Part shown: positions 1-64,000 of the stretch, in pieces | How positions within the stretch are numbered: the first letter of the stretch is position 1 | Layout of the letters: each line of letters starts with the position of its first letter | From: Candidatus Thorarchaeota archaeon | GTDB taxonomy: Archaea > Asgardarchaeota > Thorarchaeia > Thorarchaeales > Thorarchaeaceae | Direction of reading: 5' to 3' | Length of the DNA: 64,000 nucleotides | Assembly: GCA_004524445.1 (NCBI GenBank) | Contig: SDNP01000003.1 | Coordinates: 32,001-96,000 of the forward strand | Notes under the pieces: model-generated | The model's database searches: none | What the model saw: the letters and a program-made list of their open reading frames with translations, nothing else | What the model was told of the DNA's origin: nothing | Made by a program: the position numbers and the translations under genes

Positions 1-511
1 CTCTCATGGCCTCATTTAATTCTTCTGAGGTCACCTCAGCTTCGGTTGTGGAATCGAAAGCTTCGCCCGCAATGCCGCTCTCAATTTCAAACTCCTCCAG
101 ACGCATGGCGATCTCGTCTGCATTTTCGATTACTTTGGATGTATCCGTGGCATCTCCGAGAAGACCCAATATATCTGCTACGTCATCAAGAGCTTTAGAT
201 GCCTTTGCAGTGGTTTGTGCTCGAGTTACATGAGCTAATATCTTCAAGATTTGAAGACGCGACTTGTCAATTGAAAGAGCGAAACGTCTGAACCTCACCA
301 TTTCTTGTGCATAGGTTCGAAATGCTTCCGTGTTTCCGTTCTTTCGTGCCTCGATTGCTCGCGCCTTCGTATCTCGTTCTTCCTTTTCCAACTTGTTTCT
401 CTGTCGTTCAAGCTGCTTTGATAGAACGCGAAGCTGACTCGTAACTTCGTTGATATCAGGCTTCTTTCGTCCCCATGAGAAGGCTTTCTTGAAGATACCC
501 AATCTGTTCAT
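1..511 (-). CDS. ESCRT-III protein, Vps2/24/46 (Snf7-family); 3' end runs off the window
   Basis: Not in the ORF track because it has no stop inside the window. Manual translation from ATG 511 (or TTG 502): MNRLGIFKKAFSWGRKKPDINEVTSQLRVLSKQLERQRNKLEKEERDTKARAIEARKNGNTEAFRTYAQEMVRFRR...RLEEFEIESGIAGEAFDS. Basic helical hairpin followed by an acidic region; divergent from vps4. Confidence 0.9.
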   Translation of the reverse strand, partial: MNRLGIFKKAFSWGRKKPDINEVTSQLRVLSKQLERQRNKLEKEERDTKARAIEARKNGNTEAFRTYAQEMVRFRRFALSIDKSRLQILKILAHVTRAQTTAKASKALDDVADILGLLGDATDTSKVIENADEIAMRLEEFEIESGIAGEAFDSTTEAEVTSEELNEAMR

Positions 512-702
512 CCTGAAGAAGCAAGATTCTTCTTCAATTTGAATACTAAGGATGCCATTTTAACACTTCGCCGTTATCCAAAAGGCGGCTGTATAAGAAG
601 CGGTAGAGCAACATCTGAAACTAGATTTTTGAAAACTCAGTAGTTTGTGGGCAATACAGAAGCTCTTAACAACCAATACAGCATTTTTCAGACGGGGTAA
701 AA

Positions 703-1926
703 ATGACCGACACGAATGGAACTAGGCTCGATAAAGGCTTAAGAGAATTGCTCGACAGAGCTATCGATCTAGATCAGAGGGGGCTGAAGAAGGAAGCATG
801 CCAAAAATACCTGAAGGCCAGCAAAATTTTGATTAAACTCTCAAATGCAACAAGTCTCCCCTCCGTCCGTAAGCATTACCTCAAACGAGCGCAGGAGTGT
901 GTAGATAGAGTTCGTTATCTATCCGGCATTAGGAAGAAGACTCGAGGACCAGAATTCGGCCTCACAAGGCCAGTCACACCAATCCATGATGATAGCCAAA
1001 AAGGTGAAATGCCAGTTACCAGTCCAACTGAAGAGCAAGACGAAGATGAGATACGACTCAATGAGATGGTTTCTGATACAATTCTTTCCGAGCGCCCTGA
1101 TGTCAAGATGTCAGAAGTTGCAGGACTAAGCGATGCAAAGCAAGCAATCCATGATGCCATTATATCACCCATGAAACACCCGGAGTTCTTCAAAGGTAAG
1201 GCTAGGCAGCCTTGGAAGGGAATTCTGCTCTATGGACCTGCTGGATGTGGGAAGACACTAATCGCCAAAGCGGTTGCAAACGAAGTAAAAGCCACCTTTT
1301 TCAATGTATCAGCAGCGAATATAGTGAGTAAATGGCTAGGCGAGTCTGAGCGATTGGTTAAACACCTCTTCGATTCTGCGCGTAACAACCAACCATCAGT
1401 CATATTCATAGATGAGCTTGATTCTATAGGGGTTTCAAGACGGGGAGAAGATGTTGGAGGGGAACGAAGACTCAAGACACAATTGCTAACGGAGCTTCAA
1501 GGCCTAACAAGCAAGAGTGGCGAAAGAGTCACACTCATTGGGGCAACAAATCTTCCGTGGGACATCGATTTCGCCTTACGGTCCAGGTTTGAAAAGAGAA
1601 TTAATGTTCCACTCCCCGATAAAGCCGCAAGGGTCAGAATTTTCAAAATACATATTGATGACATTGAAGTCGCGCCGGATGTAGACTTCAATGAGCTTGC
1701 TGACTTGACAGAGGGATACAGCGGGAGGGATATCAGCGTGGTATGCAGAGAAGCCGCAATGGAACCTATCAGAGAATTGCAGAGCGATATTTCTCCATCG
1801 GAAAAAGCTTCGTTCAGATTGAGGCCTGTATCAAGATTGGATTTCCTTAATGCGATTGATAATATTCGCCCCGCAACATCCCCTGAAGACATTCGCAGAT
1901 ACAAAGAGTGGGCGGAGGGTTCATAG
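703..1926 (+). CDS. vps4: Vps4-type AAA+ ATPase with N-terminal MIT domain
   Basis: MIT-like N-terminus (LDRAIDLDQRG..EACQKY), PWKGILLYGPAGCGKT, pore loop SKWLGESE, Walker B IFIDELD, ATNLPWDID; ESCRT context. Confidence 0.95.
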   Translation: MTDTNGTRLDKGLRELLDRAIDLDQRGLKKEACQKYLKASKILIKLSNATSLPSVRKHYLKRAQECVDRVRYLSGIRKKTRGPEFGLTRPVTPIHDDSQKGEMPVTSPTEEQDEDEIRLNEMVSDTILSERPDVKMSEVAGLSDAKQAIHDAIISPMKHPEFFKGKARQPWKGILLYGPAGCGKTLIAKAVANEVKATFFNVSAANIVSKWLGESERLVKHLFDSARNNQPSVIFIDELDSIGVSRRGEDVGGERRLKTQLLTELQGLTSKSGERVTLIGATNLPWDIDFALRSRFEKRINVPLPDKAARVRIFKIHIDDIEVAPDVDFNELADLTEGYSGRDISVVCREAAMEPIRELQSDISPSEKASFRLRPVSRLDFLNAIDNIRPATSPEDIRRYKEWAEGS

Positions 1927-1929
1927 TTC

Positions 1930-2646
1930 GTGGGAGTTAGAGAGCGCAAGAAGGAGAAAAAGGAAAGCAAAGAAGAAGCTCGTTCAGAAGAAAAATCAGC
2001 TGAATCAAAAACCGATGAAATAACAGAGCAAGAAGTCCAACCGCTTGAAGGACCCAGTACTACACAGAAAGAAGACAAAACGACGACTGAACCTGAATCA
2101 CGCACTCAGGTCGTTGAAGAAACACCTGCCGAACGAGAGATGCTGTTGCCAACATGGGGCAGTGTAAATGAGTATGAATTGATGTACCATATACCTACTG
2201 GAGAAGACGACCGAGATCTCTGGGCAGATGAATGGGGAGATTTCCTCTTGGAGTGGGCACAAAAGAACACGGCACATAAAATATCACTAGTAACTTTCAT
2301 CACTGAACAACCATTCTCCGATATATTTGGAAAAGTGAAGGCATTCCGTCTGATAGCAGAAAAACTGGTTGACAAAGATGTGGCTGAATGGGTTGGAAGG
2401 AACAAGGGGCAGCTTCGGATTTACTGGAGACCCATAGAAGATTGGGCAGATATCATCTATGCATGGTCTATTGAAACAGGTAAGACTAGGTTGGATGTGA
2501 AGACACTAGTAATCCAAGAAAGCAGCCAGGATTTTGCAAGTCTGCCTGAAGATGAACTCAAAACCATCCTGGGCATTCTGGTGGAACAAGAACTCGCTGA
2601 ATGGGTAGACAAGAAACGAGCGGCAATAAGAATTCGTATTTCTTAG
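1930..2646 (+). CDS. vps25: ESCRT-II subunit Vps25 with charged N-terminal extension
   Basis: Tandem winged-helix pattern WADEWGDFLLEW...IYWRPIEDWADIIYAW; starts 3 nt after vps4. Confidence 0.88.
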   Translation: MGVRERKKEKKESKEEARSEEKSAESKTDEITEQEVQPLEGPSTTQKEDKTTTEPESRTQVVEETPAEREMLLPTWGSVNEYELMYHIPTGEDDRDLWADEWGDFLLEWAQKNTAHKISLVTFITEQPFSDIFGKVKAFRLIAEKLVDKDVAEWVGRNKGQLRIYWRPIEDWADIIYAWSIETGKTRLDVKTLVIQESSQDFASLPEDELKTILGILVEQELAEWVDKKRAAIRIRIS

Positions 2647-2660
2647 GCATAAAGACGGGA

Positions 2661-3464
2661 TTATAAACCATGAGCCGGGCGAGATTCTCGATTGTTTCTA
2701 CGTCTATCTAATATTTCATGATGGTCCTCTTTGTCCGATGCCTTGTGATGTAACCCGGGGAAGTAGTATCTACCGCCGGTACTAAAGCGAATATCAGCGA
2801 CCGCCATTCCGGCATCAACCAAACTCGATAATACTTGACGGGCGTGATCTTCAGACCACTTGAGTTCCATCATTACCTCTTCAACGGAGGTATAGCCCTT
2901 CGTGGCTGCAAGATTGACCACATCAGATTGATCGCCACGTAATTCCAATGGACGAAGCTCGACAACTTTGACGCCTCCCCGAAGTGTTCGTATTCCCGGA
3001 ATCAATCCGTTTTCTGCAACCCTATTGACAGCCTCTATCACATCATTATAGCTAACCGACTTAAACTGCGGCACACGATTAACAACCTCAACAATCAGGT
3101 CTGCAAGACCCATCAATCCTTTTGCCGAGTGTGTCGTGGCAACGTCGAGAACCGCCAATCCAAGATGGTCATAATATTCATCCATTGTGTATCCATCTAA
3201 GACGGGTCTGGCCCTGTTTTGGTAAAATTCGATTAATCCAGCTGCGTCTGGAAATTCATCTAAGATTCTTTGCTGTGCCATGAAGCCACCAACATCAATA
3301 CCCATGCGCCTCATCTCATCCAAATGCCCTTTCACTTCGCTGACTAACGCATCGGACTCCCGCTGGAATGACCTGATATCAACCGCGCCAAGGTCGTACA
3401 TCTTCTTGAGTTGATCTAAGGTAGCTATTGAAGCGTAAAGCTCCTGATGAATATGGTCATGCAT
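2661..3464 (-). CDS. ESCRT-II Vps22/36 (EAP30) protein with N-terminal Vps28-N-like domain
   Basis: C-terminal part YYDHLGLAVLDV..GLMGLADL..VSYNDVIEAV..PLELRGDQ..KGYTSVEEV..LKWSEDHARQVL..GRYYFPGL matches EAP30. Residues ~5-88 resemble the Vps28 N-terminal domain. Confidence 0.88.
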   Translation of the reverse strand: MHDHIHQELYASIATLDQLKKMYDLGAVDIRSFQRESDALVSEVKGHLDEMRRMGIDVGGFMAQQRILDEFPDAAGLIEFYQNRARPVLDGYTMDEYYDHLGLAVLDVATTHSAKGLMGLADLIVEVVNRVPQFKSVSYNDVIEAVNRVAENGLIPGIRTLRGGVKVVELRPLELRGDQSDVVNLAATKGYTSVEEVMMELKWSEDHARQVLSSLVDAGMAVADIRFSTGGRYYFPGLHHKASDKEDHHEILDRRRNNRESRPAHGL

Positions 3465-3650
3465 CGCCAGATATCCCTTCAGACTGATTTCTTGTCTAGT
3501 CTAGACTGCTAAACGAATTTCGTTGCGTGCTCTCTTAAAAGAGAGTATTATTGGGTTCAGGTCCATATTAGCAACATATTCGATTTGAAATATGCCTCTG
3601 AGACCAATTTCCAAAACCAGAAGCTGAATCGTATTGTATTGGCACGTACA

Positions 3651-5012
3651 TCAAGGTGTGATCCTGTCACGGTCTCTAGGCAGCAGACTAGCCTCTCGGA
3701 TGTTCTCTATACCAAGCAACTGCATGGTCAAGCGCTCCACTCCTAGGCCAAGACCGCCATGGGGGGGAGCACCATATTTGAATGGGTCGAGATAGAAAAC
3801 AAATCGGTCAGGATCAAAGCCCTTAGCTTTGAATCTCTCAACAAGTAAATCGTAGAGATGGATTCTCTGTCCGCCCGTGGTGATTTCCATTCCCTTGTAC
3901 GTTAGGTCAAAGCTTTCGGTCATACCTCCGTCAGACATACTTGGCATTGTGTACGCAGGGCGAAGTTCCATAGGATAATGAGTTATGAATACCATGTCGG
4001 CACCGAATTTCTCAGGAAATATATCTGCAAGCATTCGTTCCGATTCTGGGTCTAGGTCATCTTCCAAGGTAATCTCTTTTCCAGCATCTTGTAATAAGCT
4101 GATAACTTCTGCATATTTGATTCTCTTGAAGGGTAGTCTAGGAACATTCAGATCAACCCCCAGAAGTTCCAGCTCCCGACTCGCCTCTTGCTTCGTCTTA
4201 CTAAACGCATGATGGAGCATCTGCTCTTCCATTTTCATCACATCTTCAACTCCACCAATCCATGCCATCTCAAAATCGAAGGAAGTGTACTCATTCATGT
4301 GTCGTGGAGTGTTGTGTTTTTCAGCTCTGAATACAGGTGCAATCTCAAAGACTCTTCCAAACCCGGCCAAGAGCATAAGTTGCTTGTAGAATTGAGGACT
4401 CTGGGCTAGATAGGCTGGCTTTTCAAAATACTTTATTTCAAAGAGGTTTGCTCCACCCTCTGTTGCTGCTGAAACAATTTTGGGAGTATGTATCTCAGTG
4501 AATTCATTCTGTTCAAGAAACTCACGTGCGAATCTGACCAGCGAGTGCTGAATCCGAAATATGGCATTCACTCTTGGTTTTCGGAGGTCTAGGATCCTGT
4601 AGTTCAGTCTCGTGTCCAGGTCTATGTCGACTTTTCCTTCAACTATATCGATAGGAATCGTTTCTGACCAGTTTAATACGCGGATTTCGGATGGAACAAC
4701 TTCAGCACCCGACGGAAGAAAATCTGTCGCAACAACTTCTCCTTTAACGAGCACAGCCGTTTCAGGCTTCAGGTTCTCTGAGATTTCAAAGACTTCTTCA
4801 GGTACCCTCTTTTTCGGGATGGTGATCTGAGTTGTTCCTCGCTCATCACGGAGAATGAGGAATTTTATCTTCCCCTTATCTCTGAGGATATGCACCCAAC
4901 CAACCAAAGTAACCTGTTCGCCAATAAGATCCTTTCCTATTTCATACGAATAGTGGTTTCTTCGATCCTTACCTATGGGGCTTACATCTGCCTGTTTGTA
5001 ATAATCCACCAT
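3651..5012 (-). CDS. aspS: Aspartyl-tRNA synthetase, archaeal type
   Basis: OB-fold GWVHILRDKG, LAQSPQFYKQ, motif 2 FRAEKHNT.RH, motif 3 PPHGGLGLGVERL. Confidence 0.96.
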   Translation of the reverse strand: MVDYYKQADVSPIGKDRRNHYSYEIGKDLIGEQVTLVGWVHILRDKGKIKFLILRDERGTTQITIPKKRVPEEVFEISENLKPETAVLVKGEVVATDFLPSGAEVVPSEIRVLNWSETIPIDIVEGKVDIDLDTRLNYRILDLRKPRVNAIFRIQHSLVRFAREFLEQNEFTEIHTPKIVSAATEGGANLFEIKYFEKPAYLAQSPQFYKQLMLLAGFGRVFEIAPVFRAEKHNTPRHMNEYTSFDFEMAWIGGVEDVMKMEEQMLHHAFSKTKQEASRELELLGVDLNVPRLPFKRIKYAEVISLLQDAGKEITLEDDLDPESERMLADIFPEKFGADMVFITHYPMELRPAYTMPSMSDGGMTESFDLTYKGMEITTGGQRIHLYDLLVERFKAKGFDPDRFVFYLDPFKYGAPPHGGLGLGVERLTMQLLGIENIREASLLPRDRDRITP

Positions 5013-5142
5013 TGAAACGTCCTCGAACAGCTGTTATTTCAAAGCCAGAGGGCTTGGTTATGAGGCTTTTGGAGAGTCCTAGTTGCCACTATTCATATGG
5101 GTATTCGGTTGCTATATCCTTAGAGTTCGGCCTTTGATAAGA

Positions 5143-5379
5143 TTACATTGGGGCAGCAGCTAGCACATAGATCCGTTCGCGAGCATCCGTATCATGTTCC
5201 TCTTCTTCCAGCAGATTCAGCTCTTTCAAACGACTGATGGCATAATTAACAGTTCGTGGAGGAAGAAATGTTCTGGTAATCAGCTGCTGTCTAGAAAGGC
5301 GTCGATTACGCTTTAGAAGAACGTACAAGAATTTCGCAGACGGAGGTAATGCTAAGAATGAGCGCTTGGCAAACGCGAT
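5143..5379 (-). CDS. Small winged-helix (MarR-like) DNA-binding protein; start uncertain
   Basis: The frame extends upstream of the called TTG (5328) to give LPPSAKFLYVLLKR..LSRQQL..LPPRTVNYAISRLKE..DARERIY, typical of archaeal small wHTH proteins. In-frame stop at 5386-5388. Confidence 0.75.
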   Translation of the reverse strand: MAFAKRSFLALPPSAKFLYVLLKRNRRLSRQQLITRTFLPPRTVNYAISRLKELNLLEEEEHDTDARERIYVLAAAPM

Positions 5380-5483
5380 CCCACCTTAGATTTGATGCCA
5401 TAAATATTGTACCTCCATTTTATTGAGTATGATTGGATTAATTGATTAGCAGATAAGCCTTGGCCTTGGAGTAAGGAGAATTT

Positions 5484-6833
5484 TCATTCAGGCTTACGAA
5501 GTATTAATACCCATTCTCCGTCCATTCTTTCTGGTCTGGGAATTTTGATAAAATGTCGAATCAGCAGAGAGAAGAACTTCTTCTCCAACTGGAACCCGAT
5601 TTCTTCTGATGTAGCTATCTCAGAGAGAATCTCATGAGAATGCACCTCGTGTCCTCTAATTGTGTTATTTCCGATGACAATACAATACCTTCCACCCGGT
5701 TTGAGAACCCTCACCGTTTCAGATAGCTGGACGCTCATATCTTCAAAGAATTTGTAGACGATAAAGGAGCGTCGAGGATCTACTTCATGGATGGAATGAA
5801 GCAGTGGATCTAAGGATTTGTATCCTGAGATTCTTAGGTCCTTGTACTCACTCTTGTAAACAGTCTCTGTACCTATGTATTTCCTCTTTCTCTCCGATAA
5901 TGGGGAATTATCTAGCATGTTCAACCAATACATCTCAAGTTGATGGGTTCTTGTGTAATCGACTGCGTTGATATACGGAGGAGAAGTAATAGCCAAATCG
6001 ATAAAATCTGCAGCCAGAGGAATATGAGTTGCGGTTGCCATTGGGAGATGTGTACGAGAAACATCGTTAGTTTGACAATAATCAAGAAGTTCTAACATTG
6101 CTTCTTTCTGCTGACATAGGGATTCTAAGAACAACTCAATGGTTGCTCCGGGCTGTATTCGACGAATCTGTTTCTTGCGGATAACGGTTCTTGTACAGTG
6201 GGGGTCTGCATTGGATACGTCTCTCACGATGGACGAGAAGACGATCCGGAGGAAATCCCTCATTTCAGGACTATAGTTTGGTGCATCTTCACATGTTTCA
6301 TTGATACATTCCAGTATTATCCCAAGTTCGAAGAGGACGAAATCGCGAAACCACTTATCGCGATAATGAAACGAAGGAATTGCAGGTGAGTATGAGTGTT
6401 TTCGAATCTTCTGACGGATGCCATCTCTCAACTGAGGAATAATTCGCTTAAGTTCATTCGATGGCAACGGATTTGTCTTTACCTTTGTTATGAGGCGTGC
6501 AATAGGGTCAATATCTAGCCCAATCCCTACCCTATTTGCCAGCATTGCTTCTAATGGAACAGTGCCACTGCCGCACATGGGATCCAGAACAGTCATACCC
6601 TCGTCCGAGTATTTTCGAATTAGATACCGAGGAAGCTCGGGAAAGAACTTTGCAGGAAATTTATGAATACCGTGAGAAAGAAATGACTGGTCTTTGCTTA
6701 TAATCAGAATTGACCGGTTATTCGGAATGGTAACATCAGGATTGATGTTCCCATCAAACTCAAGAATTTCTGTTTTTGCGACCGAATCATCTTGAAATGT
6801 GTGATTAGCAGAACTGTTCATTTTGAAGGGCAC
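5484..6833 (-). CDS. DNA amino-methyltransferase (probably N4-cytosine, alpha-type motif order)
   Basis: HGIHKFPAKF, SAM-binding VLDPMCGSGT, catalytic ITSPPY, RVLKPGG. Confidence 0.88.
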   Translation of the reverse strand: MPFKMNSSANHTFQDDSVAKTEILEFDGNINPDVTIPNNRSILIISKDQSFLSHGIHKFPAKFFPELPRYLIRKYSDEGMTVLDPMCGSGTVPLEAMLANRVGIGLDIDPIARLITKVKTNPLPSNELKRIIPQLRDGIRQKIRKHSYSPAIPSFHYRDKWFRDFVLFELGIILECINETCEDAPNYSPEMRDFLRIVFSSIVRDVSNADPHCTRTVIRKKQIRRIQPGATIELFLESLCQQKEAMLELLDYCQTNDVSRTHLPMATATHIPLAADFIDLAITSPPYINAVDYTRTHQLEMYWLNMLDNSPLSERKRKYIGTETVYKSEYKDLRISGYKSLDPLLHSIHEVDPRRSFIVYKFFEDMSVQLSETVRVLKPGGRYCIVIGNNTIRGHEVHSHEILSEIATSEEIGFQLEKKFFSLLIRHFIKIPRPERMDGEWVLILRKPE

Positions 6834-7057
6834 TACCTCATCTTTTAGCTGGAGGACAACATCGTCTCTCGGTCATCTTCCAACTACATGATACTTATTG
6901 ATAAAACGGTCTGTTCTCTAGATAAGCATCTGAAAAATGCAAATGGTTATCAAGAAGGGGAACGAAAAACCATATGAAATAGGTGTGGTTAGTGGTTGAA
7001 CAGAGTCTTTGTCAACCCCTATTTAGCCGCATTAATTGATTTGTAGGTGAATATAAA

Positions 7058-7393
7058 ATGGCCAAAAGCAGCATGACAAAATTAGGAGAACTTCTAATAC
7101 TCATTGGAGGCATTGTAGGCCTCATATATGGAATAGCAGCTGTGCTCTCATTTCCGCTCTTCGATCCCATTGGCTTGGGATTAGCAGGAACATTGGGTAA
7201 CATTATTGGTGGGATAATACTGATAGTTGTTTCACTTGTAACGTTGGCTACGAGCGGAGTTATTGATATACCTGCCCTGAAATTGGATAAGAGCTGGATA
7301 GTACTTCTGGTCCTAGGAATTCTGATCTACATCTTTGGTTCTAGCTTAGGTGGAATTCTAGTAATCATTGGAGCTATTCTATTAGCTCTATAG
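7058..7393 (+). CDS. Small Gly-rich ~4-TM membrane protein
   Basis: Hydrophobic throughout; preceded by AGGTGA Shine-Dalgarno; paralog of 8893..9249. Confidence 0.8.
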   Translation: MAKSSMTKLGELLILIGGIVGLIYGIAAVLSFPLFDPIGLGLAGTLGNIIGGIILIVVSLVTLATSGVIDIPALKLDKSWIVLLVLGILIYIFGSSLGGILVIIGAILLAL

Positions 7394-7402
7394 AATTGGT
7401 AT

Positions 7403-7441
7403 GCCCTTGCACCCAATCAGTGCAAGGGCTTGAATTTTTTT
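7403..7441 (+). terminator. Hairpin plus T-tract between convergent genes
   Basis: Perfect 10-bp stem GCCCTTGCAC (7403-7412)/GTGCAAGGGC (7420-7429) followed by a T7 run. Confidence 0.7.
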
Positions 7442-7444
7442 GAT

Positions 7445-8794
7445 TTAAGCAGAATCTTTGATTGCCTTTTCTATCTTATCGACAGCGGAATCCAATTCGT
7501 CCTCTGTTATGATATAGCTTGGAGTTAGTCGAAGACAATTCTGCCCGGATCCCAAAATCCAGAGACCCTGTTTCTGAACAGCATTCTTAATGACACGATC
7601 GCGGAGCTTCGGTGCCTTCTCTTTGCTTTTCTTGTCTTTAACGAGTTCTATGCCCACCATGAGCCCCATCCCGCGAACATCGCCGACGACTTCATTATTC
7701 TCCTTCACTTCCTCTAGGCGTTTGAGCAAATATTCTCCTTTCTCGGCATTCTTCTTGAGATAATCGCCATCTTCGATTTGTTTTAGAATCCATAGAGAGA
7801 GAAGTGACATTTTCGGTTCTGCTGAGAAGGTTTCCGAATGACGACTTCCACCGGTGAACATTGGAGCAGGACCTATTGATGCACCCATAGGATATCCGCC
7901 GCCGAGGGCTTTCGCCATACTGATATAATCGGGAACAACGTCATGGTGTTCAATTGCAAACCATTTTCCGGTTCTGCCCATTCCTGCCTGAACTTCGTCC
8001 GAAATGAAATACGCTCCATGTTCCTTTGTTACATCATACATGCCTTGCACTGCTTTAGGCGGCGGTACAATAAGACCACCTTCTCCACAAAGCGGTTCCA
8101 TTACAGTTGCGGCAATATCGGTCCCTTCCACTTGAAGTGCATACTGCAGAGCCTCGACACATTCCACATTGCAAGACTCCACTTGTTGGCCATACGGACA
8201 GCGGTAACAATAAGGATATGATACACGGATTACATCGATGCCTTGTGGATATCCATTCTTATGTTTGTGATTTGAAGCAGTGAGAGCCAAGGCATATCCA
8301 GTTCGACCATGGAACGCAGGCCTGAATCCAACAAATCTCGTCCTACCAGACAAATCCATTGCAGATTTAAGACAACCCTCAACTGCGCGACCCCCAGAAG
8401 TTGTAAAGACTACTCTCTTCTTATGGTCACCAGGTGCAATATCACCTAGACGCTCAGCAAGAAGTGTTTGAGGGATTGCATCAAAATCCATTCCGGGGAG
8501 TTCACGAACTACATCATTGATACGATTCTCGAATTCAAGATACGGTGGATATCGAAGACCAAGAGCCCTTACTGCCACTCCACCAGTGACATCAAGATAC
8601 TCTCTACCTTCAATATCATAGATTTTTACACCCTCACCGCGGGAATGGTCAAGGCAGCCGTAGACCTCTCGATCCTGCGTCGTAATTGCCAGTGCCTTTG
8701 CGGCTCTCTCCTTCCAATATTCATTTGACATCTGCTTAGAAGTGATTTCTTCAAATCCTAATTCTTTGATGATTTCAATGTCTTTCTCGTCCAT
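7445..8794 (-). CDS. Class III PLP-dependent aminotransferase (GabT/ornithine AT-like)
   Basis: AFHGRT, MEPLCGEGG, SDEVQAGMGRTGKWFA, PLP-lysine MAKALGGG, DVRGMGLMVG. Likely start MDEK at 8794 with GAGGA upstream. Confidence 0.92.
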   Translation of the reverse strand: MDEKDIEIIKELGFEEITSKQMSNEYWKERAAKALAITTQDREVYGCLDHSRGEGVKIYDIEGREYLDVTGGVAVRALGLRYPPYLEFENRINDVVRELPGMDFDAIPQTLLAERLGDIAPGDHKKRVVFTTSGGRAVEGCLKSAMDLSGRTRFVGFRPAFHGRTGYALALTASNHKHKNGYPQGIDVIRVSYPYCYRCPYGQQVESCNVECVEALQYALQVEGTDIAATVMEPLCGEGGLIVPPPKAVQGMYDVTKEHGAYFISDEVQAGMGRTGKWFAIEHHDVVPDYISMAKALGGGYPMGASIGPAPMFTGGSRHSETFSAEPKMSLLSLWILKQIEDGDYLKKNAEKGEYLLKRLEEVKENNEVVGDVRGMGLMVGIELVKDKKSKEKAPKLRDRVIKNAVQKQGLWILGSGQNCLRLTPSYIITEDELDSAVDKIEKAIKDSA

Positions 8795-8892
8795 CGCCAA
8801 CAATCCTCTTGAAATGCTACGCTTAGGCAATCCCATCTTCATTATCTAATTTGCGATTGAGGCCTCATAGGCATGCTGCCCGCTGCAACATG

Positions 8893-9249
8893 TCAAATCA
8901 ATTTCAATAGAGAACCCATGATGACCAGAAGCCCTCCCAGTGTTCCACCAAGGAAGTACATCAATAGACCAATCAACAGAAGAGGAATCCATTCCTGACT
9001 CTTAGAAATTGGCAACTCAATCAATGAACTTGAGATGGCGAGGGTAATAATTGACAGGAATATCAACAGAACCCCTATTCCCAAACTCGTCAGGCTGCCT
9101 AAGATATTTCCAAGCTCAATCGTTGGGAGAAATCGTAGCCACCTGCCAAAATTCATCAGGTAGAGAACCCCATGTAATCCCGTGAGAATGGCACCAAAGA
9201 TAACCAAAAATCTCGACAGTCTATTGGTGTCTTCCAAATTGTCTGACAT
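8893..9249 (-). CDS. Small ~4-TM membrane protein, paralog of 7058..7393
   Basis: Shares W..LL..G.L.Y..G..LGG.LVI.G..L C-terminal pattern with 7058..7393. Confidence 0.75.
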   Translation of the reverse strand: MSDNLEDTNRLSRFLVIFGAILTGLHGVLYLMNFGRWLRFLPTIELGNILGSLTSLGIGVLLIFLSIITLAISSSLIELPISKSQEWIPLLLIGLLMYFLGGTLGGLLVIMGSLLKLI

Positions 9250-9264
9250 GGTACCAGTCCAAGG

Positions 9265-9633
9265 CTACTTCCTGAACATTAAGAGGATTCCAGCCAGAAG
9301 GATCATGAATCCAGCAAGAGTGCCCAGATTAGTTAGCCAAGATATGATGTTTATGTCAAGGCCCCGTACGACAATAACAATCGAAATGAACCCAATTAAT
9401 GCAAGCACTACCCCTGATTTCTCAAACTTGTAATTTATGAAACCACAAGCGTCGAATGCCAATACAACCATTATGATGAGGGCAATTCCCAAAATGACAT
9501 CGATTAGAGCATCTATGTCTCCTGCTGCCGCATTATTCAGACCGCCAAGAACCATTTGCACTGCAAAAATTAGTAACACTACTCCGCCCAACACTGTATA
9601 TCCTTGAGCGGCTCCTACTGCCTTAAGACCCAT
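9265..9633 (-). CDS. Small ~4-TM membrane protein
   Basis: Hydrophobic, C-terminal LGTLAGFMILLAGILL; GAGGATGA upstream. Confidence 0.75.
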   Translation of the reverse strand: MGLKAVGAAQGYTVLGGVVLLIFAVQMVLGGLNNAAAGDIDALIDVILGIALIIMVVLAFDACGFINYKFEKSGVVLALIGFISIVIVVRGLDINIISWLTNLGTLAGFMILLAGILLMFRK

Positions 9634-9842
9634 TTTTTCTCATCCTCTCTTTCCACCCTCGTCACATGGTGAGAGAAGGGGGGACACTGAAAACAATGAT
9701 GAATGATTGAGATAAAAACCCTACTGTGGGCATCTGTTCCGTTATGCATTATATTTGGGATCAAAAGCTAAAACTACACAGGTAATACATAGGATTGTAT
9801 TTCGACAATATGACCACTACGTAGTAGAAATTCCATTCCGGG

Positions 9843-10721
9843 GTGGTCAAGACGCGATATTCCAGTTATGATGATGAACGAAACCATGAGAGACCTGTTA
9901 GACTGGATAGAACTGAAGGAACCGTTGTGATTGAGGGGAGACCCTACCCAGCAAAGGAAGTGGTTGAGGCTCTAGCACAATCAGGATACTCTGATATCCG
10001 ACATGCTGGAGATGAATTAATTCTTGGTCGGAAGAGAATTTCCCCTATCTTCAAGTCACGCCAAGAAAGAGCTATGGCTTCTCTATGTCATGGCAGTCTG
10101 GCATATTGCTGTCCTCTATCAAAGCGATGCATGGAGAGAGACCGCGCTCTAGAAGTATTAGGTTTGACAAAAAGGGATTATGAGGAGTTGAAGGGTAGCT
10201 CACACTATCAATTCCTTGACTCATCTAGGAGTGACAATCTACACGATGGATTATGGAAGAGAACTAGTGATGGGAGAACTGCAAATAGCCCCGCAACGGA
10301 TAGAGGATATGGTTCGGAAGATTATAGGAGGGATTTCGATAAGCTTGATCAAGTTTTTCGCCCAGATGACAGTCACGCAAGTGATTCCTGGAGGAAGGAA
10401 TCGAGACCATCAAGACACAATGAACGTAGTAGGTCGAGTACCGAAGAAAGGTCTGTCAGGTCGGTTTCCAGAATGCATGGAAATGATAGCTTGATGGATG
10501 AGATGAGAGACTCCACTCGAAACATTGATTCGGGAACATCCTGCTCGATAAACAGTGAGCCAAGTGTGGAGGGGCTTGGCGCGCTATTTTCACAAGGAGA
10601 ACTCAGCCCATTCAAAGACAATGCACCAGAAACAACTGAGGAACGTGCCTTTTGCTTTTCCTGTGGAAGGACATTTGAAAAAGGGACAAAGCTATGCCCC
10701 TATTGCGGAACCCGCCAGTGA
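9843..10721 (+). CDS. Hypothetical protein: Cys-rich motif, disordered linker, C-terminal zinc ribbon
   Basis: CHGSLAYCCPLSKRC motif; S/R/D-rich middle; CFSC...CPYC at the C-terminus. Confidence 0.75.
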   Translation: MVKTRYSSYDDERNHERPVRLDRTEGTVVIEGRPYPAKEVVEALAQSGYSDIRHAGDELILGRKRISPIFKSRQERAMASLCHGSLAYCCPLSKRCMERDRALEVLGLTKRDYEELKGSSHYQFLDSSRSDNLHDGLWKRTSDGRTANSPATDRGYGSEDYRRDFDKLDQVFRPDDSHASDSWRKESRPSRHNERSRSSTEERSVRSVSRMHGNDSLMDEMRDSTRNIDSGTSCSINSEPSVEGLGALFSQGELSPFKDNAPETTEERAFCFSCGRTFEKGTKLCPYCGTRQ

Positions 10722-10737
10722 CTTGCGGTATCCTCTT

Positions 10738-11820
10738 CTAGCCACCAATGGCTTCTTCTCGCCGGTCCGAATAATCATCTGGATAGGCAAATGTGCCAGA
10801 TATTCGGTCTATAGCCGCATCCTTGGCCAAATCCTTGAGCTCTCTGACTTCCTCTATTGAATCAATGCCCCAGCGAAATAGTGTTACATCTCCTCCGCGC
10901 CTCTTGAATTCATTTGAGAAATAAAGTGATTCCACTAATTCATCGTATTCTGAACTTTCTTGAGCAGGAAGAATGGGAGACCATGGGTATAGATTGACTA
11001 ACATGCTACCTGTGATGTCAAGTATTCTCCTCCAGTCATAGCCGTACTCATTCTGGGCGTCTTCTGTAAGCCCAGTCATCGGATCCAATAGCATCTCGAT
11101 GCTCAGTTTCAAGGGTTTTGTTCTCTCTGTGCTATCACTAATATCACGAGCCGCTGCCTGCAATTGTTCAATACCTTGATGGACTATCCCGCTTCGCCAT
11201 TCGTGCCATTTTTCGTGATATTCAGGGTTCTCTGTGAGATATTGATGAGTGAGTCTATCAGGTTCCTGATTTACTAGAGGGGCAAAATCATTCCTGCACT
11301 TTTCACAGAAACAAAATCGATCTCGAATGAAGCCCGCACCAAAAACAAAGATTTCATCAACTGGATAATGTCCAATTTCCGCTACGATTTCGGACGCATA
11401 CTGCCAAAATTCTGGAGAATTGGGACATATTTGATGGTCCATCGCTTTACCTTTATCATTCTTACTTTGATAATTGGGATCTTTTGCGAACAGCCTATCC
11501 GTATACAAATCCATTCCAACTGCTGTATTTATCTCCAATGCGTTGGCAATCTCAACCCATTCCTCAAAGAAGCCCACGTTTTCTTCGTGAACGGGAGCCG
11601 TCTTGCTTTGATAATTGGCGTGACCATCGGAGCCCTTTCCATATATCCCTACGCTCTCCATGTATGATGCATAGGTGGACAAAAATTCCTTTGCAGACGT
11701 TTCAATGTCTTCAGGTTTAAGAAGAATTACCATCTTCTGCATAAACAGTTCGCGGTAGTTGACCTTCATCATTGGGAGCCCCACTGTGGAACATAATACT
11801 AGCTCAGAGCTGGGTTGCAT
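10738..11820 (-). CDS. Glycoside-hydrolase-like TIM-barrel protein (GHL10/DUF4015-like), divergent
   Basis: ICPNSPE..VAEI..YPVDEI..CFCEKCR..WHEWR pattern. Confidence 0.55.
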   Translation of the reverse strand: MQPSSELVLCSTVGLPMMKVNYRELFMQKMVILLKPEDIETSAKEFLSTYASYMESVGIYGKGSDGHANYQSKTAPVHEENVGFFEEWVEIANALEINTAVGMDLYTDRLFAKDPNYQSKNDKGKAMDHQICPNSPEFWQYASEIVAEIGHYPVDEIFVFGAGFIRDRFCFCEKCRNDFAPLVNQEPDRLTHQYLTENPEYHEKWHEWRSGIVHQGIEQLQAAARDISDSTERTKPLKLSIEMLLDPMTGLTEDAQNEYGYDWRRILDITGSMLVNLYPWSPILPAQESSEYDELVESLYFSNEFKRRGGDVTLFRWGIDSIEEVRELKDLAKDAAIDRISGTFAYPDDYSDRREEAIGG

Positions 11821-11883
11821 CTAGTCAAGGGCTCGCTAAAAGGATTTCTTCTTCAAACCCCCTCACGAAAAAACCGCTGTTCA

Positions 11884-14800
11884 CTAGAAGAAATCATCCA
11901 ATGTTGTGATTCCTAAGAGGCTATCAAAATCAATTCCCACTGATTCCAGGACCTGCTCGAAGACTGATCTCAATGTATCTATATACTTCTGCTTATCCAA
12001 CCAGTATTCTCCCTGATTTGCGAGCACTACAGGTAGCACCCCGTCCGCATCCTTTGTCTTAATATATTCAATGATAGTCCCACCCTCAACTTCATGCCCA
12101 GCGTCTTCCATCATCATTGCTGCTCTCACATGTTGTGGCAGGGTAGTACCATATTGAGAGATGGGTTTTGTCATCTGGATACGGAACGCAAGTTCTTCAG
12201 GGGAATAGGGTTCAGCTTTCCCCTCAAGTCTATCGATTACGCAGTTCACGATTTCGCGGATTTCATCCTTAGCTACTTCAAATCCTTCAGGGCTGTCCAC
12301 ATGAGCTAAGACTTCGAGCATTTCCCGGAATGCTTCTTGAATGAATTCGGGCGTGTTCCTCTTTTTGCCACTGAGCCCCTTTACCTCAACATAACCAGAA
12401 TCATAGACCCCAATGTAGTTCTTTTTGCGATCTGAGAGAGCAACATACTTGTATGTCTTCTCCACTTCCAGGTCTATCTCCAGTTCTTGTCGTGACCATT
12501 CAATGAGCTGTCGTTGTTGTTCTTCTGTTGGACTATCAAGGAAAACTGAGTCAGTGTCCCCATACAATACTCGCACGCCCATGGACTCGGCCTTCTCTTT
12601 GGTGCGAATAATTGCGTCTCGGCCATAGGCAGTAACGCTCTCGGCAGCGGGCATACAGAACAGCTCGAAGTGTTGGGCCCCTGTCACACCATAGCTATTG
12701 TGAACTACAATTCCGTTGGTCGATACAAACAACCCATTCCCAGTTTCCAAGTCGTAGGTTTGTTCAGAATGGTCACTCTTTTGTATCGAGCGAATCCTTA
12801 CTGCATGTGTGCCATTAAAATCAGTCAATCCTCGGCCCGTTCGCCGATACTTTAGCCCTTTGCTTTCCACAATACGATACATTGATTCTTCGCGATGAAC
12901 AGATGCATGTTTCCCAAGTGCGGCTAACAGGTAAAGAATGTCATAAGCTAGTTCTTTGCTCGATGTCGAATATCGCCTAGCACCGCGAGTATTGATATTC
13001 CCATCGCCCTTGAAGAACGAATCTAGAACAATGCCTGCTCTCTCCTTATCAAGGAGGTGAATTGGGATAGATTTGTTCCGGGACCTGTTACCACAGAGGG
13101 ATTCCATGACTGCTGCAAGTATTTTCGAGTGAATGACATGGTCCTTCTCCGAATATATCGCAAAGGGCAGTTCCATCCGTTGTAAGAGGGTTCCGATCTG
13201 CTTGAAATAAGTAGGATTGACTTCCTGATACTGTGAAATCGACACCCGATTAACGCCCACATGTCCTTCAGAAAGATACCAGCCCATAAATGCGAAGAAA
13301 TCTTCATCAAGCTTAATTCTGATGTTTTCCCATTTGCCGGCCTCACGCCATCTACCACTGCTTTCAATCAGTTTTAGGTAGAAAGGTGGTGCACCTGATT
13401 CGTGTTCTCTAATCATATTCTTGGCTTCTGCGGATAGGTCATTCCATCGTGCGCGATACCACCTGCTAGCCTTTGAATATCTGAATTCTTCGTTAATTAG
13501 TGAAATCAGAGGGTTCTCTGTTCGTTGGGAACGTCGATACGAGAACTTTGTGTAGTCTTTTCTTCTTATTCCGACATGAATGGATTCCTCAGGGATGACG
13601 TCCGGAATGAATAATGTTTCAGGAGGTCTTGGTGAAAGCGGAGTCTGCTCCAGCATGAGGAGATTATCGTCTATCCGGAGATCTTCGGCCGCAACATACC
13701 GGATTGAGAGAGGCTTCTTGGCAATTGCCTTTCGGTTCTTCCGTGTGTTTTTGGGAAGGAGTTTCGGCAAGACATGGTTGACCGTGCATCGGATAGTGCG
13801 TCCGTCTCGGAGGCAGATGTTGAGAATTGATGCGGGTCCATTCTTCCGAAATCCGACAATAGGAACGAATACTGGTTTTCCAAAGGATGAAGATTCCCAT
13901 TCATTATCAATGCTTAGAATCTCAAGATTGCGCCATTCATCTTCTAAGCTGCCAATAGGTTTCTTCGATACAAGACCTTGGGAATCCCGGACCACTACTT
14001 CTTCGTTGAAAGGAAGACAGGCATTAACGAACACCTTAAGCGCTTTCTCGACAACTGAGTACCAGTTTCGTAACCCTTGATTTAGATTTGTGTCCTTGCT
14101 CTTTCCCTTAAACCATTTGACTCGGGTATCTCGAAAGAAGCCGATAGTCTGACTAATCATGCCGACATTCTTCTTGCATGTCCAATGATCTGTTTCAGGC
14201 ACTCGATTGTCCTCTGCCTTCTCACAGGATTCATGGGGACAATCAACTGTTTCATAACTGATATTGTGTGTCTTCATTATTGTGGGATAGAGACTGGCAA
14301 AGTCAAGAACTGTGGCTCCAAAATGCACTCCCGCCACTGGCTCAATAACAATAGCACCTTTGAATGCCTTGTCCTTTATCATGGCCTCAGTGTGAGCATC
14401 ACTCGATTTCAGTTCTCGAATCTCGCGTTGTTTCGGAATCAAGGCATTTCGTGAACGATGCTCCTGCCGAAAGAGCGATTGAATCCATGTTGATATTCCA
14501 AAGCGAGTCACATCTTCCATTGATAAGCGGGAAATTCGCATTAGAAGAACGATGAGCCGTAGCAGTAGATTTTCATTGTATTGAGTGACTCTCAGCGTTA
14601 TATTGGAGTCTAGCCAGCAGTAGTGAGCTAGTTCATAATATCCAAGTCTAGAAATCTCGTCGCTTAGCTCAAGTTTGCCTACATTAAGAAGACCTTGCCC
14701 GATGGATTCGAGATTGTTTCGCTCATATGCTCCTGAAAGCGCATACAATCGAACTGAGGGGTTCTTGAGGAACCTGTAGAGGTCAATGTGGATACCACCG

Positions 14801-16023
14801 TCAAGCAGTGCGATGTCCCTGCCTAATCGTATTGGACAATATTTGTCAACATCGATGCCCAGACGTTCTGCACGATTATAAAGATAGGTCAGATCGAAAG
14901 CATCTCCGACGAACGTCAAGACAATCGGATATTTGTCCAGCATTCTGAATGTTTGCATGAGCATTTCTCGTTCGTCTTCGTAAAAGACAACATTCAGTTC
15001 TTCAGGAAACTCTTCATGCTTTTCGCCTTCTTCCAAGTCAGCCCTCTTTAAAACAAAGCACTTGTTCATTCCTTGATTATCGGAGAGTCCTACCGCTGTG
15101 ACTGCCTGCGGAGCCCGATTGGCATCGGGAATTCTATTGCTCTTCTCTGAATAAACTTCTATGTCAACTGCAATTCGTTTGATATCAGGTACTTCCGTGA
15201 AGAACATAGGTGCGTAATTGTCTATCACACCTCCAAAGTATTCAACATCACCAATTGTTTTCTTGAACTCGTCTAAAGTTTCTTGGTCCAGTTGGGGAGG
15301 GCAGGGAACAAGATCTCCATTTACAATCTTGTATCGCATCCCGCATACGAGTTCGCGGTCATAACAGAAGTTGTTATGGTAACGGATATTGGCTTCCCAC
15401 GCATGACTTATGGTTTCACCCGTTGGCCCAGATCTCGTTGTTAAAAGCTCACGAATTGCGCCAGCAGTCCCGCCAATACTCAATGGATCAGTGGCATAAA
15501 TTTTAGTCATCTCGCGTGTTTCATCTCGTAGAAGGTCCTGTACTGTTTCAGATTCTAATGAGACAAAGCCACGATGATGCCGGACCTTCTTTTCAGCAGT
15601 TTGTGGAGGAAGGTCAGTAAGGCAATAAGGTAGATGGCCTGTATTATCATGCCAGAAGTAGATTCTCTCAGTTTCTGGATTGTACAGCCGCGCTATAGCT
15701 TTCTTCTGAGAGCCATCATAGTCCACAGATAATAGGTAGGAGGGGTCCAGATTTTCTGGTTCTTCTCTTAGTCCAGCAATATAATCATTAGCAATGCTTT
15801 CGTCATCTTCGAAAGTCATGCTTTCCGGGTTAATTATTATTGCAGAATTCTCACGGGAAGGGTCTTCTTTTTCCGTTGTTCTCTGTTTTACTGGCTCAGC
15901 TTCCTCAGAGGGCGATTTCGAGCCTGTTTTCCCGTCCTCTTTTGCCTCAGTTTCAATTAACATGAAGTCCTCTAAAGAAGACTGATTGCTTTCGTCATCA
16001 TGTTCGCGATTCAACCGGGGCAC
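11884..16023 (-). CDS. polB1: Family B DNA polymerase, PolB1 type, containing one intein
   Basis: LLSVDYDG..DNTGH.PY (PolB1 N-terminus), ExoI AVDIEV, DFASLYPT, KVFVNA|SYG, YGDTDS, KKNY. Confidence 0.95.
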   Translation of the reverse strand: MPRLNREHDDESNQSSLEDFMLIETEAKEDGKTGSKSPSEEAEPVKQRTTEKEDPSRENSAIIINPESMTFEDDESIANDYIAGLREEPENLDPSYLLSVDYDGSQKKAIARLYNPETERIYFWHDNTGHLPYCLTDLPPQTAEKKVRHHRGFVSLESETVQDLLRDETREMTKIYATDPLSIGGTAGAIRELLTTRSGPTGETISHAWEANIRYHNNFCYDRELVCGMRYKIVNGDLVPCPPQLDQETLDEFKKTIGDVEYFGGVIDNYAPMFFTEVPDIKRIAVDIEVYSEKSNRIPDANRAPQAVTAVGLSDNQGMNKCFVLKRADLEEGEKHEEFPEELNVVFYEDEREMLMQTFRMLDKYPIVLTFVGDAFDLTYLYNRAERLGIDVDKYCPIRLGRDIALLDGGIHIDLYRFLKNPSVRLYALSGAYERNNLESIGQGLLNVGKLELSDEISRLGYYELAHYCWLDSNITLRVTQYNENLLLRLIVLLMRISRLSMEDVTRFGISTWIQSLFRQEHRSRNALIPKQREIRELKSSDAHTEAMIKDKAFKGAIVIEPVAGVHFGATVLDFASLYPTIMKTHNISYETVDCPHESCEKAEDNRVPETDHWTCKKNVGMISQTIGFFRDTRVKWFKGKSKDTNLNQGLRNWYSVVEKALKVFVNACLPFNEEVVVRDSQGLVSKKPIGSLEDEWRNLEILSIDNEWESSSFGKPVFVPIVGFRKNGPASILNICLRDGRTIRCTVNHVLPKLLPKNTRKNRKAIAKKPLSIRYVAAEDLRIDDNLLMLEQTPLSPRPPETLFIPDVIPEESIHVGIRRKDYTKFSYRRSQRTENPLISLINEEFRYSKASRWYRARWNDLSAEAKNMIREHESGAPPFYLKLIESSGRWREAGKWENIRIKLDEDFFAFMGWYLSEGHVGVNRVSISQYQEVNPTYFKQIGTLLQRMELPFAIYSEKDHVIHSKILAAVMESLCGNRSRNKSIPIHLLDKERAGIVLDSFFKGDGNINTRGARRYSTSSKELAYDILYLLAALGKHASVHREESMYRIVESKGLKYRRTGRGLTDFNGTHAVRIRSIQKSDHSEQTYDLETGNGLFVSTNGIVVHNSYGVTGAQHFELFCMPAAESVTAYGRDAIIRTKEKAESMGVRVLYGDTDSVFLDSPTEEQQRQLIEWSRQELEIDLEVEKTYKYVALSDRKKNYIGVYDSGYVEVKGLSGKKRNTPEFIQEAFREMLEVLAHVDSPEGFEVAKDEIREIVNCVIDRLEGKAEPYSPEELAFRIQMTKPISQYGTTLPQHVRAAMMMEDAGHEVEGGTIIEYIKTKDADGVLPVVLANQGEYWLDKQKYIDTLRSVFEQVLESVGIDFDSLLGITTLDDFF
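12697..14019 (-). mobile_element. Intein (441 aa) with LAGLIDADG homing endonuclease in PolB1 motif B
   Basis: Begins CLPFNEEV, block B CTVNH, LAGLIDADG-like FMGWYLSEG and LDSFFKGDG, ends TYDLET..VVHN followed by Ser+1. Removal restores KVFVNASYG. Confidence 0.95.
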
Positions 16024-16122
16024 TCATTTATTCATGCATGGTAGAGTATTGATAAGCACTTCCTATTGGCATGAGAAACTCGCAACGCGTATCTTCATTA
16101 AGCAGGTTTTCATTTCTCAGGT

Positions 16123-16563
16123 ATGCCAACTATCAAGAAAACCCAGACAGACCGAGTAATAGTTGCTAGACTCTTTCCTGGTGACGATATTCTCGAGTCG
16201 CTTGAGCAGATTGCTGCGGATTATGATATTCAGGCAGGCATTCTCAATCTAATTGGAGCCATTGAAGGAGCACATCTCGGTTACTTCAATGTCAAAAAGA
16301 AAGAATACATGGACTTTGAGGTAGATGAGGATCTCGAGGTTGTTTCCTGTATGGGTAACATATCTCGTAATGAAGAAAACGCACCTATTGTTCATGCGCA
16401 TATGGTTGTAGCGGATGAATCGGGAAGGTGCTATGGTGGTCACTTGATGAAGGGTTGCACAGTTTCAGTGACAATTGAGATTTTTATCAACGTTCTGGTG
16501 GGAACACTCACACGCACTGAGGACGAATCTACGGGCTTACATCTACTCAATCTCGAACATTGA
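16123..16563 (+). CDS. PPC/DUF296 domain protein
   Basis: ARLFPGDD, EVVSCMGNI, HAHMVV, GGHL. Confidence 0.9.
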   Translation: MPTIKKTQTDRVIVARLFPGDDILESLEQIAADYDIQAGILNLIGAIEGAHLGYFNVKKKEYMDFEVDEDLEVVSCMGNISRNEENAPIVHAHMVVADESGRCYGGHLMKGCTVSVTIEIFINVLVGTLTRTEDESTGLHLLNLEH

Positions 16564-16984
16564 CATTGCTAAGCTTTTTACCAGTTTCCTCTAGCTGTTC
16601 CCTAGAGGCCATCTCGTCCCGATATCCTTCTGGAAATCGGAAACCAAACTCATCTCCTGCCTTGCGTGGAATGACATGGATGTGCAAATGAGGGATTTCT
16701 TGCCCAGCTTCACTGCCATTTGCGATTGCATTGATTATTCCCGTGGGAGCATACACGCCATGGACTCGCTTTGTAAGCTCACGCAGACGTACTGCCAAGT
16801 GAGAAGCGACCTCTGGATTTACATCTAACATGTTTTCAAAATGATCCTTAGGGATAAGTAGACAATGTCCCTCGTTCACTGGAAAGACATCCATGAATGC
16901 CATACAAACCTCATCTTCAAAAATAACGGAGGCAGGAATTTCGCCACTCACAATCTTGCAAAAGGTGCAATCTTGTTTTTTCAT
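16547..16984 (-). CDS. HIT family hydrolase
   Basis: DCTFCKIVSGEIP, GQEIPHLHIHVIPR. Likely start MKKQ at 16984. Confidence 0.92.
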   Translation of the reverse strand: MKKQDCTFCKIVSGEIPASVIFEDEVCMAFMDVFPVNEGHCLLIPKDHFENMLDVNPEVASHLAVRLRELTKRVHGVYAPTGIINAIANGSEAGQEIPHLHIHVIPRKAGDEFGFRFPEGYRDEMASREQLEETGKKLSNVNVRD

Positions 16985-17093
16985 ATTTTTCTGATTGACT
17001 TTATGCTTTGATAAATTGTTCGAGGGCATCAGGCAATGCCAAAGCGAAAGAGAATAGTAACCTCTCGTCAGCATGTCTCGGATGTTTCTCGCA

Positions 17094-18518
17094 TCAAATA
17101 TCGGGTTTCTCATATCCAATCATTTCTTCCTCAAGATGCAAAGCGATTTTCAAAGCTAAACCCTCTTCAGCGTGCTTGGTGATAACTTGAATACCAATTG
17201 GCAAGCCGTCTGACGATGTGCCACCTCTAAACGTGACGGAAGGAAGACCAACCAGACTGTAGGGATGCGTGTAGCTCAGTAGGTCAAGTGGATTGAATGA
17301 TGAATCACGAGATTCGCCATGTTTGAATGCTGGAGTGGCGGACACGGGACAAATGATAGCATCATATTCATCCATGAAACGAAGGACTTGACTCCTGTAT
17401 GTATCCCACTTTATACTCCAAAAGAAGAACTCGACACCCAACATAGCTTCGTTACCCTTCGATTGTTGAGATTCTTCAAGCCAATCATCAGCCAAGTCAT
17501 ATATCTCATCAGGATAGAGCTCAACCGGCTCCGACCATTCTTGTACTTTCGGTTCAGTGCCATCTTTTATGCCTGAAGAGAATCGATTCAGCCCTCGTTC
17601 CACATTCAGAAATGTCTTCGTGACTGGTGGATACTCCTCTTCCACAACCAAATCTGTTGTAACTAGTAAATCTGCAGCCTCAGAAATGACTCGTTTTATC
17701 TCTGAGTTGGGTTCAACAAAGCCATTCTCTGTGTAATAGGCAATGGTCAAGTTGTTGAGTCTTATAGTATCATGGCTATCGTATTTCATTGGTAGACATC
17801 GAGAGTCCCAGTTGTCTGGCCCCATGATGACTGGAAGAACAAGTGATAGATCCCTGATGGATCGAGCCATAGGTCCGATTCGCGTTGTGTCGAGAAAACC
17901 TAAGTAAGGAGGAATGGTCCCCATTCGAGAGAGCCGACCGAATGTGGGAGCAAGACCGCAAATGCCGCTGTATGATGAAGGCCATAGTATACTTCCTCCG
18001 GTATCTGAGCCAATTCCAAGGAAGGACCCTCCGGCCGCTATTAGGGCAGCTTCCCCTCCACTACTTGAGCCGACAGTCTTCTCAAGATCATAAGGATTAT
18101 TGGTTCGTCCATAGATTTCGTTATTTGTCTCAAACCCTGAACAGAAGGCAGGACAGTTAGTCTTACCAACGATAATTGCGCCCGCATCCTTTAGTCTCTT
18201 GACAACACTTGCATCGGTAGAGGGAATATATCCGCGTCGCTCAGTGATTCCTCCCGTAGTTATCATGCCCTCTACTTCGATATTATCCTTCACTGTGATT
18301 GGCAGGCCAAATAAGGGGCCACCCTTGGAGGGGGCCTCATCCATCTCTTCAGCTTGAGATACGACTTGTTCCTCATTATAGTGGACAAGGGCATTTATTT
18401 TATCATTGACTTGATTTATTCTCTCAAGCAAACCTGTTACTACTTCTTTCACCGAAGTTCTTTCTTGCCGAATTAGACGCACGATTTCATAGGCGGGCAG
18501 GAACGGTAGGTCATCCAT
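17094..18518 (-). CDS. Amidase signature family enzyme
   Basis: GLPITVKD, GKTN, GSSSGGEAA, GSDTGGSI. Confidence 0.92.
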   Translation of the reverse strand: MDDLPFLPAYEIVRLIRQERTSVKEVVTGLLERINQVNDKINALVHYNEEQVVSQAEEMDEAPSKGGPLFGLPITVKDNIEVEGMITTGGITERRGYIPSTDASVVKRLKDAGAIIVGKTNCPAFCSGFETNNEIYGRTNNPYDLEKTVGSSSGGEAALIAAGGSFLGIGSDTGGSILWPSSYSGICGLAPTFGRLSRMGTIPPYLGFLDTTRIGPMARSIRDLSLVLPVIMGPDNWDSRCLPMKYDSHDTIRLNNLTIAYYTENGFVEPNSEIKRVISEAADLLVTTDLVVEEEYPPVTKTFLNVERGLNRFSSGIKDGTEPKVQEWSEPVELYPDEIYDLADDWLEESQQSKGNEAMLGVEFFFWSIKWDTYRSQVLRFMDEYDAIICPVSATPAFKHGESRDSSFNPLDLLSYTHPYSLVGLPSVTFRGGTSSDGLPIGIQVITKHAEEGLALKIALHLEEEMIGYEKPDI

Positions 18519-18707
18519 TCACGACAGGTCTCCATTGGATACGCTTTTCATTAGCGGGTTAACAACACGATATTTGTGTGAGGGGTGTATTCCGCAGTTA
18601 GGTCTTTTGGAACTTCAAGATTCACAATGGGGCAAAGGGCATCCAAGGAAGCCTCATTAGTTCAAATCTTGAGTGACCTTATAACTCAGCACAGCAAGGT
18701 GAGATTA

Positions 18708-19880
18708 TTGAGCGGACGAAGAATGCTCATATACTTTGACCAGACCCAAAATGAGAGGGGTAGACTTGATACAACTTACTCAGAGCTACGCCAACTGCTC
18801 CGAGATAACGACTATGATGTCGAGGCCTACACTGATTTCATGCTCCTTCCAAAAGAAATCAAGTCAGCTGGTATCATGGTATTTGGATGTCCGAACAGCT
18901 CTAAGCTTAGAAAAGCGGAGATTGCAGCACTAAAAGAATTCGTGAAGGAAGGAGGGGGACTCATGCTCCTCTCTCACTCAGGCGGGGACCGGGGACTTAT
19001 GAATAACATGAGCGATGTGTCCAAGCCCTTCGGAATAACTTTCGAAAATACCGCGATTAAAGATGACAAACATAACGATGGGCTGCCTACTATGCCTTTC
19101 ATCAGGGATTTAGAGGATCATGCGATTATGGAAGAAATTGATGAGATTCTGCTTCCATCCGGTTGCACACTGGAGGTGGAGAGCAAGGCAGAAGTCTTAG
19201 CGAAGACGGGAGGAACAGCGGACCCACCCAGCAGACCTGTCATTGCAGTCGCCGAGCATGGGAAGGGTAGAGTGATTTGTATTGGCAGTTATGAAGTCTT
19301 CAGAAGAGGTGGTGGCTTCAAGAAAGAGGGTAACAAAACCTTTGCACTCAATGCATTTTCTTGGCTCAATAGAATGCGGTCCGCGCCTCAAAGAGCAGAA
19401 GATAGGACGAAAAATGATTCACTACAAGAGGACAAAAGAGATTCGGGGAGCGCCGCAGTGTCAGAGGAATTTGAGAATACACTAAGAAGACTGGTGAATG
19501 CAGTATTCGATTTACAGAAGGATATCGAAACTGCCACAGAAAAAGTGGAGCGGGTGGAAAACAATATAGATGCTCTAAGAAATCAGTTTCAAGATTTTGC
19601 ACAAAAAACACAAGACCAGCTGGGCGTGATTATCCCCGCAAAGCAGTTCAAAACTGAAGATGAGAACCGGGCGGCGGACCTAGAAGCCGATATCAAATCA
19701 CTGAATGCAGAATTAAAATCTGTCAAGCAGCTCCAGGATCATATCGAAGATCGACATTCATCAGGGGCAATGCCAAGGGATGCCTACGAAGAACAGGCAG
19801 AAAAATTGGCTGAGCGAGTCAAGTCTCTGGAAAAGAGAACTAAGGAGAAGAAGAAGGAGCTCGAAGACCTAGCCAAGTAG
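18708..19880 (+). CDS. GIFT/DUF4350 (IFT52-like) domain + coiled coil + steadiness-box-like C-terminus
   Basis: IYFDQTQNE..EIAALKEFVKEGGGLMLL..FGITF..GKGRVICIGS..NKTFALNAFSWL, then heptad repeats. Likely TTG start at 18708 after AAGGTGA; no signal peptide. Confidence 0.8.
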   Translation: MSGRRMLIYFDQTQNERGRLDTTYSELRQLLRDNDYDVEAYTDFMLLPKEIKSAGIMVFGCPNSSKLRKAEIAALKEFVKEGGGLMLLSHSGGDRGLMNNMSDVSKPFGITFENTAIKDDKHNDGLPTMPFIRDLEDHAIMEEIDEILLPSGCTLEVESKAEVLAKTGGTADPPSRPVIAVAEHGKGRVICIGSYEVFRRGGGFKKEGNKTFALNAFSWLNRMRSAPQRAEDRTKNDSLQEDKRDSGSAAVSEEFENTLRRLVNAVFDLQKDIETATEKVERVENNIDALRNQFQDFAQKTQDQLGVIIPAKQFKTEDENRAADLEADIKSLNAELKSVKQLQDHIEDRHSSGAMPRDAYEEQAEKLAERVKSLEKRTKEKKKELEDLAK

Positions 19881-19899
19881 GTGGTGGATCACACTACAG

Positions 19900-21507
19900 T
19901 CAATTAGGGCTCTTGCTTTTTGGAATTATTATATCCCGACCTGTTTTTTGCCTGATGTGACTAATTAGTACCCGCAGCTTCACCTTTAGGAATCGGAAGG
20001 GATATGAGATTACGGACCAAAATGCTCCGATTTGCTTCGCAGCGAGATACCCAATGAAAATCAGAAGAACCGAAAAGAGATACACCTCGCGCGGCGGAAT
20101 AAGTATTGAGAATGAGAGTGCAATCGGTACCCACAGCATGGAGCTGGAGAAGTTAATCCTAGTGTCTTTGCTTGTAATCATCTTCTGCGATGAAAATATG
20201 GAGAAGAATGGCGCGAAGAGGGTGAAATAATACTTGTACACGCCTCTGGGCCCAGCCAAGTGGACAAAGAGCATCAGTAGAAGTGTCAAGAAGAGCACTC
20301 TTCGAAGATACAATTTGTCATCCTCAGGACGCGGCTCCAGAAGCATTATGCCCATGAAAATCACAACGCCAAAGGACAGCAATATGCCCTGATAAATAAC
20401 AAAATTTAGCATCTCTGCCAATAACGGGAGTTCTGCAACAACGGCAAGGACTTGCAATGTCATGGGTATGGGGTAGCCTGGAACCTCTGTAAAGGGCTCT
20501 TCGAGAGAAGAACCTCCAGCTGCGAGAAGGATTTGTGATAAAATATTTGGCTGGGCAACCAAGAAGGGAAAGAGGACTGCTAATACGAAGATAATCACGA
20601 CTACAGAGCTCCTCGCAAATCCGGGAAAATCAATTGCTTGATGGAGAAAATCAAGAAGGCCCTTCTTGCTTTCAGAGATTTCAGCAGCTGATTCTTCTGG
20701 ATCGGTTTCTGGGTGTGTCGTAGTACTATCTTCATTCTGTCGGGATTCTTGATCAGGCTTGTTTGGCTTAACTAGAAGATAAACAACCAAAGGAATACCT
20801 AGAAACCAAGCCATCTGCTTGAATAGAGCTGCAACGACGATTGATATGGTGCCAATATCCTTTCTTCCCTTGATGAGCATATAGAAGCCAGAAAAGAAGA
20901 AGAAGATAAAGGGAGATGGGTTAAGCCAAGCAAAAGTGATGTGGTAGAGAATATTGGGATTAAGCAGATATGTGAGGGCTGCAACAGCTCCAATGACCTG
21001 ATTCTCAGACAGTTCCTTTGCAATGCCAAAGACGGGAAATGCTGTTAGAAAACCAAAAGAAACCAATAACAATCCGATGCCCCACCCCTCTATTGGCAGC
21101 ATCACGCCAATTGCATATAGATAGGCATACAATGGAGGAAAGATGTAGAGCCCGTTGTTGTTTTCATATCCATCCAGTACTATATGACCGAATTCTTCAC
21201 AATAAGGCATAACTCCCCGAAGCATATTATGACCCCAGTGAATGTAGTAGAATGAGTAATCGGTATAACCCTCAAACTGGTAATGTATTGCGAAGCCAAG
21301 CAAATCAAAGGATCCTTCCCCTAGCCAAACACCCCGTGTTCTCCAAAGAGCAGATTCCATGTAATCCTCAATGGCGAGGGAGAAGACATTCCCCCACAAA
21401 TAAAGACCGATTACTAGTACAAAAATAAAAAGCAAGTAATCTCGAAGAAAATTGATAATTTTCTGTCTGATGTGGGAGAGCTCCATGGAAAATTCTCCTT
21501 GTGGCAT
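19900..21507 (-). CDS. Multi-pass membrane glycosyltransferase, GT-C fold (GT87/PIG-M-like)
   Basis: YTDYSFYY..G..PY, YIFPPLYAY, LLNP, ALFKQ; many TM segments. Confidence 0.7.
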   Translation of the reverse strand: MPQGEFSMELSHIRQKIINFLRDYLLFIFVLVIGLYLWGNVFSLAIEDYMESALWRTRGVWLGEGSFDLLGFAIHYQFEGYTDYSFYYIHWGHNMLRGVMPYCEEFGHIVLDGYENNNGLYIFPPLYAYLYAIGVMLPIEGWGIGLLLVSFGFLTAFPVFGIAKELSENQVIGAVAALTYLLNPNILYHITFAWLNPSPFIFFFFSGFYMLIKGRKDIGTISIVVAALFKQMAWFLGIPLVVYLLVKPNKPDQESRQNEDSTTTHPETDPEESAAEISESKKGLLDFLHQAIDFPGFARSSVVVIIFVLAVLFPFLVAQPNILSQILLAAGGSSLEEPFTEVPGYPIPMTLQVLAVVAELPLLAEMLNFVIYQGILLSFGVVIFMGIMLLEPRPEDDKLYLRRVLFLTLLLMLFVHLAGPRGVYKYYFTLFAPFFSIFSSQKMITSKDTRINFSSSMLWVPIALSFSILIPPREVYLFSVLLIFIGYLAAKQIGAFWSVISYPFRFLKVKLRVLISHIRQKTGRDIIIPKSKSPN

Positions 21508-21556
21508 TGCTCATTAATGCTTCCTCTGCATTGAGGTATTCCTTCAAATCGTTTTC

Positions 21557-23638
21557 TTACATATCCGATGACTGAACCAATTTCGCCTCACTACTAGTAC
21601 CCGTCTTTGAAACATCCACAACAGGCACTCCTTCCCACCCTTGGACATCGGTGTGTGTGATGAGGAAAATCTGTCTGAAGGATTGATCATTCACTAGGTT
21701 TTGAACCACTGATTTTCTCCGGGCACTGTCCAAACCACCCAAGGGCTCGTCCAGCAAGACGCAACGTACGCGAGGTGATAATGCAGGGCTATCTTTGAGG
21801 GGGCGGATTGCGCTCATTGTCCGACTGATACCTAACCTCAATCCTAGACTGATAGCCGTGCGGTCACCAAAGCTTAGTTGAGAGGTCTTCTTTATGGCAT
21901 TATCACGAACATCTTGAATCTGGAGCTCAAGACCAGCTCCCCCGCGTCCACGACCTGGTGTTGGTACCAAATCAACACCCGAGTATTGCCCACTTGTGAA
22001 CGAACGGACATAGGGGTTGGTTGCACCACGTATTATTCCTATCAATCGCTTCTGAATGACATAATCTGCTAAGAATCCACTGACTAGTTTCCGTCTGACA
22101 TATTGCGAATGCTCATGTAGAGATTTTAGGTCCTCAATCTGGGAGCCAATCTCATCCATCTCCTCAATCTTTTTCTTGGCTTCTGATATGCGTTCTTTCT
22201 CGCTATCAATCATCGTATTTATGGATTCAATCTCGTTCTTTAGAGATCCCAATTTTGCAATCCAAGTTTCAACGAGTCGTTGAAGTTCGCCAAGCTTCTT
22301 TACTCCATGTTTGTCAAGAAGAGTTTGAAGGTCCTTTACTCCCAACTTCGCAATTGCTTTCTCCAAATCATTCCGAGCTTCTTCTACTTCTGCTTCAGCA
22401 TCAGCCACATCATTCTGGTGTCTCTTGATTTGTCCAATGGCTTGGAGAGCTCTTTGGATTTCTCCCAGCCGCTTCTGTTGGGTCTGAGCTTCTCCGGAGA
22501 GCTTCTTGTTTTTCGTCTGAAGCTTGCTGATTCGCTCTTTCCCCTCTTCAATCGTATCGTGATATTCATGTAGAATATCATCGCGCTCCTCTGGTGTCAG
22601 TGGTTTTGAGCATGTAGGACAGATTGTCACATCCTTTGCTTCTTGAAGGGTTTCAATCTTATCCTTGAGGTCTCTCTCTGTTCCTCTTATTGCTCCAATC
22701 TCCCGCTCAATCTTTGATTTCTCTTCACTTAGTTCTTCTATTCGAGCATTCACATCATCTTCATTCTTGGACAAGGTATGCAAGCGCGCTTGTACTAATT
22801 CTTCTTCTGCCGTCAGTAGACCTGCTTCCTCCAGATAGGAATCTCTAGTTTTCTTTACACTCTTCAGTTGGACCTCCTTGCGTTCTAGTTTGGAGGACAT
22901 GTCCTGAATTGCATCTAAGAGATGAGGCTGAGGCACATCTTTCAGCAAATCCTCTGTGCCCTCTATCTCAGCCTTTTTCGACTCGATGGTCGCTTTATGT
23001 TCTTCAATTCGTTCATCCATGTCTTCAATTTGCTTTTCAATCACTTCAGGTCGAACATACTTATCCTCTAAAACCCCTATGCGAGTCTTCAAGTCGTCTT
23101 CAAGATGAGATATGTGTCCGGACATATCACCAAGAATCTCAATATTATATACATCAACCAGAAGGCCTCGAAGGACCGATGCAGTAGCATTCGCAATTAG
23201 TGCTACTTCGCCTTGTCGTACAAGAAGAGTGTTTAATGCCTGCCGCAGACCCAAGTTGATAATTTCCTCGAGTTTTGACTCGACCGAGTTACTACCATCA
23301 GCAATTCGCTTCCATCCATTGACCGTATCTTGGTAGAAGACAACAGATAGCCTGCTAGCTGGATCATACGAGCGGTCTATCTTGTATTGACGACCTGCCA
23401 CTTCGAACTCAACGATGACCTTACAAAATGATGATGAGAAGCTAATCAATTCCTCGTTGGTTAGCTCAACCGCATTTGAACCCCATAGACACCATAAAAC
23501 AGCCTCAAATATCGATGACTTTCCAGTAGAGTTCGGCCCCTTGATGATAATCAGGCCGTCTGGGAGGTGGCCCTCAGTGGGCAGACGAACATCTCGGAAT
23601 GGCTTGAAATTTGTGAGCTCTATGCTCAGAATCTTCAT
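21557..23638 (-). CDS. rad50: Rad50/SbcC-like SMC ATPase
   Basis: Walker A GPNSTGKS, Q-loop VRQGE, zinc hook CPTC, signature LSFGD, Walker B LLDEP, ITH. Confidence 0.9.
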   Translation of the reverse strand: MKILSIELTNFKPFRDVRLPTEGHLPDGLIIIKGPNSTGKSSIFEAVLWCLWGSNAVELTNEELISFSSSFCKVIVEFEVAGRQYKIDRSYDPASRLSVVFYQDTVNGWKRIADGSNSVESKLEEIINLGLRQALNTLLVRQGEVALIANATASVLRGLLVDVYNIEILGDMSGHISHLEDDLKTRIGVLEDKYVRPEVIEKQIEDMDERIEEHKATIESKKAEIEGTEDLLKDVPQPHLLDAIQDMSSKLERKEVQLKSVKKTRDSYLEEAGLLTAEEELVQARLHTLSKNEDDVNARIEELSEEKSKIEREIGAIRGTERDLKDKIETLQEAKDVTICPTCSKPLTPEERDDILHEYHDTIEEGKERISKLQTKNKKLSGEAQTQQKRLGEIQRALQAIGQIKRHQNDVADAEAEVEEARNDLEKAIAKLGVKDLQTLLDKHGVKKLGELQRLVETWIAKLGSLKNEIESINTMIDSEKERISEAKKKIEEMDEIGSQIEDLKSLHEHSQYVRRKLVSGFLADYVIQKRLIGIIRGATNPYVRSFTSGQYSGVDLVPTPGRGRGGAGLELQIQDVRDNAIKKTSQLSFGDRTAISLGLRLGISRTMSAIRPLKDSPALSPRVRCVLLDEPLGGLDSARRKSVVQNLVNDQSFRQIFLITHTDVQGWEGVPVVDVSKTGTSSEAKLVQSSDM

Positions 23639-24942
23639 TTCTCACCATCCTCCGATAGATCGATATAGGCTAGCTTCTCTTCATCTCGGTTCACAGCCTT
23701 TCTCAAAGCTTTGACTGCGACCTTTGTGAGCGTGCTTATGTCATATTGCTCATCGATATCTAGGGTTTCAACATACTCCCTGAAGTCCTGTTCAGGGTCT
23801 TCAATCAAGTATTCTGATTCTATTTCCGGATAAGCGGTTTCCCTAAACTCTTCCTTGTCGCGTCGTATGGTCCATACCAACTGTGCCAGGTTATACTCTG
23901 AGCCCTTCGTAAAGGCTTCAAGACGAAAATTCTCCAATGCAATGGTAAGGTCCATCGGCTTAACTCTGCTCGCAGAACCTTCAAAGACTAATCTGACGCG
24001 TCCAGCAGTTGAAATGTCCCAGTCATATTTGAGGTCCTTTTCATCGAGAAAGGTTCGCACTTTATCAATCATCGTACCAACAGTATCATCAGAATCAATT
24101 GTTAGCGTTTCATTGTAGACGGGACGAACAAAGTCAAGATGAGTGGGTGTGACGTTAAGAGCGTCCTCCTCTATGTCCACCACTATGAAGCCTTTCTCAT
24201 GCTTTATTTCATCAAATCTCCAGCGTTCCGGGGAACCCGCATACCAAGCGTTCTTAGAATGTGCATGTTGTCGGTGATCGTGTCCAAGCGCAATGTAGTC
24301 ATAACCCATGTCGAAAATCGGAGAGTAAAGACTCTCATCGAGCTCCATTCCATGTGCAACAGCGATAGAAGCCTTGTCGGAAGATGGTTTCTGATAAGTC
24401 CGAATCCAGTCAATGAATGCATCTACCAGGCCTGCAGAATCAAGAACATTCTTGTCAATATATGGAAAACAATACACATTCACTTTCTCATATTCCCTGA
24501 CAAGTGGTTCCTCCATTGCAATTGCCCGCTTCAGTTCTTGTTGAGTTGCAACTTCCAATCGAGGAACAGCCATTTTGAGAGTGTCTAAGAGGGATACCTC
24601 CAGAGTTCGATATATGCCGTGATTTCCTTCCAATATGAAAACTGGAATCTCCGTTCGCTCAGTGAAGTCCTTCAGGATCCTAATCGCGGTTTCCTGTGCG
24701 ACCACGGGAGGTTGTGTGGGATTTCCTTCCCACGGAGAGTTATAGAGATCCCCCGAATGTACAACGAGTTCAACCTTTGGTTCAAGTTCTCCTATTTTTT
24801 TAAAAAGCTCTTCAAACCGTTCGTAGAAGTCATTCTCAAGAAGTCGAGTCCTCATTTCCACCGCCCACACATTTTGCCGTACCCCTGTACCTGGCCGAGT
24901 GCCAAGGTGGGTATCCGAGATGTGAGCAATTCGAGTTGTCAT
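23635..24942 (-). CDS. mre11: Mre11/SbcD-like metallophosphoesterase nuclease
   Basis: HISDTHLG, HSGDLY, GNHG, AHG, YIALGHDH, YAGSPE; overlaps rad50 by 4 nt. Confidence 0.9.
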   Translation of the reverse strand: MTTRIAHISDTHLGTRPGTGVRQNVWAVEMRTRLLENDFYERFEELFKKIGELEPKVELVVHSGDLYNSPWEGNPTQPPVVAQETAIRILKDFTERTEIPVFILEGNHGIYRTLEVSLLDTLKMAVPRLEVATQQELKRAIAMEEPLVREYEKVNVYCFPYIDKNVLDSAGLVDAFIDWIRTYQKPSSDKASIAVAHGMELDESLYSPIFDMGYDYIALGHDHRQHAHSKNAWYAGSPERWRFDEIKHEKGFIVVDIEEDALNVTPTHLDFVRPVYNETLTIDSDDTVGTMIDKVRTFLDEKDLKYDWDISTAGRVRLVFEGSASRVKPMDLTIALENFRLEAFTKGSEYNLAQLVWTIRRDKEEFRETAYPEIESEYLIEDPEQDFREYVETLDIDEQYDISTLTKVAVKALRKAVNRDEEKLAYIDLSEDGEK

Positions 24943-24951
24943 TTACATTCC

Positions 24952-26703
24952 TCATAGAATGTGTGTTTCTTCTTTGTCGCCATCTGAAGAGTAGGTATGT
25001 TTGTCACGGTTAAAGATGTCATCAAATAATGGTATCCTTACTGGAAGTGGCATCTCTCTATAAGAGGCTGTTAGTAGTGCCTCTCCGCGAGCCATCACTC
25101 TAAACTCATTCTGAAACCCTGAGATATTCACACTTGCATTATCTATGCATGCCTGTATTTCTCGTTCATTTCCAAGTCGAAGGTTGATTTCAGTATTCAT
25201 CTGAGAGAGTATGACATTGTCTAGAACGCTGACCTGTTGGCTCACAACGAGTAACCCAATATTGAATTTCCTACCTTGCCTAGAGATATCTTTGAAGACA
25301 GATCGACCGCGCATTAATTCTGGATTCAGGATAGACGGAGCCTCTTCTACTGTCACAAGAATTACCGGAAGCTTTCTGGGATCACGCACGCTTGACTTGT
25401 CAGAACTCCCATCCTTGCCGTAGAAAGATCTCGCTGCAGATTTGACTCCATTGAAGAACGGATATGGGAGTCTGCTTTTACCTTGAGTGTCAAAGTCGCC
25501 AAGATTACCGCTACTCTTCAATGCACGCCGCATATCGGATAGAGTACGAGTCACTATTGTCGTAAGAAGGAATTGCTCCATATCACTCATCAGGCTCGTG
25601 TTGACCACAAGAACGCGGCCGGATTCCATGGCTTTGAAAATCTCACCGAGAATTGATTGACCAGACTCGATGAATATCGGTGACCTCTGAACAAAACTCA
25701 GGCGTCTCTGAACTGCTCGGAGGGTCCCCTTAGGATGCCCATGAGGGTCTTCATCCATCTGCAGGATTTCACCGATCCAATTCTCGTGATGTTGAGCATA
25801 TTGAGCATCAATAAATGAGTACATCTGAGATGTAAAGTCCATTATTGAGTACAAATCACGCGGCTGAATCTCACTCCACAGGATGCGAATTTGGCGGGCA
25901 TATCTTTGAATCTCCCTCATTGTTGCACCAGCATGAGTTGTTAAGTAATAGAAATCGCCGAGTACGTCTGAACGAGTAGTTGGACTCATCTCTTCTACAA
26001 TATGCTGAATCCCATAGTTGTCAACACCCTGGGCAAATTCATCGTGGGGGTCAATGCAGAATGCGGAGATCGTTTGGCCCTCTCCGGTTCGTTTCACTTT
26101 GAGGTTATTGTCAATTATGGATTTGATTAGGACCATCATCAAATTACTTTTACCGGCACCTGTGGACCCGAAAATTCCCAAATGCATCGGAAGAAATTTC
26201 GATGGAATTTTTGCAGGAACATCGAGTGTTGCCTCTCCTACTTGCAAGTCCCCAACGTACATATGACCGCCTGTTTGGCTCTCAAGCATCTCCCTGACAA
26301 CCTCATCAGACGTACCAGGAACGGGTCGGTATACATCAGCCAGATGATCTGGTAATCTTCGCGGAGCGCGGAATTTCCAGCCATCCTTCGTTTCTTCGGC
26401 ATAACCGAGCATCTTTCCCTCAACAGAGAGAAGCATATTTCGCTCAATACCTGATAGGTACGAATCACCTTCTACCATGAGAGTGCCTGCGACTCGTGCC
26501 AAGTCATCGACTTGTCTCAAGTAATTCTCAAGCCCTAGAACCCGAAAGAAGAACACGCGCTCCTGATTATCACGAGAAGAGTAGATTAGAAAAATCTCGC
26601 CGACGCTAACATCCCGATTCTTGCCCATGATTCCAAGATTGGTTTGGTTGCCTATGCCTAGCTTCCCGTAGTGCTCTCCGAGATTGTCCTTTTGTATTGT
26701 CAT
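24952..26703 (-). CDS. herA: HerA helicase/ATPase
   Basis: HLGIFGSTGAGKS, DPHDE, VEEAP, RQGRKF, SQQ, SQMN. Likely start MTIQK at 26703 after AGGAG. Confidence 0.9.
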   Translation of the reverse strand: MTIQKDNLGEHYGKLGIGNQTNLGIMGKNRDVSVGEIFLIYSSRDNQERVFFFRVLGLENYLRQVDDLARVAGTLMVEGDSYLSGIERNMLLSVEGKMLGYAEETKDGWKFRAPRRLPDHLADVYRPVPGTSDEVVREMLESQTGGHMYVGDLQVGEATLDVPAKIPSKFLPMHLGIFGSTGAGKSNLMMVLIKSIIDNNLKVKRTGEGQTISAFCIDPHDEFAQGVDNYGIQHIVEEMSPTTRSDVLGDFYYLTTHAGATMREIQRYARQIRILWSEIQPRDLYSIMDFTSQMYSFIDAQYAQHHENWIGEILQMDEDPHGHPKGTLRAVQRRLSFVQRSPIFIESGQSILGEIFKAMESGRVLVVNTSLMSDMEQFLLTTIVTRTLSDMRRALKSSGNLGDFDTQGKSRLPYPFFNGVKSAARSFYGKDGSSDKSSVRDPRKLPVILVTVEEAPSILNPELMRGRSVFKDISRQGRKFNIGLLVVSQQVSVLDNVILSQMNTEINLRLGNEREIQACIDNASVNISGFQNEFRVMARGEALLTASYREMPLPVRIPLFDDIFNRDKHTYSSDGDKEETHIL

Positions 26704-26719
26704 TTGTCGATACACTCTC

Positions 26720-27997
26720 CTAAAGATTGAAGTCAGCACGGAGCGGTTCCGTTGTCTGCTTCAAGATATCACCAGTAATTTCGCGTGCGATTCGAAGATC
26801 CTCATATCCTAGCTTACATGATTGGTGTGCGAGTGCCAAGGGAACAGGATAGCCATACCATCGAGCGTCCCGTGCCATGAATTCAAGGTCACGAAATATG
26901 AGTTTCTCATTCTTTCTGGTGGCTTTGGGGTTGTCCTTCACGAAGATATTCTCCAGCCACCAGATTCTATCAAAATCGATACGTGAAGGGCGATTGTCAC
27001 CTGAAAAGCTGTAAAGATATGGTACAGCCAGTTTAGGGGGAATATATGTTCGATCTTCGTAAATATGAAGTCCGCCTCCGGGATCCTCACTACAAGGCAG
27101 TTGGCAGAACCATTTGGCAGTATCGCCAAATTTCTCCTTAGCCATGCCTGCTATTCTATGAGCAAATGGAATAGTATGATTCTTGCTGACGGCGCAGAGT
27201 ACCACCCCATTTTCTCTTGCCAACTTCGATAGTTCTCGTAGCATGAACCCGCTAGGCATAGAGGGGTACTGACGCACAAAATGCATGAAGACGGACATGG
27301 CACCATCTAGTAGTAGATACTTGGGGTTTATTTCACTAGTCAAGACCCCACGTGCAGCAGCGTACTCAGAGACAGCGCGCAATTCTTCGTGTACGATAGG
27401 ATTAGTGAGAATTTGTGCGCGCGTTATCAAAGAGCTCATGCTCTTCAGTTCAGAAATGTAGTGAGAATATCTGGATGATTTGCCAATATCCTGGAGAGAT
27501 TCAATCTCATCTGGTTTGAAGTCCATAAAAAACGGAAGAATAAGTTCTGCAATGTCTTTTTGGGGATAGATGTTAGCAAGCGACTCTGATAACTTTTGTT
27601 TGGCATCCCCTCTAACTCCAGAGTGCCAGTGCAGATCAAGATGAGGTTGCTCTCCAAGCTGATTTTCTATACGCAATCCATCTATAGGGTCAAAAAAGCT
27701 ACCTTCACGTGTATTTGTATAGAGAATGCTGGTTGCCGTACTAATGATATGCACCCGGATATCATCCAAGGTGACTAAGTTATCCGAACCCGATCCGTCT
27801 ATTGCAGCCACAATGAAATCTTCGTCTAATACAACATCTGAAGGATAGGTTTCAACCGAGTCCAAAAGATCTTCTTTTATTCTCAGTTCATCCTTTGCGA
27901 ACTCTTCTTCATCCCTTCGATCTTGCTCATTATGAATATCCTTTATAGTATATTCCACAAGTCTTCTGAAGTTATCAGTGAGTATCTTGTCTAGCAT
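26720..27997 (-). CDS. nurA: NurA 5'-3' nuclease
   Basis: AAIDGS, LLLDG, VSK, GYPVPLALAH; adjacent to herA. Confidence 0.88.
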   Translation of the reverse strand: MLDKILTDNFRRLVEYTIKDIHNEQDRRDEEEFAKDELRIKEDLLDSVETYPSDVVLDEDFIVAAIDGSGSDNLVTLDDIRVHIISTATSILYTNTREGSFFDPIDGLRIENQLGEQPHLDLHWHSGVRGDAKQKLSESLANIYPQKDIAELILPFFMDFKPDEIESLQDIGKSSRYSHYISELKSMSSLITRAQILTNPIVHEELRAVSEYAAARGVLTSEINPKYLLLDGAMSVFMHFVRQYPSMPSGFMLRELSKLARENGVVLCAVSKNHTIPFAHRIAGMAKEKFGDTAKWFCQLPCSEDPGGGLHIYEDRTYIPPKLAVPYLYSFSGDNRPSRIDFDRIWWLENIFVKDNPKATRKNEKLIFRDLEFMARDARWYGYPVPLALAHQSCKLGYEDLRIAREITGDILKQTTEPLRADFNL

Positions 27998-28142
27998 GAT
28001 GCCCCTCTTCTGGGAGACCCCTTTCTGTATGCTGAGCCTTCAAATACTTGATACTGAGGAGGTCATAAAAAGATAGCACTCGGAGCGGACGAGGAACATC
28101 TAGAGCAAGAAAACTGGCAATGAGTCCATGTTATTGAATGAG

Positions 28143-28171
28143 AAAAAAGGAGTGAGGGAAACTCACTCCTT
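28143..28171 (-). terminator. Intrinsic-terminator-like hairpin
   Basis: 10-bp stem AAGGAGTGAG (28147-28156)/CTCACTCCTT (28162-28171) running into a minus-strand U-tract, just downstream of 28179..28535. Confidence 0.7.
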
Positions 28172-28178
28172 GCTATGT

Positions 28179-28535
28179 TTATTGGTCAAAATCGTTTTCT
28201 TCTGCCTCGAGTTCCTCAAGCTCTTTTCGCGTCTGCTCAAGTTCGGCGTCTATGTCTTCCAGCGGTAGTATATCCCCCGCCTCGTCTTTAGAATGAGTGT
28301 CCAGGGTATACATGACGTTGAAGCCTGCCAATGTGTCGTGAATGGCATTGGCAATCTCAAGAATGGCATTGGTGATTTCAGATTCAGACATGTCCCCATC
28401 AGATTCATGTTCATAGGCGAAGTCATAAGCCCCTCTTATTGGAGAAAAGCCCATATCAAGCAATTTGTTTATTACTTGTGAAGGACTCGCCCCTTCACTG
28501 TTGAACCAAACTGATACACGTGTAATATATGACAT
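28179..28535 (-). CDS. Conserved archaeal hypothetical protein with acidic tail
   Basis: FNSEGASPS..L..MGF.P..G.YDF.Y motif; GAGGT upstream of ATG 28535. Confidence 0.7.
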   Translation of the reverse strand: MSYITRVSVWFNSEGASPSQVINKLLDMGFSPIRGAYDFAYEHESDGDMSESEITNAILEIANAIHDTLAGFNVMYTLDTHSKDEAGDILPLEDIDAELEQTRKELEELEAEENDFDQ

Positions 28536-28602
28536 TTTAACAGACCTCAACTTTCAGAATACTACATTCGCCCTTTGAAATGCTATAAGCCTTTTCAGGT
28601 CT

Positions 28603-29697
28603 TTACTTCATTCGAGTGGCGTGCACCAAATTCGATGCATCTTCATGCTTTAGATTGTGCGCCCATGTCTTTTTGCAATCGCAGTCCAGTCGTTCAAATA
28701 CTTCGGTATCTTGATGTAATGAAAAATCCCTTATAGCGCTAGCAAATGCTGCATCACATTTCCCGCAATTGTGTGTTCCACGTTCCTTCCCAGGAGCAAC
28801 GGGGTCACATATGATTGGAACTATTCCTTGTGATTCCTTATGAGTTCGTTTGAGTATCTCGACAAGACTCCATAACCACGGAGGTCTGTACTCTCGATTT
28901 CTCCACAGATACTCAACTAGGGTGTACTTTTGCACATTGACGGGATTCACCGATACAGTAGTTACACCCATTTGGATTGCATCAGTGATGGTCTTGATAG
29001 CATCGACTATGCTGTCGCGTTCTGTTAGAAAAGGGGGCTTGACCAAGACATAGGAACGAATTCCTATTCCGTGTTTGGCTGCAATCTTTTTTGCACTCTG
29101 AAAGTCTGTCAATGAAAAACCCTTGTTGATACATATATTCCGGATATCATCGTTGCTGCTTTCCAGGCCAATCCCAATCTCTATGTCGCGCCCTTCAAGA
29201 ACGCTTCTGATTTGTGACATCATTTCGTCAGAAACATATTCCGGACGAGATTCGAGCACGACTTGCACGACTCTATCATCGGCTGCAATAAGTTCAAGAA
29301 CTCGTTCGAGCACATTCGGAGGAACTTCTTCGGGATCGAGAAAGCTGCCACTTGTGTATATCTTCACTGACAAGGGTGCGGATTCGCCATCAAGCTTTGA
29401 CATCGCTCCTTCAAACTGTGTAACAAGTTGTTCAGGCGTGGGGCTTCTTGTAGTACCATCAAGCAAGTAACTACACATACTGCAACCTCCAGCAGCTCCA
29501 CGGGCATGTGAACATCCCACAGTGTTCAGAACAATGGATATGGCCTTACCGAATTCGTCTTTGAGTCTGGCTGTTGAAACCCACGCTGATGATGCCACAC
29601 TTAGATTACCGCTTCTTCTCCGTCGAATGGAGGAACCGCGTGATTTGAGAATTTCATCCTGAACTATCTTCAGCAATTGCTCATTCATGACTCTCAA
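28603..29697 (-). CDS. raSEA: Archaeosine biosynthesis radical SAM enzyme RaSEA
   Basis: GC..A..AGGCSMC, KIYTSGSFLD, ESRPEY, KPPFLTE, YRPPWLWS, HNCGKCD; overlaps arcS. Confidence 0.92.
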   Translation of the reverse strand: MRVMNEQLLKIVQDEILKSRGSSIRRRRSGNLSVASSAWVSTARLKDEFGKAISIVLNTVGCSHARGAAGGCSMCSYLLDGTTRSPTPEQLVTQFEGAMSKLDGESAPLSVKIYTSGSFLDPEEVPPNVLERVLELIAADDRVVQVVLESRPEYVSDEMMSQIRSVLEGRDIEIGIGLESSNDDIRNICINKGFSLTDFQSAKKIAAKHGIGIRSYVLVKPPFLTERDSIVDAIKTITDAIQMGVTTVSVNPVNVQKYTLVEYLWRNREYRPPWLWSLVEILKRTHKESQGIVPIICDPVAPGKERGTHNCGKCDAAFASAIRDFSLHQDTEVFERLDCDCKKTWAHNLKHEDASNLVHATRMK

Positions 29698-31652
29698 CTT
29701 CTGCTATGTCTGATATTGATGGCCATTCCGTTATCAAAGTCGCACATCTCAGCTCCAGACATCTCACTCTTCCCAACAGCAATCAAATCCCCATCACGTC
29801 CAATGATGAGAACCTCGTCTCCCGGGCGAATGATTGAATCCGCCTCACTTATACCCACAGCAAATAGCGAGCCGCCTCTCAGTTTATCGCCATCAAAGTG
29901 AACCTGATATCTATCCAAAGACAGGAGGCGTTCTCCACCCTCAAGGGTCAACGAAACATTTCCGATTTGGCTAACGAAAGTGCACATTTGTACATCATCA
30001 ACTTCACAAACAATGTTCCCGTATACTTTGCCCCGGTAGCTTACATTTCCCGAAGTCACGAGTTTGCCGGCTCCTGTGCCAAATTGGAAGTCAAGTGTGG
30101 CAGACACGGTATTTTCAAGCAGTGTGGGAGTGCCACCGCGGAGCGCGTAAACATCAGCAAGATCAAGGAGAACCTCTTCAAGTGATTCCAGAGAAGATTT
30201 CCTTGTTGCAGAAACATCATCAATTGTGTAAATAATGCTCTGACTAATATCATCCTCGGCGTCTTGCACAACCTCTTGGTAACCCCCGGAAACATGAGCA
30301 ACGACTGTGGCAGATTCTGGAAACTTGGCTAGGTGTGTCGATAATGCAGATGCCGCAATCTCAATCTCTTCAGCATCCCAACTGCCAGTTACAGGAATAT
30401 CGTAGTTTTTCACGGGAAAAACTCTTTCCAATGCTCGAGGAACAATACCGATTGGCGAGGACATAATCACTTCAGCCACATTCTTGCGTTTGGAACCTAA
30501 GGCACGTTCAATTGATCTATCAAATCGTCTGTGGGACCGAGAGTCAGAATATGGCTTTCTTGCGGAGCAAGGAAGGAGAAGTACCACTTGGCAGTCCTGA
30601 GGAGGAGAATATCGTTCTACAAGCCTTTCTCTATAACGTCTTATTGCAGGAGCATTGTAGGACTCAGGTCCAATGAGAGGTTGGGGTTGGTCGCCAACAG
30701 TCGGTGTAAATTCTTCAATGAAATCATAGGCATGATAATCAACTTGTCTCAGAAGGGCTGCCAACGCAGGACGACTATGTGTACTGCCCTCAACTAGCCA
30801 TCGCAACTGCCCTTTCGAATAGAAATGAACAGCTTCCGATAACTTGCTTCTGTAAATGCCCACATTATGATGCATGAGTTCTGTCATGTCAGGATGCTTT
30901 GTGTTCACCAACCCTGTTTCTGCACACCAGCGACAACTACAGTAAATGGGGTGGGATTCCTTGGACATGTTTTCCTCATGGTATGACCAAAGCCGAATGT
31001 TCCTGGATGCAGCATGCTCCGCATAGGCGATATCAAAAATATCGAATCCGAAGTAATACAAAATAGGAAACATATCAGGTTTAATGCAACCAAGTGCAAT
31101 GGCAGTCCAATTTCGTGGGAGCATACTTCTGAGTCGTAGATTTTGAAGAGAGGTGGGTCCAAGATTTCCATCGAACAAGAAAGATACAGCTCTAATACCC
31201 ATCTCCTGCAACTCGGGTGTCAGGATCTTCAGCTCCTGATGATGGAGTGAACCGGGTACTCGAAGAATCCAGTTATCAGGCGATGTTCCGTCTTGTAAAT
31301 CTCTGAGACGGCTAATCTGTTCTTCAAGAAGAATACGACTCGCTTCTTTGCCCAAGGTTGACATCGCTGGAAACAAAGGGGATAGAATCGGTTCTTCATC
31401 TTTGGGCAAGTCAAGAGCAATCGTATTTGCAGAGGAAACAAATGTTGGAGCAGCGATACTGAGCCCGTTGTTGGACGGTGAATCCCTACCAGGAACATAG
31501 TATTCACAATCAGTATTAGGAATCGTTGTGGGGCCCATGAGTGCGGGGAGCTTCAACTTGCTCTTTCCCGACCTAAGATGACCTACCCGAGCAGGCCCAC
31601 TATGTCCGCGTTCAATCATATATTGCATTCTCAAGCATTCTCCATTTCTCAT
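29694..31652 (-). CDS. arcS: Archaeosine synthase ArcS (TgtA2) with PUA domain
   Basis: LLPCSARKPYSDSRSH, SP.GIVPR.LE, YDIPVTGSW, C-terminal PUA. Confidence 0.9.
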   Translation of the reverse strand: MRNGECLRMQYMIERGHSGPARVGHLRSGKSKLKLPALMGPTTIPNTDCEYYVPGRDSPSNNGLSIAAPTFVSSANTIALDLPKDEEPILSPLFPAMSTLGKEASRILLEEQISRLRDLQDGTSPDNWILRVPGSLHHQELKILTPELQEMGIRAVSFLFDGNLGPTSLQNLRLRSMLPRNWTAIALGCIKPDMFPILYYFGFDIFDIAYAEHAASRNIRLWSYHEENMSKESHPIYCSCRWCAETGLVNTKHPDMTELMHHNVGIYRSKLSEAVHFYSKGQLRWLVEGSTHSRPALAALLRQVDYHAYDFIEEFTPTVGDQPQPLIGPESYNAPAIRRYRERLVERYSPPQDCQVVLLLPCSARKPYSDSRSHRRFDRSIERALGSKRKNVAEVIMSSPIGIVPRALERVFPVKNYDIPVTGSWDAEEIEIAASALSTHLAKFPESATVVAHVSGGYQEVVQDAEDDISQSIIYTIDDVSATRKSSLESLEEVLLDLADVYALRGGTPTLLENTVSATLDFQFGTGAGKLVTSGNVSYRGKVYGNIVCEVDDVQMCTFVSQIGNVSLTLEGGERLLSLDRYQVHFDGDKLRGGSLFAVGISEADSIIRPGDEVLIIGRDGDLIAVGKSEMSGAEMCDFDNGMAINIRHSRS

Positions 31653-34321
31653 ACCAATGGCTGATATCCTTGATAATTCTCAAGGTCAGCCTTCGTTTCA
31701 GCATGTTTCAACAGGAGCTCTACGCTCTCCAGGGCACCAAACCTAAAGAGCGGCGAATTATTGTTTCCACACTGATATGAATATGTACAAAGGGGACAGC
31801 CATCAATCTTCTTACATTCACACTTTTCAAGGATTGTCTTTGCACGCTCAAGAGCCTCTTCGAACCTACCAAAGAGTAGTTTGGAGGCGCCATTCCCCCC
31901 AGGACTCCCATCATACACGAATATGATACCAGAGTCCCCCATGGAAACACCTCCAATCTCTCGAGTTCCTCCACCAGTCAGCATGTCACTCGATTCGATA
32001 ACAACATGCTCCAAGGCGTGGAAAGCCCCTCCATAAAGCTCGATTGGTGTTAGCTCAGGCCCAGGTTCGTGCTTCATCTTTCCTTGAAGGTAGTCGTTTA
32101 TTGACTTCTTTGGCTCAGGTGCCTTAAATACAAAGCCGCGGGTCTTATACTTGTATACAATTGCTTCGCCTAAAGTATGATGACTCAGGATTTTGCCAGT
32201 GCGTGTTTCTTTCTTCACATATCCGTGAACCGTCTGGGTCATCTCTAGAGTACAATAGGATAGTTTTGCGCCTAGTACGTTCCGTTCCTCATGTATCTCT
32301 ATGATTTTTGGCATTGTTGAGTAGAGAGGCTTAGTATAGGCACTTCGGTTACCAAGAGACACCACATCAGCCTTGCCCAGCCCTTTTCGATACTTGAAAT
32401 CAACACAGAGATAGTTTGAGCCACCGTGAAGGTAAATGGCTCCCGGATGAAGCTCTTGGGCAGCCATCGGCATAGAGCGTTCGCCAAGCTTCTTACGCTT
32501 CAGACGTATTTCCACTGTGTCACCAATACCTCTGATGCTATAGCTTCTCCATTGCTTGCGAGCGGTTTCGTAATCTGCGACTTGCACCTTCTCTCGATCA
32601 GTAACTCGTAGAATACCCTCATCGACCAAGCTTTGCAATACCTTCTCTTGTCTTGGGAACATCTGCGTAGTCATCTTTCCGGTCATTGCAGCAGCAATCA
32701 ACTGATATCGAGCAACAACCTCATTGTCCGGTTCCATATATGCAGCATCAATATCTGTGAAGAATTTCTCTGGCTTATTCCTATAGAAAGAGGAGATGGG
32801 ATCATTATCTCGTAGCGCAAGAACTGCAACGCTTTCCTGCCCCTTGCGTCCTGCCCGGCCAATCCTTTGTGTGAGGCGAGTTATTGATACAATTATACTC
32901 ACAACACAATCCAAATCTCCTATATCAATACCAAGTTCAAGGGTAGGAGTTGAAACAAGTACTTGCAGGTCACCTTGCCTAAATTGCTCTTCAACTTCGT
33001 TTCGATATTTCTTAGATAGGCCTGCACGGTGGACCATCGATTTTACTCCAGTGTCTCGAAGAAGCATGTTTAGTACTTCTGCTTCAGAGTGTGTGTTTCC
33101 GAATACAAGAGTCTGGAAGTCAGCCTGGTAGAGCATTTGAACAAGATCTACAATCATGGAGTACTTACTTCTGTCACCAGGGTAGTACATCATGAAATGA
33201 ATAGGGCCGCGTTTTGCACTCTCTGATTCGATGAGTTCTACTTCGGAATCAAAGATGAGGTCGCCAAATTCCTTCGGGTTTGAAATCGTAGCAGAGGCTC
33301 CTATTTTTTGAAATGCGCCACACTCAATTTGGAGGCGCTTCAGAATATAGTATATGTTAGACCCCATAGAACCGGTGTAGAGATGAATTTCATCGAGAAC
33401 TACATACTTGACAGACCTGAGTAATGGAACAAGGCGGGACCGATTCCAGCCCAAGTGATAATGCAATACATCGGGATTAGTCAACAGGATATCTGGCGGA
33501 CGTTCGTATATCTTCCGTCTCTCGTGCTGTGAAACATCCCCATCAAATATTGCCGCTGAGAGTCCAGAGGCTTCGCACATTTCCTTTATTTTGTCGTATT
33601 GGTCTCTTGCCAGTGCCTTGGTGGGATACATGAGAAGTGCACGAACGCCGGGATTGAACATGGCATCTTGTATTGAGAGAAGAAGCTGTTTGATTATTGG
33701 AAGAACAAAAGCCTCTGTTTTGCCTTGAGCGGTGGGAGCTGAAATCACGACATTGCATCCATCACTTATTTTTCTAAATGCCCTCTCCTGAAAGCGATAT
33801 AGCTTATTGATTCCTTTCTCACTAAGCAACTCTTTCAATCTCTGTGAGATCTTTATGTCTTCCACTGCAGTACCATAGAGTGCATCAGTTTCTTCCATAA
33901 ACCGGTATGATACTAAATAGTCCCTGCCCGTTCTCAGAATGTCTTGAAGAGAATCGGGAAGATCTGCGAGAGCTAGTCCACCATCCTGAACTAGTTTCCC
34001 GATTTGGTCTTCCGACTGTACCCTGTCACCCGAGTATTTTGTCCTGATTCTTTTCGATGGTTTTCTGCCTTTTCTGGATATCCTGCCACTACTTGCCAAT
34101 AATGTTCCTTCACTCAGAGCCTTCACATAGGCATCATACGCATCAAAAAGGTCATTCTTTCGACCGTCAATTGATATCTCCTGGTTGCACTCCCTACAAC
34201 GAACTGTCCATATTGGACCGCCTTTGAAAATATCAAGCTTAGATCCGCATTCAGGACAATGAAGGACAGGCACTAGTAACACCAAAGACAATACAATATC
34301 GCTTGCTAAGCAGCTTATCAA
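31649..34321 (-). CDS. DEAD/DEAH helicase with DUF1998 (Hrq1/YprA-like) and N-terminal Zn ribbon
   Basis: APTAQGKT, YPTKALARDQ, DEIH, SAT, TLELGIDIG, QRIGRAGR, C-terminal CEC..GCPLC..QC. Confidence 0.92.
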   Translation of the reverse strand: MISCLASDIVLSLVLLVPVLHCPECGSKLDIFKGGPIWTVRCRECNQEISIDGRKNDLFDAYDAYVKALSEGTLLASSGRISRKGRKPSKRIRTKYSGDRVQSEDQIGKLVQDGGLALADLPDSLQDILRTGRDYLVSYRFMEETDALYGTAVEDIKISQRLKELLSEKGINKLYRFQERAFRKISDGCNVVISAPTAQGKTEAFVLPIIKQLLLSIQDAMFNPGVRALLMYPTKALARDQYDKIKEMCEASGLSAAIFDGDVSQHERRKIYERPPDILLTNPDVLHYHLGWNRSRLVPLLRSVKYVVLDEIHLYTGSMGSNIYYILKRLQIECGAFQKIGASATISNPKEFGDLIFDSEVELIESESAKRGPIHFMMYYPGDRSKYSMIVDLVQMLYQADFQTLVFGNTHSEAEVLNMLLRDTGVKSMVHRAGLSKKYRNEVEEQFRQGDLQVLVSTPTLELGIDIGDLDCVVSIIVSITRLTQRIGRAGRKGQESVAVLALRDNDPISSFYRNKPEKFFTDIDAAYMEPDNEVVARYQLIAAAMTGKMTTQMFPRQEKVLQSLVDEGILRVTDREKVQVADYETARKQWRSYSIRGIGDTVEIRLKRKKLGERSMPMAAQELHPGAIYLHGGSNYLCVDFKYRKGLGKADVVSLGNRSAYTKPLYSTMPKIIEIHEERNVLGAKLSYCTLEMTQTVHGYVKKETRTGKILSHHTLGEAIVYKYKTRGFVFKAPEPKKSINDYLQGKMKHEPGPELTPIELYGGAFHALEHVVIESSDMLTGGGTREIGGVSMGDSGIIFVYDGSPGGNGASKLLFGRFEEALERAKTILEKCECKKIDGCPLCTYSYQCGNNNSPLFRFGALESVELLLKHAETKADLENYQGYQPLV

Positions 34322-34455
34322 ACTTTGGCACTGTTCACTATTTCCGTGTACCTATGGGTTCATCAAAGCCGTGACCAAGAAACCTCAACCGAGCTAACAA
34401 AACCCTTTTAACGGTTGTGAATAGTTTTTTCACAACCGATTAGGGAGATTACATA

Positions 34456-34818
34456 ATGGTTGAAGAAATCAATTCCGATAAACTGGATAATATCGTATCC
34501 GAGAATAAAGTGGTGTTTGTAGACTGCCACGCTGTCTGGTGCGGGCCTTGTAAGGCATTGACACCAATTCTTGAAGAGCTCGATGACAAATACAGCGAAA
34601 AGGGGCTCAAAGTAGTCAAGATTGACGTGGATCAGAATCGTTCGTTCAGCGCCCAGAATCAAATCACTGGTGTTCCAAGCGTACTTGTTTTTGCAGAGGG
34701 CAAGAAAGTTGTCTTTGATGATGGACAAGGTAACAAGACTGACAAATTGGTCGGTGTGATGCCTCCTGAAGTCTATGAACAAGTAGCAGAGAATTTGCTG
34801 ACAGAAGCAACGGCATAG
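34456..34818 (+). CDS. trxA: Thioredoxin
   Basis: WCGPC, cis-Pro GVP. Confidence 0.92.
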   Translation: MVEEINSDKLDNIVSENKVVFVDCHAVWCGPCKALTPILEELDDKYSEKGLKVVKIDVDQNRSFSAQNQITGVPSVLVFAEGKKVVFDDGQGNKTDKLVGVMPPEVYEQVAENLLTEATA

Positions 34819-34830
34819 ACGTTAAGAATA

Positions 34831-34879
34831 ACTCCGGCTCAGACCAACGCAACTGAATCGGAGTTCTCACTTTTATTTT
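34831..34879 (+). terminator. Hairpin plus T-rich tract after the first thioredoxin
   Basis: AACTCCG..TCAG/CTGA..CGGAGTT stem followed by TTTTATTTT. Confidence 0.5.
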
Positions 34880-34943
34880 AGTTTCATAGTAGGAATATTG
34901 AATAGGTCAGCTCATTTGTTGAAATGTCATGGAGTGAAGACTA

Positions 34944-35309
34944 GTGGTAAGCGATCTTAGTCCAGAAGAGATAGAAAAGAAGATTGTAGAAACCAACATT
35001 CTGTTTGTTGATGCCTGGGCCCCATGGTGTGGGCCCTGTCTGGCATTGGGCCCGATTCTTGAAGAACTCGAAAATAAGTACGCAGACGATGATGACATTT
35101 CTTTTGTGAAGATAAATACGCAAGAACACAGGTCATTTGCAGCTGCTAACAATATTGTTGCCATTCCTTGCGTCCTAGTGTACAAAGATGGCAAGCCTGC
35201 TGAGGTTAATGAAGAGAATCCCAGAACGGGAGAAAAACAGGTTACTGACAGAATTATCGGACTGAGACCTGCTGAATACTACGAAGACGTAATTGAACAG
35301 CTCCTTTGA
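34944..35309 (+). CDS. trxA: Thioredoxin (tandem paralog)
   Basis: WAPWCGPC, AIP. Confidence 0.92.
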   Translation: MVSDLSPEEIEKKIVETNILFVDAWAPWCGPCLALGPILEELENKYADDDDISFVKINTQEHRSFAAANNIVAIPCVLVYKDGKPAEVNEENPRTGEKQVTDRIIGLRPAEYYEDVIEQLL

Positions 35310-35320
35310 GGTAAGAGAAG

Positions 35321-35845
35321 ATGCCTATTCTGCCATTTGGTGACCATAACCCGACTATTGACCCACATGCCTTCATTAGTCCGCAGGCAACAATTGTTGG
35401 GAATGTCGAAATCGAAGCAAAATCTTGTGTTTGGCCTGGTGCAGTCATTCGAGGGGACCAAGCATCAGTCAGAATCGGAGAATCAACCTGCATTCAAGAC
35501 AGCGTGGTTATTCATGCACATCATGAAGATAATCCGGTTATTATCGGTAACAAAACGGTCGTTGGGACAGCATCCGTTTTGCATGGAGTCTATGTCGGAG
35601 ATGCCGTCAAGATTGGCGAGGGGTGTGTGATTTTTGATGGGGCTACTCTTGGCGAGGGGGTTATGATTACTAGTGGTAGTATTATCCCCTCAAATGTAGT
35701 CATTCCACCGAGGTCGCTCAATTCAGGAGCGCCAGCAGCACAAGTCAGAGAACTCTCCAGGGATGAAGTTGAAAAGCAGGCATTTCGCGCAGAAGTGATG
35801 TCTGAAGTCTTTCAGAAACTCCGTCATTGGAGAAACGCGATATAA
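35321..35845 (+). CDS. Gamma-carbonic anhydrase-like hexapeptide-repeat protein
   Basis: VWPGAVIRGD, IQD.VVIH, VLHG; one His ligand apparently missing. Confidence 0.85.
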   Translation: MPILPFGDHNPTIDPHAFISPQATIVGNVEIEAKSCVWPGAVIRGDQASVRIGESTCIQDSVVIHAHHEDNPVIIGNKTVVGTASVLHGVYVGDAVKIGEGCVIFDGATLGEGVMITSGSIIPSNVVIPPRSLNSGAPAAQVRELSRDEVEKQAFRAEVMSEVFQKLRHWRNAI

Positions 35846-36973
35846 TCACATGGTCTCTCGAGAAATCCTTGAGAGATTTTCACATCCGTCTTGAGTGATA
35901 CGAAACACATCTGCAGTTTTGACGCTACCCGATTTTTCATGATAGAAGGTGGGATGCACAGAAAAAATCATGCCTTCTCTAAGTGACGTGGGATTTGATG
36001 AAATCAGGAGAGGTGGCTCACGCAAGTCTAGCCCGATAGAGTTACCCACAGGCCCAATTAGTTGGTAGTCAGTTTTTTCCAAATTTATTATATCGCTGAC
36101 TTTCTCCATCAAGTCTGAGATTTTGACATTCGGTTTCATTTGTTTCTCAAGAAAATCACAGATTGCATGATTTTTCTTCATTATGTCTTTTTGTTTGTCT
36201 GTCGGACGAGAGGTATGCAGCGTTCGTGCCACTTCAGCGAAATATCCAGCGTGACTCACAGTTATATCAACAAGTACGGGGGAATCCATGTCAATTCTCG
36301 CAGAAGTGGGTTGTGAAAATCGATACGGAGCTTTCAATCCGGAGAGAACAGCAGCCCTTATGCCCCTCAATTGTCCGCCGGCACTGCGCATTGCCGCCTC
36401 AATTTCAACAGATGTTTCAGACTCCGTCTTACCCGCTGCCACCACTTCCAATGCAGTTCTTAGTCCAATCTCTGCAATTTTAACAGCTTGAATAATTGCA
36501 TCAATCTCCATAGCATCCTTGACTTCGCGCATTCTCCATAGTACATTGGAGAAGTTCTTGAATCCCGCCCTCGGCAGCATTTCTTTCAGCAAATCGAATT
36601 CTTTGACAGTGATCCATTCATGCTGAAGCCCGATCATTCCGTCTGATAGTGATTGCTCACCGACCAAGTCTACAATTTTTTCCCAAAAGGAGTGGCTATG
36701 CAACGGGTGCCATATCTGCTCGCTACTATCCTTGTAGCTGACCAATCTAGATATGAGATTCTCTTGTGCAACCAAGTCGTGTTGTGACTCGGACACCAAG
36801 AGACTTGGCGATTGATCTACAGGGATTAAACAACCCACTGGCACATCTTGGCGCGGATTTTGATATCCAGTAAGATATTGTACATCTTGACTTCGCGTGA
36901 CTATGATGGCATCTACTTCTTCATGCTTCATGAAACGATTTAGTTTTTCCAGGCGTTGAGGGGTGAACTGCAT
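35846..36973 (-). CDS. M24 (Xaa-Pro peptidase/creatinase fold) protein with degenerate metal site
   Basis: Creatinase_N (VQYLTGY), MREVKDAMEI, pita-bread motifs with altered ligands. Confidence 0.85.
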   Translation of the reverse strand: MQFTPQRLEKLNRFMKHEEVDAIIVTRSQDVQYLTGYQNPRQDVPVGCLIPVDQSPSLLVSESQHDLVAQENLISRLVSYKDSSEQIWHPLHSHSFWEKIVDLVGEQSLSDGMIGLQHEWITVKEFDLLKEMLPRAGFKNFSNVLWRMREVKDAMEIDAIIQAVKIAEIGLRTALEVVAAGKTESETSVEIEAAMRSAGGQLRGIRAAVLSGLKAPYRFSQPTSARIDMDSPVLVDITVSHAGYFAEVARTLHTSRPTDKQKDIMKKNHAICDFLEKQMKPNVKISDLMEKVSDIINLEKTDYQLIGPVGNSIGLDLREPPLLISSNPTSLREGMIFSVHPTFYHEKSGSVKTADVFRITQDGCENLSRISRETM

Positions 36974-37106
36974 TATTGATATCTCGTGATCTGCTTTTCA
37001 TGGCATTGAGTCAAAGTAGCTGTTGGCTCAACAGGGGCCGATATTTTCAGACATTTAAGCTTCTCGACGAAGGAAAGGGACTAGGCAAAGCTACTAGAAT
37101 GAACCA

Positions 37107-37216
37107 TGGCGGGCGCGCCAGGATTCGAACCTGGGATACCTGGCTCCGCAAGCCAGTGCCTTATACGCACCTCCCGCAGCCGAAACTACGAGGAGACCAT
37201 ACTAGACTACGCGCCC
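37107..37216 (-). tRNA. tRNA-Arg(GCG) with ~32-nt intron in the D-loop; CCA encoded
   Basis: Minus strand: GGGCGCG acceptor, D-stem GTCT/AGGC, anticodon arm CTGGC-TTGCGGA-GCCAG, T-arm CCAGG-TTCGAAT-CCTGG, CGCGCCC-G-CCA; extra hairpin at ~37165-37196. Confidence 0.92.
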
Positions 37217-37297
37217 TAAAAAGGGAGATTTGAGGAAACTTATAGACTCTTCGTTCCCGAACTCAAGACACAAAAATCAATAGCACGGATAGACAGT

Positions 37298-37525
37298 CTA
37301 TTTTTGAACAATTGGGGTCTCAATTGGCTCAACGACAGCCTTGCAGTTCCTTTTGCTAACCCGTAACAAATAGTCTGTAGTCTGCAAAACGAAGCTTTCC
37401 CCCTCTTCCAAATTATCCATTACGATTCCTCCTAATGGCCCGTTAAGATATTTTGTGAAGCGGATTAACACCCCTTCCAGGCGAGCCGATCTTGATTTAC
37501 TCATCCGCATAATGGGCAGCCTCAA
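37298..37525 (-). CDS. Small hypothetical protein between the two tRNAs
   Basis: 75-aa ORF filling the gap, TTTATAA upstream; no family recognised. Confidence 0.55.
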   Translation of the reverse strand: MRLPIMRMSKSRSARLEGVLIRFTKYLNGPLGGIVMDNLEEGESFVLQTTDYLLRVSKRNCKAVVEPIETPIVQK

Positions 37526-37576
37526 TCAGACTCTCATGTCGTACGGCATCTTATAAATTGCACAGAAAATGAGTGG

Positions 37577-37654
37577 TGGCGGGATCGCCCGGATTTGAAC
37601 CGGGGATGACCAACTCCGGAGGCTGGTGCCTTATCCAGGCTAGACTACGACCCC
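37577..37654 (-). tRNA. tRNA-Arg(CCG); CCA encoded
   Basis: GGGGTCG-TA-GTCT-AGCCTGGATA-AGGC-A-CCAGC-CTCCGGA-GTTGG-TCATC-CCCGG-TTCAAAT-CCGGG-CGATCCC-G-CCA. Confidence 0.96.
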
Positions 37655-37690
37655 ACCTCTTGCCCGTGTAATTGTCTTTAAAGAATTTGG

Positions 37691-38218
37691 TTAGTCCACC
37701 AAGGCGCTGATATTGCTGATCCACCAGGCACCTCTTTTGCCCGCTCTCTCGCCCCGCTCGAATTCCAGTACCTCAGTACCGAGAATTTCTTCAGCGTTTT
37801 CGTTGAGCTTGGAGATCCTGTCGTGAATTGTACGTCTCTTAGTCTCATCATCCAGTAATTCATCTGCGAGTTCTGGAGTCGTTGCTCCCTTATGCTGAAG
37901 AAAGTAGGCGAGAATCTGTCGATCAAGGTCATCTCTGCATACTTCTTTCCGGACCTTGTCGGTCAGATCTTGTCGATAGATACTTGTTCCCCGTGCCTCT
38001 TCCAAGTGCTTAACACGCAGCTTGAGTTCATCAACATCATCGAGTAGATCGAGAACGACTGGAGGAATCTCTTTGTCTAGGCGCCACAAAAGAGCCTCTA
38101 GAATGAACCGTTGACGTCCATTGGGTCCGGCGGCCAGATCAATTCTCTCAAGTACGTCGCGTGGAATTCGAATTCTGACATTTACAAGCTCGGTCTCATC
38201 ATATTCAGACAACGGCAT
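37691..38218 (-). CDS. Putative regulator: ribbon-helix-helix + coiled coil + winged helix
   Basis: VRIRIPRDVLERID..RQRFILEAL; LDDVDELKLRVKHLE; DRQILAYF..GATTPELAD. Confidence 0.75.
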   Translation of the reverse strand: MPLSEYDETELVNVRIRIPRDVLERIDLAAGPNGRQRFILEALLWRLDKEIPPVVLDLLDDVDELKLRVKHLEEARGTSIYRQDLTDKVRKEVCRDDLDRQILAYFLQHKGATTPELADELLDDETKRRTIHDRISKLNENAEEILGTEVLEFERGERAGKRGAWWISNISALVD

Positions 38219-38319
38219 ACCTCAAGTACAACTGCTACAACAAATCACTAAATATAGAATACAGGAAAAAGCCTTTCCTTCGCTTGGCACCGACGACACA
38301 GTTATAAAATGAGACCCTA

Positions 38320-38571
38320 TTGGTGCGAACTCAGAGAGAAGTGAGCCATATGGTCAACAAGATGAAAGCTCTTGAAAGAAAGAGAACAGTCCTGAGAAAC
38401 AGACAAAATCCTAGCGTCATTGACTATCGCCAAATGAGACGGGCCCGAACTCTCAAGTCAAAGTACTGGTCAATGAGAAGGAAGATAGCACGGCGTAGCG
38501 TCCCACAAATTCTGACCACCAAGAGAGACACGACCAAAAAGGAGTCCGAACTCGAAGTCATCGATGAGTAG
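38320..38571 (+). CDS. Small basic hypothetical protein
   Basis: 83-aa R/K-rich ORF, TTATAAA upstream. Confidence 0.5.
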   Translation: MVRTQREVSHMVNKMKALERKRTVLRNRQNPSVIDYRQMRRARTLKSKYWSMRRKIARRSVPQILTTKRDTTKKESELEVIDE

Positions 38572-38708
38572 AACTACTCCAGTCATGTGCGGTTAGTATA
38601 ATATGTAGTTGATTCGGTTCACTTATTATTTGTATATAGTATCCTTCTTGCCACTGGGAAATAGCTTATCAAGGATAAGACCGACTCAGTATTCAGGCAG
38701 GTCTCAAA

Positions 38709-41120
38709 ATGTCGAAGGTCATTACATCTGCTTTACTGGTTCTTCTATTTAGTATGGTAATCGTACCTTTTGTTCCAACAGAAGGTATCCAAAAATATTC
38801 ACCTGAATCATCTCCACTGAATGTGGCAGATGAAGTGGTAGCCGGCAAGGTGCTTGTTGACGAGTCGCATACATCTCGTGGGTCTGATATGTGGACACCG
38901 GGAAATGCATCAATATTCGGATGGATTCTGATGGAACATGGATACAATGTGTTCAATAATTTTGACCAAGCTCTTGATAGTGGACTGTTGTCAGACTATG
39001 ATATACTATGTTTGTTCTTCCCCCAGATTCAACTAACATCCGCAGAAGTAACTGCAATACAGAATTTCGTTAGCAATGGAGGCGGACTTCTACTGGTTGG
39101 TGTTGACCATCGAGAAACAGTCAGCAACTACACAGCAGCATATATGAATCCGATTTCAGAGGATTATGGCATTTCATTCAATGAAGACGACATATTGGGG
39201 AGATCTCTCAGAAGTGAGGGAGAGATTGAAGACCATTTCATTACCACAAATGTTGATTCTTTCACGTCAAATAATGACCTGCTCTATGGATGTTCATTGG
39301 ATGTTACCAGTCCAGCTACAAGCCTAGGTACAATCGAGGGCGAAGATATGCTTGCAATTCATGATACGGGGACAGGAAGAGTTGTAGCTGTCGGTTCCCC
39401 CGCAACCTTCATGCAGTATTATACCGAAGAGGGTTGGCTTGTAGATGAGATGGATCATTTTGAGCTGTCTCTAAATATAATAGACTGGCTGATGCAAGGA
39501 GAACAACGTACTGTTGAACTTCCAGACCGGGCAGTAATCAAAATCGGAGATGGGCCTGATTTGAGCCCTGCCGAGTTAGAGAATTACAAGCCATTCATTG
39601 GACAATATCATGACCATACCACCAGAAGTGATGGACAGGACAGTCCTCAAGATATGATGATTGCGATGCTTGACAACAGCTTGGATTGGAGTGTTATGAC
39701 AGACCATTCTTATGAGAATGCTGCCAAGAACGGAGTCTTCGGTGGTCTTGATATGAGGGCAATGGAGCTGGAATATGGTCTCGATGTTAAGATGGTGGTT
39801 GGAGCTGAACTCTCCGCAATTCCACATACAGTTGGATTTCCGTTGACTGAGCAAATATACACCACGTCTACTCAAGATGCAGTCGATGCCATACATGCGC
39901 AGGGCGGAATCGCAAGTTTCTGTCATCCAACAATCTCACAAACCTATGTACCTGTCTGGGAGCGGATGGATGAATACGGATATGATGCATTTGAGGTGGA
40001 TAACAGCGGCTTCCTACACGGACTAGGCGAGAAGGCATATTTCATGCCGTTCTTGGGTGCCAATGACGGTCATGCTGCAAGAAAAGTCGCTACTGTCATG
40101 AACGTAGTCTTTATTGATAATCCATCAGGTGAAGATGGCAAAGTAACCAATGATGAGCTTATAGAGGCAGTGTTAGAGAGAAGAGTTGTTGTTCTCGATA
40201 AAGTCAACAACTTGATTCTCGGTGAAGGTATCTGGGTTGACGAGTTCCTGAATCTCTGGGACGAAGCGAATAGCACCATCCAGGCAGCTGAAGATATCAT
40301 ATCAGTGTTGGAGAGCGGTGATGACGGAATTTCTTTGGCTAGAAGCTATTTGGAGAAAGCGAAAGATGCGTTCGCCGATTGGAACCCATCAAGAGCTATC
40401 AAACTCGCTGAGAATGCGGTCTCTGATTTCATTCTCGGTATTGACATCACCCTTCCCGACTCAATTGGCCCGTTGAATCCAAATGCAGAGACCACTGTTA
40501 GTGTCGAGCTGGAAAACAGACATGGATACGGGATTGAAGTAAACTGCACACCCTTCGTGACAGAGTCCTACGAATTCGACCAAGGAAGCTATGCAATTTC
40601 CGCGAGCGCCGGGACAATAGGAACTACAGACATGACGGCACAGACATCAGCCTTCGGTTATACCTATACGATGCTCAATATTAGGGACCTTAATGAAACT
40701 GCAGATATCAGACCGATTCTTATGGAATTCGGAGGACTCATAGAAAACATCACGGAAAGCACAGAAGCGGTTGCGGAAGGTTATGATCTCACCCTAGAGC
40801 TGTTGATGAATCGCGGCGGTTCTACAAGAATTTCCAGCGTCAAACTGGCCTTCAATGATGGAGATACCGAGCAGACCATAGATATGGAGAATCTCGGACG
40901 TAGCTATGCCGCAACATTGGGCCCATATCCCTCAGGCACTAATGTCAGCTACACCGTAACTGTAACAGACAAGTTGGGCAACATCTATGTGATGGGAGAA
41001 TATGTCGCAGATATCACCCCAGAAGCCGCAGCACCTGACATACTACCCTTTGCTGTTGTAGGCATAGGTGTTGTAGCTCTTGTGGCAATCATAGTAGTAT
41101 TCTGGAAGAAGCGAAGCTGA
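38709..41120 (+). CDS. Secreted, C-terminally anchored protein: GIFT/DUF4350 + PHP-like domain + beta-rich domains
   Basis: Signal peptide; VLVDESH..FVSNGGGLLLVG; PHP motifs HDHTTRSDG, TDH, HP, NDGH; C-terminal TM + KKRS. Confidence 0.85.
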   Translation: MSKVITSALLVLLFSMVIVPFVPTEGIQKYSPESSPLNVADEVVAGKVLVDESHTSRGSDMWTPGNASIFGWILMEHGYNVFNNFDQALDSGLLSDYDILCLFFPQIQLTSAEVTAIQNFVSNGGGLLLVGVDHRETVSNYTAAYMNPISEDYGISFNEDDILGRSLRSEGEIEDHFITTNVDSFTSNNDLLYGCSLDVTSPATSLGTIEGEDMLAIHDTGTGRVVAVGSPATFMQYYTEEGWLVDEMDHFELSLNIIDWLMQGEQRTVELPDRAVIKIGDGPDLSPAELENYKPFIGQYHDHTTRSDGQDSPQDMMIAMLDNSLDWSVMTDHSYENAAKNGVFGGLDMRAMELEYGLDVKMVVGAELSAIPHTVGFPLTEQIYTTSTQDAVDAIHAQGGIASFCHPTISQTYVPVWERMDEYGYDAFEVDNSGFLHGLGEKAYFMPFLGANDGHAARKVATVMNVVFIDNPSGEDGKVTNDELIEAVLERRVVVLDKVNNLILGEGIWVDEFLNLWDEANSTIQAAEDIISVLESGDDGISLARSYLEKAKDAFADWNPSRAIKLAENAVSDFILGIDITLPDSIGPLNPNAETTVSVELENRHGYGIEVNCTPFVTESYEFDQGSYAISASAGTIGTTDMTAQTSAFGYTYTMLNIRDLNETADIRPILMEFGGLIENITESTEAVAEGYDLTLELLMNRGGSTRISSVKLAFNDGDTEQTIDMENLGRSYAATLGPYPSGTNVSYTVTVTDKLGNIYVMGEYVADITPEAAAPDILPFAVVGIGVVALVAIIVVFWKKRS

Positions 41121-41303
41121 TGCTTCGTTTCTTACCGGAAATGATAGAGTCACAGGAATCAAGTCGCCTGTCTGTACTCCATGCCTCAGCACGAAAGCAA
41201 ATTTGACATGGAACCTATACTGCAGCTAGTGTATTAGAAGAATAAAAAAGCACTTATTTGATTAATGTAGCATTAGTCATATCTACATAGAGAGGTGTGA
41301 GAT

Positions 41304-41600
41304 TTGAAATTTGTGCTATTTTATGAATCCGAGGATTTGGTAGAAGAACAGAAGAAAATGAAGCGTTTTGATGAAGTATGGAAGAATCTGGCAAAAGAGA
41401 GAGATGTGACTATGAAGCCAATAACACCACCCTTTGCGTATCCCGATTTGACAGGCGCGATTCAGTTGGTTGAGGCGGAGAACATTGAAGACATAATAGC
41501 CCTCGTATCATATTACTATGATGTGGGACGATTCAGCGTTCAACCAATAGTAGAGATGGAGCAAGCTTTGGAGGTATTCAATAAAGTATCAGAGCTTTAA
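41304..41600 (+). CDS. Small DUF3303/muconolactone-isomerase-like protein
   Basis: MKFVLFYE..GAIQLVEAEN..FSVQPIVE; GAGGTG Shine-Dalgarno. Confidence 0.65.
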   Translation: MKFVLFYESEDLVEEQKKMKRFDEVWKNLAKERDVTMKPITPPFAYPDLTGAIQLVEAENIEDIIALVSYYYDVGRFSVQPIVEMEQALEVFNKVSEL

Positions 41601-41613
41601 GGGGAATATTAGT

Positions 41614-41723
41614 AGCGCTTCGGCAAATGAAAGCTCCCCGTTCGGAACCGCAGTTACCCCTATGTTAGGTTCTCTGCGGTTGGATTTGCTTGGTTTCCCT
41701 TAGCTTAGAGGGACAGCAACGCT
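41614..41723. ncRNA. Candidate structured non-coding RNA of unknown family
   Basis: Several stems in an intergenic gap: AACCGCAG/CTGCGGTT with inner CCTA/TAGG; TTGCT/AGCAA with inner TCCCT/AGGGA. Confidence 0.4.
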
Positions 41724-41817
41724 TTAGTGAAGTGATGGTTTACCTAGATGCACAGAATGTTGAATTCAAGTACAATCTGGGTGTCTGATTCGAAGACTGT
41801 GGGATGGTGCAACATCA

Positions 41818-42648
41818 TTGACTAACCTTGCCGATATCATTCAATATCTTGAAACAATCGCTCCATTGGACCACGCTCTGCAGGGGGAATTACGAGGTAT
41901 TCAGGTGGGTCCGCAAACCAAGATTGAGCAATCCAAAACAACAATAAACAGAGTTCTGATCGCAACCTATCCTTCATCCAGAATCGCAGCGATGGCTAGC
42001 CAAGACAAAGCCAACCTCGTTATCTGTTATAGACCTCTCTTTGCTGCGCCAATCTCATCTCTTAGTGGAACTGACTTGGTCAAGGTGAGACTTCTTTCAA
42101 AGAATTATATCTCGGTGTATGCAATCAGTAGTTCATTTGTTGGTGCACAAGATGGTCTTAGCGACGCTCTGATACAGAAACTGGGTCTGAGGAATATCCG
42201 CGATTTCTTATCTAGAGGGGCAAAAATGGATGTAGTTCGTGCCGGGGCAATATGTACCCCGCCCGAAGAAACAAATCATTCAGGCTTCGCCAACGACATT
42301 GCGACAAAATTGGACATAAGCAATGTGCAATTTACAGGCGATTTGGATGCTGATGTAAATCATTTAGTGGTAGTTGCTGGAAATCATTTTGGGGAAGAGG
42401 ACATCTATAGGGCAAAGGAGGAGGGGGCGGATACTGCTCTCACGGGAGAAGTAATACCGGGTATCAGAAGATTAGCCCATGAAAAACAATTGAATCTTTT
42501 TGAAATCCCTCCATTTGCGACAGAAAACCCGGGTATGAATCGCCTTAGACATCAGCTTAGTTTGGAATTCTCCGACCTAAAAATAACCTACTCGGAATCG
42601 GAATCATTCACAGATTTTCTCAGGCCATATTCTGAATCCATGGCATAG
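41818..42648 (+). CDS. Nif3/YbgI (DUF34)-like protein, degenerate metal site
   Basis: IIQYLETIAP, GIQVG, TGE, FATENPGM; conserved His residues replaced. Confidence 0.8.
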   Translation: MTNLADIIQYLETIAPLDHALQGELRGIQVGPQTKIEQSKTTINRVLIATYPSSRIAAMASQDKANLVICYRPLFAAPISSLSGTDLVKVRLLSKNYISVYAISSSFVGAQDGLSDALIQKLGLRNIRDFLSRGAKMDVVRAGAICTPPEETNHSGFANDIATKLDISNVQFTGDLDADVNHLVVVAGNHFGEEDIYRAKEEGADTALTGEVIPGIRRLAHEKQLNLFEIPPFATENPGMNRLRHQLSLEFSDLKITYSESESFTDFLRPYSESMA

Positions 42649-42662
42649 CCATTCAGCCGCCA

Positions 42663-43547
42663 TCAAGAGGGTTTGCGAATCATGACTACATTCTTGTTCT
42701 CAGCACAACCCACATGCCCTGCAACAGGAGCACACTTCGTTCTCATTATATGAACAGTGGGAGCCTTTGGCTCAAACTCAGTCATACTCTCGAAGTTTCC
42801 CATTCCTTTTGCCACGACTAATTCTGCATTTTCTAGCATCTCCAAAAAGGATTCTGAATTGCGTTCACGATTGACCCCAATGGCAGGAGCACCCGTATCA
42901 ATTACTGCGTCAGCATAATCTGAGAGACCTACAGCTTCAGCATCTTCTCTTGTGGCATCATTTAGAATTGGGCCGCCCTTTACTACGGCATAGACTTCTG
43001 TTCCGAGTCGTTTCATCTCTCGAATTAGAATCATATCCAAGACAACCTCTCCAGCATTATCCATCAGATACAATGCAGCATTTGCATTCTTACAGTAGTT
43101 GTAAAACGCCTCTACCTCATCAACAGCGAGATCTTCTTCCACATTGTGAACAATTTCCTTCAACTCATCAAGACTGAACTCACGACCAGATACATCGAAT
43201 TCGATAGAATTAGCCGCAGCAGCAATCAAGGCAGCTTTTCTGAATTTGCTTCTTGCATCATCTTCATTATCTACAATCTGCAGTAGCTCGGGTAAGATAC
43301 TCAACGCCATCTTATTGGACAGCTGCTTCAACTCTGCATAGGGGTCTTTGCCAGTCATTTTCTGTACAAGAAGATCCCTCTCGGTCCCAATATGACTGGG
43401 TACTGAGTCGGGGCCAAAATTCTCACCAAGCATTTTGAGCATCTCACGTGCAACTTCCATCTGAAGCTCAGGATCATCTGATGCCAACTTGGTCTGCTTT
43501 ATTGCTCGTTCAAGAAGACAGTGGGCACACTGAAGAGATACCTTCAT
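42663..43547 (-). CDS. DUF89/ARMT1-like damage-control phosphatase
   Basis: CAHC, DPY, DNAGE, ILNDAT, AKGMGNFES, KC. Confidence 0.9.
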   Translation of the reverse strand: MKVSLQCAHCLLERAIKQTKLASDDPELQMEVAREMLKMLGENFGPDSVPSHIGTERDLLVQKMTGKDPYAELKQLSNKMALSILPELLQIVDNEDDARSKFRKAALIAAAANSIEFDVSGREFSLDELKEIVHNVEEDLAVDEVEAFYNYCKNANAALYLMDNAGEVVLDMILIREMKRLGTEVYAVVKGGPILNDATREDAEAVGLSDYADAVIDTGAPAIGVNRERNSESFLEMLENAELVVAKGMGNFESMTEFEPKAPTVHIMRTKCAPVAGHVGCAENKNVVMIRKPS

Positions 43548-43601
43548 GATTTTTCTCCAAGCTGTGGCGGAAACGATAGCTGAAAAACCATATGGAAGAG
43601 G

Positions 43602-44285
43602 CTACTTGAGAATAGGTCGAATTAAATCCTTGAGGACTTCTTCGGGTGAATCAGCCTTTGCTACTGCGGATGCCAATAGAACCCCCTGTGAGCCCAATTT
43701 GAGAGCAGACTCCACATCATCACCAGAGCCAATCCCTGCTCCACAGAGTATAGCCGTCTTTTCATTGACTTTTCTGATTTGCTCGACTGTTCCGCTGATG
43801 ATTTCTGGCTGAGCCTGAGATACTGAGATTCCAGTTCCAATAAGCTCTGGAGGTTCGACTGCAACAGCAGAGGGGTTCATAGTTGCAGCGGCAACGCTAA
43901 CAACGGGATTATTGGTGCAAACAATCGTATAGAGATGAAGTTCCTCTGCCTTTCTGATGCTAGCCTCAATGTCGGCCAGTTGCATGCGATTCTCAGAGTG
44001 ATTAAGAAGTGTGCCTGAACATCCTGATTCGACCAATGCCTCGCCCAATACATGCCCGGTAAATCGTCCTGGATCTCCAGGGGCCATATGTTGTGCGAAG
44101 ACAGGAATATCTACTGCTCGCGATACACGATATAAATCGGGAGCCTGAGGGGCAACAACAATAGATACATCGAATTCCTTTGCAATTCTCTCGCAAGATT
44201 GTGCAATTAGAACTGCCTTTTCACCAGTAGCCTGAGGATATGTTTTGAAATTAATTGCAATGACAGGGAGGTCTATGTCTACCAT
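43602..44285 (-). CDS. tpiA: Triosephosphate isomerase, archaeal type
   Basis: INFKTY, NHSE, AVEPPELIGTG, GVLLAS. Likely start MVDID at 44285. Confidence 0.96.
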   Translation of the reverse strand: MVDIDLPVIAINFKTYPQATGEKAVLIAQSCERIAKEFDVSIVVAPQAPDLYRVSRAVDIPVFAQHMAPGDPGRFTGHVLGEALVESGCSGTLLNHSENRMQLADIEASIRKAEELHLYTIVCTNNPVVSVAAATMNPSAVAVEPPELIGTGISVSQAQPEIISGTVEQIRKVNEKTAILCGAGIGSGDDVESALKLGSQGVLLASAVAKADSPEEVLKDLIRPILK

Positions 44286-44367
44286 GATACTCCATCCAAT
44301 ATGCATGAAAGAATTGGTTCTTTCAGGAAACAGGCAGGTCTGTGCCCACCTATTAAAGTTGCTTTCC

Positions 44368-44919
44368 TTATCTGGCAGCGCCGATGAGCAATTTGAGTGT
44401 AGGTACCCTCGCATATCCTCGTCGGTTCAGATTAGTGATTGGTTTTCGAAGCTCTATCTTAACAAACTTGCCCGGTCCCGGATCTTTGTAATACTTTAGG
44501 TAAATCTCCGAGAATTTTTCAAACGAGGGGGCATCAAGAAGTTCCTGCGTTACATCGTTTGCAATTCTAATGAATACATCCTCTTCCGGAGATGTCCCTG
44601 ATTCAATTTTTACTTCACCCATTGATTCCTTCGTAACATGGAACCTTTCGCCCATAGTCATAAATTCGAGTGAGAAATGATCAGGCGCCTCAATGCTATC
44701 TGCCCAAACGGGTTCTGTCAGCAAATACTTGAGTCGATCTTGTAGAGATGAATGGTAGGGAATAGTTTCAGCGGGGGTACTAGGCGCCTCTTGCTGTGGC
44801 AGTTCAGGTTCAGCAGGTGTTTCTTCTTCTACCTCATCTTCCTTTTCTTCTACTTCGGCCTCTTTTTCTTCTTTCTCGTCTTCTTCCTTCTTTCCGAGTC
44901 CTAATAATCTTCTTAGCAT
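44368..44919 (-). CDS. Hypothetical protein, acidic N-terminus plus possible SCP2-like domain
   Basis: MLRRLLGLG then E/K-rich stretch, then alpha/beta region; GAGGA upstream of ATG 44919. Confidence 0.65.
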   Translation of the reverse strand: MLRRLLGLGKKEEDEKEEKEAEVEEKEDEVEEETPAEPELPQQEAPSTPAETIPYHSSLQDRLKYLLTEPVWADSIEAPDHFSLEFMTMGERFHVTKESMGEVKIESGTSPEEDVFIRIANDVTQELLDAPSFEKFSEIYLKYYKDPGPGKFVKIELRKPITNLNRRGYARVPTLKLLIGAAR

Positions 44920-45049
44920 CGTGGTATTCCTCATTTTTTGTCCGATTGAGTAGCAGTTCAAATTCTATTGTCAATCATGAATCTTCATTAATTATGGAGT
45001 TGGAATTGCTCACACAAAAACATACTTCAGTTGTACTCACTGAAGAATT

Positions 45050-45289
45050 CTACTTGACTGGCTGTATTTTTGATGTGGCTTCAAGAGGGGATAATTTATC
45101 CAGCTGCGCCACCAGTGGAACTGTGCTTGTTCTAGTATTCTGCCCCCAAAGCTCATCTACGAGAAGGTCTCGAATGGCAATTCGAATGACTTCTGACCGA
45201 TTTGGATACATGCCCTCGTTAATCAACCTGTCAACACCTTCAACATACGATTCAGGCATGCATATCGTTACGACTTTCATGTAGACCAA
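45050..45289 (-). CDS. Ribbon-helix-helix regulator (CopG/CdrS-like)
   Basis: VVTICMP..VEGVDRLINEGMYPNRSEVIRIAIRDLL. Confidence 0.88.
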   Translation of the reverse strand: MVYMKVVTICMPESYVEGVDRLINEGMYPNRSEVIRIAIRDLLVDELWGQNTRTSTVPLVAQLDKLSPLEATSKIQPVK

Positions 45290-45362
45290 CTTCGTGAAGG
45301 AGCTTATTCGTAATTAAACGGTGTCTGATTGCTGTGGGTACTGGGGTAATACTAGGTCACAT

Positions 45363-46406
45363 TTATGGAGTTTCAAGGACTATTTTTCCAAATTGTTCAC
45401 CATTTTCTAGGATTTTGTGGGCTTCGCTAGCCTTTGATAAGGGCAAAGTTCGGTCAATGACGGGCTTTAGTTTGCCTGCCCATATTAAGTCCAGTACATC
45501 GCGTAATTCAGAACGGCTAGCCATGGTACTGCCCAGAATCTCCAACTGATTCCAAAACACAAGGTTAACATTTGTTACAGCTTTTTGACCTGAAGTTGCT
45601 CCACAAGTAACCAAACGACCGCCCTTTTTCAGACTACGAAGGCTCTTCTGCCAAGTCGCTTCTCCAACAGAGTCGAAAACGACATCCACACCACGTGAAT
45701 TAGTCTTGCTCCATATCTCCTTATGGAAATCTGGCTTGTCGATGTAGTTTATGCCATAATCGGCACCCATTCTTTCAGCTTTTTTGAGTTTTGCATCCGA
45801 TGAGCTGGTTACAAAGACTGTTGCTCCGGTGACTTTTGAGATTTGCAGTGCTGCAAGAGCTACACCGCCCCCAATTCCGATAATGAGTACTTTTTGACCT
45901 GGCTTCACTCTAGCTTTAGTTATCATTAATCGCCACGCAGTCATGAAAGTCAATGGCACAGCGGCAGCTTCTGAAAAAGTTAGATCCACAGAATCAGGAA
46001 TGGGTATTATATTCTCATGATGGATCCCAAATAGCTCAGCATAGCCCCCTCTAACATGTTCTCCGATAATCTGAAAATCGGGGCATAGCGATTCCTCTCC
46101 TCTGATGCAAGCGTGACAACTACCGCAGGATAAAGCCGGATCAACTATGACTCGTTGGCCTTCTTTTATGGATGACGGCACTTGTTCACCCGTTTCTTTG
46201 ACAACTCCTGATATGTCGCTTCCAAGAATATGAGGCATCTCTAACTCGATTCCCGGAATGCCATTCCTTACAAAGAGGTCCAGATGATTCAGTGCCACTG
46301 CTTTTACATCGATTATAACGGAGTTAGGTTGAACCTTGGGTTCCTCTATCTCTGTGTATTCTAATACCTCGGGTCCACCGTGTTTGTGAAATAATGTCGC
46401 CTTCAT
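45363..46406 (-). CDS. Zinc-binding MDR dehydrogenase / quinone oxidoreductase
   Basis: ALNHLD, CGSCHAC..C, GIGGGVA, CGATSG, FGKIVL. Confidence 0.9.
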   Translation of the reverse strand: MKATLFHKHGGPEVLEYTEIEEPKVQPNSVIIDVKAVALNHLDLFVRNGIPGIELEMPHILGSDISGVVKETGEQVPSSIKEGQRVIVDPALSCGSCHACIRGEESLCPDFQIIGEHVRGGYAELFGIHHENIIPIPDSVDLTFSEAAAVPLTFMTAWRLMITKARVKPGQKVLIIGIGGGVALAALQISKVTGATVFVTSSSDAKLKKAERMGADYGINYIDKPDFHKEIWSKTNSRGVDVVFDSVGEATWQKSLRSLKKGGRLVTCGATSGQKAVTNVNLVFWNQLEILGSTMASRSELRDVLDLIWAGKLKPVIDRTLPLSKASEAHKILENGEQFGKIVLETP

Positions 46407-46531
46407 TGTGACACCTCAAATTAAAGAATATAGGTAGAGAACAACAAAAAAGGCTTTCATATAGTATTCCAGCATCAACTGTGGGATTTCAGCTTTCACC
46501 AAAGATAAAACCAACCGATTTCTGATAGAAC

Positions 46532-46828
46532 TTGGTGAAAACTTTGGGAAAAGGCGGAAAAGTTCGAGCTAGTCACATACTGGTTGATAAGCACAGCAAA
46601 GCACTTGATATCATCAAGAAAATACAAGAGGGCGAAAAATTCGAAACCATGGCAAAGAATCACAGCGAATGTCCATCTAGGAAAAAGGGTGGGGATTTAG
46701 GCTGGTTTGGGCGTGGTCAGATGGTCAAGGAGTTTGAGAGAACAGTCTATGATATGAATGTCGGACAAATGACTCATGAGCCAGTAAAGACAAAATTTGG
46801 CTATCATGTCATAAAGAGAACTGGTTAG
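46532..46828 (+). CDS. Parvulin-type peptidyl-prolyl isomerase
   Basis: VRASHILV, SECPS..KGGDLG.F..GQMV.EFE, KTKFGYHVI. Confidence 0.95.
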   Translation: MVKTLGKGGKVRASHILVDKHSKALDIIKKIQEGEKFETMAKNHSECPSRKKGGDLGWFGRGQMVKEFERTVYDMNVGQMTHEPVKTKFGYHVIKRTG

Positions 46829-46862
46829 AATATATTCTAACGACCTCCCTTAGAATACCTAT

Positions 46863-46891
46863 GAAAGGGGGACGAGAAGGTCCCACCTTTC
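46863..46891. terminator. Hairpin between convergent parvulin and fbp genes
   Basis: GAAAGG-GGGAC / GTCCC-A-CCTTTC. Confidence 0.5.
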
Positions 46892-46902
46892 CTATACGGT
46901 CT

Positions 46903-48054
46903 CTATTCAGCTGAACCAGATGTGTCCTTGCTCTTATCTTCCGGGACTATTTCTTCTTCTGAGAATCTAGCGGCACATTTGTCCAATACTCGTGGAAGGG
47001 TAGTATACTCCATTGATGCTTCTTCAAGTCTGTGACCCGGTTCGAAAGGTCCGATTCGTCGAAGGTAATCGGCTATCTCCATAGCACGCTGCCGAGTTAT
47101 ATCAAAGGCAACATCCTCAAACAGATCAACAGGTCCGACGAGTGACCCATTGCAGACCTGGAAACCAAGACCAATAACTCTGGGCGGACCATCAAAGCGT
47201 GTGCAACGTGAGTCTTTGATTGCAACAGGCATCAGTGGACCAACGTGAGAACCTCTCATCCAACCAGCCACAAGATGTGGGAGGGTGAATGCTTCAAGTA
47301 CCTCGCCCATAGCAGGGAGTCCTGAGTGCGCGCGAACTATAGCTACAGGGTCGTCCTTCCCTACGTACTTGCCAGCTACCATGTGGAGTTTGTCAGTACT
47401 GACAGATGCTGTTATCATGCCGTCATTTCGGTAGACTTTCTTGATCGTATATCTGCTCGTACTACCCAAGAGAGCCAAAACATCGTACATTTCAGCAGGG
47501 CATTTCATTTCGATAAAGCAGGGAATCTCTTTTTTGATGTCCTGGATAACGAACGAAAATCCTCCATGCAAGTTGGGATCAATGACTAATCCTGCAGTGT
47601 TGAAGGGGTCAGCAAATATCCTAAATAGCGGGTAATTGAAGGCACCCGGGTCCGTCTTGTCCGCCATAAAGATAGCAATAGGTTCCGATTTCCTCTCAGT
47701 GATAGTCATTTCAGCTGATCCAGGGCCCATACCCTTGACATTCCCGCTGAAGGTGTCTGATAGGAGGTCCTGACCTGCGGCATATATTTTATGCTCTCTC
47801 CCCATTTCTGCACATTTCATAAATGTGTCCCATGCAAGTTTATGAATCTCTTCGTTATCCTCACCCTTGAAGTGGGTCATAATCAATTCAAGGTCGTCAC
47901 CAGCGTGAGTGACATAGAAATCATTAATGATCTTCTTCTCGGCTGCTTCTTTCATTTCCTTTCGAGCAAATTCCAAAATGAAATCGGGAACAATAACATG
48001 TCCAGCTAGAGAGCCAATGTCTGCCTTGATTACGCTGATTGTAGTTTCAACCAT
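46903..48054 (-). CDS. fbp: Bifunctional fructose-1,6-bisphosphate aldolase/phosphatase (FBPase class V)
   Basis: SVIKADIGS..GH, GDD, YAAGQDLL, ADKT.PGAFN, YVGKDDP, GWMRGSH.GPLMP, RFDGPP. Confidence 0.96.
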   Translation of the reverse strand: MVETTISVIKADIGSLAGHVIVPDFILEFARKEMKEAAEKKIINDFYVTHAGDDLELIMTHFKGEDNEEIHKLAWDTFMKCAEMGREHKIYAAGQDLLSDTFSGNVKGMGPGSAEMTITERKSEPIAIFMADKTDPGAFNYPLFRIFADPFNTAGLVIDPNLHGGFSFVIQDIKKEIPCFIEMKCPAEMYDVLALLGSTSRYTIKKVYRNDGMITASVSTDKLHMVAGKYVGKDDPVAIVRAHSGLPAMGEVLEAFTLPHLVAGWMRGSHVGPLMPVAIKDSRCTRFDGPPRVIGLGFQVCNGSLVGPVDLFEDVAFDITRQRAMEIADYLRRIGPFEPGHRLEEASMEYTTLPRVLDKCAARFSEEEIVPEDKSKDTSGSAE

Positions 48055-48225
48055 TTTATAATTGCTCCAATCCTTGTCCGTTGAGAGCCTTTTCCCGTTC
48101 TCTCACAAGAGCGGGCAGCGGAGGAAGCTAATAGAACTTTCGACTCCTGACGTTTTCAAAGGCCCCTAAGTTGACAGGGGTATTATACAGCTATATAATA
48201 GTGTCGTCATTCTTGCAATGTGACC

Positions 48226-49119
48226 TTATTTTATCTCTAGCATGAGACCTTTCAATCTATTCGTAATATCAAGTGCATCTTCCCACTCTCTTTGCCAGAC
48301 ATTGCGACCAAATATTAGACCAGTAGCACCCTGTTCAAGGCAGACTTTTGCCCGATGTAACAGGTCCTCATCACTAATCTTGCTTCCACCAGAGAAGAGA
48401 ACTTTTGTACGTCCAGCCGATTTTATGACCTTTCTAACGCGTCCTTCATAATCTAGCTCAAGGCTATCGTAAGGGGCAGGTTGATCATTACGAGTTTCTG
48501 GGTCATCTTCAGGCACATTTAACTTGACAATGTCGGCACCCAACTCATTTGCCACTCTAGCTGCATAATCGACTGCATAGAGTGAGTCGCGACCCCCTTT
48601 CTTGGCTATTGCTGAGCCCCGAGGATAGGACCACATGATAATCGGCATACCATATCTCTCAGCTTTTTTCTTTACTTGTCTAAATTGCGTGAAATCTGCA
48701 ACCTGATTTGGACTTCCTACATACAAGGTATACCCAACAGCATCAGCACCAATCCTCACTGCATCTTCAACAGAGCCAGTCATTGGTGATAGTGCATTGT
48801 CATCAGAGGGAATTCTTGTTTTGCCGTTTATCTTAAGGACAATGGGCACGCTTCCCGCATACTTCCTCGCATATTTCTCAGCAAGTCCCAAGTGCAGAGC
48901 AATACCAGAGAATCCACCCTCCTTTGCCAGTCTAAACTGGAAATCGGGGTCTTCAGAAACAGGATTTGGGAAGAAGTCCACCGGACCGTGCTCCATTCCT
49001 TGATCAATTGGGAGAATGAGAAGATGACCATTCCCCGGTCCATGTTCATACATCATTCTGTGCAGCCGCACGCGTTTCCCTAGATTCAGCTGCTCCATTT
49101 CATCCAGAAGGTCCGTCAT
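48226..49119 (-). CDS. fba: Class I fructose-bisphosphate aldolase (DhnA type)
   Basis: LPIDQGMEHGP, AVGYTLYVGS, WSYPRG, GADIVK, FSGG, FGRNVWQ. Confidence 0.92.
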   Translation of the reverse strand: MTDLLDEMEQLNLGKRVRLHRMMYEHGPGNGHLLILPIDQGMEHGPVDFFPNPVSEDPDFQFRLAKEGGFSGIALHLGLAEKYARKYAGSVPIVLKINGKTRIPSDDNALSPMTGSVEDAVRIGADAVGYTLYVGSPNQVADFTQFRQVKKKAERYGMPIIMWSYPRGSAIAKKGGRDSLYAVDYAARVANELGADIVKLNVPEDDPETRNDQPAPYDSLELDYEGRVRKVIKSAGRTKVLFSGGSKISDEDLLHRAKVCLEQGATGLIFGRNVWQREWEDALDITNRLKGLMLEIK

Positions 49120-49243
49120 GTTATCTTACCTACAGAATGCTCTGCTCATTTCCCTTATGAATGATTAGACCATTGATACTAGCATCAATTATGATGCAAA
49201 AACCACAAATTGCACGGTGACAATGGAAGAGTGTGTGAGAGAT

Positions 49244-50071
49244 ATGCCTGAAAAGAGAGTATCTGCAGATAGACCAGTCACCCAGGAAAGAGAACAATAC
49301 CATCTTGAGGTCAAGGAGGGAGATGTGGCTTCGACAGTTATAGTCCCAGGCGACCCGGGGCGAGTTGAGAAGATAAGCTCCCAATGGGACGAGGCCTCAG
49401 AAGTTGCCAGACACCGACAATTCGTCACTCATACTGGAAAATACAAGAATGCGCCAATCTCAGCATGTTCAACAGGAATTGGAGGGCCAGGCGCAGCGAT
49501 TGTAGTCGAAGAGCTTGCCAATGTTGGCGCGCGTAATTTTCTCAGGGTAGGGTCTACTGCCACCTTAAAGCCCGATATCGAAATTGGTGATTTGATTATT
49601 TCCACGGGAGCTGTTAGGTTAGAGGGAACGAGCAGGCAATATGTTCGGCAAGAGTATCCAGCAAGTCCGTCATACGAGTTCATTCTAGCACTGATTGAAG
49701 CAGCCGAGTCACTCGGTGTCACTTATCATCTTGGACTATCTGCATCCACAGATTCCTTCTACTTGGGACAGTCGCGTCCCGGGTTCCAAGGATATACCCA
49801 GAGTTTCAGTGAACAACTAATCACGGATTTGACCAAAGCTAACGTTGCGAACTTCGAGATGGAGGCAGCAACTATATTCACTCTAGGCAACATTTACGGA
49901 TTCAGAACTGGTGCAGTTTGTGCCGTATATGCTAATCGTGTTAGAAATGAGTTTGAGGTAAAAGGCGAGAAAGATGTGATTAGATGCGGAAATGAAGCTG
50001 TTAAGATTCTTCATGAAATGGATGAAGAGAAAGGCGATAAGGAGAAGAAGTACTGGATGCGCGGTCTCTAG
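49244..50071 (+). CDS. udp: Uridine phosphorylase
   Basis: QYHL, PGDPGRV, STGIGGP, RVGS, R.EGTS..Y, DSFYLGQ.R, FEMEAA. Confidence 0.92.
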   Translation: MPEKRVSADRPVTQEREQYHLEVKEGDVASTVIVPGDPGRVEKISSQWDEASEVARHRQFVTHTGKYKNAPISACSTGIGGPGAAIVVEELANVGARNFLRVGSTATLKPDIEIGDLIISTGAVRLEGTSRQYVRQEYPASPSYEFILALIEAAESLGVTYHLGLSASTDSFYLGQSRPGFQGYTQSFSEQLITDLTKANVANFEMEAATIFTLGNIYGFRTGAVCAVYANRVRNEFEVKGEKDVIRCGNEAVKILHEMDEEKGDKEKKYWMRGL

Positions 50072-50082
50072 TAGATTATGCT

Positions 50083-51897
50083 CTACTTCCCAACGTAGTA
50101 GTATTCATTCGCCGCCTTCTGTTGCTGATCAAGCTGAGAACCCTCCTTGTTGACTCGAGGTCTTCCTGTCTGAGGATCTCGTCGGAATGTGACTCCCATC
50201 TGGGATAAGAAGGCATTCATACCCTTTCGCAGGGTCATGACTTGTGAGGCTCTGCCTTTCTTCCCAGGAATGCCATCAAAGACCACCATACTATCGCTCA
50301 AATAATCAGCCATGAGAATTGAGTGCTCTACAACAAATGCAGTTCTCAATTTATCTTGGACAAGTTTGCGTATAGCGCGCGAGGAAGCCAGACGCTGTTC
50401 AATGTCCAAGAAGGCAGATGGTTCATCCAGGAGGTAAATGTCCGCGTCCCTCGCAAGACATGCAGCTATTGCGGCTCGCTGTAATTCTCCACCACTGAGG
50501 TCTGCAACACCATGATCAATAAGATGCTCCAGACCAAGTCTTCGAATCACCGTGGTCTTGAAATCCGCAGTGTCTACGTTGTTACCGCCAGCCTCGCGCA
50601 AATACATCCGCACAGTCCCAGGGTAGTTCTGCTCGATGTACTGAGGCTTGTAACTCACCTTCAACTCGAAACCAGTAGCGGTCTGCGTTGGAACCTCACC
50701 CACGTCTGGCTCTAATATACCTGCCAACATCTTTACGAAGGTTGTCTTGCCAATACCATTAGGTCCCAGAATTCCTACAATCTGACCCTTTTTCACACTG
50801 CCACCTTGAACTTCTAGCTCGAAGTCCTCAAACTGCTTCTTCATATCTTGGTACTCGAGCAGAGTCTTTGCTCCAGCAAACTCATTATCTTGTGCGGTCA
50901 TACCTTTGAAAGAAATGGAAGTGTCTCTGAATCGCATATTTTCGTCTGGAATATACCCATCGAGGAATATATTAATGCCAACTCTCGTTCCATGTGGATG
51001 GGACACTATTCCGTATACACCGGGATCACCGTAGAACATGCAAATCAAATCTGATACGTAGTCCAAAATAGAGAGGTCATGCTCCACAACTACTACTGTC
51101 TTGCCCATCTCTGAGAGTTCTCTTATGGCTCGGCCGACGCGGAGTCGTTCTCGGACATCAAGATATGCAGTCGGTTCATCGAAGAAGTACACGTCGCCTT
51201 CACGTATGATCGCTGCAGTAATAGCAACTCGCTGTAATTCCCCACCGCTTAGAAACTTAATAGGTCGTTCCCAAATATCAGTTAGATTCATTGTTGTCTT
51301 AAGCTCATTCAACCGTCCTGAGGAATCAGCGCTCTCAAGTAATTCATGAATCGGTTTGTCTGCAATCGATTCCATTTTGGGAAGTTCGGTTATTGTCTGA
51401 GGTTTGTGAATTGGTGTGATTTCATTTGACCTGATTTTTTCGAAAAATGGTTGAAGTTCAGACCCTCGGTATTGTAGAATAATCTCATCCCAATCGGGAG
51501 GATCATCAATTCGTCCAAGGTTTGGTTTCAATTCCCCGGCCAAGATTTGAATTGCAGTTGTCTTGCCGACTCCATTGGGTCCTATCAAGCCCAAGACCTT
51601 TCCTTCTTTGGGAATAGGCATCCTAAATAGCTCGAATCCATTGACACCGAAACGGTGTGTACCATCGCTTTTCAACTTCTCAGGCAGGTTAACTACTGTA
51701 ATGACATGGAAGGGACATTTTTTAACGCACATAGCAGCGCCTGAACAGAGCTCCTCAACGATAATAGGGGGTTTATCAGGCCCGTCTGGAAAAATGACTG
51801 TTTCATCTCCAGTTCTAACTCTGGGACAAAATCGTCTGCACTCATGATTGCAATCTGTTGGTCTGCATCGTTCACGGTCAATAACAGAGATACGCAT
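50083..51897 (-). CDS. abce1: Ribosome recycling ATPase ABCE1/Rli1
   Basis: N-terminal Fe-S domain, two NBDs (GPNGVGKT, GPNGIGKT, LSGGELQR twice), TFRRDP.TGRPRVNK. Confidence 0.96.
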   Translation of the reverse strand: MRISVIDRERCRPTDCNHECRRFCPRVRTGDETVIFPDGPDKPPIIVEELCSGAAMCVKKCPFHVITVVNLPEKLKSDGTHRFGVNGFELFRMPIPKEGKVLGLIGPNGVGKTTAIQILAGELKPNLGRIDDPPDWDEIILQYRGSELQPFFEKIRSNEITPIHKPQTITELPKMESIADKPIHELLESADSSGRLNELKTTMNLTDIWERPIKFLSGGELQRVAITAAIIREGDVYFFDEPTAYLDVRERLRVGRAIRELSEMGKTVVVVEHDLSILDYVSDLICMFYGDPGVYGIVSHPHGTRVGINIFLDGYIPDENMRFRDTSISFKGMTAQDNEFAGAKTLLEYQDMKKQFEDFELEVQGGSVKKGQIVGILGPNGIGKTTFVKMLAGILEPDVGEVPTQTATGFELKVSYKPQYIEQNYPGTVRMYLREAGGNNVDTADFKTTVIRRLGLEHLIDHGVADLSGGELQRAAIAACLARDADIYLLDEPSAFLDIEQRLASSRAIRKLVQDKLRTAFVVEHSILMADYLSDSMVVFDGIPGKKGRASQVMTLRKGMNAFLSQMGVTFRRDPQTGRPRVNKEGSQLDQQQKAANEYYYVGK

Positions 51898-52054
51898 TCC
51901 GGGGTCAACACCAATACTGATTCAAAGAGGTTGAGCTCTCACCGCTTTATAGCGATTTGGCTAGATGATTTCTCGGTCGTATCCAATATAGGAACTATGG
52001 CACCATTGCAAAACCTTTTGTTGCCAATAAACAAGGTCGAGTTGGGCCGTAAAA

Positions 52055-52300
52055 ATGGACATCATCAATCGATTCCTAGGATTATTTGGTATCAATAGAA
52101 CAGCAATGACCGGGGCCATGAGTGAGAAATCGGATCTGAAGGCCCAAATCGATTTTCTCAGGAATAGGCTCTTCATGAAAATAACAGGACGACGATTAAC
52201 ATCTCATGATATCAGCAGTCTGTCCCGCAATCAAAAGAATCTCGATAACTTGCACAGACTCTCTCCAGCAAGAAGACTAAGGAGAGGCACCCTAGAATAA
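52055..52300 (+). CDS. Small hypothetical protein
   Basis: 81-aa ORF in an otherwise empty gap; no family recognised. Confidence 0.4.
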   Translation: MDIINRFLGLFGINRTAMTGAMSEKSDLKAQIDFLRNRLFMKITGRRLTSHDISSLSRNQKNLDNLHRLSPARRLRRGTLE

Positions 52301-52317
52301 GCCCTATGACTCTCAGC

Positions 52318-52391
52318 ACGGGATGATGACAGCAGTAGAGGGGAAAATACGCCTCATCAGCGTGATGACCGATAAACCGCAATCTGACCGT
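52318..52391 (+). ncRNA. Box C/D sRNA candidate
   Basis: Box C ATGATGA 52323-52329, C' GTGATGA 52362-52368, box D CTGA 52384-52387, terminal stem ACGG/CCGT; intergenic. Confidence 0.75.
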
Positions 52392-52448
52392 ACTTTGTGA
52401 AATCAGAGAGGGAATGTATTCTGCTACAATATCTGGAGGTTTGACAAT

Positions 52449-52859
52449 CTGAGTCCTTTTCGATGCAATCATGATGGGTCATGTGATAGAGTCAGGCTGT
52501 GTTGCATAGATACAGAGATGACTTTGACGATGGCAGATATTAACCGAATCAGAAGATTGGGATATGATCCTGATGACTTCATGAAGATTGCAGAAGACGG
52601 ATTCGCTGAGCTTCGGAATATTGATGGTTGTTGTTACTTTTATGATGTTGAATCTGCAAGCTGCAAGGTTTATCAACACAGACCCGAGGGCTGCAGGTAT
52701 TACCCGATTGTATATGACATGGCTTTAGAGAAATGTGTTGTTGACAATGAGTGCCCGTCTGGCTCAACCATATCACAAGATGAGATTGATTCGATCTGTC
52801 TGGTGGTTAAGAGACTTGTAGAAACGTTAGTGAGTGAGGCAAGGAATGTTGAGAGATAG
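52449..52859 (+). CDS. YkgJ/UPF0153 cysteine-cluster protein; probable CTG start
   Basis: In-frame extension upstream of ATG 52518 adds FRCNHDGSC..LCC; then CYFYD..CKVYQHRPEGCRYYP; GGAGGT 8 nt before CTG 52449. Confidence 0.85.
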   Translation: MSPFRCNHDGSCDRVRLCCIDTEMTLTMADINRIRRLGYDPDDFMKIAEDGFAELRNIDGCCYFYDVESASCKVYQHRPEGCRYYPIVYDMALEKCVVDNECPSGSTISQDEIDSICLVVKRLVETLVSEARNVER

Positions 52860-53703
52860 GGCAGATTTGCATCTGCATTCGAATTATTCGGACGGAGTTC
52901 AAAGCCCGACTGAGATCATCAGAAGCGCGGAGAAGATCGGATTAGCGGGCATAGCTCTGACTGACCATGATACCCTGGACGGGCTCAGTGAGTTTATGAC
53001 TGCAACAACATCGAACTCTTTGAAGCGAGTTCCTGGTGTCGAAATCAGCACTGAGACGGACGGACGTGAGGCGCACGTATTAGGGTATCATGTTCCGGAG
53101 AAACCTGTGATGCTCCTCAAGGAGCTACATAATCTTGCAAGAGCGCGGCAGAGAAGGATTCCGAAGATGGTAAACAAACTCCAAGAGCTTGGGTACGATA
53201 TTAGTCATGCTGAAGTTCAAAATGCGCTTCGCAATGCGTCGAGCCCGGGGAGACCCCATGTTGCCAGACTGCTCGTAAAGAAAGGATTGGTAGATTCTGT
53301 GGAGGAAGCATTTGGCAAGCTTTTGGGGGCAGGAAAACCCGCATATGTTAGGAAGGAAAGGATGGATACAAAGAGGGCGATCCTACTATTGAGAACGGAA
53401 GGAGCTGTACCCGTTCTCGCCCATCCGCTCACTATTCCAAATGCTAATCTTAGAGAACTCTTCATTGAACTATTGGGAATCGGACTTGAGGGGGTTGAAA
53501 TCGAATATGATTATGGTCATCTTGATGTGAAACGGAAGAAGAAAGATGTAAGAGATGCTATGGAGGGTCTGGACCTGATAGTAACTGGTGGAAGTGACTC
53601 ACATGGTGAACCCTCCCACGGTCATATCGGAGATGTCACAGTGCCTGTATCGGTCATTGATGAGTTACATGAGGCAGCCAGGCGGATAAGAAAAAGTGGG
53701 TGA
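52834..53703 (+). CDS. PHP-domain phosphoesterase (YciV/TrpH-like)
   Basis: DLHLHSNYSDG, ALTDHDT, GVEIST, GRPHVA, LAHP, TGGSDSHG. Confidence 0.92.
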   Translation: MRQGMLRDRADLHLHSNYSDGVQSPTEIIRSAEKIGLAGIALTDHDTLDGLSEFMTATTSNSLKRVPGVEISTETDGREAHVLGYHVPEKPVMLLKELHNLARARQRRIPKMVNKLQELGYDISHAEVQNALRNASSPGRPHVARLLVKKGLVDSVEEAFGKLLGAGKPAYVRKERMDTKRAILLLRTEGAVPVLAHPLTIPNANLRELFIELLGIGLEGVEIEYDYGHLDVKRKKKDVRDAMEGLDLIVTGGSDSHGEPSHGHIGDVTVPVSVIDELHEAARRIRKSG

Positions 53704-54200
53704 GCCTCATCATGGATCGCTTCATTATCGACGCAATGCTTGGCAGACTCGCACTCTGGTTAAGGCTTGCAGGTGTCGACACAATATATGAAACAGACCT
53801 CGAAGATGATAGAATAATAAAGATAGCTGCATCTGAAAACCGAACCATTCTCACCTCTGATGCCAACCTCAATCAAAGAGCAATGAAAGAAGGAGTCCAA
53901 AGCATGTTGGTGAGAGGGGCAGTGGACTATAGAATTGCGAAAATATTCCATGAATTCAACATTTCGCCGGAAGTGGATCCTGATGAGGCGAGATGCTCAA
54001 AATGTAATGGAGAGCTCGTAAAGATATCTACAGACGAAAAGAGCAAGATTCGCGAGTTCGTGCATAAACAGACCTATGACCACTATGACGTTTTCTGGTA
54101 CTGTCCTGATTGTGATGCAGTATATTTCCAGGGGGGTTATTGGGATAACATTCAGAAATACATGGAACATATCTCCCGACTAATGGAGGCCATGGACTAA
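53700..54200 (+). CDS. Mut7-C (PIN-like) RNase domain protein with Zn ribbon
   Basis: FIIDAMLGRLA.WLRL.G.DT, RTILT.D, RCSKCNG..CPDC..Y..G. Confidence 0.9.
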   Translation: MSLIMDRFIIDAMLGRLALWLRLAGVDTIYETDLEDDRIIKIAASENRTILTSDANLNQRAMKEGVQSMLVRGAVDYRIAKIFHEFNISPEVDPDEARCSKCNGELVKISTDEKSKIREFVHKQTYDHYDVFWYCPDCDAVYFQGGYWDNIQKYMEHISRLMEAMD

Positions 54201-54221
54201 GCTGAGATAGAGAACAGGAGC

Positions 54222-54674
54222 CTATTCTATTTCGCGAACTGAGATGTTGTATTCGATGGGGATGCAGTCCTTTGTTGAACGTGTTAATGGACAGTATTTT
54301 TTTGCCTGTTCAATGCAACGCTCACCGAGGTAAAGATCATCCTCAGCAACAACTACTTCTCCAGTGATTTCGAATTTGGAGATCGAATAGCCTGAACCAT
54401 CGAATTGAACCAGCAACCTCCCATGAAGATTGAAAGAAATGAGATTGAGATTTGACATTCGCTGGATATCGAGAAATGTATTGTTGATACAACCCAAAAT
54501 CCCTGCAATGAATAATCTATAGGGGCACAAGCCTTGACCTCTACCACCGTAAACCTTGGGAGTATCGAAGATTAATTCATTATCCCGCAGTGTGGCTGTG
54601 CCTCCCGTCTTTCCATCCCACTCAGTACTGGCCATATACTCCATTTTTTCTGGATATTTAGACTTGAGATTCAT
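54222..54674 (-). CDS. OsmC/Ohr family protein
   Basis: GG.G.G.CP..LF.AG..GC...KYCP. Likely start at 54674. Confidence 0.8.
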   Translation of the reverse strand: MNLKSKYPEKMEYMASTEWDGKTGGTATLRDNELIFDTPKVYGGRGQGLCPYRLFIAGILGCINNTFLDIQRMSNLNLISFNLHGRLLVQFDGSGYSISKFEITGEVVVAEDDLYLGERCIEQAKKYCPLTRSTKDCIPIEYNISVREIE

Positions 54675-54798
54675 AGGGAGGTCCTCGGATGGGGCGATTC
54701 CCGCTAGAGCATAAGCATTTTGGTTGATACGATTTGCTAGCAAGTCATTTAAACCAGATGGGTCGTCCTTCCCATGTGTGAATGCGATGGGTCGGCGC

Positions 54799-55830
54799 AT
54801 GAAAGCTGCAATGTTCTACGATATTGGAGATGTACGATACGAAGAAACAGATGTTCCTCAAATTGGAAGAGGTGAACTGCTTATTCGTATCGGGAAGGCA
54901 TTGACCTGTGGGACAGATGTTAAGACCTACAAGAGAGGACATCCACTTCTCCTGAGAAAGACTCCAGCTTTGTTTGGTCATGAATATGCTGGTGTAGTTG
55001 AGGAAACGGGGGAAGGTGTGGAGCAATTCGAACCAGGAATGAGAGTTGTTGCGACGAACTCGGCACCTTGTGGAAGTTGCTTTTTTTGCAAAAGAAATAG
55101 TCCAAATCTCTGCAAGCAACTCAAGAATACCCTGGTGAATGGAGCATTTGCAGAATACATCCGGGTTCCTGAACCGGTTGTTAAATGGAATACGCACCAG
55201 ATACCTGATTCTCTACCATTTGAACAAGCGGCATTAACAGAGCCCCTTGCATGCGTAGTTCATGGAATAGAAGAGGCGGGCATAGAAGTTGGGGACACAG
55301 TTGCCGTCATTGGAGCCGGACCAATAGGGCAGATGTTGATCATGCTCGCTAAAAAGAGAGGTGCATCTACTGTAGTTGCTTCAGACCTAGCAGAACTTAG
55401 ACGCAGTATGGCAACCAAGGCGGGCGCAGACATTATTATTGATCCAGCAAGGACAAACCCAATCGAAATTGTCAGAGAAGAAACCTCTGGATACGGAGCA
55501 GATGTTGTAATAGAGGCGGTCGGTCTTCCTAGCACTTGGGAACAGGCAGTCAAGATGACCAGAGATGCAGGAACAACGGTTCTCTTCGGGGGTGCTGCCA
55601 CAGGCACTACGTTTGAGGTGGATACAGGACGCTTCCATTACGGACAGCTCACCATTAAGGGAGTCTTTCATCTGAAGCCAAAGCATGTGGAGCAAGCATT
55701 AAGCCTGCTGAAAGCAGGGGATATAGACACGGATATCTTGATTTCAGATGAGATGCCGCTCAGCAGAATTACTGACGCGTTGGAGATGATGGGAGAAGGC
55801 AAGAGTATGAAAATTGCAATTCTTCCCTGA
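54799..55830 (+). CDS. Zn-dependent alcohol dehydrogenase (threonine/sorbitol DH-like)
   Basis: CGTD, GHE, CGSCFFC..C, EPLAC, GAGPIG. Likely start MKAAM at 54799. Confidence 0.92.
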   Translation: MKAAMFYDIGDVRYEETDVPQIGRGELLIRIGKALTCGTDVKTYKRGHPLLLRKTPALFGHEYAGVVEETGEGVEQFEPGMRVVATNSAPCGSCFFCKRNSPNLCKQLKNTLVNGAFAEYIRVPEPVVKWNTHQIPDSLPFEQAALTEPLACVVHGIEEAGIEVGDTVAVIGAGPIGQMLIMLAKKRGASTVVASDLAELRRSMATKAGADIIIDPARTNPIEIVREETSGYGADVVIEAVGLPSTWEQAVKMTRDAGTTVLFGGAATGTTFEVDTGRFHYGQLTIKGVFHLKPKHVEQALSLLKAGDIDTDILISDEMPLSRITDALEMMGEGKSMKIAILP

Positions 55831-56287
55831 TGATTCGTTGAAGGAGCAGGATTCATTGGAATATCGAAGCGAAGAAAAACTCGATGAGAATGAGCGGGAA
55901 CTCATCGATCTTTTTAGTTCATTAGATGAAAGGTTTGAGCCAATGGTAGTCCTAGTGGAGGGGAAGCGAGATGAGCAGGTTCTAAGAGATCTTGGAGTTA
56001 AAGCACCAATAATCCGTACTCAGTCTTGGAGAAGCAGGGTACAGCTATTCAGGCATATTGAGAGAATGGTCGAAAATAAGCGGGGCGTTGTTATACTAAC
56101 AGATTTTGATAGAGAGGGCAAAGAAATCAAAAAAGAAATTGCCAAAGAATTGCAAATTCTGAAGATTCCATTATTGACACAAGCACGGAGAGAAATAGGA
56201 AAAGCAATGGGAAATTATCGTTGCATAGAGGAACTGGTTGCGCTGTTCAAGAAGAAAGATTCTCCGGTACCTGCAAGTGACCTTTGA
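55814..56287 (+). CDS. Small TOPRIM-domain protein (RNase M5/primase-like)
   Basis: VLVEGKRD..L..LG, ILTDFDREG. Confidence 0.88.
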   Translation: MQFFPDDSLKEQDSLEYRSEEKLDENERELIDLFSSLDERFEPMVVLVEGKRDEQVLRDLGVKAPIIRTQSWRSRVQLFRHIERMVENKRGVVILTDFDREGKEIKKEIAKELQILKIPLLTQARREIGKAMGNYRCIEELVALFKKKDSPVPASDL

Positions 56288-58079
56288 GAAGTTGCCAATA
56301 CTTTCTGAACAAGGATTCAAGAATTAACATTACTGGAACTGCAAGAAGCAGGAGAAATGTTGCAGGTCCGGCATATACTGTCAATAACTCTCCAGAAACA
56401 GCAAATACTCCAGCGAAAAAGAAGTATGCAATTGATAGAGCAATCAAAAGGGGAATCCAGACAATGACCGTCAATTGCAGCGGTATCCCGTGACGCGTAG
56501 ATGACAATGCAATGATGAGAGAAAACAGAATGATGATGAGAGAGAGAAACCATCCGCTCAAACCAAGGAAATTCCCAAAAATCTCCATGAAATCCAACAG
56601 GGAGATTTCAACTCGCCCACTGATTCCAAAGTAAGGAAGTAGAAAACCGGATACCATCATGACGATACCGACAAGGATGGGGAGTTCTCTGACTGTTTTT
56701 GCTAGGGTTGGATGCCACCCCGTCATCTTACTAATTGCAACTAGTCCCAACCCAGACAGTAGGCTAATGAGAGGGACGATGAAACTCCCGCCTCGAGCAA
56801 TATGAATCCCTGATGAGGTATAGATGATGCCGTCCCTCATTCCACTCACAAAGAAAGAGATTTTTCCTATGTGAGTTGGAACTAAGTCAAAGATGAAACC
56901 ATTGGGGGTTTTTTCCATCTCAGATATTTGCCAAGGTGATCCAGGATCACCCGTCCGCCAACATACACTCAATGGCAAATCTGAAGTAACGTTAGCGGAT
57001 ATCCTCAAGGTCCAGCCATAGATTGAAATCTCTTCTCTTTGAGTAACAGTAATTGTTGGGTATTCCTCATCGTTTGCAAAGATGGAATTAACCCACTCTA
57101 TGATCACAGAAGTCCAAGTGGGGTCAATGAAATGACCTGAATTAGGTAACAAACTCAAAGTGAGCGGAGCAGATATTGCATGAATCGTATCATGAACGCA
57201 TAATAGAGGAAAGAATGGGTCATTGGTACCCGCAAACATAAGCACAGGGGTTGTGAGTTGCCTAGCATATGCAATTGGATCGAACCATTTGATAGCGTCA
57301 TTTATTGTCTTTGAGTCCAGTTTTTCATCAGGAAGAAACAAGCTATTCAGGAATGTCCCGGAACGAAGAGATTCATTTAGATTACCTGCTGCAATCATTG
57401 GCACCGAACCATCAACTCGTTCATCTATGGCTGACAGAATAATAGACTGGATTCCACCCATAGAGCCTCCAGCAACAATCACATCTGAAACAAAGGGGAG
57501 TGAATCCAATAGAGTCACAGCTCGGGCTGCTGACCATACAGAGTGATAGAGATGAGCAGACTCGGGACCGGAAGATACATCCAAAAAAGTATCGGAGTTC
57601 AGAGGAGGATAGGCAGTAGATTCTCCAGAATCAGGTGCGTCAATTGCCATGGCAATGATTCCAGCTGCTGCAAGGTCATTCATTATTCCCATGAAGGTGG
57701 AGGAACTGCTACCGTACCCATGAAGGATTAGGATAGCAGGATGAGTTCCGGTTTGATTCGCTTGTCTGGCGACCGTCGAATGTATTCTTACTTCAATCGA
57801 ATTAATCTCATCGCTTCGGTAGGTGAATTGCCACCTTTCAAGAGCTACTTGCGTTGATTCTGTTTCATGGATGATGACCGAAGTTGATATGTTAGTAATA
57901 TCAAGTGGCTCATCTTCTGCCGGCCCGAGATCCCAAAAGTCGGTTTCATGATAATCGGAGGATGCAGGTAGAGAATGCCGTATCGGATATTGATTCCCAA
58001 TCCAGAATATTAGGGATATCACTGAACCAAGAAAGACGAGTAGGACTAGGGTCAATGCTGCTGCTTGATTTCTGTTCAT
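56247..58079 (-). CDS. Membrane-anchored alpha/beta hydrolase
   Basis: N-terminal TM, LHGYG, GGSMGG, GTND, SGH; several C-terminal TMs. Confidence 0.85.
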   Translation of the reverse strand: MNRNQAAALTLVLLVFLGSVISLIFWIGNQYPIRHSLPASSDYHETDFWDLGPAEDEPLDITNISTSVIIHETESTQVALERWQFTYRSDEINSIEVRIHSTVARQANQTGTHPAILILHGYGSSSSTFMGIMNDLAAAGIIAMAIDAPDSGESTAYPPLNSDTFLDVSSGPESAHLYHSVWSAARAVTLLDSLPFVSDVIVAGGSMGGIQSIILSAIDERVDGSVPMIAAGNLNESLRSGTFLNSLFLPDEKLDSKTINDAIKWFDPIAYARQLTTPVLMFAGTNDPFFPLLCVHDTIHAISAPLTLSLLPNSGHFIDPTWTSVIIEWVNSIFANDEEYPTITVTQREEISIYGWTLRISANVTSDLPLSVCWRTGDPGSPWQISEMEKTPNGFIFDLVPTHIGKISFFVSGMRDGIIYTSSGIHIARGGSFIVPLISLLSGLGLVAISKMTGWHPTLAKTVRELPILVGIVMMVSGFLLPYFGISGRVEISLLDFMEIFGNFLGLSGWFLSLIIILFSLIIALSSTRHGIPLQLTVIVWIPLLIALSIAYFFFAGVFAVSGELLTVYAGPATFLLLLAVPVMLILESLFRKYWQLLKGHLQVPENLSS

Positions 58080-58096
58080 TTATCCCCGCACCGCAT

Positions 58097-59128
58097 TCAT
58101 ACAGTGCTTCCGCAGTTGGGGCATATGAATTTGCCTTGTGGTATCTCTTCCCCACAGACTCTGCAGGTAATGACCTTTTTGACCCGCATAGTGTCACTCA
58201 TATCCTCTTTGTGTGGCACGAGAATGAATCTATCATCTTCAAACGAAATTCTGAATTGTGATGGGTTTCCAGCCAACTCAAGAAGATCAGTTGGCATGGG
58301 CAACCTGTAGTTGTTATCAAGCCTAACGACCCTCGTGGCTCCAAGAGTGTCAAGGTCGATGCCCATTCGATGGAATCCCGAAACGATGCCGTCGCGTATC
58401 TCCACCGTGATGTCCGCCATTGAGGCGACCTGCTGGCTGTGGGTTACAATAAAGAATGATGTCCCAAGGGTATCATTCAGTTCCTTGAACAACTCCAAAA
58501 TCCGTTGAGCTGTTTCAGGGTCAAGGTCGCCAGTCGGCTCATCGCATAAAACTAAGCCCTTCCCTTCTGTATCTATTAGGTTTACAAGTGCACTGGCAAT
58601 GGCCACTCTTGATCGCTCACCGCCACTCAAGGTGGTGGCTTTGTTCCGTTTTCTCTCTTCTAAGCCAACCAATTTAATCAATCGATTGACACGGTCAGTT
58701 CTAACCTTCTTAGGAACACCAGCGATTCGAGCGGCAAGTTCTACATTTTGCCATGCATTGAGATGAGGCAGCAGATTGTTAACTTGGAACACAAAACCAA
58801 TGAAAGAACGCCGTGCCTCGGTAAGTACACGTTCAGGGATCTTGGTGATATCCTTACGGAGATTAGCCCAGTACACCTTTCCAACTGTGGCTTTTGTTAT
58901 TCCTCCGATGATATTTGTCAATGTAGTTTTGCCTGAACCGCTTGGTCCGACCACACACATTATCTTCCCTTCAAGAATTTGCAGAGACACACCACTCAGT
59001 GCAACAGTTTCTAATTCATTTGTCTTGTAAATCTTATAGACGTTCTCAGCGCTGACAACCACATCATCAGGATAGTCACTGTAAATGTCGATTTCCTCTG
59101 CAGTTGTCATATGAACATCAATCCACAC
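58097..59128 (-). CDS. ABC ATPase (LolD/MacB-like) with C-terminal AbrB-like and Zn-ribbon domains
   Basis: GPSGSGKT, LSGGE, CDEPTGDLD, VTH; LDNNYRLPMP; CRVC..CPNC. Confidence 0.92.
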   Translation of the reverse strand: MWIDVHMTTAEEIDIYSDYPDDVVVSAENVYKIYKTNELETVALSGVSLQILEGKIMCVVGPSGSGKTTLTNIIGGITKATVGKVYWANLRKDITKIPERVLTEARRSFIGFVFQVNNLLPHLNAWQNVELAARIAGVPKKVRTDRVNRLIKLVGLEERKRNKATTLSGGERSRVAIASALVNLIDTEGKGLVLCDEPTGDLDPETAQRILELFKELNDTLGTSFFIVTHSQQVASMADITVEIRDGIVSGFHRMGIDLDTLGATRVVRLDNNYRLPMPTDLLELAGNPSQFRISFEDDRFILVPHKEDMSDTMRVKKVITCRVCGEEIPQGKFICPNCGSTV

Positions 59129-59207
59129 CCATCTTGGCTTTCAGATAAGGTTATTGAGCTAAGCATTCTGCACATCTTTGCTTCTTTATCCATTCTTTGC
59201 ATGTTAA

Positions 59208-62126
59208 TCACAAATTCCTGAGAGCCTTGGCCGGATCTACTCTCCCAGCCCGTTTGGCGGGGATATAACAGCTAGCCAACATAACAAGGCTCTCCAGTGA
59301 TATGATGACTATCAGCATAGCAATTGGAAATGATAGGACCGCTGCTAGTACTGGAGAGAAAGGTGAAACGCCAAAGGTGAGGATGCTCATAGCGTACCCG
59401 AAGAGGAACCCAAGAATCAAACTGATAGAGATGGCCGCGACCACAGAGCCGGCAAATTCGCCAAAGACCATGCTGACAACTTGCTTCTGCGTACTACCTA
59501 TTGCTCTAAACAAGGCATACTCCTTACTACGTTCACTCACTGAGGATCCAAGGAACAGAGCAATTGCCGAAAGCCCCATAGCAGCACATAGAGCAAATGA
59601 GATTACAGTTAATCCTTGAATGCCTGACAAGAATAGCTGCAGCGAATATGATTGTGTTGAGATATCATATGTTTCAACAGTGAAGACATGAGTGTTCTTC
59701 TCTTCTGAGAGATTCTCAATGATAGGAGTTACATCTGCAAAGCATACTGTATCCACCAAAAACAGCTCCGCGCTATCTATGCTACTTCTCTCCGAGAGAA
59801 AGTCAAGGTTCACCAGAGCAAAGCCGCCTTGTCCCGCTTGGAATCCAAACTGTGCAGCAAACGAGGGGCCGTCGATTTCTTGTGTTGAAGCAATCCCAAA
59901 AGCTGGAGCGCTCTTCATAATTCCGACGATTTTGAATGATGACAATAACGTATCTTCAATGCCCCCATAGTAGACCAAGACCCCATCTCCCGTCGTCTTA
60001 TTCCACAGGCTTGCATAATATTGACTTATTACAATCCCGTTATCAGTCTGACTTAGTTCCATCAGAATTGAATCAGAAGAATTGCCAACAAAGCTACCCT
60101 CTGAGAAACGACCTATATTGAGATATCGGATTGGATCAATACCCTCCAGGAAGAATCGGTTAGTAGATACTTGACCCCATGTCTGCATAACGGGGGTCGC
60201 ATCTATGACGCCTGGATATGACTTCAGGGTTCTGTTGAAATCGAACGGCTTGGGTTCACATTCAATGCGCATGTCAGCACCTATGGCGTAGGCTAACTCG
60301 TTATCTACCGTTGCTTGGAAGCTGGATGTCTGAACCAGCATCATTGTTGTCGTGGTGAGAGTCAAGGTAAGAATTACCAGCAGTGGAATAAATTGGCCCT
60401 TGCGTTTCCTTAGACTTTGGCTCAAATATAGACTCTTTTCACCCAAGAGGAAGCTTGTGCTTCCAGACACGCGGGCGGTGAAGTGACGCATTGCACGAGA
60501 ACCAAAATATGAAGCGACAAACAACAGCAAGGTTGCAATTAGAGTCTCGAGAATTGCCATCATGCCTATAGGGGGAACTAATGTTGGCATCAATAATAGT
60601 GCAGAAAGAGTGAATCCAAGCCCAATGCCATATCTCCATCCATTCCCAGTGTCAGCAACCTCATCGGGTTGATTATCCATTGGCTGCCCGACTTCAGATA
60701 CATCAATTCGTCTTGCAACATGGAGCAGGTAGGTCGCAGGGAGATACATAGCAATCACTGCTGCAATTATCAATCCAAGACTAGGCATAGTAAGATGCGT
60801 GATGTAATCCATAAACACTCCAATATCAAAGACAAATAATCCCGTAGAGGATCCGATTAATGGACCCATCACTAGCGAGAGACCAATACCAATCAAAAGA
60901 CCAGTTAGAGCAAGAAACAGAGATTCCCACATGAATGTAGAAAATACTTGGTTGTAAGATGCGCCCTTAGCCCTGAGAGCGCTGATTTCTCCCTTTCGGC
61001 GCGACACTGCAGCTTCTGATGTGAATACTGTCAGCATAAGGCTCATGATCAATACGGGGAATGCTACAATCGTCAGAATTTGGCTATCTAGGTAAGTCTG
61101 TATCTGGGCATCCAGTTCCCATATATCAAGCAGGCCGCTAACTTGATACGCAGGAAACTCTTCCTCAAATTGTGACTTGAAAGTTATGAGATTGTCAGCG
61201 AAATTCTCAGAACCTCTGGCAATTAATTCGCTCTCAGACGCGCGGACAAGGATGGAGGATTTAAAGTACCCCCAATTTGCAATCTCTTCTGTTTTTTCTT
61301 CGCCTATTTCACTGGAGAGCACAATTACTGAGTCCTCAATTCCGAGGACGGATTCAGCAAAACCTAGAGGATCCCAATTCTTGCGCATGACGGAAACGAA
61401 TGCATTCCCAATCTGTGAGTTTAGGTCCTTGATGCTGTAAATGCCTGCGATTGTTAGGTTATGAGCGGGTTCAACGTTTAGCTCTTCACGAGAACGTAAT
61501 TGCCCTGCTCTCTGTTCATGAGCAATAATGTCGATGTCCACTTCATCTCCAATCTCAAGTTCGATGTCTAGTACATCTTGTGTATAAGATATGAACCCCT
61601 CAGATACAAGCAGCTCTCCATGATTTAGGGTGAACTTACCTGTGTAATCGAATTCCCGTGACCAATACCCGAGTATCTCATTATTGGTCAGAATCACGCG
61701 ACCATCCTTAACTCCTTCTGCATAGTTGTATTGATAGCTACCATATGCATCATAGTACTCCCAATCCGGAAAAGTATCGTTTGCCAAAACGCCCACTGTC
61801 GAAACAACACGATGGACTGCATCCGTTAGAGGATGATCTTCTGCACTCTCTATTATGCTATCAAGCAGTCTCCTATCATACAGGGCATTTGGCTTCAAGC
61901 GAAGAGACATTTGATACGTATTCTCTTCGAAGTAACTTGTAACAACTAAGGTTGTACCCGTATTGGACCACACGAACACAGTGGTAGGCAGCGCAATTCC
62001 GATGGCCAGGACTAACGCAATACCCATATTTCGAGTGGGATATTTCGTTATGGAAGAGAGGGCATATGACAGAGACCATGTTGAGCTGCCCTTCATCCGT
62101 CGTCGGGGGTTTGTTGTTTTCGCCAT
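59208..62126 (-). CDS. FtsX/MacB-type ABC permease
   Basis: Two FtsX repeats (RRKGEISALRAKGAS, ERSKEYALFRAIG), ends DPAKALRNL. Confidence 0.92.
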   Translation of the reverse strand: MAKTTNPRRRMKGSSTWSLSYALSSITKYPTRNMGIALVLAIGIALPTTVFVWSNTGTTLVVTSYFEENTYQMSLRLKPNALYDRRLLDSIIESAEDHPLTDAVHRVVSTVGVLANDTFPDWEYYDAYGSYQYNYAEGVKDGRVILTNNEILGYWSREFDYTGKFTLNHGELLVSEGFISYTQDVLDIELEIGDEVDIDIIAHEQRAGQLRSREELNVEPAHNLTIAGIYSIKDLNSQIGNAFVSVMRKNWDPLGFAESVLGIEDSVIVLSSEIGEEKTEEIANWGYFKSSILVRASESELIARGSENFADNLITFKSQFEEEFPAYQVSGLLDIWELDAQIQTYLDSQILTIVAFPVLIMSLMLTVFTSEAAVSRRKGEISALRAKGASYNQVFSTFMWESLFLALTGLLIGIGLSLVMGPLIGSSTGLFVFDIGVFMDYITHLTMPSLGLIIAAVIAMYLPATYLLHVARRIDVSEVGQPMDNQPDEVADTGNGWRYGIGLGFTLSALLLMPTLVPPIGMMAILETLIATLLLFVASYFGSRAMRHFTARVSGSTSFLLGEKSLYLSQSLRKRKGQFIPLLVILTLTLTTTTMMLVQTSSFQATVDNELAYAIGADMRIECEPKPFDFNRTLKSYPGVIDATPVMQTWGQVSTNRFFLEGIDPIRYLNIGRFSEGSFVGNSSDSILMELSQTDNGIVISQYYASLWNKTTGDGVLVYYGGIEDTLLSSFKIVGIMKSAPAFGIASTQEIDGPSFAAQFGFQAGQGGFALVNLDFLSERSSIDSAELFLVDTVCFADVTPIIENLSEEKNTHVFTVETYDISTQSYSLQLFLSGIQGLTVISFALCAAMGLSAIALFLGSSVSERSKEYALFRAIGSTQKQVVSMVFGEFAGSVVAAISISLILGFLFGYAMSILTFGVSPFSPVLAAVLSFPIAMLIVIISLESLVMLASCYIPAKRAGRVDPAKALRNL

Positions 62127-62135
62127 TATTTTTCC

Positions 62136-64000
62136 TCATAGATTTCGTAGTACTATAGCAGGGTCAGTCTTTGATGCCTGTACTGCTGGCCAATAAGCCC
62201 CTGCAATCATGGCACCGATTTCAATTAGTAAGACAGTGGTAAGGAATCCTATCGGGAATGAGATGACTGCTTGGAGAACTCTAGCAAAAGGACTCATCGA
62301 AAAGACCACTGCACTCATGACATATCCAAATATTGTCCCTAGCACCAGACTCAGTGTTAGAGACGCAAAGACGATACCAGAAAACTCCGACAATACCACA
62401 CGAACAATTTGGCTCTTTGATCCACCTACTGCTCTAAGAATGGCATAGTCCCGTTTTCTCTCTCGAACAACTGAACCGAGGAATAATGTCAGAGCGAACA
62501 TGCTTAGAATCATTGACATAGCAAATCCAATTGAGAACAACCCTTCTACTGTGCTAAGGAATAGTGCGGTTCCAAACGAGAACCGATCCAATTCAAAAGA
62601 CTCCGGAGTGGTTGCAGAAACGCCTGGAAGGTCATTTAATGCTCGCAAAACCAAATCCTGGTCAGTTACACAAACCAAGTCAGCAAGAAATAGATTCGCA
62701 GTAGATATCTCAGTTCTCTCAGATATGTAATCAATATTGGCAATTGCAAATCCAGAGTATCTAGCCTGGAAACCAAACGCCGGCCCCAGCCTTGATGGAG
62801 GTATATCTTCTGCTGATGCATATCCAAAACCAGGAGCACTCTGCACCAGACCGACAACTTGGAGACTGACATATACTGCTTGAAGTCTACCACCAATACG
62901 AAGATTCAGGTTATCGCCAATGGTTTTATTCCATCTGGTAGCGTGATAGTTGCTCAGTATAATACCATTCGGAGTGGATGAGAGCCGCGATAGGAGGAAG
63001 CCTGAATCCTCTCCATAGAAACTGGAGGAGTCGAATTTCCCAATCAGCGAGTATTCAATAGCATCTACGGCTTCAAGTGTCATACGTTCGGTTCCAAGTT
63101 GGGCCCAGGTCCTTAGAATTGGAGTTGCTCGGTTAACACCGGGATACTCCTCCAATGCTTCTCCAAACGAGAATGGCCTGGAGGTAGTCCCCACCCGCAA
63201 ATCAGCACCAAGGGCGTAGGAAATCTCTTTCTGCAGATCTGCTTGAAAGCTCTCTGCTTGAACAGTAAAAGCAATTGTGGAGGAGAGGGTCAGAGATAGA
63301 ACAACCATCAGCGGTACAACTCGTCCTTTTCTCATCCTGAGATTCCCAGATGAAATCATATTCTTTTCACCAAGAAGAAATGAGAGGCGGGAGGTGAATT
63401 TGGCAAAGCCCACTCGGGTGATTCTTGATCCATTATAAGATAGAAAGAACCAAGCTGCAGTACCTAGACCGATTTCCACCAGTAAGAGAATAGGATTTCC
63501 CGGAACAAATAGAACCGCGGCCATGACCAGCCCCAGCAGGACTGCTGAAGCTCCGATTGTGAAGCCATAGGCAGGTTGCTCGGATGTTTCAGTATCTGCA
63601 GTCTCCATAAGTTGGCTTCCTATCTCGGTTAGAGCTGCATTTCTAGCAGAATTCAAGATGAATAGCAACGGAGGAAGAATGCATACCAGAATAGTAGTAA
63701 AAATGCTCTGGGGATTGAGAACAGTTTGTGATAGATAGTAGGAGTAGATTTCCCAATCAAAGCTCATGAAACCCGTTGCAGCAGGAATGAGTGCGGCAAA
63801 TAGCATACTCAGAATAAGACCGAGAGCTACACTAATTGATGCAATTATGATTGATTCAGCGAAGAAGATCCCGTATATCTGACGGGAACTGGCACCCTTT
63901 GATCTTAGAGCGCTGACCTCAGTCTTTCTGGTCGCCATGAAGGTGTCTGCAGCAAATACTGATAGAAACAACGCAAGAATGAAAATAGGCAGATTGAGCA
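62136..64000 (-). CDS. FtsX/MacB-type ABC permease paralog; 5' end outside the window
   Basis: RKTEVSALRSKGAS, ERKRDYAILRAVG, ends DPAIVLRNL; frame stays open to position 64000. Confidence 0.92.
   Translation of the reverse strand, partial: LNLPIFILALFLSVFAADTFMATRKTEVSALRSKGASSRQIYGIFFAESIIIASISVALGLILSMLFAALIPAATGFMSFDWEIYSYYLSQTVLNPQSIFTTILVCILPPLLFILNSARNAALTEIGSQLMETADTETSEQPAYGFTIGASAVLLGLVMAAVLFVPGNPILLLVEIGLGTAAWFFLSYNGSRITRVGFAKFTSRLSFLLGEKNMISSGNLRMRKGRVVPLMVVLSLTLSSTIAFTVQAESFQADLQKEISYALGADLRVGTTSRPFSFGEALEEYPGVNRATPILRTWAQLGTERMTLEAVDAIEYSLIGKFDSSSFYGEDSGFLLSRLSSTPNGIILSNYHATRWNKTIGDNLNLRIGGRLQAVYVSLQVVGLVQSAPGFGYASAEDIPPSRLGPAFGFQARYSGFAIANIDYISERTEISTANLFLADLVCVTDQDLVLRALNDLPGVSATTPESFELDRFSFGTALFLSTVEGLFSIGFAMSMILSMFALTLFLGSVVRERKRDYAILRAVGGSKSQIVRVVLSEFSGIVFASLTLSLVLGTIFGYVMSAVVFSMSPFARVLQAVISFPIGFLTTVLLIEIGAMIAGAYWPAVQASKTDPAIVLRNL

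Follow-up and report, generated by a model that had tools for sequence, protein, structure and literature searches.

In eukaryotic ESCRT-I, Vps23 and Vps37 dock on the Vps28 hairpin, and the C-terminal four-helix bundle of Vps28 binds ESCRT-II and Vps20. The eukaryotic complex is established as three hairpins and a three-helix stalk (PMC11188069). In Asgard archaea, which are reported to be without Vps37 (PMC9192718), Vps22 with a fused steadiness box (SB) was reported, and SB-containing multidomain proteins were proposed as ESCRT-I binders (PMC11188069). An interaction of Loki SB and Vps22 was found by yeast two-hybrid (PMC9192718). The Thorarchaeal and Asgard ESCRT cluster was published by Hatano et al. 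2022 (PMC9192718) and Makarova et al. 2024 (PMC10936438), and consists of Znr_CC_PH_SB (cog.011556), ESCRT-III, Vps4, Vps25, and SB-fused Vps22 (cog.002769).

ESCRT gene cluster

The window, i.e., the whole analyzed stretch of 64,000 nucleotides, comes from a Thorarchaeia MAG that is 90% complete (2.79-Mb assembly). The following ESCRT genes and domains were predicted at its start.

1-511, minus strand: ESCRT-III, Snf7 family (PF03357, E 2.1e-8 and 4.6e-8)
703-1926, plus strand: Vps4 AAA ATPase (MIT, AAA, and Vps4_C domains)
1930-2646, plus strand: Vps25 of ESCRT-II (PF05871, E 4.9e-13)
2661-3464, minus strand: EAP30/Vps22 fusion protein, P0001 (PF04157, E 8.8e-14)
2745-3185, minus strand: Vps22 core of tandem winged helices, P0001 residues 94-240 (PF04157, SNF8, AF2/Foldseek)
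3189-3464, minus strand: predicted Vps28 N-terminal headpiece hairpin domain, P0001 residues 1-92 (HMM, hhalign, AF2)

The complete ESCRT-III gene (L001:17888-18511, 207 aa, PF03357 E 4.6e-8) extends 112 nt outside the window, and a second Snf7 paralogue was found on contig C62. Vps4 was assigned by PF00004 (E 4.6e-41), Vps4_C (E 7.2e-6), and MIT (E 9.7e-6). A further EAP30 match on contig C33 was not a second Vps22, but the winged helix of MCM. Makarova et al. described a steadiness box at the Vps25 N-terminus in some Asgards. In the present Vps25, residues 1 to ~70 are a charged, disordered stretch with little conservation and without likeness in hhalign, and this assignment was rejected.

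By gene assignment, the window start falls within the conserved five-gene Thorarchaeal ESCRT cluster, ordered Znr-CC-PH-SB (outside the window), ESCRT-III, Vps4, Vps25, and Vps28N-Vps22. The five genes and their order are identical to the published Thor cluster, with no essential difference. The Thor set of Hatano et al., i.e., ThorAB25_08990 (SB), _09020 (Vps25), and _09030 (Vps22), has a matching Vps22 N-terminus and SB protein. The cluster, the steadiness-box-Vps22 fusion, and the loss of ubiquitin in Thorarchaeia are already published.

Vps28 N-terminal domain fused to Vps22

The Vps22 core was aligned with human SNF8 (3cuq_A) at E 9e-16, and its AF2 model (m2c9c5e8be686) matched the same chain in Foldseek (E 1.8e-7). 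The PF04157 alignment begins at model position 83 in this protein and in most of the listed Thor genomes, and for the majority of the other Asgards its start is position 1-2. In the PF04157 match, the canonical N-terminal helical region of Vps22 (EAP30 model positions 1-82) is absent from P0001.

The region found in its place was compared with Vps28 in both directions. An HMM from 32 Thor Vps22 N-termini matched all of the 12 Asgard Vps28 proteins (E 2e-16 to 8.5e-10), and within its own genome it found only itself. The converse HMM of Asgard Vps28-N gave a single match in the genome, the fusion ORF (E 2.1e-13), and hhalign of the two reached 99.3% (P 1e-20). Pfam VPS28 aligned weakly at model positions 3-61 (E 0.14), and in the PDB ranking the yeast Vps28-N chains stood directly below Vps22 (E 0.12). 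AF2 predicted a hairpin (H2-24/H30-53) with block-mean pLDDT of 86-97. Whole-model Foldseek of the fusion and GIFT proteins returned the Vps22 and GIFT cores and did not recover the hairpins. Borderline HMM matches of prefoldin beta and other hairpins of contig C24 to the hairpin models were taken as the noise level.

By these reciprocal profiles, the Vps22 N-terminus is identified as a true Vps28 N-terminal hairpin domain, as originally predicted, and the support for this label is strong. Residues 1-92 are homologous to the Vps28 headpiece domain, with the conserved motif ELYAxIATLDxL...G.vD...Y....L. For the "SB" on Vps22, the comparison adds quantitative proof, at the level of sequence, of its specific identity as the Vps28 N-terminal domain. 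Unlike in Vps28, the C-terminal four-helix bundle is missing in the fusion, and the Vps22 winged helices come straight after the hairpin domain. An HMM from Asgard Vps28 C-terminal domains found none in the genome (best E 0.73), which is also new here: the genome, as searched, retains no Vps28 C-terminal domain. A 418-aa protein on contig C1 (L020:7984-9240), whose ~425-aa Thor orthologues match PF03997 weakly, was considered as a hidden Vps28 and rejected (hhalign 0.2% to Asgard Vps28).

Ubiquitin system

Thorarchaeota were reported to be without ubiquitin (PMC9192718). The original prediction had noted missing ubiquitin genes for the window, and the same was found in the whole 2.79-Mb assembly, which showed no match to PF00240 (ubiquitin), PF05743 (UEV), PF00179 (E2), PF03997 (VPS28), or PF09454 (Vps23_core). 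As positive control, the ubiquitin and E2 searches did match in G042, G038, and G058, which are genomes of other Asgards. Neither a UEV-Vps23 nor a full-length Vps28 was found elsewhere in the genome. Ubiquitin, E2, and UEV were also not found in two Thor relatives. An E2-like ORF is present in the sister genome G001, and its counterpart was searched for in the studied genome with no result. Two ThiF-type E1-like genes are encoded on contigs other than that of the window. The label "ubiquitin-independent" fits the genome and the published Thorarchaeota data.

Candidate steadiness-box proteins outside the window

The cluster gene ahead of the window was predicted as follows.

L001:16327-17886, ending 115 nt ahead of window position 1: Znr-CC-PH-SB (Zn ribbons, coiled coil, PH, candidate SB)

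The Zn ribbons were recognized by DZR (E 1.2e-4) and B-box (E 2.5e-4). The PH domain was matched weakly by bPH_3 (E 1.3e-3), GRAM (E 0.013), and Vps36 GLUE (E 0.026), and the C-terminal hairpin showed hhalign values of 55-73% to Vps23 SB and 72% to Vps28N, each weak individually. With PH and SB evidence of this individually weak kind, the gene is assigned by sequence as a member of asCOG cog.011556. In all 41 Thor genomes it is a neighbour of the cluster, within a few kb of Vps22 wherever both are located on one contig. Hatano et al. 2022 (PMC9192718) labelled its orthologue "SB" in their yeast two-hybrid set of Thor proteins and treated it as the SB of Thor ESCRT-I. Because of this position and this earlier use, Znr-CC-PH-SB would be the better-placed partner, and it is more parsimonious than the GIFT protein described below as the steadiness-box partner of Vps28N-Vps22.

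A conserved hairpin protein of 107 aa on contig C24 is possibly a further steadiness-box protein. It reached 76.6% to the Znr SB in hhalign, and its 34% to Vps23 SB was equalled by the reversed control. One candidate each of steadiness box and Vps28N had been claimed; this is right inside the window, but beyond it Znr-CC-PH-SB lies 115 nt away and the 107-aa protein may be added. The genome would thus hold no fewer than two steadiness-box-like proteins, and perhaps three, versus one Vps28N.

GIFT protein with a Vps23-like tail

A GIFT protein is encoded about 15 kb from the cluster genes. Its gene, like those of ESCRT-III, Vps4, Vps25, and Vps22, was confirmed by Pfam at the position originally given.

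18708-19880, plus strand: GIFT protein, P0003 (PF23355, E 2.8e-17)
18708-19373, plus strand: GIFT domain, IFT52 N-terminal-like, GATase1-like fold, residues 1-222 (PF23355, Foldseek)
19458-19622, plus strand: stalk helix, residues 251-305 (AF2 helix H251-305)
19656-19874, plus strand: C-terminal helical hairpin, residues 317-389, candidate steadiness box (AF2, hhalign)

The PF23355 score was 63 bits, versus a cut-off of 27.2. In the PDB, the family profile matched IFT52 (E 1.2e-14), and the AF2 model matched the IFT52 N-domain (5fmr_A/5fms) with Foldseek E ~1e-16 (5fmr_A 1.4e-16) and TM (by target) of 0.78-0.88; OST48/Wbp1 was second. The fold is shared with the IFT52 N-terminal GIFT domain, OST48/Wbp1, and GldG/DUF4350, of which IFT52 is the closest by sequence and structure, but the central and C-terminal domains of IFT52 are missing. 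Because GIFT domains are common across bacteria and archaea, no special tie to cilia is implied, and a special IFT52 ancestry was rejected.

After a disordered linker (residues 225-250), the stalk helix is very strongly conserved among 120 Thor orthologues, and the tail is conserved to an unusual degree. The hairpin (H317-351/H357-389, pLDDT 81-90) has the turn motif G-x-M-x4-Y-x6-L. It aligned with the SB of Asgard UEV-Vps23 over 48 columns (hhalign 89.7-91.3%, P 1e-6 to 2e-6), and the controls stayed at 0.3-0.5% for reversed profiles and did not exceed 1.9% in 30 column shuffles. The entire tail, stalk and SB, aligned colinearly with the UEV-Vps23 tail over 96-106 columns (~90%, P ~1e-6), with reversed or shuffled controls at 7.5% or lower. 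The profile of the hairpin did not resemble that of the Znr SB (0.2%), and its resemblance to Vps28N was slight (9.6%).

The layout is also that of Vps23/TSG101 and Asgard UEV-Vps23, i.e., globular domain, disordered linker, stalk helix, and C-terminal hairpin, with the shared turn aromatic-x-[SA]-G-x-[ILM]-x4-Y. The signature [YF]-x-[SA]-G-x-[ILM]-x4-Y is retained in Jord, Frey, and Loki-type orthologues. The head differs: Vps23 has a ubiquitin-binding UEV where this protein has the GIFT domain. The likeness is visible only profile versus profile. The Vps23-tail HMM does not recover the GIFT protein, Pfam Vps23_core (PF09454) did not match it, and the GIFT family profile had no match among eukaryotic ESCRT-I chains in the PDB. 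In genome searches with the tail profile, Vps23 was the top match only in G058, and other coiled-coil proteins appeared at comparable E-values in G042, G043, and G038. At the profile-profile level, the evidence for a steadiness box in the tail is good, and the original label survives its reversed and shuffled controls.

The hairpin could instead be a SHOCT-type short C-terminal module whose likeness to Vps23 is the shared turn motif only. The SB profile was matched over 17 columns by an 87-aa SHOCT-like ORF as well (C46:19442-19702), but PF09851 has no match to the GIFT tail (E up to 10) while matching three other ORFs of the genome, and the Vps23 alignment covers 48 to ~100 columns versus 28 positions of the SHOCT model. 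We consider this reading highly improbable.

No literature on GIFT or IFT52 combined with Asgard or ESCRT was found, and the GIFT-stalk-SB family appears to be new as an ESCRT-I-like candidate.

Gene neighbourhood and distribution

Between the cluster and the GIFT gene lies a syntenic block (9843-16023) that is not ESCRT.

9843-10721, plus strand: Zn-ribbon protein
10738-11820, minus strand: uncharacterised protein X, 360 aa
11884-16023, minus strand: PolB with intein

GIFT and Vps22 are 11-16 kb apart in 17 Thor genomes; in three Jordarchaeales genomes the distance is 6.3 kb. The Jordarchaeales genome G042 has the same order, i.e., GIFT, PolB-X, ZnR, and ESCRT-I/II, with matches to X (E 2e-57), ZnR (E 8e-36), and PolB (45% identity). 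The linkage was not seen in Freyarchaeota, Odin, and others.

GIFT-stalk-SB orthologues were found in Jordarchaeales and Freyarchaeota, which own ubiquitin, E2, UEV-Vps23, and full Vps28. Because the family occurs in such Asgards, GIFT does not replace UEV, and the GIFT domain would be a parallel adaptor, not a Thor-specific UEV substitute. Some ESCRT-bearing lineages, e.g., f13 and f22, have no GIFT homologue, so the GIFT protein is not a core component.

It is conceivable that the Vps28N-Vps22 hairpin receives its input from Znr-CC-PH-SB alone. In that case the GIFT protein would have no relation to ESCRT, its stalk and hairpin would form a generic module for oligomerisation, and the 15 kb proximity would be an inherited gene order without functional meaning. 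The invariable place of Znr-CC-PH-SB beside the cluster and its use as the Thor SB agree with this, as do the housekeeping genes of the GIFT-to-Vps22 interval (PolB, AspRS, methyltransferase, and aminotransferase), the wide occurrence of GIFT domains, and the unspecific reverse HMM and whole-genome tail searches. The GIFT proteins of Odin, f5, f10, and f21 also end in other coiled-coil tails. However, a generic module does not agree well with the hairpin and tail alignments and their low controls, and the GIFT hairpin scores above the accepted Znr SB against Vps23 SB. The Vps23-like architecture, the unusually conserved tail, and a GIFT gene near ESCRT-I/II genes in two Asgard classes also argue against it. 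This explanation is unlikely, though it deserves to be kept in view.

Proposed ESCRT-I-like assembly

The original prediction was a route from a non-ubiquitin signal through the GIFT protein and Vps28N-Vps22. Both domain labels survive, the steadiness box as a candidate; the route as drawn left out the cluster-encoded Znr-CC-PH-SB, and GIFT coexists with UEV-Vps23 in other Asgards. In the explanation preferred here, for which the chances appear about even, Vps28N-Vps22 is docked by Znr-CC-PH-SB, and GIFT-stalk-SB serves as second adaptor or co-subunit. Thor Vps22 has lost its own N-terminal helices and carries the Vps28 N-terminal hairpin domain instead. Because Vps22 carries this hairpin, an ESCRT-I headpiece docking site would be placed directly on ESCRT-II. 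Steadiness-box adaptors would dock on it, by analogy with Vps23 and Vps37 on eukaryotic Vps28, and the first choice would be the Znr-CC-PH-SB protein. GIFT-stalk-SB may be a Vps23-like paralogue present in several Asgard classes, its hairpin possibly the third in a Vps23/Vps37/Vps28-like headpiece, and its GIFT domain may bring a putative non-ubiquitin signal. All physical contacts, and any cargo, we infer.

The GIFT protein could also belong to such an assembly without touching Vps28N, its stalk and hairpin pairing with Znr-CC-PH-SB or the 107-aa protein in a Vps37-/Mvb12-like role. The three hairpins and three-helix stalk that eukaryotic ESCRT-I requires, the lack of Vps37 in Asgards, the excess of steadiness-box-like proteins over the single Vps28N, and the coexistence of the Jordarchaeales GIFT protein with UEV-Vps23 and Vps28 are consistent with this arrangement. 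The SB status of the 107-aa protein is, however, moderate, as its Vps23 score does not exceed the reversed control. The arrangement seems improbable.

A more far-reaching reading is conceivable. GIFT-stalk-SB may be an unrecognised Vps23-/Vps37-like ESCRT-I subunit family, which several Asgard classes (Thor, Jord/Frey, and some Loki-type lineages) would have inherited from their ancestors. In Thorarchaeia it would form a three-hairpin headpiece with Znr-CC-PH-SB and the Vps22-borne Vps28N, and a non-ubiquitin signal read by GIFT would be passed to ESCRT-II, ESCRT-III, and Vps4. If this reading is true, ESCRT-I-type adaptors would have been modular, and not bound to ubiquitin, prior to eukaryotes, but it is speculative and rather unlikely. 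The pairing is directly testable in vitro because the proteins are small and soluble.

The Vps28N-Vps22 fusion is one way of shortening the bridge from ESCRT-I to ESCRT-II. The GIFT-stalk-SB protein would lengthen the list by Makarova et al. of steadiness-box multidomain proteins put forward as ESCRT-0-like analogues. For the origin of the ESCRT-ubiquitin coupling, a question of eukaryogenesis, Thorarchaeia are the natural "no ubiquitin" case. A Vps23-like protein with a GIFT head would offer a concrete candidate for a ubiquitin-independent cargo adaptor.

ESCRT genes of the window

The window (C57:32001-96000) lies in a 2.79-Mb assembly of 64 contigs, which is 90% complete. The nearest relatives of the proteins it encodes carry the label Thorarchaeota. 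Five genes had been recognized from the sequence alone, i.e., ESCRT-III, Vps4, Vps25, EAP30/Vps22, and a GIFT-domain protein, and all five were borne out by Pfam and PDB searches. A sixth gene was located at L001, the locus around the window start. It brings the ESCRT cluster to five genes.

L001:16327-17886, plus strand, Znr-CC-PH-SB gene (519-aa ORF), 115 nt before window position 1 and directly upstream of ESCRT-III
2-511 (whole gene L001:17888-18511), minus strand, ESCRT-III
703-1926, plus strand, Vps4
1930-2646, plus strand, Vps25
2661-3464, minus strand, EAP30/Vps22 protein
18708-19880, plus strand, GIFT-domain protein

Between the Vps22 and GIFT genes were AspRS, a methyltransferase, an aminotransferase, small ORFs, a Zn-ribbon protein, a 360-aa protein X, and PolB with an intein. 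PCC, HIT, and amidase genes were also among those separating the ESCRT genes from the GIFT gene. The PolB gene, a family-B DNA polymerase (11884-16023, minus strand), carries a LAGLIDADG intein, i.e., Intein_splicing and LAGLIDADG_3 matches at residues ~728-1109. A 535-aa ORF without a Pfam match adjoins a Rad50-like SMC ATPase with a zinc hook (19900-23638, minus strand), convergent with the GIFT gene.

A second ESCRT-III gene (G000:C62:9231-9881; L116:4231-4881, plus strand; Snf7 E 1.9e-15) was found off the cluster in this genome, solitary among metabolic genes. The first ~70 residues of Vps25 (1930-2140, plus strand) are rich in E, K, T, and S, weakly conserved across Thorarchaeia (Thor) orthologues, and without likeness to a steadiness box (SB).

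Vps28 N-terminal domain on Vps22

The N-terminus of Vps22 is a Vps28 N-terminal domain (Vps28N), as had been proposed. Pfam alone gave only E 0.14 (VPS28 model positions 3-61), and this weak match recurs across Thor Vps22 orthologues. When a profile of 32 Thor Vps22 proteins was searched against PDB, yeast Vps28-N chains ranked right behind Vps22 itself (E 0.12). An HMM of residues 1-92 retrieved all 12 Asgard Vps28 proteins, chosen independently via PF03997, from a 20,000-ORF database (E 2e-16 to 8.5e-10), and its sole match in this genome was the Vps22 protein itself. The converse HMM, of Asgard Vps28 N-termini, matched only the Vps22 ORF in this genome (E 2.1e-13), and hhalign of the two regions gave 99.3%. 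In the AF2 model, a confident hairpin (residues 2-53) is followed by short helices, a low-confidence linker, and winged helices. The EAP30 match starts near model position 83 in Thor, whereas it starts at position 1-2 in most other Asgards. No Vps28 C-terminal bundle was detectable in this genome. In Makarova et al. 2024 (PMC10936438), the equivalent of the Thor protein is the 'Vps22 fused to an SB', and the Thor Vps22 studied by Hatano et al. 2022 (PMC9192718) has the same N-terminus.

Steadiness box-like proteins

The AF2 model of the GIFT protein, built from 59 orthologues, showed a GIFT domain at residues 1-222 (pLDDT about 90) and, after a disordered linker (225-250), a long helix (251-305) that leads to a confident C-terminal hairpin (317-351 and 357-389). 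Among 120 Thor orthologues, the tail is strongly conserved. Ten Asgard UEV-Vps23 proteins supplied the tails for comparison; one of them, from the Jordarchaeales genome G042, was domain-checked here and has UQ_con/UEV and Vps23_core. In profile-profile comparison, the hairpins gave 90-91% (P about 1e-6, 48 columns) and the tails 82-89% over about 100 colinear columns. Reversed profiles gave 0.3-0.5% (hairpin) and at most 7.5% (tail), 30 column shuffles of the hairpin at most 1.9%, and negative controls, i.e., the ESCRT-III hairpin, other coiled coils, and the Vps28 C-terminal domain, at most 1.3%. The positive controls came out as expected, at 95.6% for Vps23 SB against Vps28N and 55-73% for Znr SB against Vps23 SB. 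The SB call on the GIFT tail was supported at the profile-profile level with clean controls, but retrieval was not specific: an HMM of Vps23 tails did not retrieve the GIFT protein, and in three of the four informative genomes, whole-genome searches with the GIFT tail profile brought up other coiled-coil proteins with comparable E-values. GIFT tail and family searches gave no match to Pfam Vps23_core, PDB ESCRT-I chains, or SHOCT. Judged from these profiles, the tail is probably homologous to the Vps23 stalk plus SB.

Two small ORFs of this genome, C46:19442-19702 and C38:62580-63011, had weak SHOCT-model matches below cut-off; the former also matched the SB profile over a short stretch, and the latter likewise the Vps28N profile. 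Because the G-x-I-x4-Y turn motif is common to SHOCT and SB hairpins, short motif matches are unfit as sole evidence.

In the original prediction, the GIFT-stalk-SB adaptor, Vps28N-Vps22, Vps25, ESCRT-III, and Vps4 formed a ubiquitin-independent ESCRT route. The overall observation was confirmed, the Vps28N call was right, and the SB call was probably so, but the Znr-CC-PH-SB protein beside the cluster had been left out. This protein combines a coiled coil with three Zn ribbons and a weak PH/GRAM/GLUE-like domain, and its C-terminal hairpin bears the classic G-R-I-x-P-E-D-F-I-R-R-Y-R-x-L motif. It fits the Znr_CC_PH_SB family, a likely ESCRT-I component according to Makarova et al., and is the protein named 'SB' in the Thor yeast two-hybrid set of Hatano et al. 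2022. The gene was found in 41/41 Thor genomes, and in every case where it and Vps22 were located on one contig, a few kb separated them. For these reasons, we infer that, as a partner for the Vps28N hairpin, this protein is more parsimonious than the GIFT protein.

A 107-aa helical-hairpin protein (G000:C24:86379-86699; L021:6379-6702, plus strand) with a G-N-I-x4-F turn is encoded in 40 of 41 Thor genomes. Profile similarity to Znr SB was 76.6%, and the protein is possibly a free-standing, third SB protein of the genome, with moderate support.

Ubiquitin genes

The lack of ubiquitin genes, first noted for the window, extended to the genome. No ubiquitin, UEV, or E2 gene was found in this 90%-complete genome, and in two Thor relatives no match to ubiquitin or UQ_con passed the Pfam cut-off; identical ubiquitin/E2 queries were positive in three other Asgard genomes. 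The result is in line with Hatano et al. 2022 and the 2023 UEV-Vps23 preprint. Since two ThiF-type E1-like genes are present elsewhere in the genome, SAMP- or Urm1-type tagging is possible.

In a sister genome, a 148-aa E2-like ORF with an HYPY...NGALC motif was located on a 9-kb contig (L123, G001:C42:5266-5709; UQ_con E 3.2e-5, below cut-off). It may be part of a mobile or defence element and has no counterpart in this genome.

Distribution and gene order

GIFT homologues were found in 120/151 sampled Asgard genomes. The ESCRT-bearing lineages f13 and f22 had none. The ESCRT-less lineage f17 had weak GIFT paralogues only. Full-length orthologues with the stalk and a [YF]-x-[SA]-G-x-[ILM]-x4-Y hairpin occurred in Thor (f1, f2), Jordarchaeales (f7), Freyarchaeota (f19), and at least one f9 genome; GIFT proteins of Odin, f5, f10, and f21 have different helical tails. 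Since G042, which encodes the GIFT protein, also has ubiquitin, E2, UEV-Vps23, full Vps28, and canonical Vps22, the GIFT protein is not a Thor-specific UEV replacement.

The GIFT and Vps22 genes were 11-16 kb apart in 17 Thor genomes and 6.3 kb in three Jordarchaeales genomes, and unlinked in Freyarchaeota, Odin, and f5. This linkage argues only weakly for a shared function, because the genes in between are replication genes. Thor (window 9843-16023) and G042 (L053:5088-13286) have a block in common, in the order GIFT, PolB - X - ZnR, ESCRT-I/II genes. It spans two Asgard classes, and neither X, a ~340-aa protein, nor its Zn-ribbon neighbour has an assigned function. The common block suggests that this order is ancestral. 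It also hints at an origin of Vps28N-Vps22 in the joining of neighbouring vps28 and vps22 genes, accompanied by loss of UEV-Vps23 and of the C-terminal domain of Vps28.

The ESCRT cluster, the SB-Vps22 fusion, Znr_CC_PH_SB, and Thor without ubiquitin are already published. The GIFT-stalk-SB family appears to be a new ESCRT-I-like candidate; no mention of it was found in the text or accessible supplements of ESCRT surveys. By homology, the GIFT-stalk-SB protein may be physically linked to Vps28N-Vps22, and this putative link would either compete with or complement the SB protein of the cluster.

What the first reader, a model, noticed from the sequence alone, without database searches (positions are those of the whole stretch)
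2661..3464. Apparent ESCRT-I/ESCRT-II fusion: Vps28 N-terminal domain joined to Vps22/36 (EAP30)
Seen: residues ~5-88 read QELYASIATLDQLKKMYDLGAVDIRSFQRESDALVSEVK..DVGGFMAQQRILDEFPDAAGLI..RP, ahead of a clear EAP30 tandem winged-helix region. From memory, human VPS28 N-terminus reads [59 protein letters not shown]..RP, and the spacing and hydrophobic pattern line up along the whole domain. Established: the Vps28 N-terminal hairpin builds the ESCRT-I headpiece, while the Vps28 C-terminal domain docks non-covalently on ESCRT-II. Inference: this protein replaces that docking step with a covalent link. My recollection is that Thorarchaeia are usually described as lacking ESCRT-I and ubiquitin, which would make a hidden ESCRT-I module notable; that needs a literature check.
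Basis: partly seen in the sequence, partly recalled or inferred. Interest (0 to 1): 0.88.

Follow-up and report, generated by a model that had tools for sequence, protein, structure and literature searches.

The report
Thorarchaeal Vps28-head/Vps22 fusion, already published
This Thorarchaeota gene does join the front domain of the ESCRT-I protein Vps28 to the winged-helix body of the ESCRT-II protein Vps22, probably linking two membrane-sorting complexes in one chain, but a 2024 survey already reported this fusion for a Thorarchaeota Vps22.

Summary
Observation confirmed; not new. The 267-aa ORF (2661-3464, minus strand) has a Vps28 N-terminal domain (residues 2-84) ahead of Vps22 tandem winged helices (93-238). 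A profile of that domain retrieves full-length Vps28 proteins, and its model best matches human and yeast Vps28-N (Z 11.5, rmsd 2.0, 80 aligned).

Makarova et al. 2024 (PMC10936438, Table S3) list Thorarchaeota Vps22 KXH75178.1 residues 1-70 as VPS28 N-terminal domain, HHpred 99%. This scan has also noted the fusion in several other genomes.

Refinements shown here:
- In the genomes sampled the fusion was found only in the Thorarchaeal order, not across Asgard archaea as the paper's text says; 23 of 24 other Asgard Vps22 proteins keep the ordinary N-terminus.
- Vps28-N replaces that N-terminus.
- No separate full-length vps28 was found in Thorarchaeal genomes, while vps28 lies just upstream of vps22 in 73 of 88 other Asgard genomes. 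This suggests an in-frame operon collapse (inferred).
- Likely partner: the steadiness box of the neighbouring Zn-ribbon/PH/coiled-coil protein (complex model 0.67, best control 0.16; may pass by likeness to solved Vps23:Vps28).

The parts
2661..3464 (-). Vps28N-Vps22 fusion gene, 267 aa (orthologue of ThorAB25_09030/OLS30571.1 and of SMTZ1-45 Vps22)
   Evidence: ORF; 70% and 71% identity over 247 aa to those two proteins
3213..3461 (-). Vps28 N-terminal domain, residues 2-84: steadiness-box hairpin (helices 2-24, 30-53) plus the short helices 58-64, 67-70, 72-84 that Vps28-N has and the Vps23 box lacks
   Evidence: invariant A11 A14 T15 L16 D17 Q18 L40 G55 F61 F71 A74
3189..3212 (-). Variable linker, about residues 85-92; inferred fusion junction
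   Evidence: low pLDDT near 83-85, block mean 57 for 81-90; variable sequence but fixed spacing, 26 residues between flanking motifs in 109 of 117 homologues
2751..3188 (-). Vps22 (SNF8/EAP30) tandem winged-helix core, residues 93-238
   Evidence: Pfam EAP30 E 8.8e-14; human SNF8 E 9e-16 over residues 95-240; Foldseek 2zme_A E 1e-8
1930..2646 (+). Vps25 (ESCRT-II), convergent with the fusion gene
   Evidence: Pfam ESCRT-II E 4.9e-13; adjacent in 30 of 30 Thorarchaeal loci
703..1926 (+). Vps4 ATPase (MIT, AAA, Vps4_C)
1..511 (-). ESCRT-III (Snf7), 207 aa, runs off the window's left edge. Just beyond it, at L001:10327-11886 (+), lies the 519-aa Zn-ribbon/coiled-coil/PH/steadiness-box gene, the likely partner

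Best explanation
The protein is the Thorarchaeal Vps22, an ESCRT-II subunit whose normal N-terminal helices have been replaced by the N-terminal domain of Vps28 (shown). It most likely arose once, early in the Thorarchaeal order, by an in-frame deletion across the ancestral vps28-vps22 gene pair (inferred). That deletion removed the Vps28 C-terminal domain, any small Vps28C-like gene in between, and the Vps22 N-terminal helices. In eukaryotes Vps28-C docks on ESCRT-II, so the covalent link would stand in for that step (inferred). Proposed pathway: the Vps28-N hairpin pairs with the steadiness box of the neighbouring Zn-ribbon/PH/coiled-coil protein, as Vps28-N pairs with Vps23 (modelled, not measured). 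That protein takes the place of the lost UEV-Vps23 and probably binds membrane through its PH domain, without ubiquitin (inferred). The winged helices then recruit Vps25, ESCRT-III and Vps4 (by analogy with known ESCRT-II).
For: Domain identity. Replacement: a Vps28-N HMM scores all 121 Thorarchaeal proteins at 28-70 bits, while a Vps22 N-terminus HMM scores at most 5.1 bits and a Vps28-C HMM at most 2.8 bits. Restriction: 23 of 24 non-Thorarchaeal Asgard Vps22 proteins keep the ordinary N-terminus; independently, Pfam EAP30 matches from profile position 2 in 5 of 7 tested, and one aligns to human SNF8 from residue 8. No separate vps28: 42 of 45 Thorarchaeal-order genomes match a Vps28 profile, 40 with exactly one match; where coordinates are listed it is the fused N-domain. 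Ancestral adjacency: vps28 lies upstream of vps22 on the same strand in 73 of 88 other Asgard genomes (gene maps). Ubiquitin found in 0 of 41 Thorarchaeal-order genomes and UQ_con over cut-off in 0 of 41, against 5 of 5 controls for both. Partner: found in 56 of 61 genomes; its best natural steadiness-box match is yeast Vps23 (weak, E 0.22). Complex model 0.67 against best control 0.16; that mark was reached by 58 of 80 solved complexes and 2 of 110 mismatched pairs; runs agree in at least 98% of contacts; partner pLDDT at least 74. Invariant residues of both families form the modelled interface (A11, A14, T15, Q18 against F40, I41, Y44, R49 of the 70-aa fragment).
Against: The complex may pass by likeness to the solved Vps23-C:Vps28-N structures (2f6m, 6vme), and close cousins of a true partner also pass this test; other steadiness-box-like proteins in the genome (e.g. 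L073:2078-2455) were not tested. Hatano's two-hybrid result for the Thorarchaeal SB/Vps22 pair is in a figure I could not read; the text reports only Thorarchaeal Vps22 self-interaction and an SB protein that 'may interact with Vps28'. Vps28-C-like domains survive elsewhere in Thorarchaeota (BAR-Vps28), and a ~780-aa Vps22 paralogue keeping part of the N-terminal helices occurs in 33 of 41 genomes, so non-covalent docking may persist in parallel. The ~85-aa tree puts the fused domains on one side of a branch (92/86) but names no donor lineage. Genomes are incomplete MAGs and related genomes are not independent.
Confidence: 0.68

Rival explanations
1. The Vps28-N domain mainly acts as a self-association module: it took over the dimerising role of the lost Vps22 N-terminal helices, making a Vps22 homodimer rather than bridging to an ESCRT-I partner.
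For: Thorarchaeal Vps22 self-interacts in two-hybrid assays (Hatano 2022). In Heimdallarchaeal Vps22 one dimer crosslink maps to residues 41-47, the region replaced here.
Against: The conserved face is the ELYAxIATLD helix shared with full-length Asgard Vps28, which partners Vps23 in known complexes. That face forms the modelled heterodimer interface. The self-interaction could come from the winged helices, where the second Heimdallarchaeal crosslink (160-167) lies.
Confidence: 0.15
2. The domain binds a different steadiness-box protein (the free-standing ~125-aa protein beside longin/GTPase genes, a BAR fusion, or several alternative adaptors), making Vps22 a hub for GTPase-linked adaptors.
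For: The Vps28-N HMM finds further weak steadiness-box-like hairpins in this genome (C38:62580-63011, C61:3409-6423; E 0.14-0.16). Makarova 2024 propose that multidomain SB proteins bind SB motifs of ESCRT-I.
Against: Only the Zn-ribbon/PH/SB gene lies in the ESCRT cluster. It is the best non-self hit of the HMM in the genome (E 0.04), and its steadiness box is highly conserved. This rival is compatible with the main model.
Confidence: 0.12
3. The SB-Vps22 architecture is ancestral to all Asgard Vps22 proteins, as the text of Makarova 2024 generalises, or the domain is just a diverged ordinary Vps22 N-terminus.
For: [quoted passage not shown] Both N-termini are helical and about 85 aa long.
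Against: The only Vps22 evidence in that paper's Table S3 is one Thorarchaeal protein. Non-Thorarchaeal Vps22 proteins score at most 5.8 bits with the Vps28-N HMM and match eukaryotic SNF8 from the start. The two N-terminal profiles do not align (0.3%).
Confidence: 0.05

Closest known systems
Thorarchaeota Vps22 KXH75178.1, 'Vps22#' / SB-fused Vps22, asCOG cog.002769 (Makarova et al. 2024, mBio, PMC10936438, text and Table S3)
   Same: Same architecture: residues 1-70 hit PF03997 VPS28 N-terminal domain at HHpred 99%. That accession sits three numbers from the SMTZ1-45 ESCRT-III KXH75181, and the SMTZ1-45 protein now in NCBI (MHA3962393.1) is 71% identical to this one. I did not retrieve KXH75178.1 itself.
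   Different: The paper states the fusion for Asgard Vps22 in general and calls it an addition. Here it was found only in the Thorarchaeal order, it replaces the normal N-terminus, and it goes with the absence of a separate vps28. I found none of these points, nor the operon-collapse origin, in the papers read.
ThorAB25_09030 'Vps22' and ThorAB25_08990 'SB' (Hatano et al. 2022, Nat Commun, PMC9192718)
   Same: Orthologues in the same cluster; ThorAB25_09030 is 70% identical. Both were tested by two-hybrid, and Vps22 self-interacts.
   Different: The passages I read treat the protein as plain Vps22 and do not mention a Vps28-N domain.
Eukaryotic Vps28 N-terminal domain in the ESCRT-I headpiece (PDB 2f6m, 2caz, 2p22, 6vme)
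   Same: Same fold over 80 residues (Z 11.5, rmsd 2.0) and the same conserved first helix.
   Different: In eukaryotes it is followed by the C-terminal bundle that docks on ESCRT-II; here the Vps22 winged helices follow directly.
Heimdallarchaeal UEV-Vps23-Vps28 fusion (Hatano 2022)
   Same: A lineage-specific fusion of neighbouring genes in the same vps23-vps28-vps22 run (L067).
   Different: It fuses two ESCRT-I subunits, keeps Vps28-C and binds ubiquitin. The Thorarchaeal fusion crosses the ESCRT-I/II boundary in a lineage where ubiquitin was not found.

Membership tests
Vps22/SNF8 (EAP30) | Tandem winged-helix core | tested here: met
Vps22/SNF8 (EAP30) | N-terminal helix and helical domain ahead of the first winged helix | tested here: not met
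   EAP30 match starts at profile position 83; N-terminus HMM at most 5.1 bits on 121 homologues; hhalign 0.3%
Vps22/SNF8 (EAP30) | Binds Vps25 and dimerises | not testable with these tools
   vps25 adjacent in 30 of 30 loci; published two-hybrid self-interaction of the orthologue
Vps36 | GLUE/PH domain on the same chain; closer to Vps36 than to Vps22 | tested here: not met
   No PH domain; PDB sequence hits are SNF8 only; Foldseek ranks SNF8 chains above Vps36 chains
Vps28 | N-terminal steadiness-box hairpin plus the short following helices | tested here: met
Vps28 | C-terminal helical bundle that docks on ESCRT-II | tested here: not met
   Vps28-C HMM at most 2.8 bits on 121 homologues; winged helices start about 9 residues after the N-domain
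Vps28 | Binds a Vps23-type steadiness box | tested here: inconclusive
   Model supports but does not show binding: 0.67 against best control 0.16; may reflect solved Vps23:Vps28
Thorarchaeal SB-Vps22 of Makarova 2024 (cog.002769) | VPS28-type N-terminal domain at residues ~1-70 of a Thorarchaeal Vps22 in the ESCRT cluster | tested here: met
Ubiquitin-coupled Asgard ESCRT pathway | Ubiquitin and UEV/E2 genes in the genome | tested here: not met
   Not found in 41 Thorarchaeal-order genomes including this one (90% complete); found in 5 of 5 control Asgard genomes

The most novel reading that the evidence does not exclude
Thorarchaeota run a streamlined, ubiquitin-free ESCRT pathway made by one in-frame deletion that merged vps28 and vps22, with the Zn-ribbon/PH/coiled-coil/SB protein replacing UEV-Vps23 as the headpiece partner. 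This would be a natural single-chain ESCRT-I/II bridge, and it would correct the published statement that all Asgard Vps22 proteins carry a steadiness box.
Probability: 0.6. Interest if true: 0.42.

Novelty: already known. Interest (0 to 1): 0.2.

Why it matters
The domain fusion itself is published, so it adds little. The refinements have modest value for people tracing ESCRT evolution. The ancestral Asgard Vps22 looks eukaryote-like, and the SB fusion appears to be a derived Thorarchaeal trait that goes with the loss of ubiquitin and UEV-Vps23. The locus also offers a small system for asking how ESCRT-I/II is recruited without ubiquitin, and a direct pairwise binding test.

Tried and rejected
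1. Single-sequence tests of residues 1-90 were inconclusive (Pfam VPS28 E 0.12, behind a HisKA_3 hit at 0.058); profiles and structure settled it.
2. Whole-genome searches with Pfam VPS28 and Vps23_core found nothing even for the known domain, so they are too insensitive to show absence; custom Asgard profiles were used instead.
3. Foldseek of the full-length model is dominated by the winged helices and says nothing on the N-domain.
4. 'Ordinary Vps22 N-terminus' and 'pan-Asgard SB-Vps22' were rejected.
5. A possible free Vps28-C-like protein (L072:2071-2592, 173 aa) stays unresolved: HMM E 0.002, hhalign 9.7%, Atlas uninformative. A second candidate (C64:32009-33532) looks like a cysteinyl-tRNA synthetase from its sequence and is taken as noise.
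6. The tree of the N-domain could not name a donor lineage.
7. A literature search for Vps28 interface mutants recalled from memory found nothing and is not used. No 2024+ paper with Thorarchae*, Vps28, Vps22 and 'fused' was found.
8. The promoter/terminator scan gave nothing above chance and does not cover archaeal promoters.

Full report
Observation. The ORF at 2661-3464 (minus strand, 267 aa) is real and the quoted residues are exact. It lies in an ESCRT cluster with Vps25 (1930-2646 +), Vps4 (703-1926 +) and ESCRT-III (runs off the left edge). Just outside the window is a 519-aa Zn-ribbon/coiled-coil/PH/steadiness-box gene (L001:10327-11886). The 120 listed homologues are 56-93% identical, and most of the named ones are Thorarchaeota. 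Residues 92-224 match Pfam EAP30 from profile position 83 onward. The closest solved structure is human SNF8/Vps22 (E 9e-16), so this is Vps22, not Vps36.

The N-terminal domain is Vps28-N. Alone it gives only Pfam VPS28 E 0.12, but family-level tests agree. It is strongly conserved (mean top-residue frequency 0.80 over residues 5-50). VPS28 is the commonest Pfam hit among 29 homologous N-domains (22 of 29). The profile's top natural PDB hits are yeast Vps28-N chains (E 0.17-0.33). Against 1.84 billion proteins it retrieves full-length Vps28 and UEV-Vps28 proteins over positions ~5-84, and hhalign against these gives 99.0% (partly circular). The model of residues 1-88 (pLDDT 89) has Vps28-N as its top 11 Foldseek hits. 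In an exhaustive structural scan it scores Z 11.5 (rmsd 2.0, 80 aligned) with human and Z 9.1 with yeast Vps28-N; the Vps23 box scores Z 7.0 over the hairpin only. It is therefore the Vps28 type of steadiness box, including the short helices after the hairpin.

It is already published. Makarova et al. 2024 (PMC10936438) write that Asgard Vps22 family proteins 'are fused to an SB'. The SMTZ1-45 protein now in NCBI is 71% identical to this one, and ThorAB25_09030, used as 'Vps22' by Hatano et al. 2022 (PMC9192718), is 70% identical. Earlier reports in this scan reached the same verdict on other genomes; I had found the paper before looking at them.

Refinement 1: lineage-restricted replacement. 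In a 201-genome Asgard sample the fused form was seen only in the window's family and in the one genome of the sister family of the same order (L032/L052; Pfam VPS28 26.6 bits, over cut-off). Of 24 Vps22 proteins examined from other families, 23 have the ordinary N-terminus and one long form has neither domain; none showed a Vps28-N match (best 5.8 bits among those scored; none at E<0.1). Sixteen of the 24 built that HMM, so I checked independently. Pfam EAP30 matches from profile position 2 in 5 of 7 tested, and one aligns to human SNF8 from residue 8. Conversely, all 121 Thorarchaeal proteins score 28-70 bits for Vps28-N, at most 5.1 for the Vps22 N-terminus and at most 2.8 for Vps28-C. The paper's pan-Asgard wording therefore over-generalises from one Thorarchaeal example.

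Refinement 2: probable origin. A full-length Vps28 profile matches 42 of 45 Thorarchaeal-order genomes. In 40 of these there is exactly one match, and where coordinates are listed it is the fused N-domain; two genomes have an unlisted second match. The three without a match also lack the fused gene, which points to assembly gaps. In other Asgard genomes where both matches were listed, vps28 lies upstream of vps22 on the same strand in 73 of 88 (70 within 800 bp); 10 of the 15 exceptions are one family. The lists were truncated, one large weak-scoring family is excluded, and kin are not independent. Gene maps show vps23-like, vps28, an optional small Vps28C-like gene, then vps22, versus a single Vps28N-Vps22 gene in Thorarchaeota. 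The simplest history is one in-frame deletion across that pair (inference). The fused domains form one side of a branch (92/86), but the tree names no donor.

Mechanism. Ubiquitin was not found in 41 Thorarchaeal-order genomes and UQ_con only once below cut-off, against 5 of 5 controls. This agrees with Hatano 2022 and with Lu et al. 2023, who report no UEV-Vps23 in Thorarchaeia. Yet the Vps23-binding helix of the fused domain is nearly invariant, which implies a partner. The clustered Zn-ribbon/PH/SB protein occurs in 56 of 61 genomes and has a conserved box whose best natural steadiness-box match is yeast Vps23 (weak). The complex model scored 0.67 against a best control of 0.16; that mark was reached by 58 of 80 solved complexes and 2 of 110 mismatched pairs; runs agreed in at least 98% of contacts, and partner pLDDT was at least 74. 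The interface pairs invariant residues of both families. A like complex is solved (2f6m), so the pass shows likeness, not binding. Membrane binding by the PH domain and recruitment of Vps25, ESCRT-III and Vps4 are inferred by analogy.

Caveats. Vps28-C-like domains persist elsewhere in Thorarchaeota. A ~780-aa Vps22 paralogue keeping part of the ordinary N-terminal helices occurs in 33 of 41 genomes but was not found in this 90%-complete assembly. Non-covalent docking may therefore survive in a parallel route. The published two-hybrid self-interaction leaves open a dimerising role for the domain.

Verdict. A correct and well-read observation, but a rediscovery. The added points (restriction to one order, replacement rather than addition, operon collapse, modelled partner) are modest refinements. 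Interest 0.2; novelty: already known.

Noticed in passing
L071:2623-4962 (G075): A ~780-aa second Vps22/EAP30 paralogue: long coiled-coil N-terminus, a CarboxypepD_reg-like beta domain, part of the Vps22 N-terminal helices and tandem winged helices, near a small-GTPase gene with a longin-like N-terminus. Found in 33 of 41 Thorarchaeal-order genomes but not in this assembly. Candidate Vps36-like partner.
   Followed up: partly
L001:10327-11886 (+), just left of the window: Zn-ribbon/coiled-coil/PH/steadiness-box protein (Makarova's Znr_PH_CC_SB; Hatano's ThorAB25_08990 'SB'), the likely partner of the fused domain.
   Followed up: yes
L066:14401-16206 (G053): A 601-aa Zn-ribbon/coiled-coil/PH protein ending in EAP30 winged helices (Pfam Vps36_ESCRT-II E 1.8e-4, EAP30 E 1.8e-11): a Vps36-like arrangement in another Asgard family.
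   Followed up: partly
L073:2078-2455 (-), G000 contig C38: A 125-aa protein ending in a steadiness-box-like hairpin (E 0.16), in a run with coiled-coil genes and a GTPase with a longin-like N-terminus. Possible alternative partner.
   Followed up: partly
L072:2071-2592 (+), G000 contig C20: A 173-aa protein whose last ~45 residues resemble the end of Vps28-C (HMM E 0.002; hhalign 9.7%); belongs to an unnamed archaeal cluster. Unresolved.
   Followed up: partly
L074:916-3927 (+), G000 contig C61: A 1003-aa membrane protein with a steadiness-box-like hairpin at about residues 290-330 between transmembrane segments (E 0.14). A possible membrane anchor for the ESCRT headpiece; untested.
   Followed up: no
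L053-L055, L061, L062, L067: In several non-Thorarchaeal Asgard families a small (95-120 aa) Vps28C-like gene sits between vps28 and vps22, as Makarova 2024 noted.
   Followed up: partly
L048:267-1277 (G193, family f22): A 337-aa Vps22 with a long N-terminus matching neither Vps28-N nor the ordinary Vps22 helices; in this family vps28 is on a different contig in all 10 genomes. A second independent remodelling.
   Followed up: no
window 3651-5012 (-): Aspartyl-tRNA synthetase-like gene (by sequence) directly upstream of the fusion gene on the same strand, where vps23/vps28 sit in other Asgard archaea; adjacent in 28 of 30 Thorarchaeal loci.
   Followed up: partly
window 11884-16023 (-): Family B DNA polymerase that appears to carry an intein (from the translation); not tested.
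   Followed up: no
G155:C13:104460-105196: In one Thorarchaeal genome the fusion gene appears in three pieces, probably frameshift errors of assembly.
   Followed up: no

Follow-up and report, generated by a model that had tools for sequence, protein, structure and literature searches.

A conserved Thorarchaeotal protein that joins a GIFT domain to a stalk helix and a steadiness-box-like C-terminal hairpin

The gene at 18708–19880 of the window (the whole 64,000-nucleotide stretch of DNA that was analysed, and to which all positions refer) encodes a soluble protein in which an N-terminal GIFT domain is followed by a linker, a long stalk helix and a C-terminal helical hairpin; by profile comparison this hairpin is detectably related to the steadiness box (SB) of genuine Asgard UEV-Vps23 proteins. 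The combination of GIFT domain, stalk and steadiness-box-like hairpin is conserved and apparently undescribed. We consider it quite possible, if somewhat short of probable, that the protein, a member of an Asgard-wide family, acts in the cytoplasm as a soluble scaffold or adaptor, assembles through a hairpin of the SB class and resembles Vps23/TSG101 with GIFT in the place of UEV.

Results

The gene and its product

The host is an Asgard archaeon with a genome of 2.79 Mb that is 90% complete. In the ORF list of the window the gene is enclosed in a longer frame (18585 to 19880, forward strand), although MSGRR is the N-terminus of > 300 clustered homologues of ~390 amino acids each, nearly all of them from Thorarchaeota metagenome-assembled genomes. 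Because the homologues begin with MSGRR, the start was assigned to the TTG at 18708 (Table 1), and the extent of 18708–19880 that an earlier note on this DNA had given to the gene is thereby borne out. That note had also described the product as lacking a signal peptide, which agrees with our analysis: neither a signal peptide nor a transmembrane (TM) helix was found in the 390-amino-acid protein, for which the maximum Kyte–Doolittle value over 19 residues is 0.97. Conservation runs over the whole length including the tail (~60% identity across > 300 Thorarchaeotal clusters), and such high conservation of the helices, as well as of the head, is unusual for a mere spacer.

Domain layout and predicted structure

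A GIFT head, a polar linker, a coiled coil of ~55 amino acids and a C-terminal hairpin had been proposed from the letters alone, with structure prediction named as a check. Pfam and an AlphaFold2 (AF2) model (42 homologues as input; pLDDT 78.7) both support this layout, and the model reproduces the linker, a 57-residue stalk helix and the terminal hairpin. The head is predicted to adopt an alpha/beta GIFT fold with pLDDT mostly 88–95. The linker is predicted to be disordered and is the least conserved, length-variable stretch of homologue alignment A1; the stalk helix is conserved in both alignments A1 and A6. The break that follows the stalk is near-invariant among 42 Thorarchaeotal homologues and was modelled as non-helical with a short helix. 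Beyond it, the hairpin consists of two predicted helices (residues 317–351 and 357–389, pLDDT 85–91) joined by the turn RHSSGAMP, and the tail modelled alone gave the same helices as the full-length model. The string that the earlier note had quoted for the hairpin corresponds to residues ~334–371.

Table 1. Coordinates of the GIFT gene, of its predicted parts and of the ESCRT genes in the window
Feature	Residues	Position in window	Strand	Basis or remark
Whole gene	390 aa plus stop	18708..19880	+	TTG start; SD-like aaggtgag at 18696-18703
GIFT domain, GATase1-like fold, cytoplasmic	1-222	18708..19373	+	PF23355, PDB match, Foldseek, AF2
Disordered polar/acidic linker	~223-248	19374..19451	+	AF2 pLDDT <50 at 225-249
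Stalk helix	249-305	19452..19622	+	AF2; invariant motif RRLVNAVFDLQKDI
Conserved inter-helix break GVxIPAKQFKT	306-316	19623..19655	+	Homologue alignment, AF2
Steadiness-box-like (SB/CdvA/SHOCT-class) helical hairpin	317-389	19656..19874	+	AF2, hhalign, HMM
ESCRT-III		2-511	-	Window start
Vps4		703-1926	+	ESCRT cluster
Vps25-like protein		1930-2646	+	ESCRT cluster
EAP30 Vps22/36-like protein		2661-3464	-	ESCRT cluster

The head is a GIFT domain of the IFT52 type

The head had been likened to the N-terminus of IFT52, and IFT52 is indeed its best match of solved structure, both by sequence and by fold. The head scored 63–66 bits against Pfam PF23355 (IFT52_GIFT; cut-off 27.2), with profile positions 2–108 and ~157–233 covered, and a phmmer search of the PDB returned IFT52 chains only (E 5.6e-12, 48.6 bits). 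The first Foldseek match was likewise IFT52 (5fmr_A; E 2.6e-14, TM by target 0.70, 26% identity), with 5fms next (E 5.8e-13, TM 0.76) and STM3548, OST48 and ThuA-like proteins after it. Whether the head would instead group with ordinary DUF4350 proteins had been raised in the earlier note; by Pfam score the head passes PF23355, and DUF4350 reached 27–30 bits, under its cut-off of 30.4. ThuA and ABC_transp_aux likewise remained below their own cut-offs, and no Pfam match to UEV or UQ_con was found in the head. Since SGGD occupies the place of the GATase nucleophile elbow, the head probably serves for binding and not as an amidotransferase.

IFT52 (OSM-6/BLD1; PF23355; 5FMR, 5FMS, 8BD7) and the GIFT protein have the domain, the fold and a cytosolic location in common, and the motifs GG..L...GG-[DE] and FG-x-x-x-N-[DT]-x-[VI] occur in both. 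The remainder of the two proteins differs. In IFT52 a central region binds IFT70 (and 88) and a C-terminal domain binds IFT46; both are absent from the GIFT protein, whose tail is unrelated to them, and neither the central PF23352 nor the C-terminal PF21178 appeared in a Pfam scan at E up to 10.

IFT52 is no closer to the Thorarchaeotal protein than other prokaryotic GIFT proteins are. In an exhaustive search with the head, which gave 1010 cluster representatives, ~90 cytosolic proteins combining GIFT with a coiled coil ranked first, followed by large secreted GIFT proteins, and the best 150 of the 1010 all scored at least 67 bits to the Thorarchaeotal head, compared with 48.6 bits for IFT52. 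The prokaryotic GIFT/DUF4350/GldG proteins and OST48 share the fold and many motifs with the GIFT protein, although the prokaryotic members of this group are multidomain proteins, secreted or anchored in the membrane, and the GIFT protein is soluble. The same genome contains at least five other GIFT ORFs (e.g. 38709–41120 of the window), and these paralogues score 20–33 bits on PF23355 as against 65.6 for the protein studied here. The named relatives are Asgard, Promethearchaeota or Ranarchaeia.

A direct line from this family to IFT52 had to be weighed against these data. On such an account the Asgard cytosolic GIFT family would be a proto-IFT52, from which the IFT52 head descended directly and which already acted as a scaffold with small GTPases or Roadblock-type partners; we regard this as unlikely. 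IFT52 is the sole PDB family retrieved by a profile of 56 diverse cytosolic Asgard relatives (E 4.8e-30, 107.6 bits), as would suit direct descent, but a profile of secreted prokaryotic GIFT proteins matches IFT52 too (E 1.5e-23, 86.6 bits). IFT52 is also Foldseek's first match, at the 26% identity given above, and IFT52 and the family are both cytosolic whereas most prokaryotic GIFT proteins are not; yet the Thorarchaeotal head matches > 150 prokaryotic cluster representatives at 67 bits or more, above IFT52, and the GIFT protein is without either of the other IFT52 domains. A fusion of GIFT with a Ras/Arf GTPase is known (P0190) and the family is present in most of the Asgard genomes searched (PF23355 above cut-off in 133 of 151), both of which favour the direct line; against it, PF23355 scores 27–114 bits on secreted prokaryotic GIFT proteins and also marks atlas clusters from Bacteroidota, Thermodesulfobacteriota, Actinomycetota and Thermoplasmatota. 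The suggestion that the protein is a prokaryotic relative of an intraflagellar transport domain thus holds for the domain, while a special Asgard–IFT52 descent is not supported, given that secreted GIFT profiles also match IFT52 strongly; the IFT52 likeness of the protein is real at domain level only. GIFT domains with prokaryotic relatives were reportedly already known from Beatson and Ponting in 2004. A literature search found no paper on the present family, nor one joining Asgard archaea with IFT52.

The tail hairpin is related to Asgard steadiness boxes

The hairpin had been read in the earlier note as following the pattern of the TSG101 steadiness box. The eukaryote-based Pfam model Vps23_core (PF09454) is blind to the protein: it was absent among the best 25 Pfam families listed for this tail, and run against all six frames of the genome it had no match at E up to 10. 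The tail was compared with a reference set of 18 steadiness boxes from Asgard UEV-Vps23 proteins (~260 amino acids, from other lineages) that had been found by Vps23_core, and of which one (L018) has UQ_con/UEV and Vps23_core at 32.5 bits, above cut-off. A profile of the wider family's tails aligned with these steadiness boxes over 76 columns (hhalign; Prob 96.6%, E 5.5e-10, P 6e-10, score about 53.7–53.8), in register and with the turn glycine and an aromatic residue aligned. The Asgard Vps23 hairpins follow the pattern L-E-L-E-S-E-K-I-A-I-E-D-L-L-x-x-L-E-E-K-F-E-x-G-E-I-x-P-T-x-Y; the tails of the wider GIFT family follow L-E-x-K-L-x-S-I-x-x-L-x-x-F-I-E-K-K-Y-x-S-G-K-I-x-x-x-x-Y. With the Thorarchaeotal tails only, the match to the Asgard SB set was retained (Prob 84%, P 7e-6, score 33.0), and as a calibrator the published SB of Thorarchaeotal Znr_CC_PH_SB scored 34.9 against the same set.

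That this likeness is an artefact of coiled-coil composition is a reading we hold to be very improbable. Several searches of the tail did return only what such an artefact would give: its Pfam matches are generic coiled-coil families (DUF7310, Spectrin, GvpG, Prefoldin); a PDB profile search found only spurious HA2 helices; and Foldseek of the tail model was not discriminating, with nothing below E 0.45 and with CdvA at rank 4, Vps23-C at rank 15 and the human ESCRT-I headpiece at rank 30 (rmsd 0.7 over 59 columns) among generic hairpins. Composition was already disfavoured, however, by the hhalign controls, in which reversed alignments scored 23, 30 column shuffles no more than 13.2 and the stalk helix of the same protein, which is not SB-like, 12.2, compared with 53.7 for the family tails; by the register of the 76 aligned columns; and by HMMER, which recovers the Vps23 steadiness boxes on its own. 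A plain HMM of the family tail profile run over 151 Asgard genomes retrieved GIFT proteins and Vps23 steadiness boxes (30–36 bits, E 1e-8 to 9e-7 per genome), together with SB proteins of 500–540 amino acids at 43 bits. In the other direction, the GIFT and coiled-coil protein of one relative (G112) scored 17.3 bits against Vps23_core directly. The steadiness-box claim thus stands with respect to Asgard Vps23 and fails with respect to the Pfam model.

A promiscuous class of hairpins

SHOCT had been named alongside Vps23_core as the family with which to compare the tail, and a generic coiled coil or SHOCT as the outcome that would speak against a steadiness box. The tail scores above both: canonical C-terminal SHOCT reached 26.9 with the family tails and 15.1 with the Thorarchaeotal tail in hhalign, below the scores for the Asgard SB set, and SHOCT (PF09851) was not among the Pfam matches listed for the 18708–19880 protein. 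Canonical SHOCT is, moreover, a 28-residue unit at the very C-terminus, whereas the GIFT tail has ~30 residues of helix beyond the turn. On 29 diverse family tails the Pfam matches were all weak and were to GvpG, Prefoldin, CdvA (PF18822; 7/29, best E 4.9e-4, below cut-off) and SHOCT (5/29, best E 0.0033). The pattern helix – G-x-[ILM]-[ST] – x2-3 – [YF] – helix, found in the CdvA hairpin and in SHOCT, is also present in the GIFT tail.

An extended set of Asgard SHOCT-HMM proteins scored 51.7 against the family tails, alongside 53.8 for SB, and 47.0 against the Thorarchaeotal tail, above its 33.0 for SB; this set consists largely of proteins with a Zn ribbon, a coiled coil and a CdvA-like (PF18822) hairpin, a class that has been related to SB (Makarova et al., 2024; PMC10936438). 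Taken together, the tail hairpin appears to belong to one promiscuous SB/CdvA/SHOCT-like class, and homology of the hairpin does not by itself place the protein in ESCRT-I. The genome has at least six further ORFs with this hairpin, membrane proteins and small proteins among them; given this spread, the hairpin may serve oligomerisation generically.

Taken further, the tail may serve generic self-association and have nothing to do with ESCRT, in a homo-oligomeric GIFT protein whose ligand-binding or enzymatic head serves some other process, of which DNA replication or repair is one possibility suggested by the neighbours (PolB, the Rad50-Mre11-HerA operon and, in one relative, DNA ligase). We think this a serious contender, if a somewhat doubtful one. 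Besides its spread over those other ORFs, the hairpin motif lies inside an amidohydrolase in one relative, and tails within the family are swappable: many members of the wider family lack the motif, and P0190 has a Ras-like GTPase instead. The head also retains near-invariant polar residues at 30–40% identity (D11, E71, D94, N100, D119, H138 and C153), which favours this reading as well. The scores of the extended SHOCT-like set, as good as SB for the family and better for the Thorarchaeotal tail, point the same way, but the set is not a clean alternative in view of its largely SB-related composition, canonical SHOCT is far weaker, and the replication and repair neighbours differ by lineage and are often on the opposite strand.

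Genomic neighbourhood

The window opens with ESCRT genes (Table 1), and a gene for a 519-amino-acid Znr_CC_PH_SB protein is situated just upstream of the window, beside ESCRT-III and Vps4. The GIFT gene is outside any ESCRT operon, ~15 kb from this cluster, with AspRS, a methylase, an aminotransferase and an intein-bearing PolB encoded in between. The order ESCRT – PolB – GIFT seen in Thorarchaeota occurs again in a distant lineage (G006, G017 and G076), in which Vps28 and UEV-Vps23 are encoded 5 kb from the GIFT gene; this recurrence favours an association with ESCRT. In the present 90%-complete genome there was no match to Vps28 (PF03997), and no canonical Vps23 was detected.

The immediate neighbours conserved in Thorarchaeota are a HIT protein and a multi-TM protein at the end of the Rad50-Mre11-HerA operon, and among distant homologues the neighbourhoods vary. 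Some members of the wider family are without the hairpin motif, and one adjoins a second GIFT gene downstream. These observations weigh against a connection with ESCRT. The neighbouring multi-TM protein (535 amino acids; 19900–21507, reverse strand) matched no Pfam family even at E 10, and a link to OST48/GT-C that was considered by way of this neighbour was set aside on that account.

The searched genomes of three lineages (f10, f17 and f25) contained no Snf7 match, and the GIFT proteins there have no SB-like tail. Across the genomes, the SB-tailed form and ESCRT-III are associated in the right direction (~0.08, from a rough family-level count of related genomes), but weakly and with relatedness as a confounder.

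Discussion

Vps23 consists of a UEV domain, a linker, a stalk and a steadiness box. Vps23/TSG101 of ESCRT-I and the GIFT protein follow the same order of head, linker, helix and C-terminal hairpin, and differ in that the head is UEV in the one and GIFT in the other and that Vps23/TSG101 forms a headpiece with the hairpins of its partners Vps28 and Vps37, no Vps28 being found in the genome of the GIFT protein. A second point of comparison is Znr_CC_PH_SB (asCOG cog.011556; PMC10936438), which is likewise an Asgard-specific multidomain protein with an SB-like terminal hairpin, although its head comprises three Zn ribbons, a coiled coil and a PH domain instead of GIFT. Its SB and the Thorarchaeotal GIFT tail are about equally close to the Asgard Vps23 steadiness boxes (34.9 and 33.0 respectively); compared directly with each other, the GIFT and Znr_CC_PH_SB tails gave no significant match (hhalign 14.5). 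There is no mention of GIFT, DUF4350 or IFT52 in Makarova et al. (2024; PMC10936438) or its supplements.

An ESCRT-I-like role is our leading hypothesis. The GIFT head would be carried on a flexible linker of ~25 residues and a stalk helix of ~57 residues, and we infer that the hairpin most probably mediates assembly with hairpins of its own kind, whether in further copies of the protein or in different proteins that carry one. Among the latter, the strongest candidate partner would be the ESCRT-I-like Znr_CC_PH_SB, encoded beside Vps4, ESCRT-III and ESCRT-II ~15 kb upstream, and together with it the protein would function as a counterpart of Vps23/TSG101 whose head is GIFT instead of UEV. The identities of the domains, their conservation and the homology of the hairpin are results of the analysis; contact with ESCRT and the binding of a ligand by the head are putative, as is the cargo-adaptor role that the earlier note had proposed. 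Because Vps28 and a canonical Vps23 were not found, because ~15 kb separate the gene from the ESCRT cluster and because the hairpin occurs on other ORFs, membership of ESCRT-I is plausible but unproven.

A bolder possibility, which we consider more improbable still than descent of the IFT52 head from this family taken by itself, is that the protein is an alternative ESCRT-I-type subunit bringing a non-ubiquitin ligand to ESCRT and, at the same time, that its cytosolic GIFT lineage was the source of the IFT52 head. If this were true, the ancestries of two trafficking systems of eukaryotes would be joined in a single archaeal protein.

No relatives of eukaryotes closer than the Asgard archaea are known, and for that reason the trafficking parts of these archaea bear on the origin of the eukaryotic cell. 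In the GIFT protein the IFT52 head has a cytosolic counterpart among prokaryotes, one that is present in most of the Asgard genomes searched. As an SB-bearing family it would be the third such kind in Asgard archaea, after UEV-Vps23 and Znr_CC_PH_SB, and one whose head would recognise a ligand other than ubiquitin. Should the link to ESCRT be true, ESCRT-I-like adaptors with exchangeable heads would be older than eukaryotes; should it be false, the steadiness box, the CdvA hairpin and SHOCT-like hairpins would still constitute one promiscuous assembly module in these archaea.

Gene neighbourhood of the GIFT gene

A complete ESCRT cluster occupies positions 1–3464 of the window, and the gene that lies directly upstream of the window encodes a Znr_CC_PH_SB protein made up of three Zn ribbons, a coiled coil, a PH-like domain and a steadiness-box (SB) hairpin. 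Replication and repair genes adjoin the GIFT gene in three lineages, that of the window and those of loci L014 and L016, and together comprise DNA ligase, PolB and Rad50-Mre11-HerA. Given that the set of neighbours varies by lineage, this proximity may be a remnant of synteny and not the sign of a functional link. The PolB intein in the window holds a homing-endonuclease-like insert, and LAGLIDADG_3 is present in the orthologue of this polymerase at locus L010.

The position of the multi-pass membrane protein gene between the GIFT gene and Rad50 is conserved in Thorarchaeota (loci L009–L012), where it is apparently the final gene of the HerA-Mre11-Rad50 operon; its product had no Pfam family match even at an E-value of 10.

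Features of the window and of related loci
Feature	Location	Strand	Size or score
ESCRT-III	window 2–511	-	
Vps4 with MIT domain	window 703–1926	+	
Vps25-like ESCRT-II protein	window 1930–2646	+	
EAP30 Vps22/36-like protein	window 2661–3464	-	
Znr_CC_PH_SB protein	L048 61–1620		519 aa
Family B DNA polymerase, split by intein	window 11884–16023	-	1379 aa
Multi-pass membrane protein	window 19900–21507	-	535 aa
Second GIFT protein	window 38709–41120	+	803 aa; PF23355, 28 bits
Replication/repair genes beside GIFT gene	window 11884–26739		
Replication/repair genes beside GIFT gene	L014 4036–6657		
Replication/repair genes beside GIFT gene	L016 6397–8193		

Variation among GIFT proteins

The second GIFT protein of the window is of the ordinary secreted type: it has a signal peptide, contains the PHP-like motif HDHTxxSDG and is anchored by a TM segment at its C-terminus. 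At least four more GIFT ORFs were found on other contigs of the same genome (L002, L004, L006 and L008). In the related protein P0190 (468 aa) a Ras/Arf-like small GTPase (Ras, 113.8 bits) is joined to a cytosolic GIFT domain and replaces the coiled-coil tail, a fusion that is intriguing because Rab-like GTPases occur within IFT-B. The 591-aa GIFT protein P0225, which has both a signal peptide and a TM helix, terminates in a ubiquitin-like Rad60-SLD domain.

In one Asgard genus (family f9, genus g41) each GIFT-tail ORF carries a single in-frame TAA (G141:C104, G121:C66, G071:C6, G109:C27, G104:C34, G125:C244 and G077:C148). This stop could separate two neighbouring genes, mark a recoding event or reflect a disruption that these ORFs have in common.

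Distribution of the hairpin module

The G-x-I-S-x-x-E-Y hairpin module is promiscuous in this genome: its motif occurs in six further ORFs (L050–L055), four of 81, 107, 183 and 200 aa, the last with the motif twice, and two encoding large proteins, one of them membrane-bound. In proteins of other Asgard genomes that combine a Zn ribbon with a coiled coil (L069, L070 and L081), matches to the Pfam SHOCT and CdvA models overlap on one hairpin, and G126:C41 was matched by both Vps23_core and SHOCT; these overlaps point to a single superfamily that takes in the steadiness box together with the CdvA and SHOCT-like hairpins.
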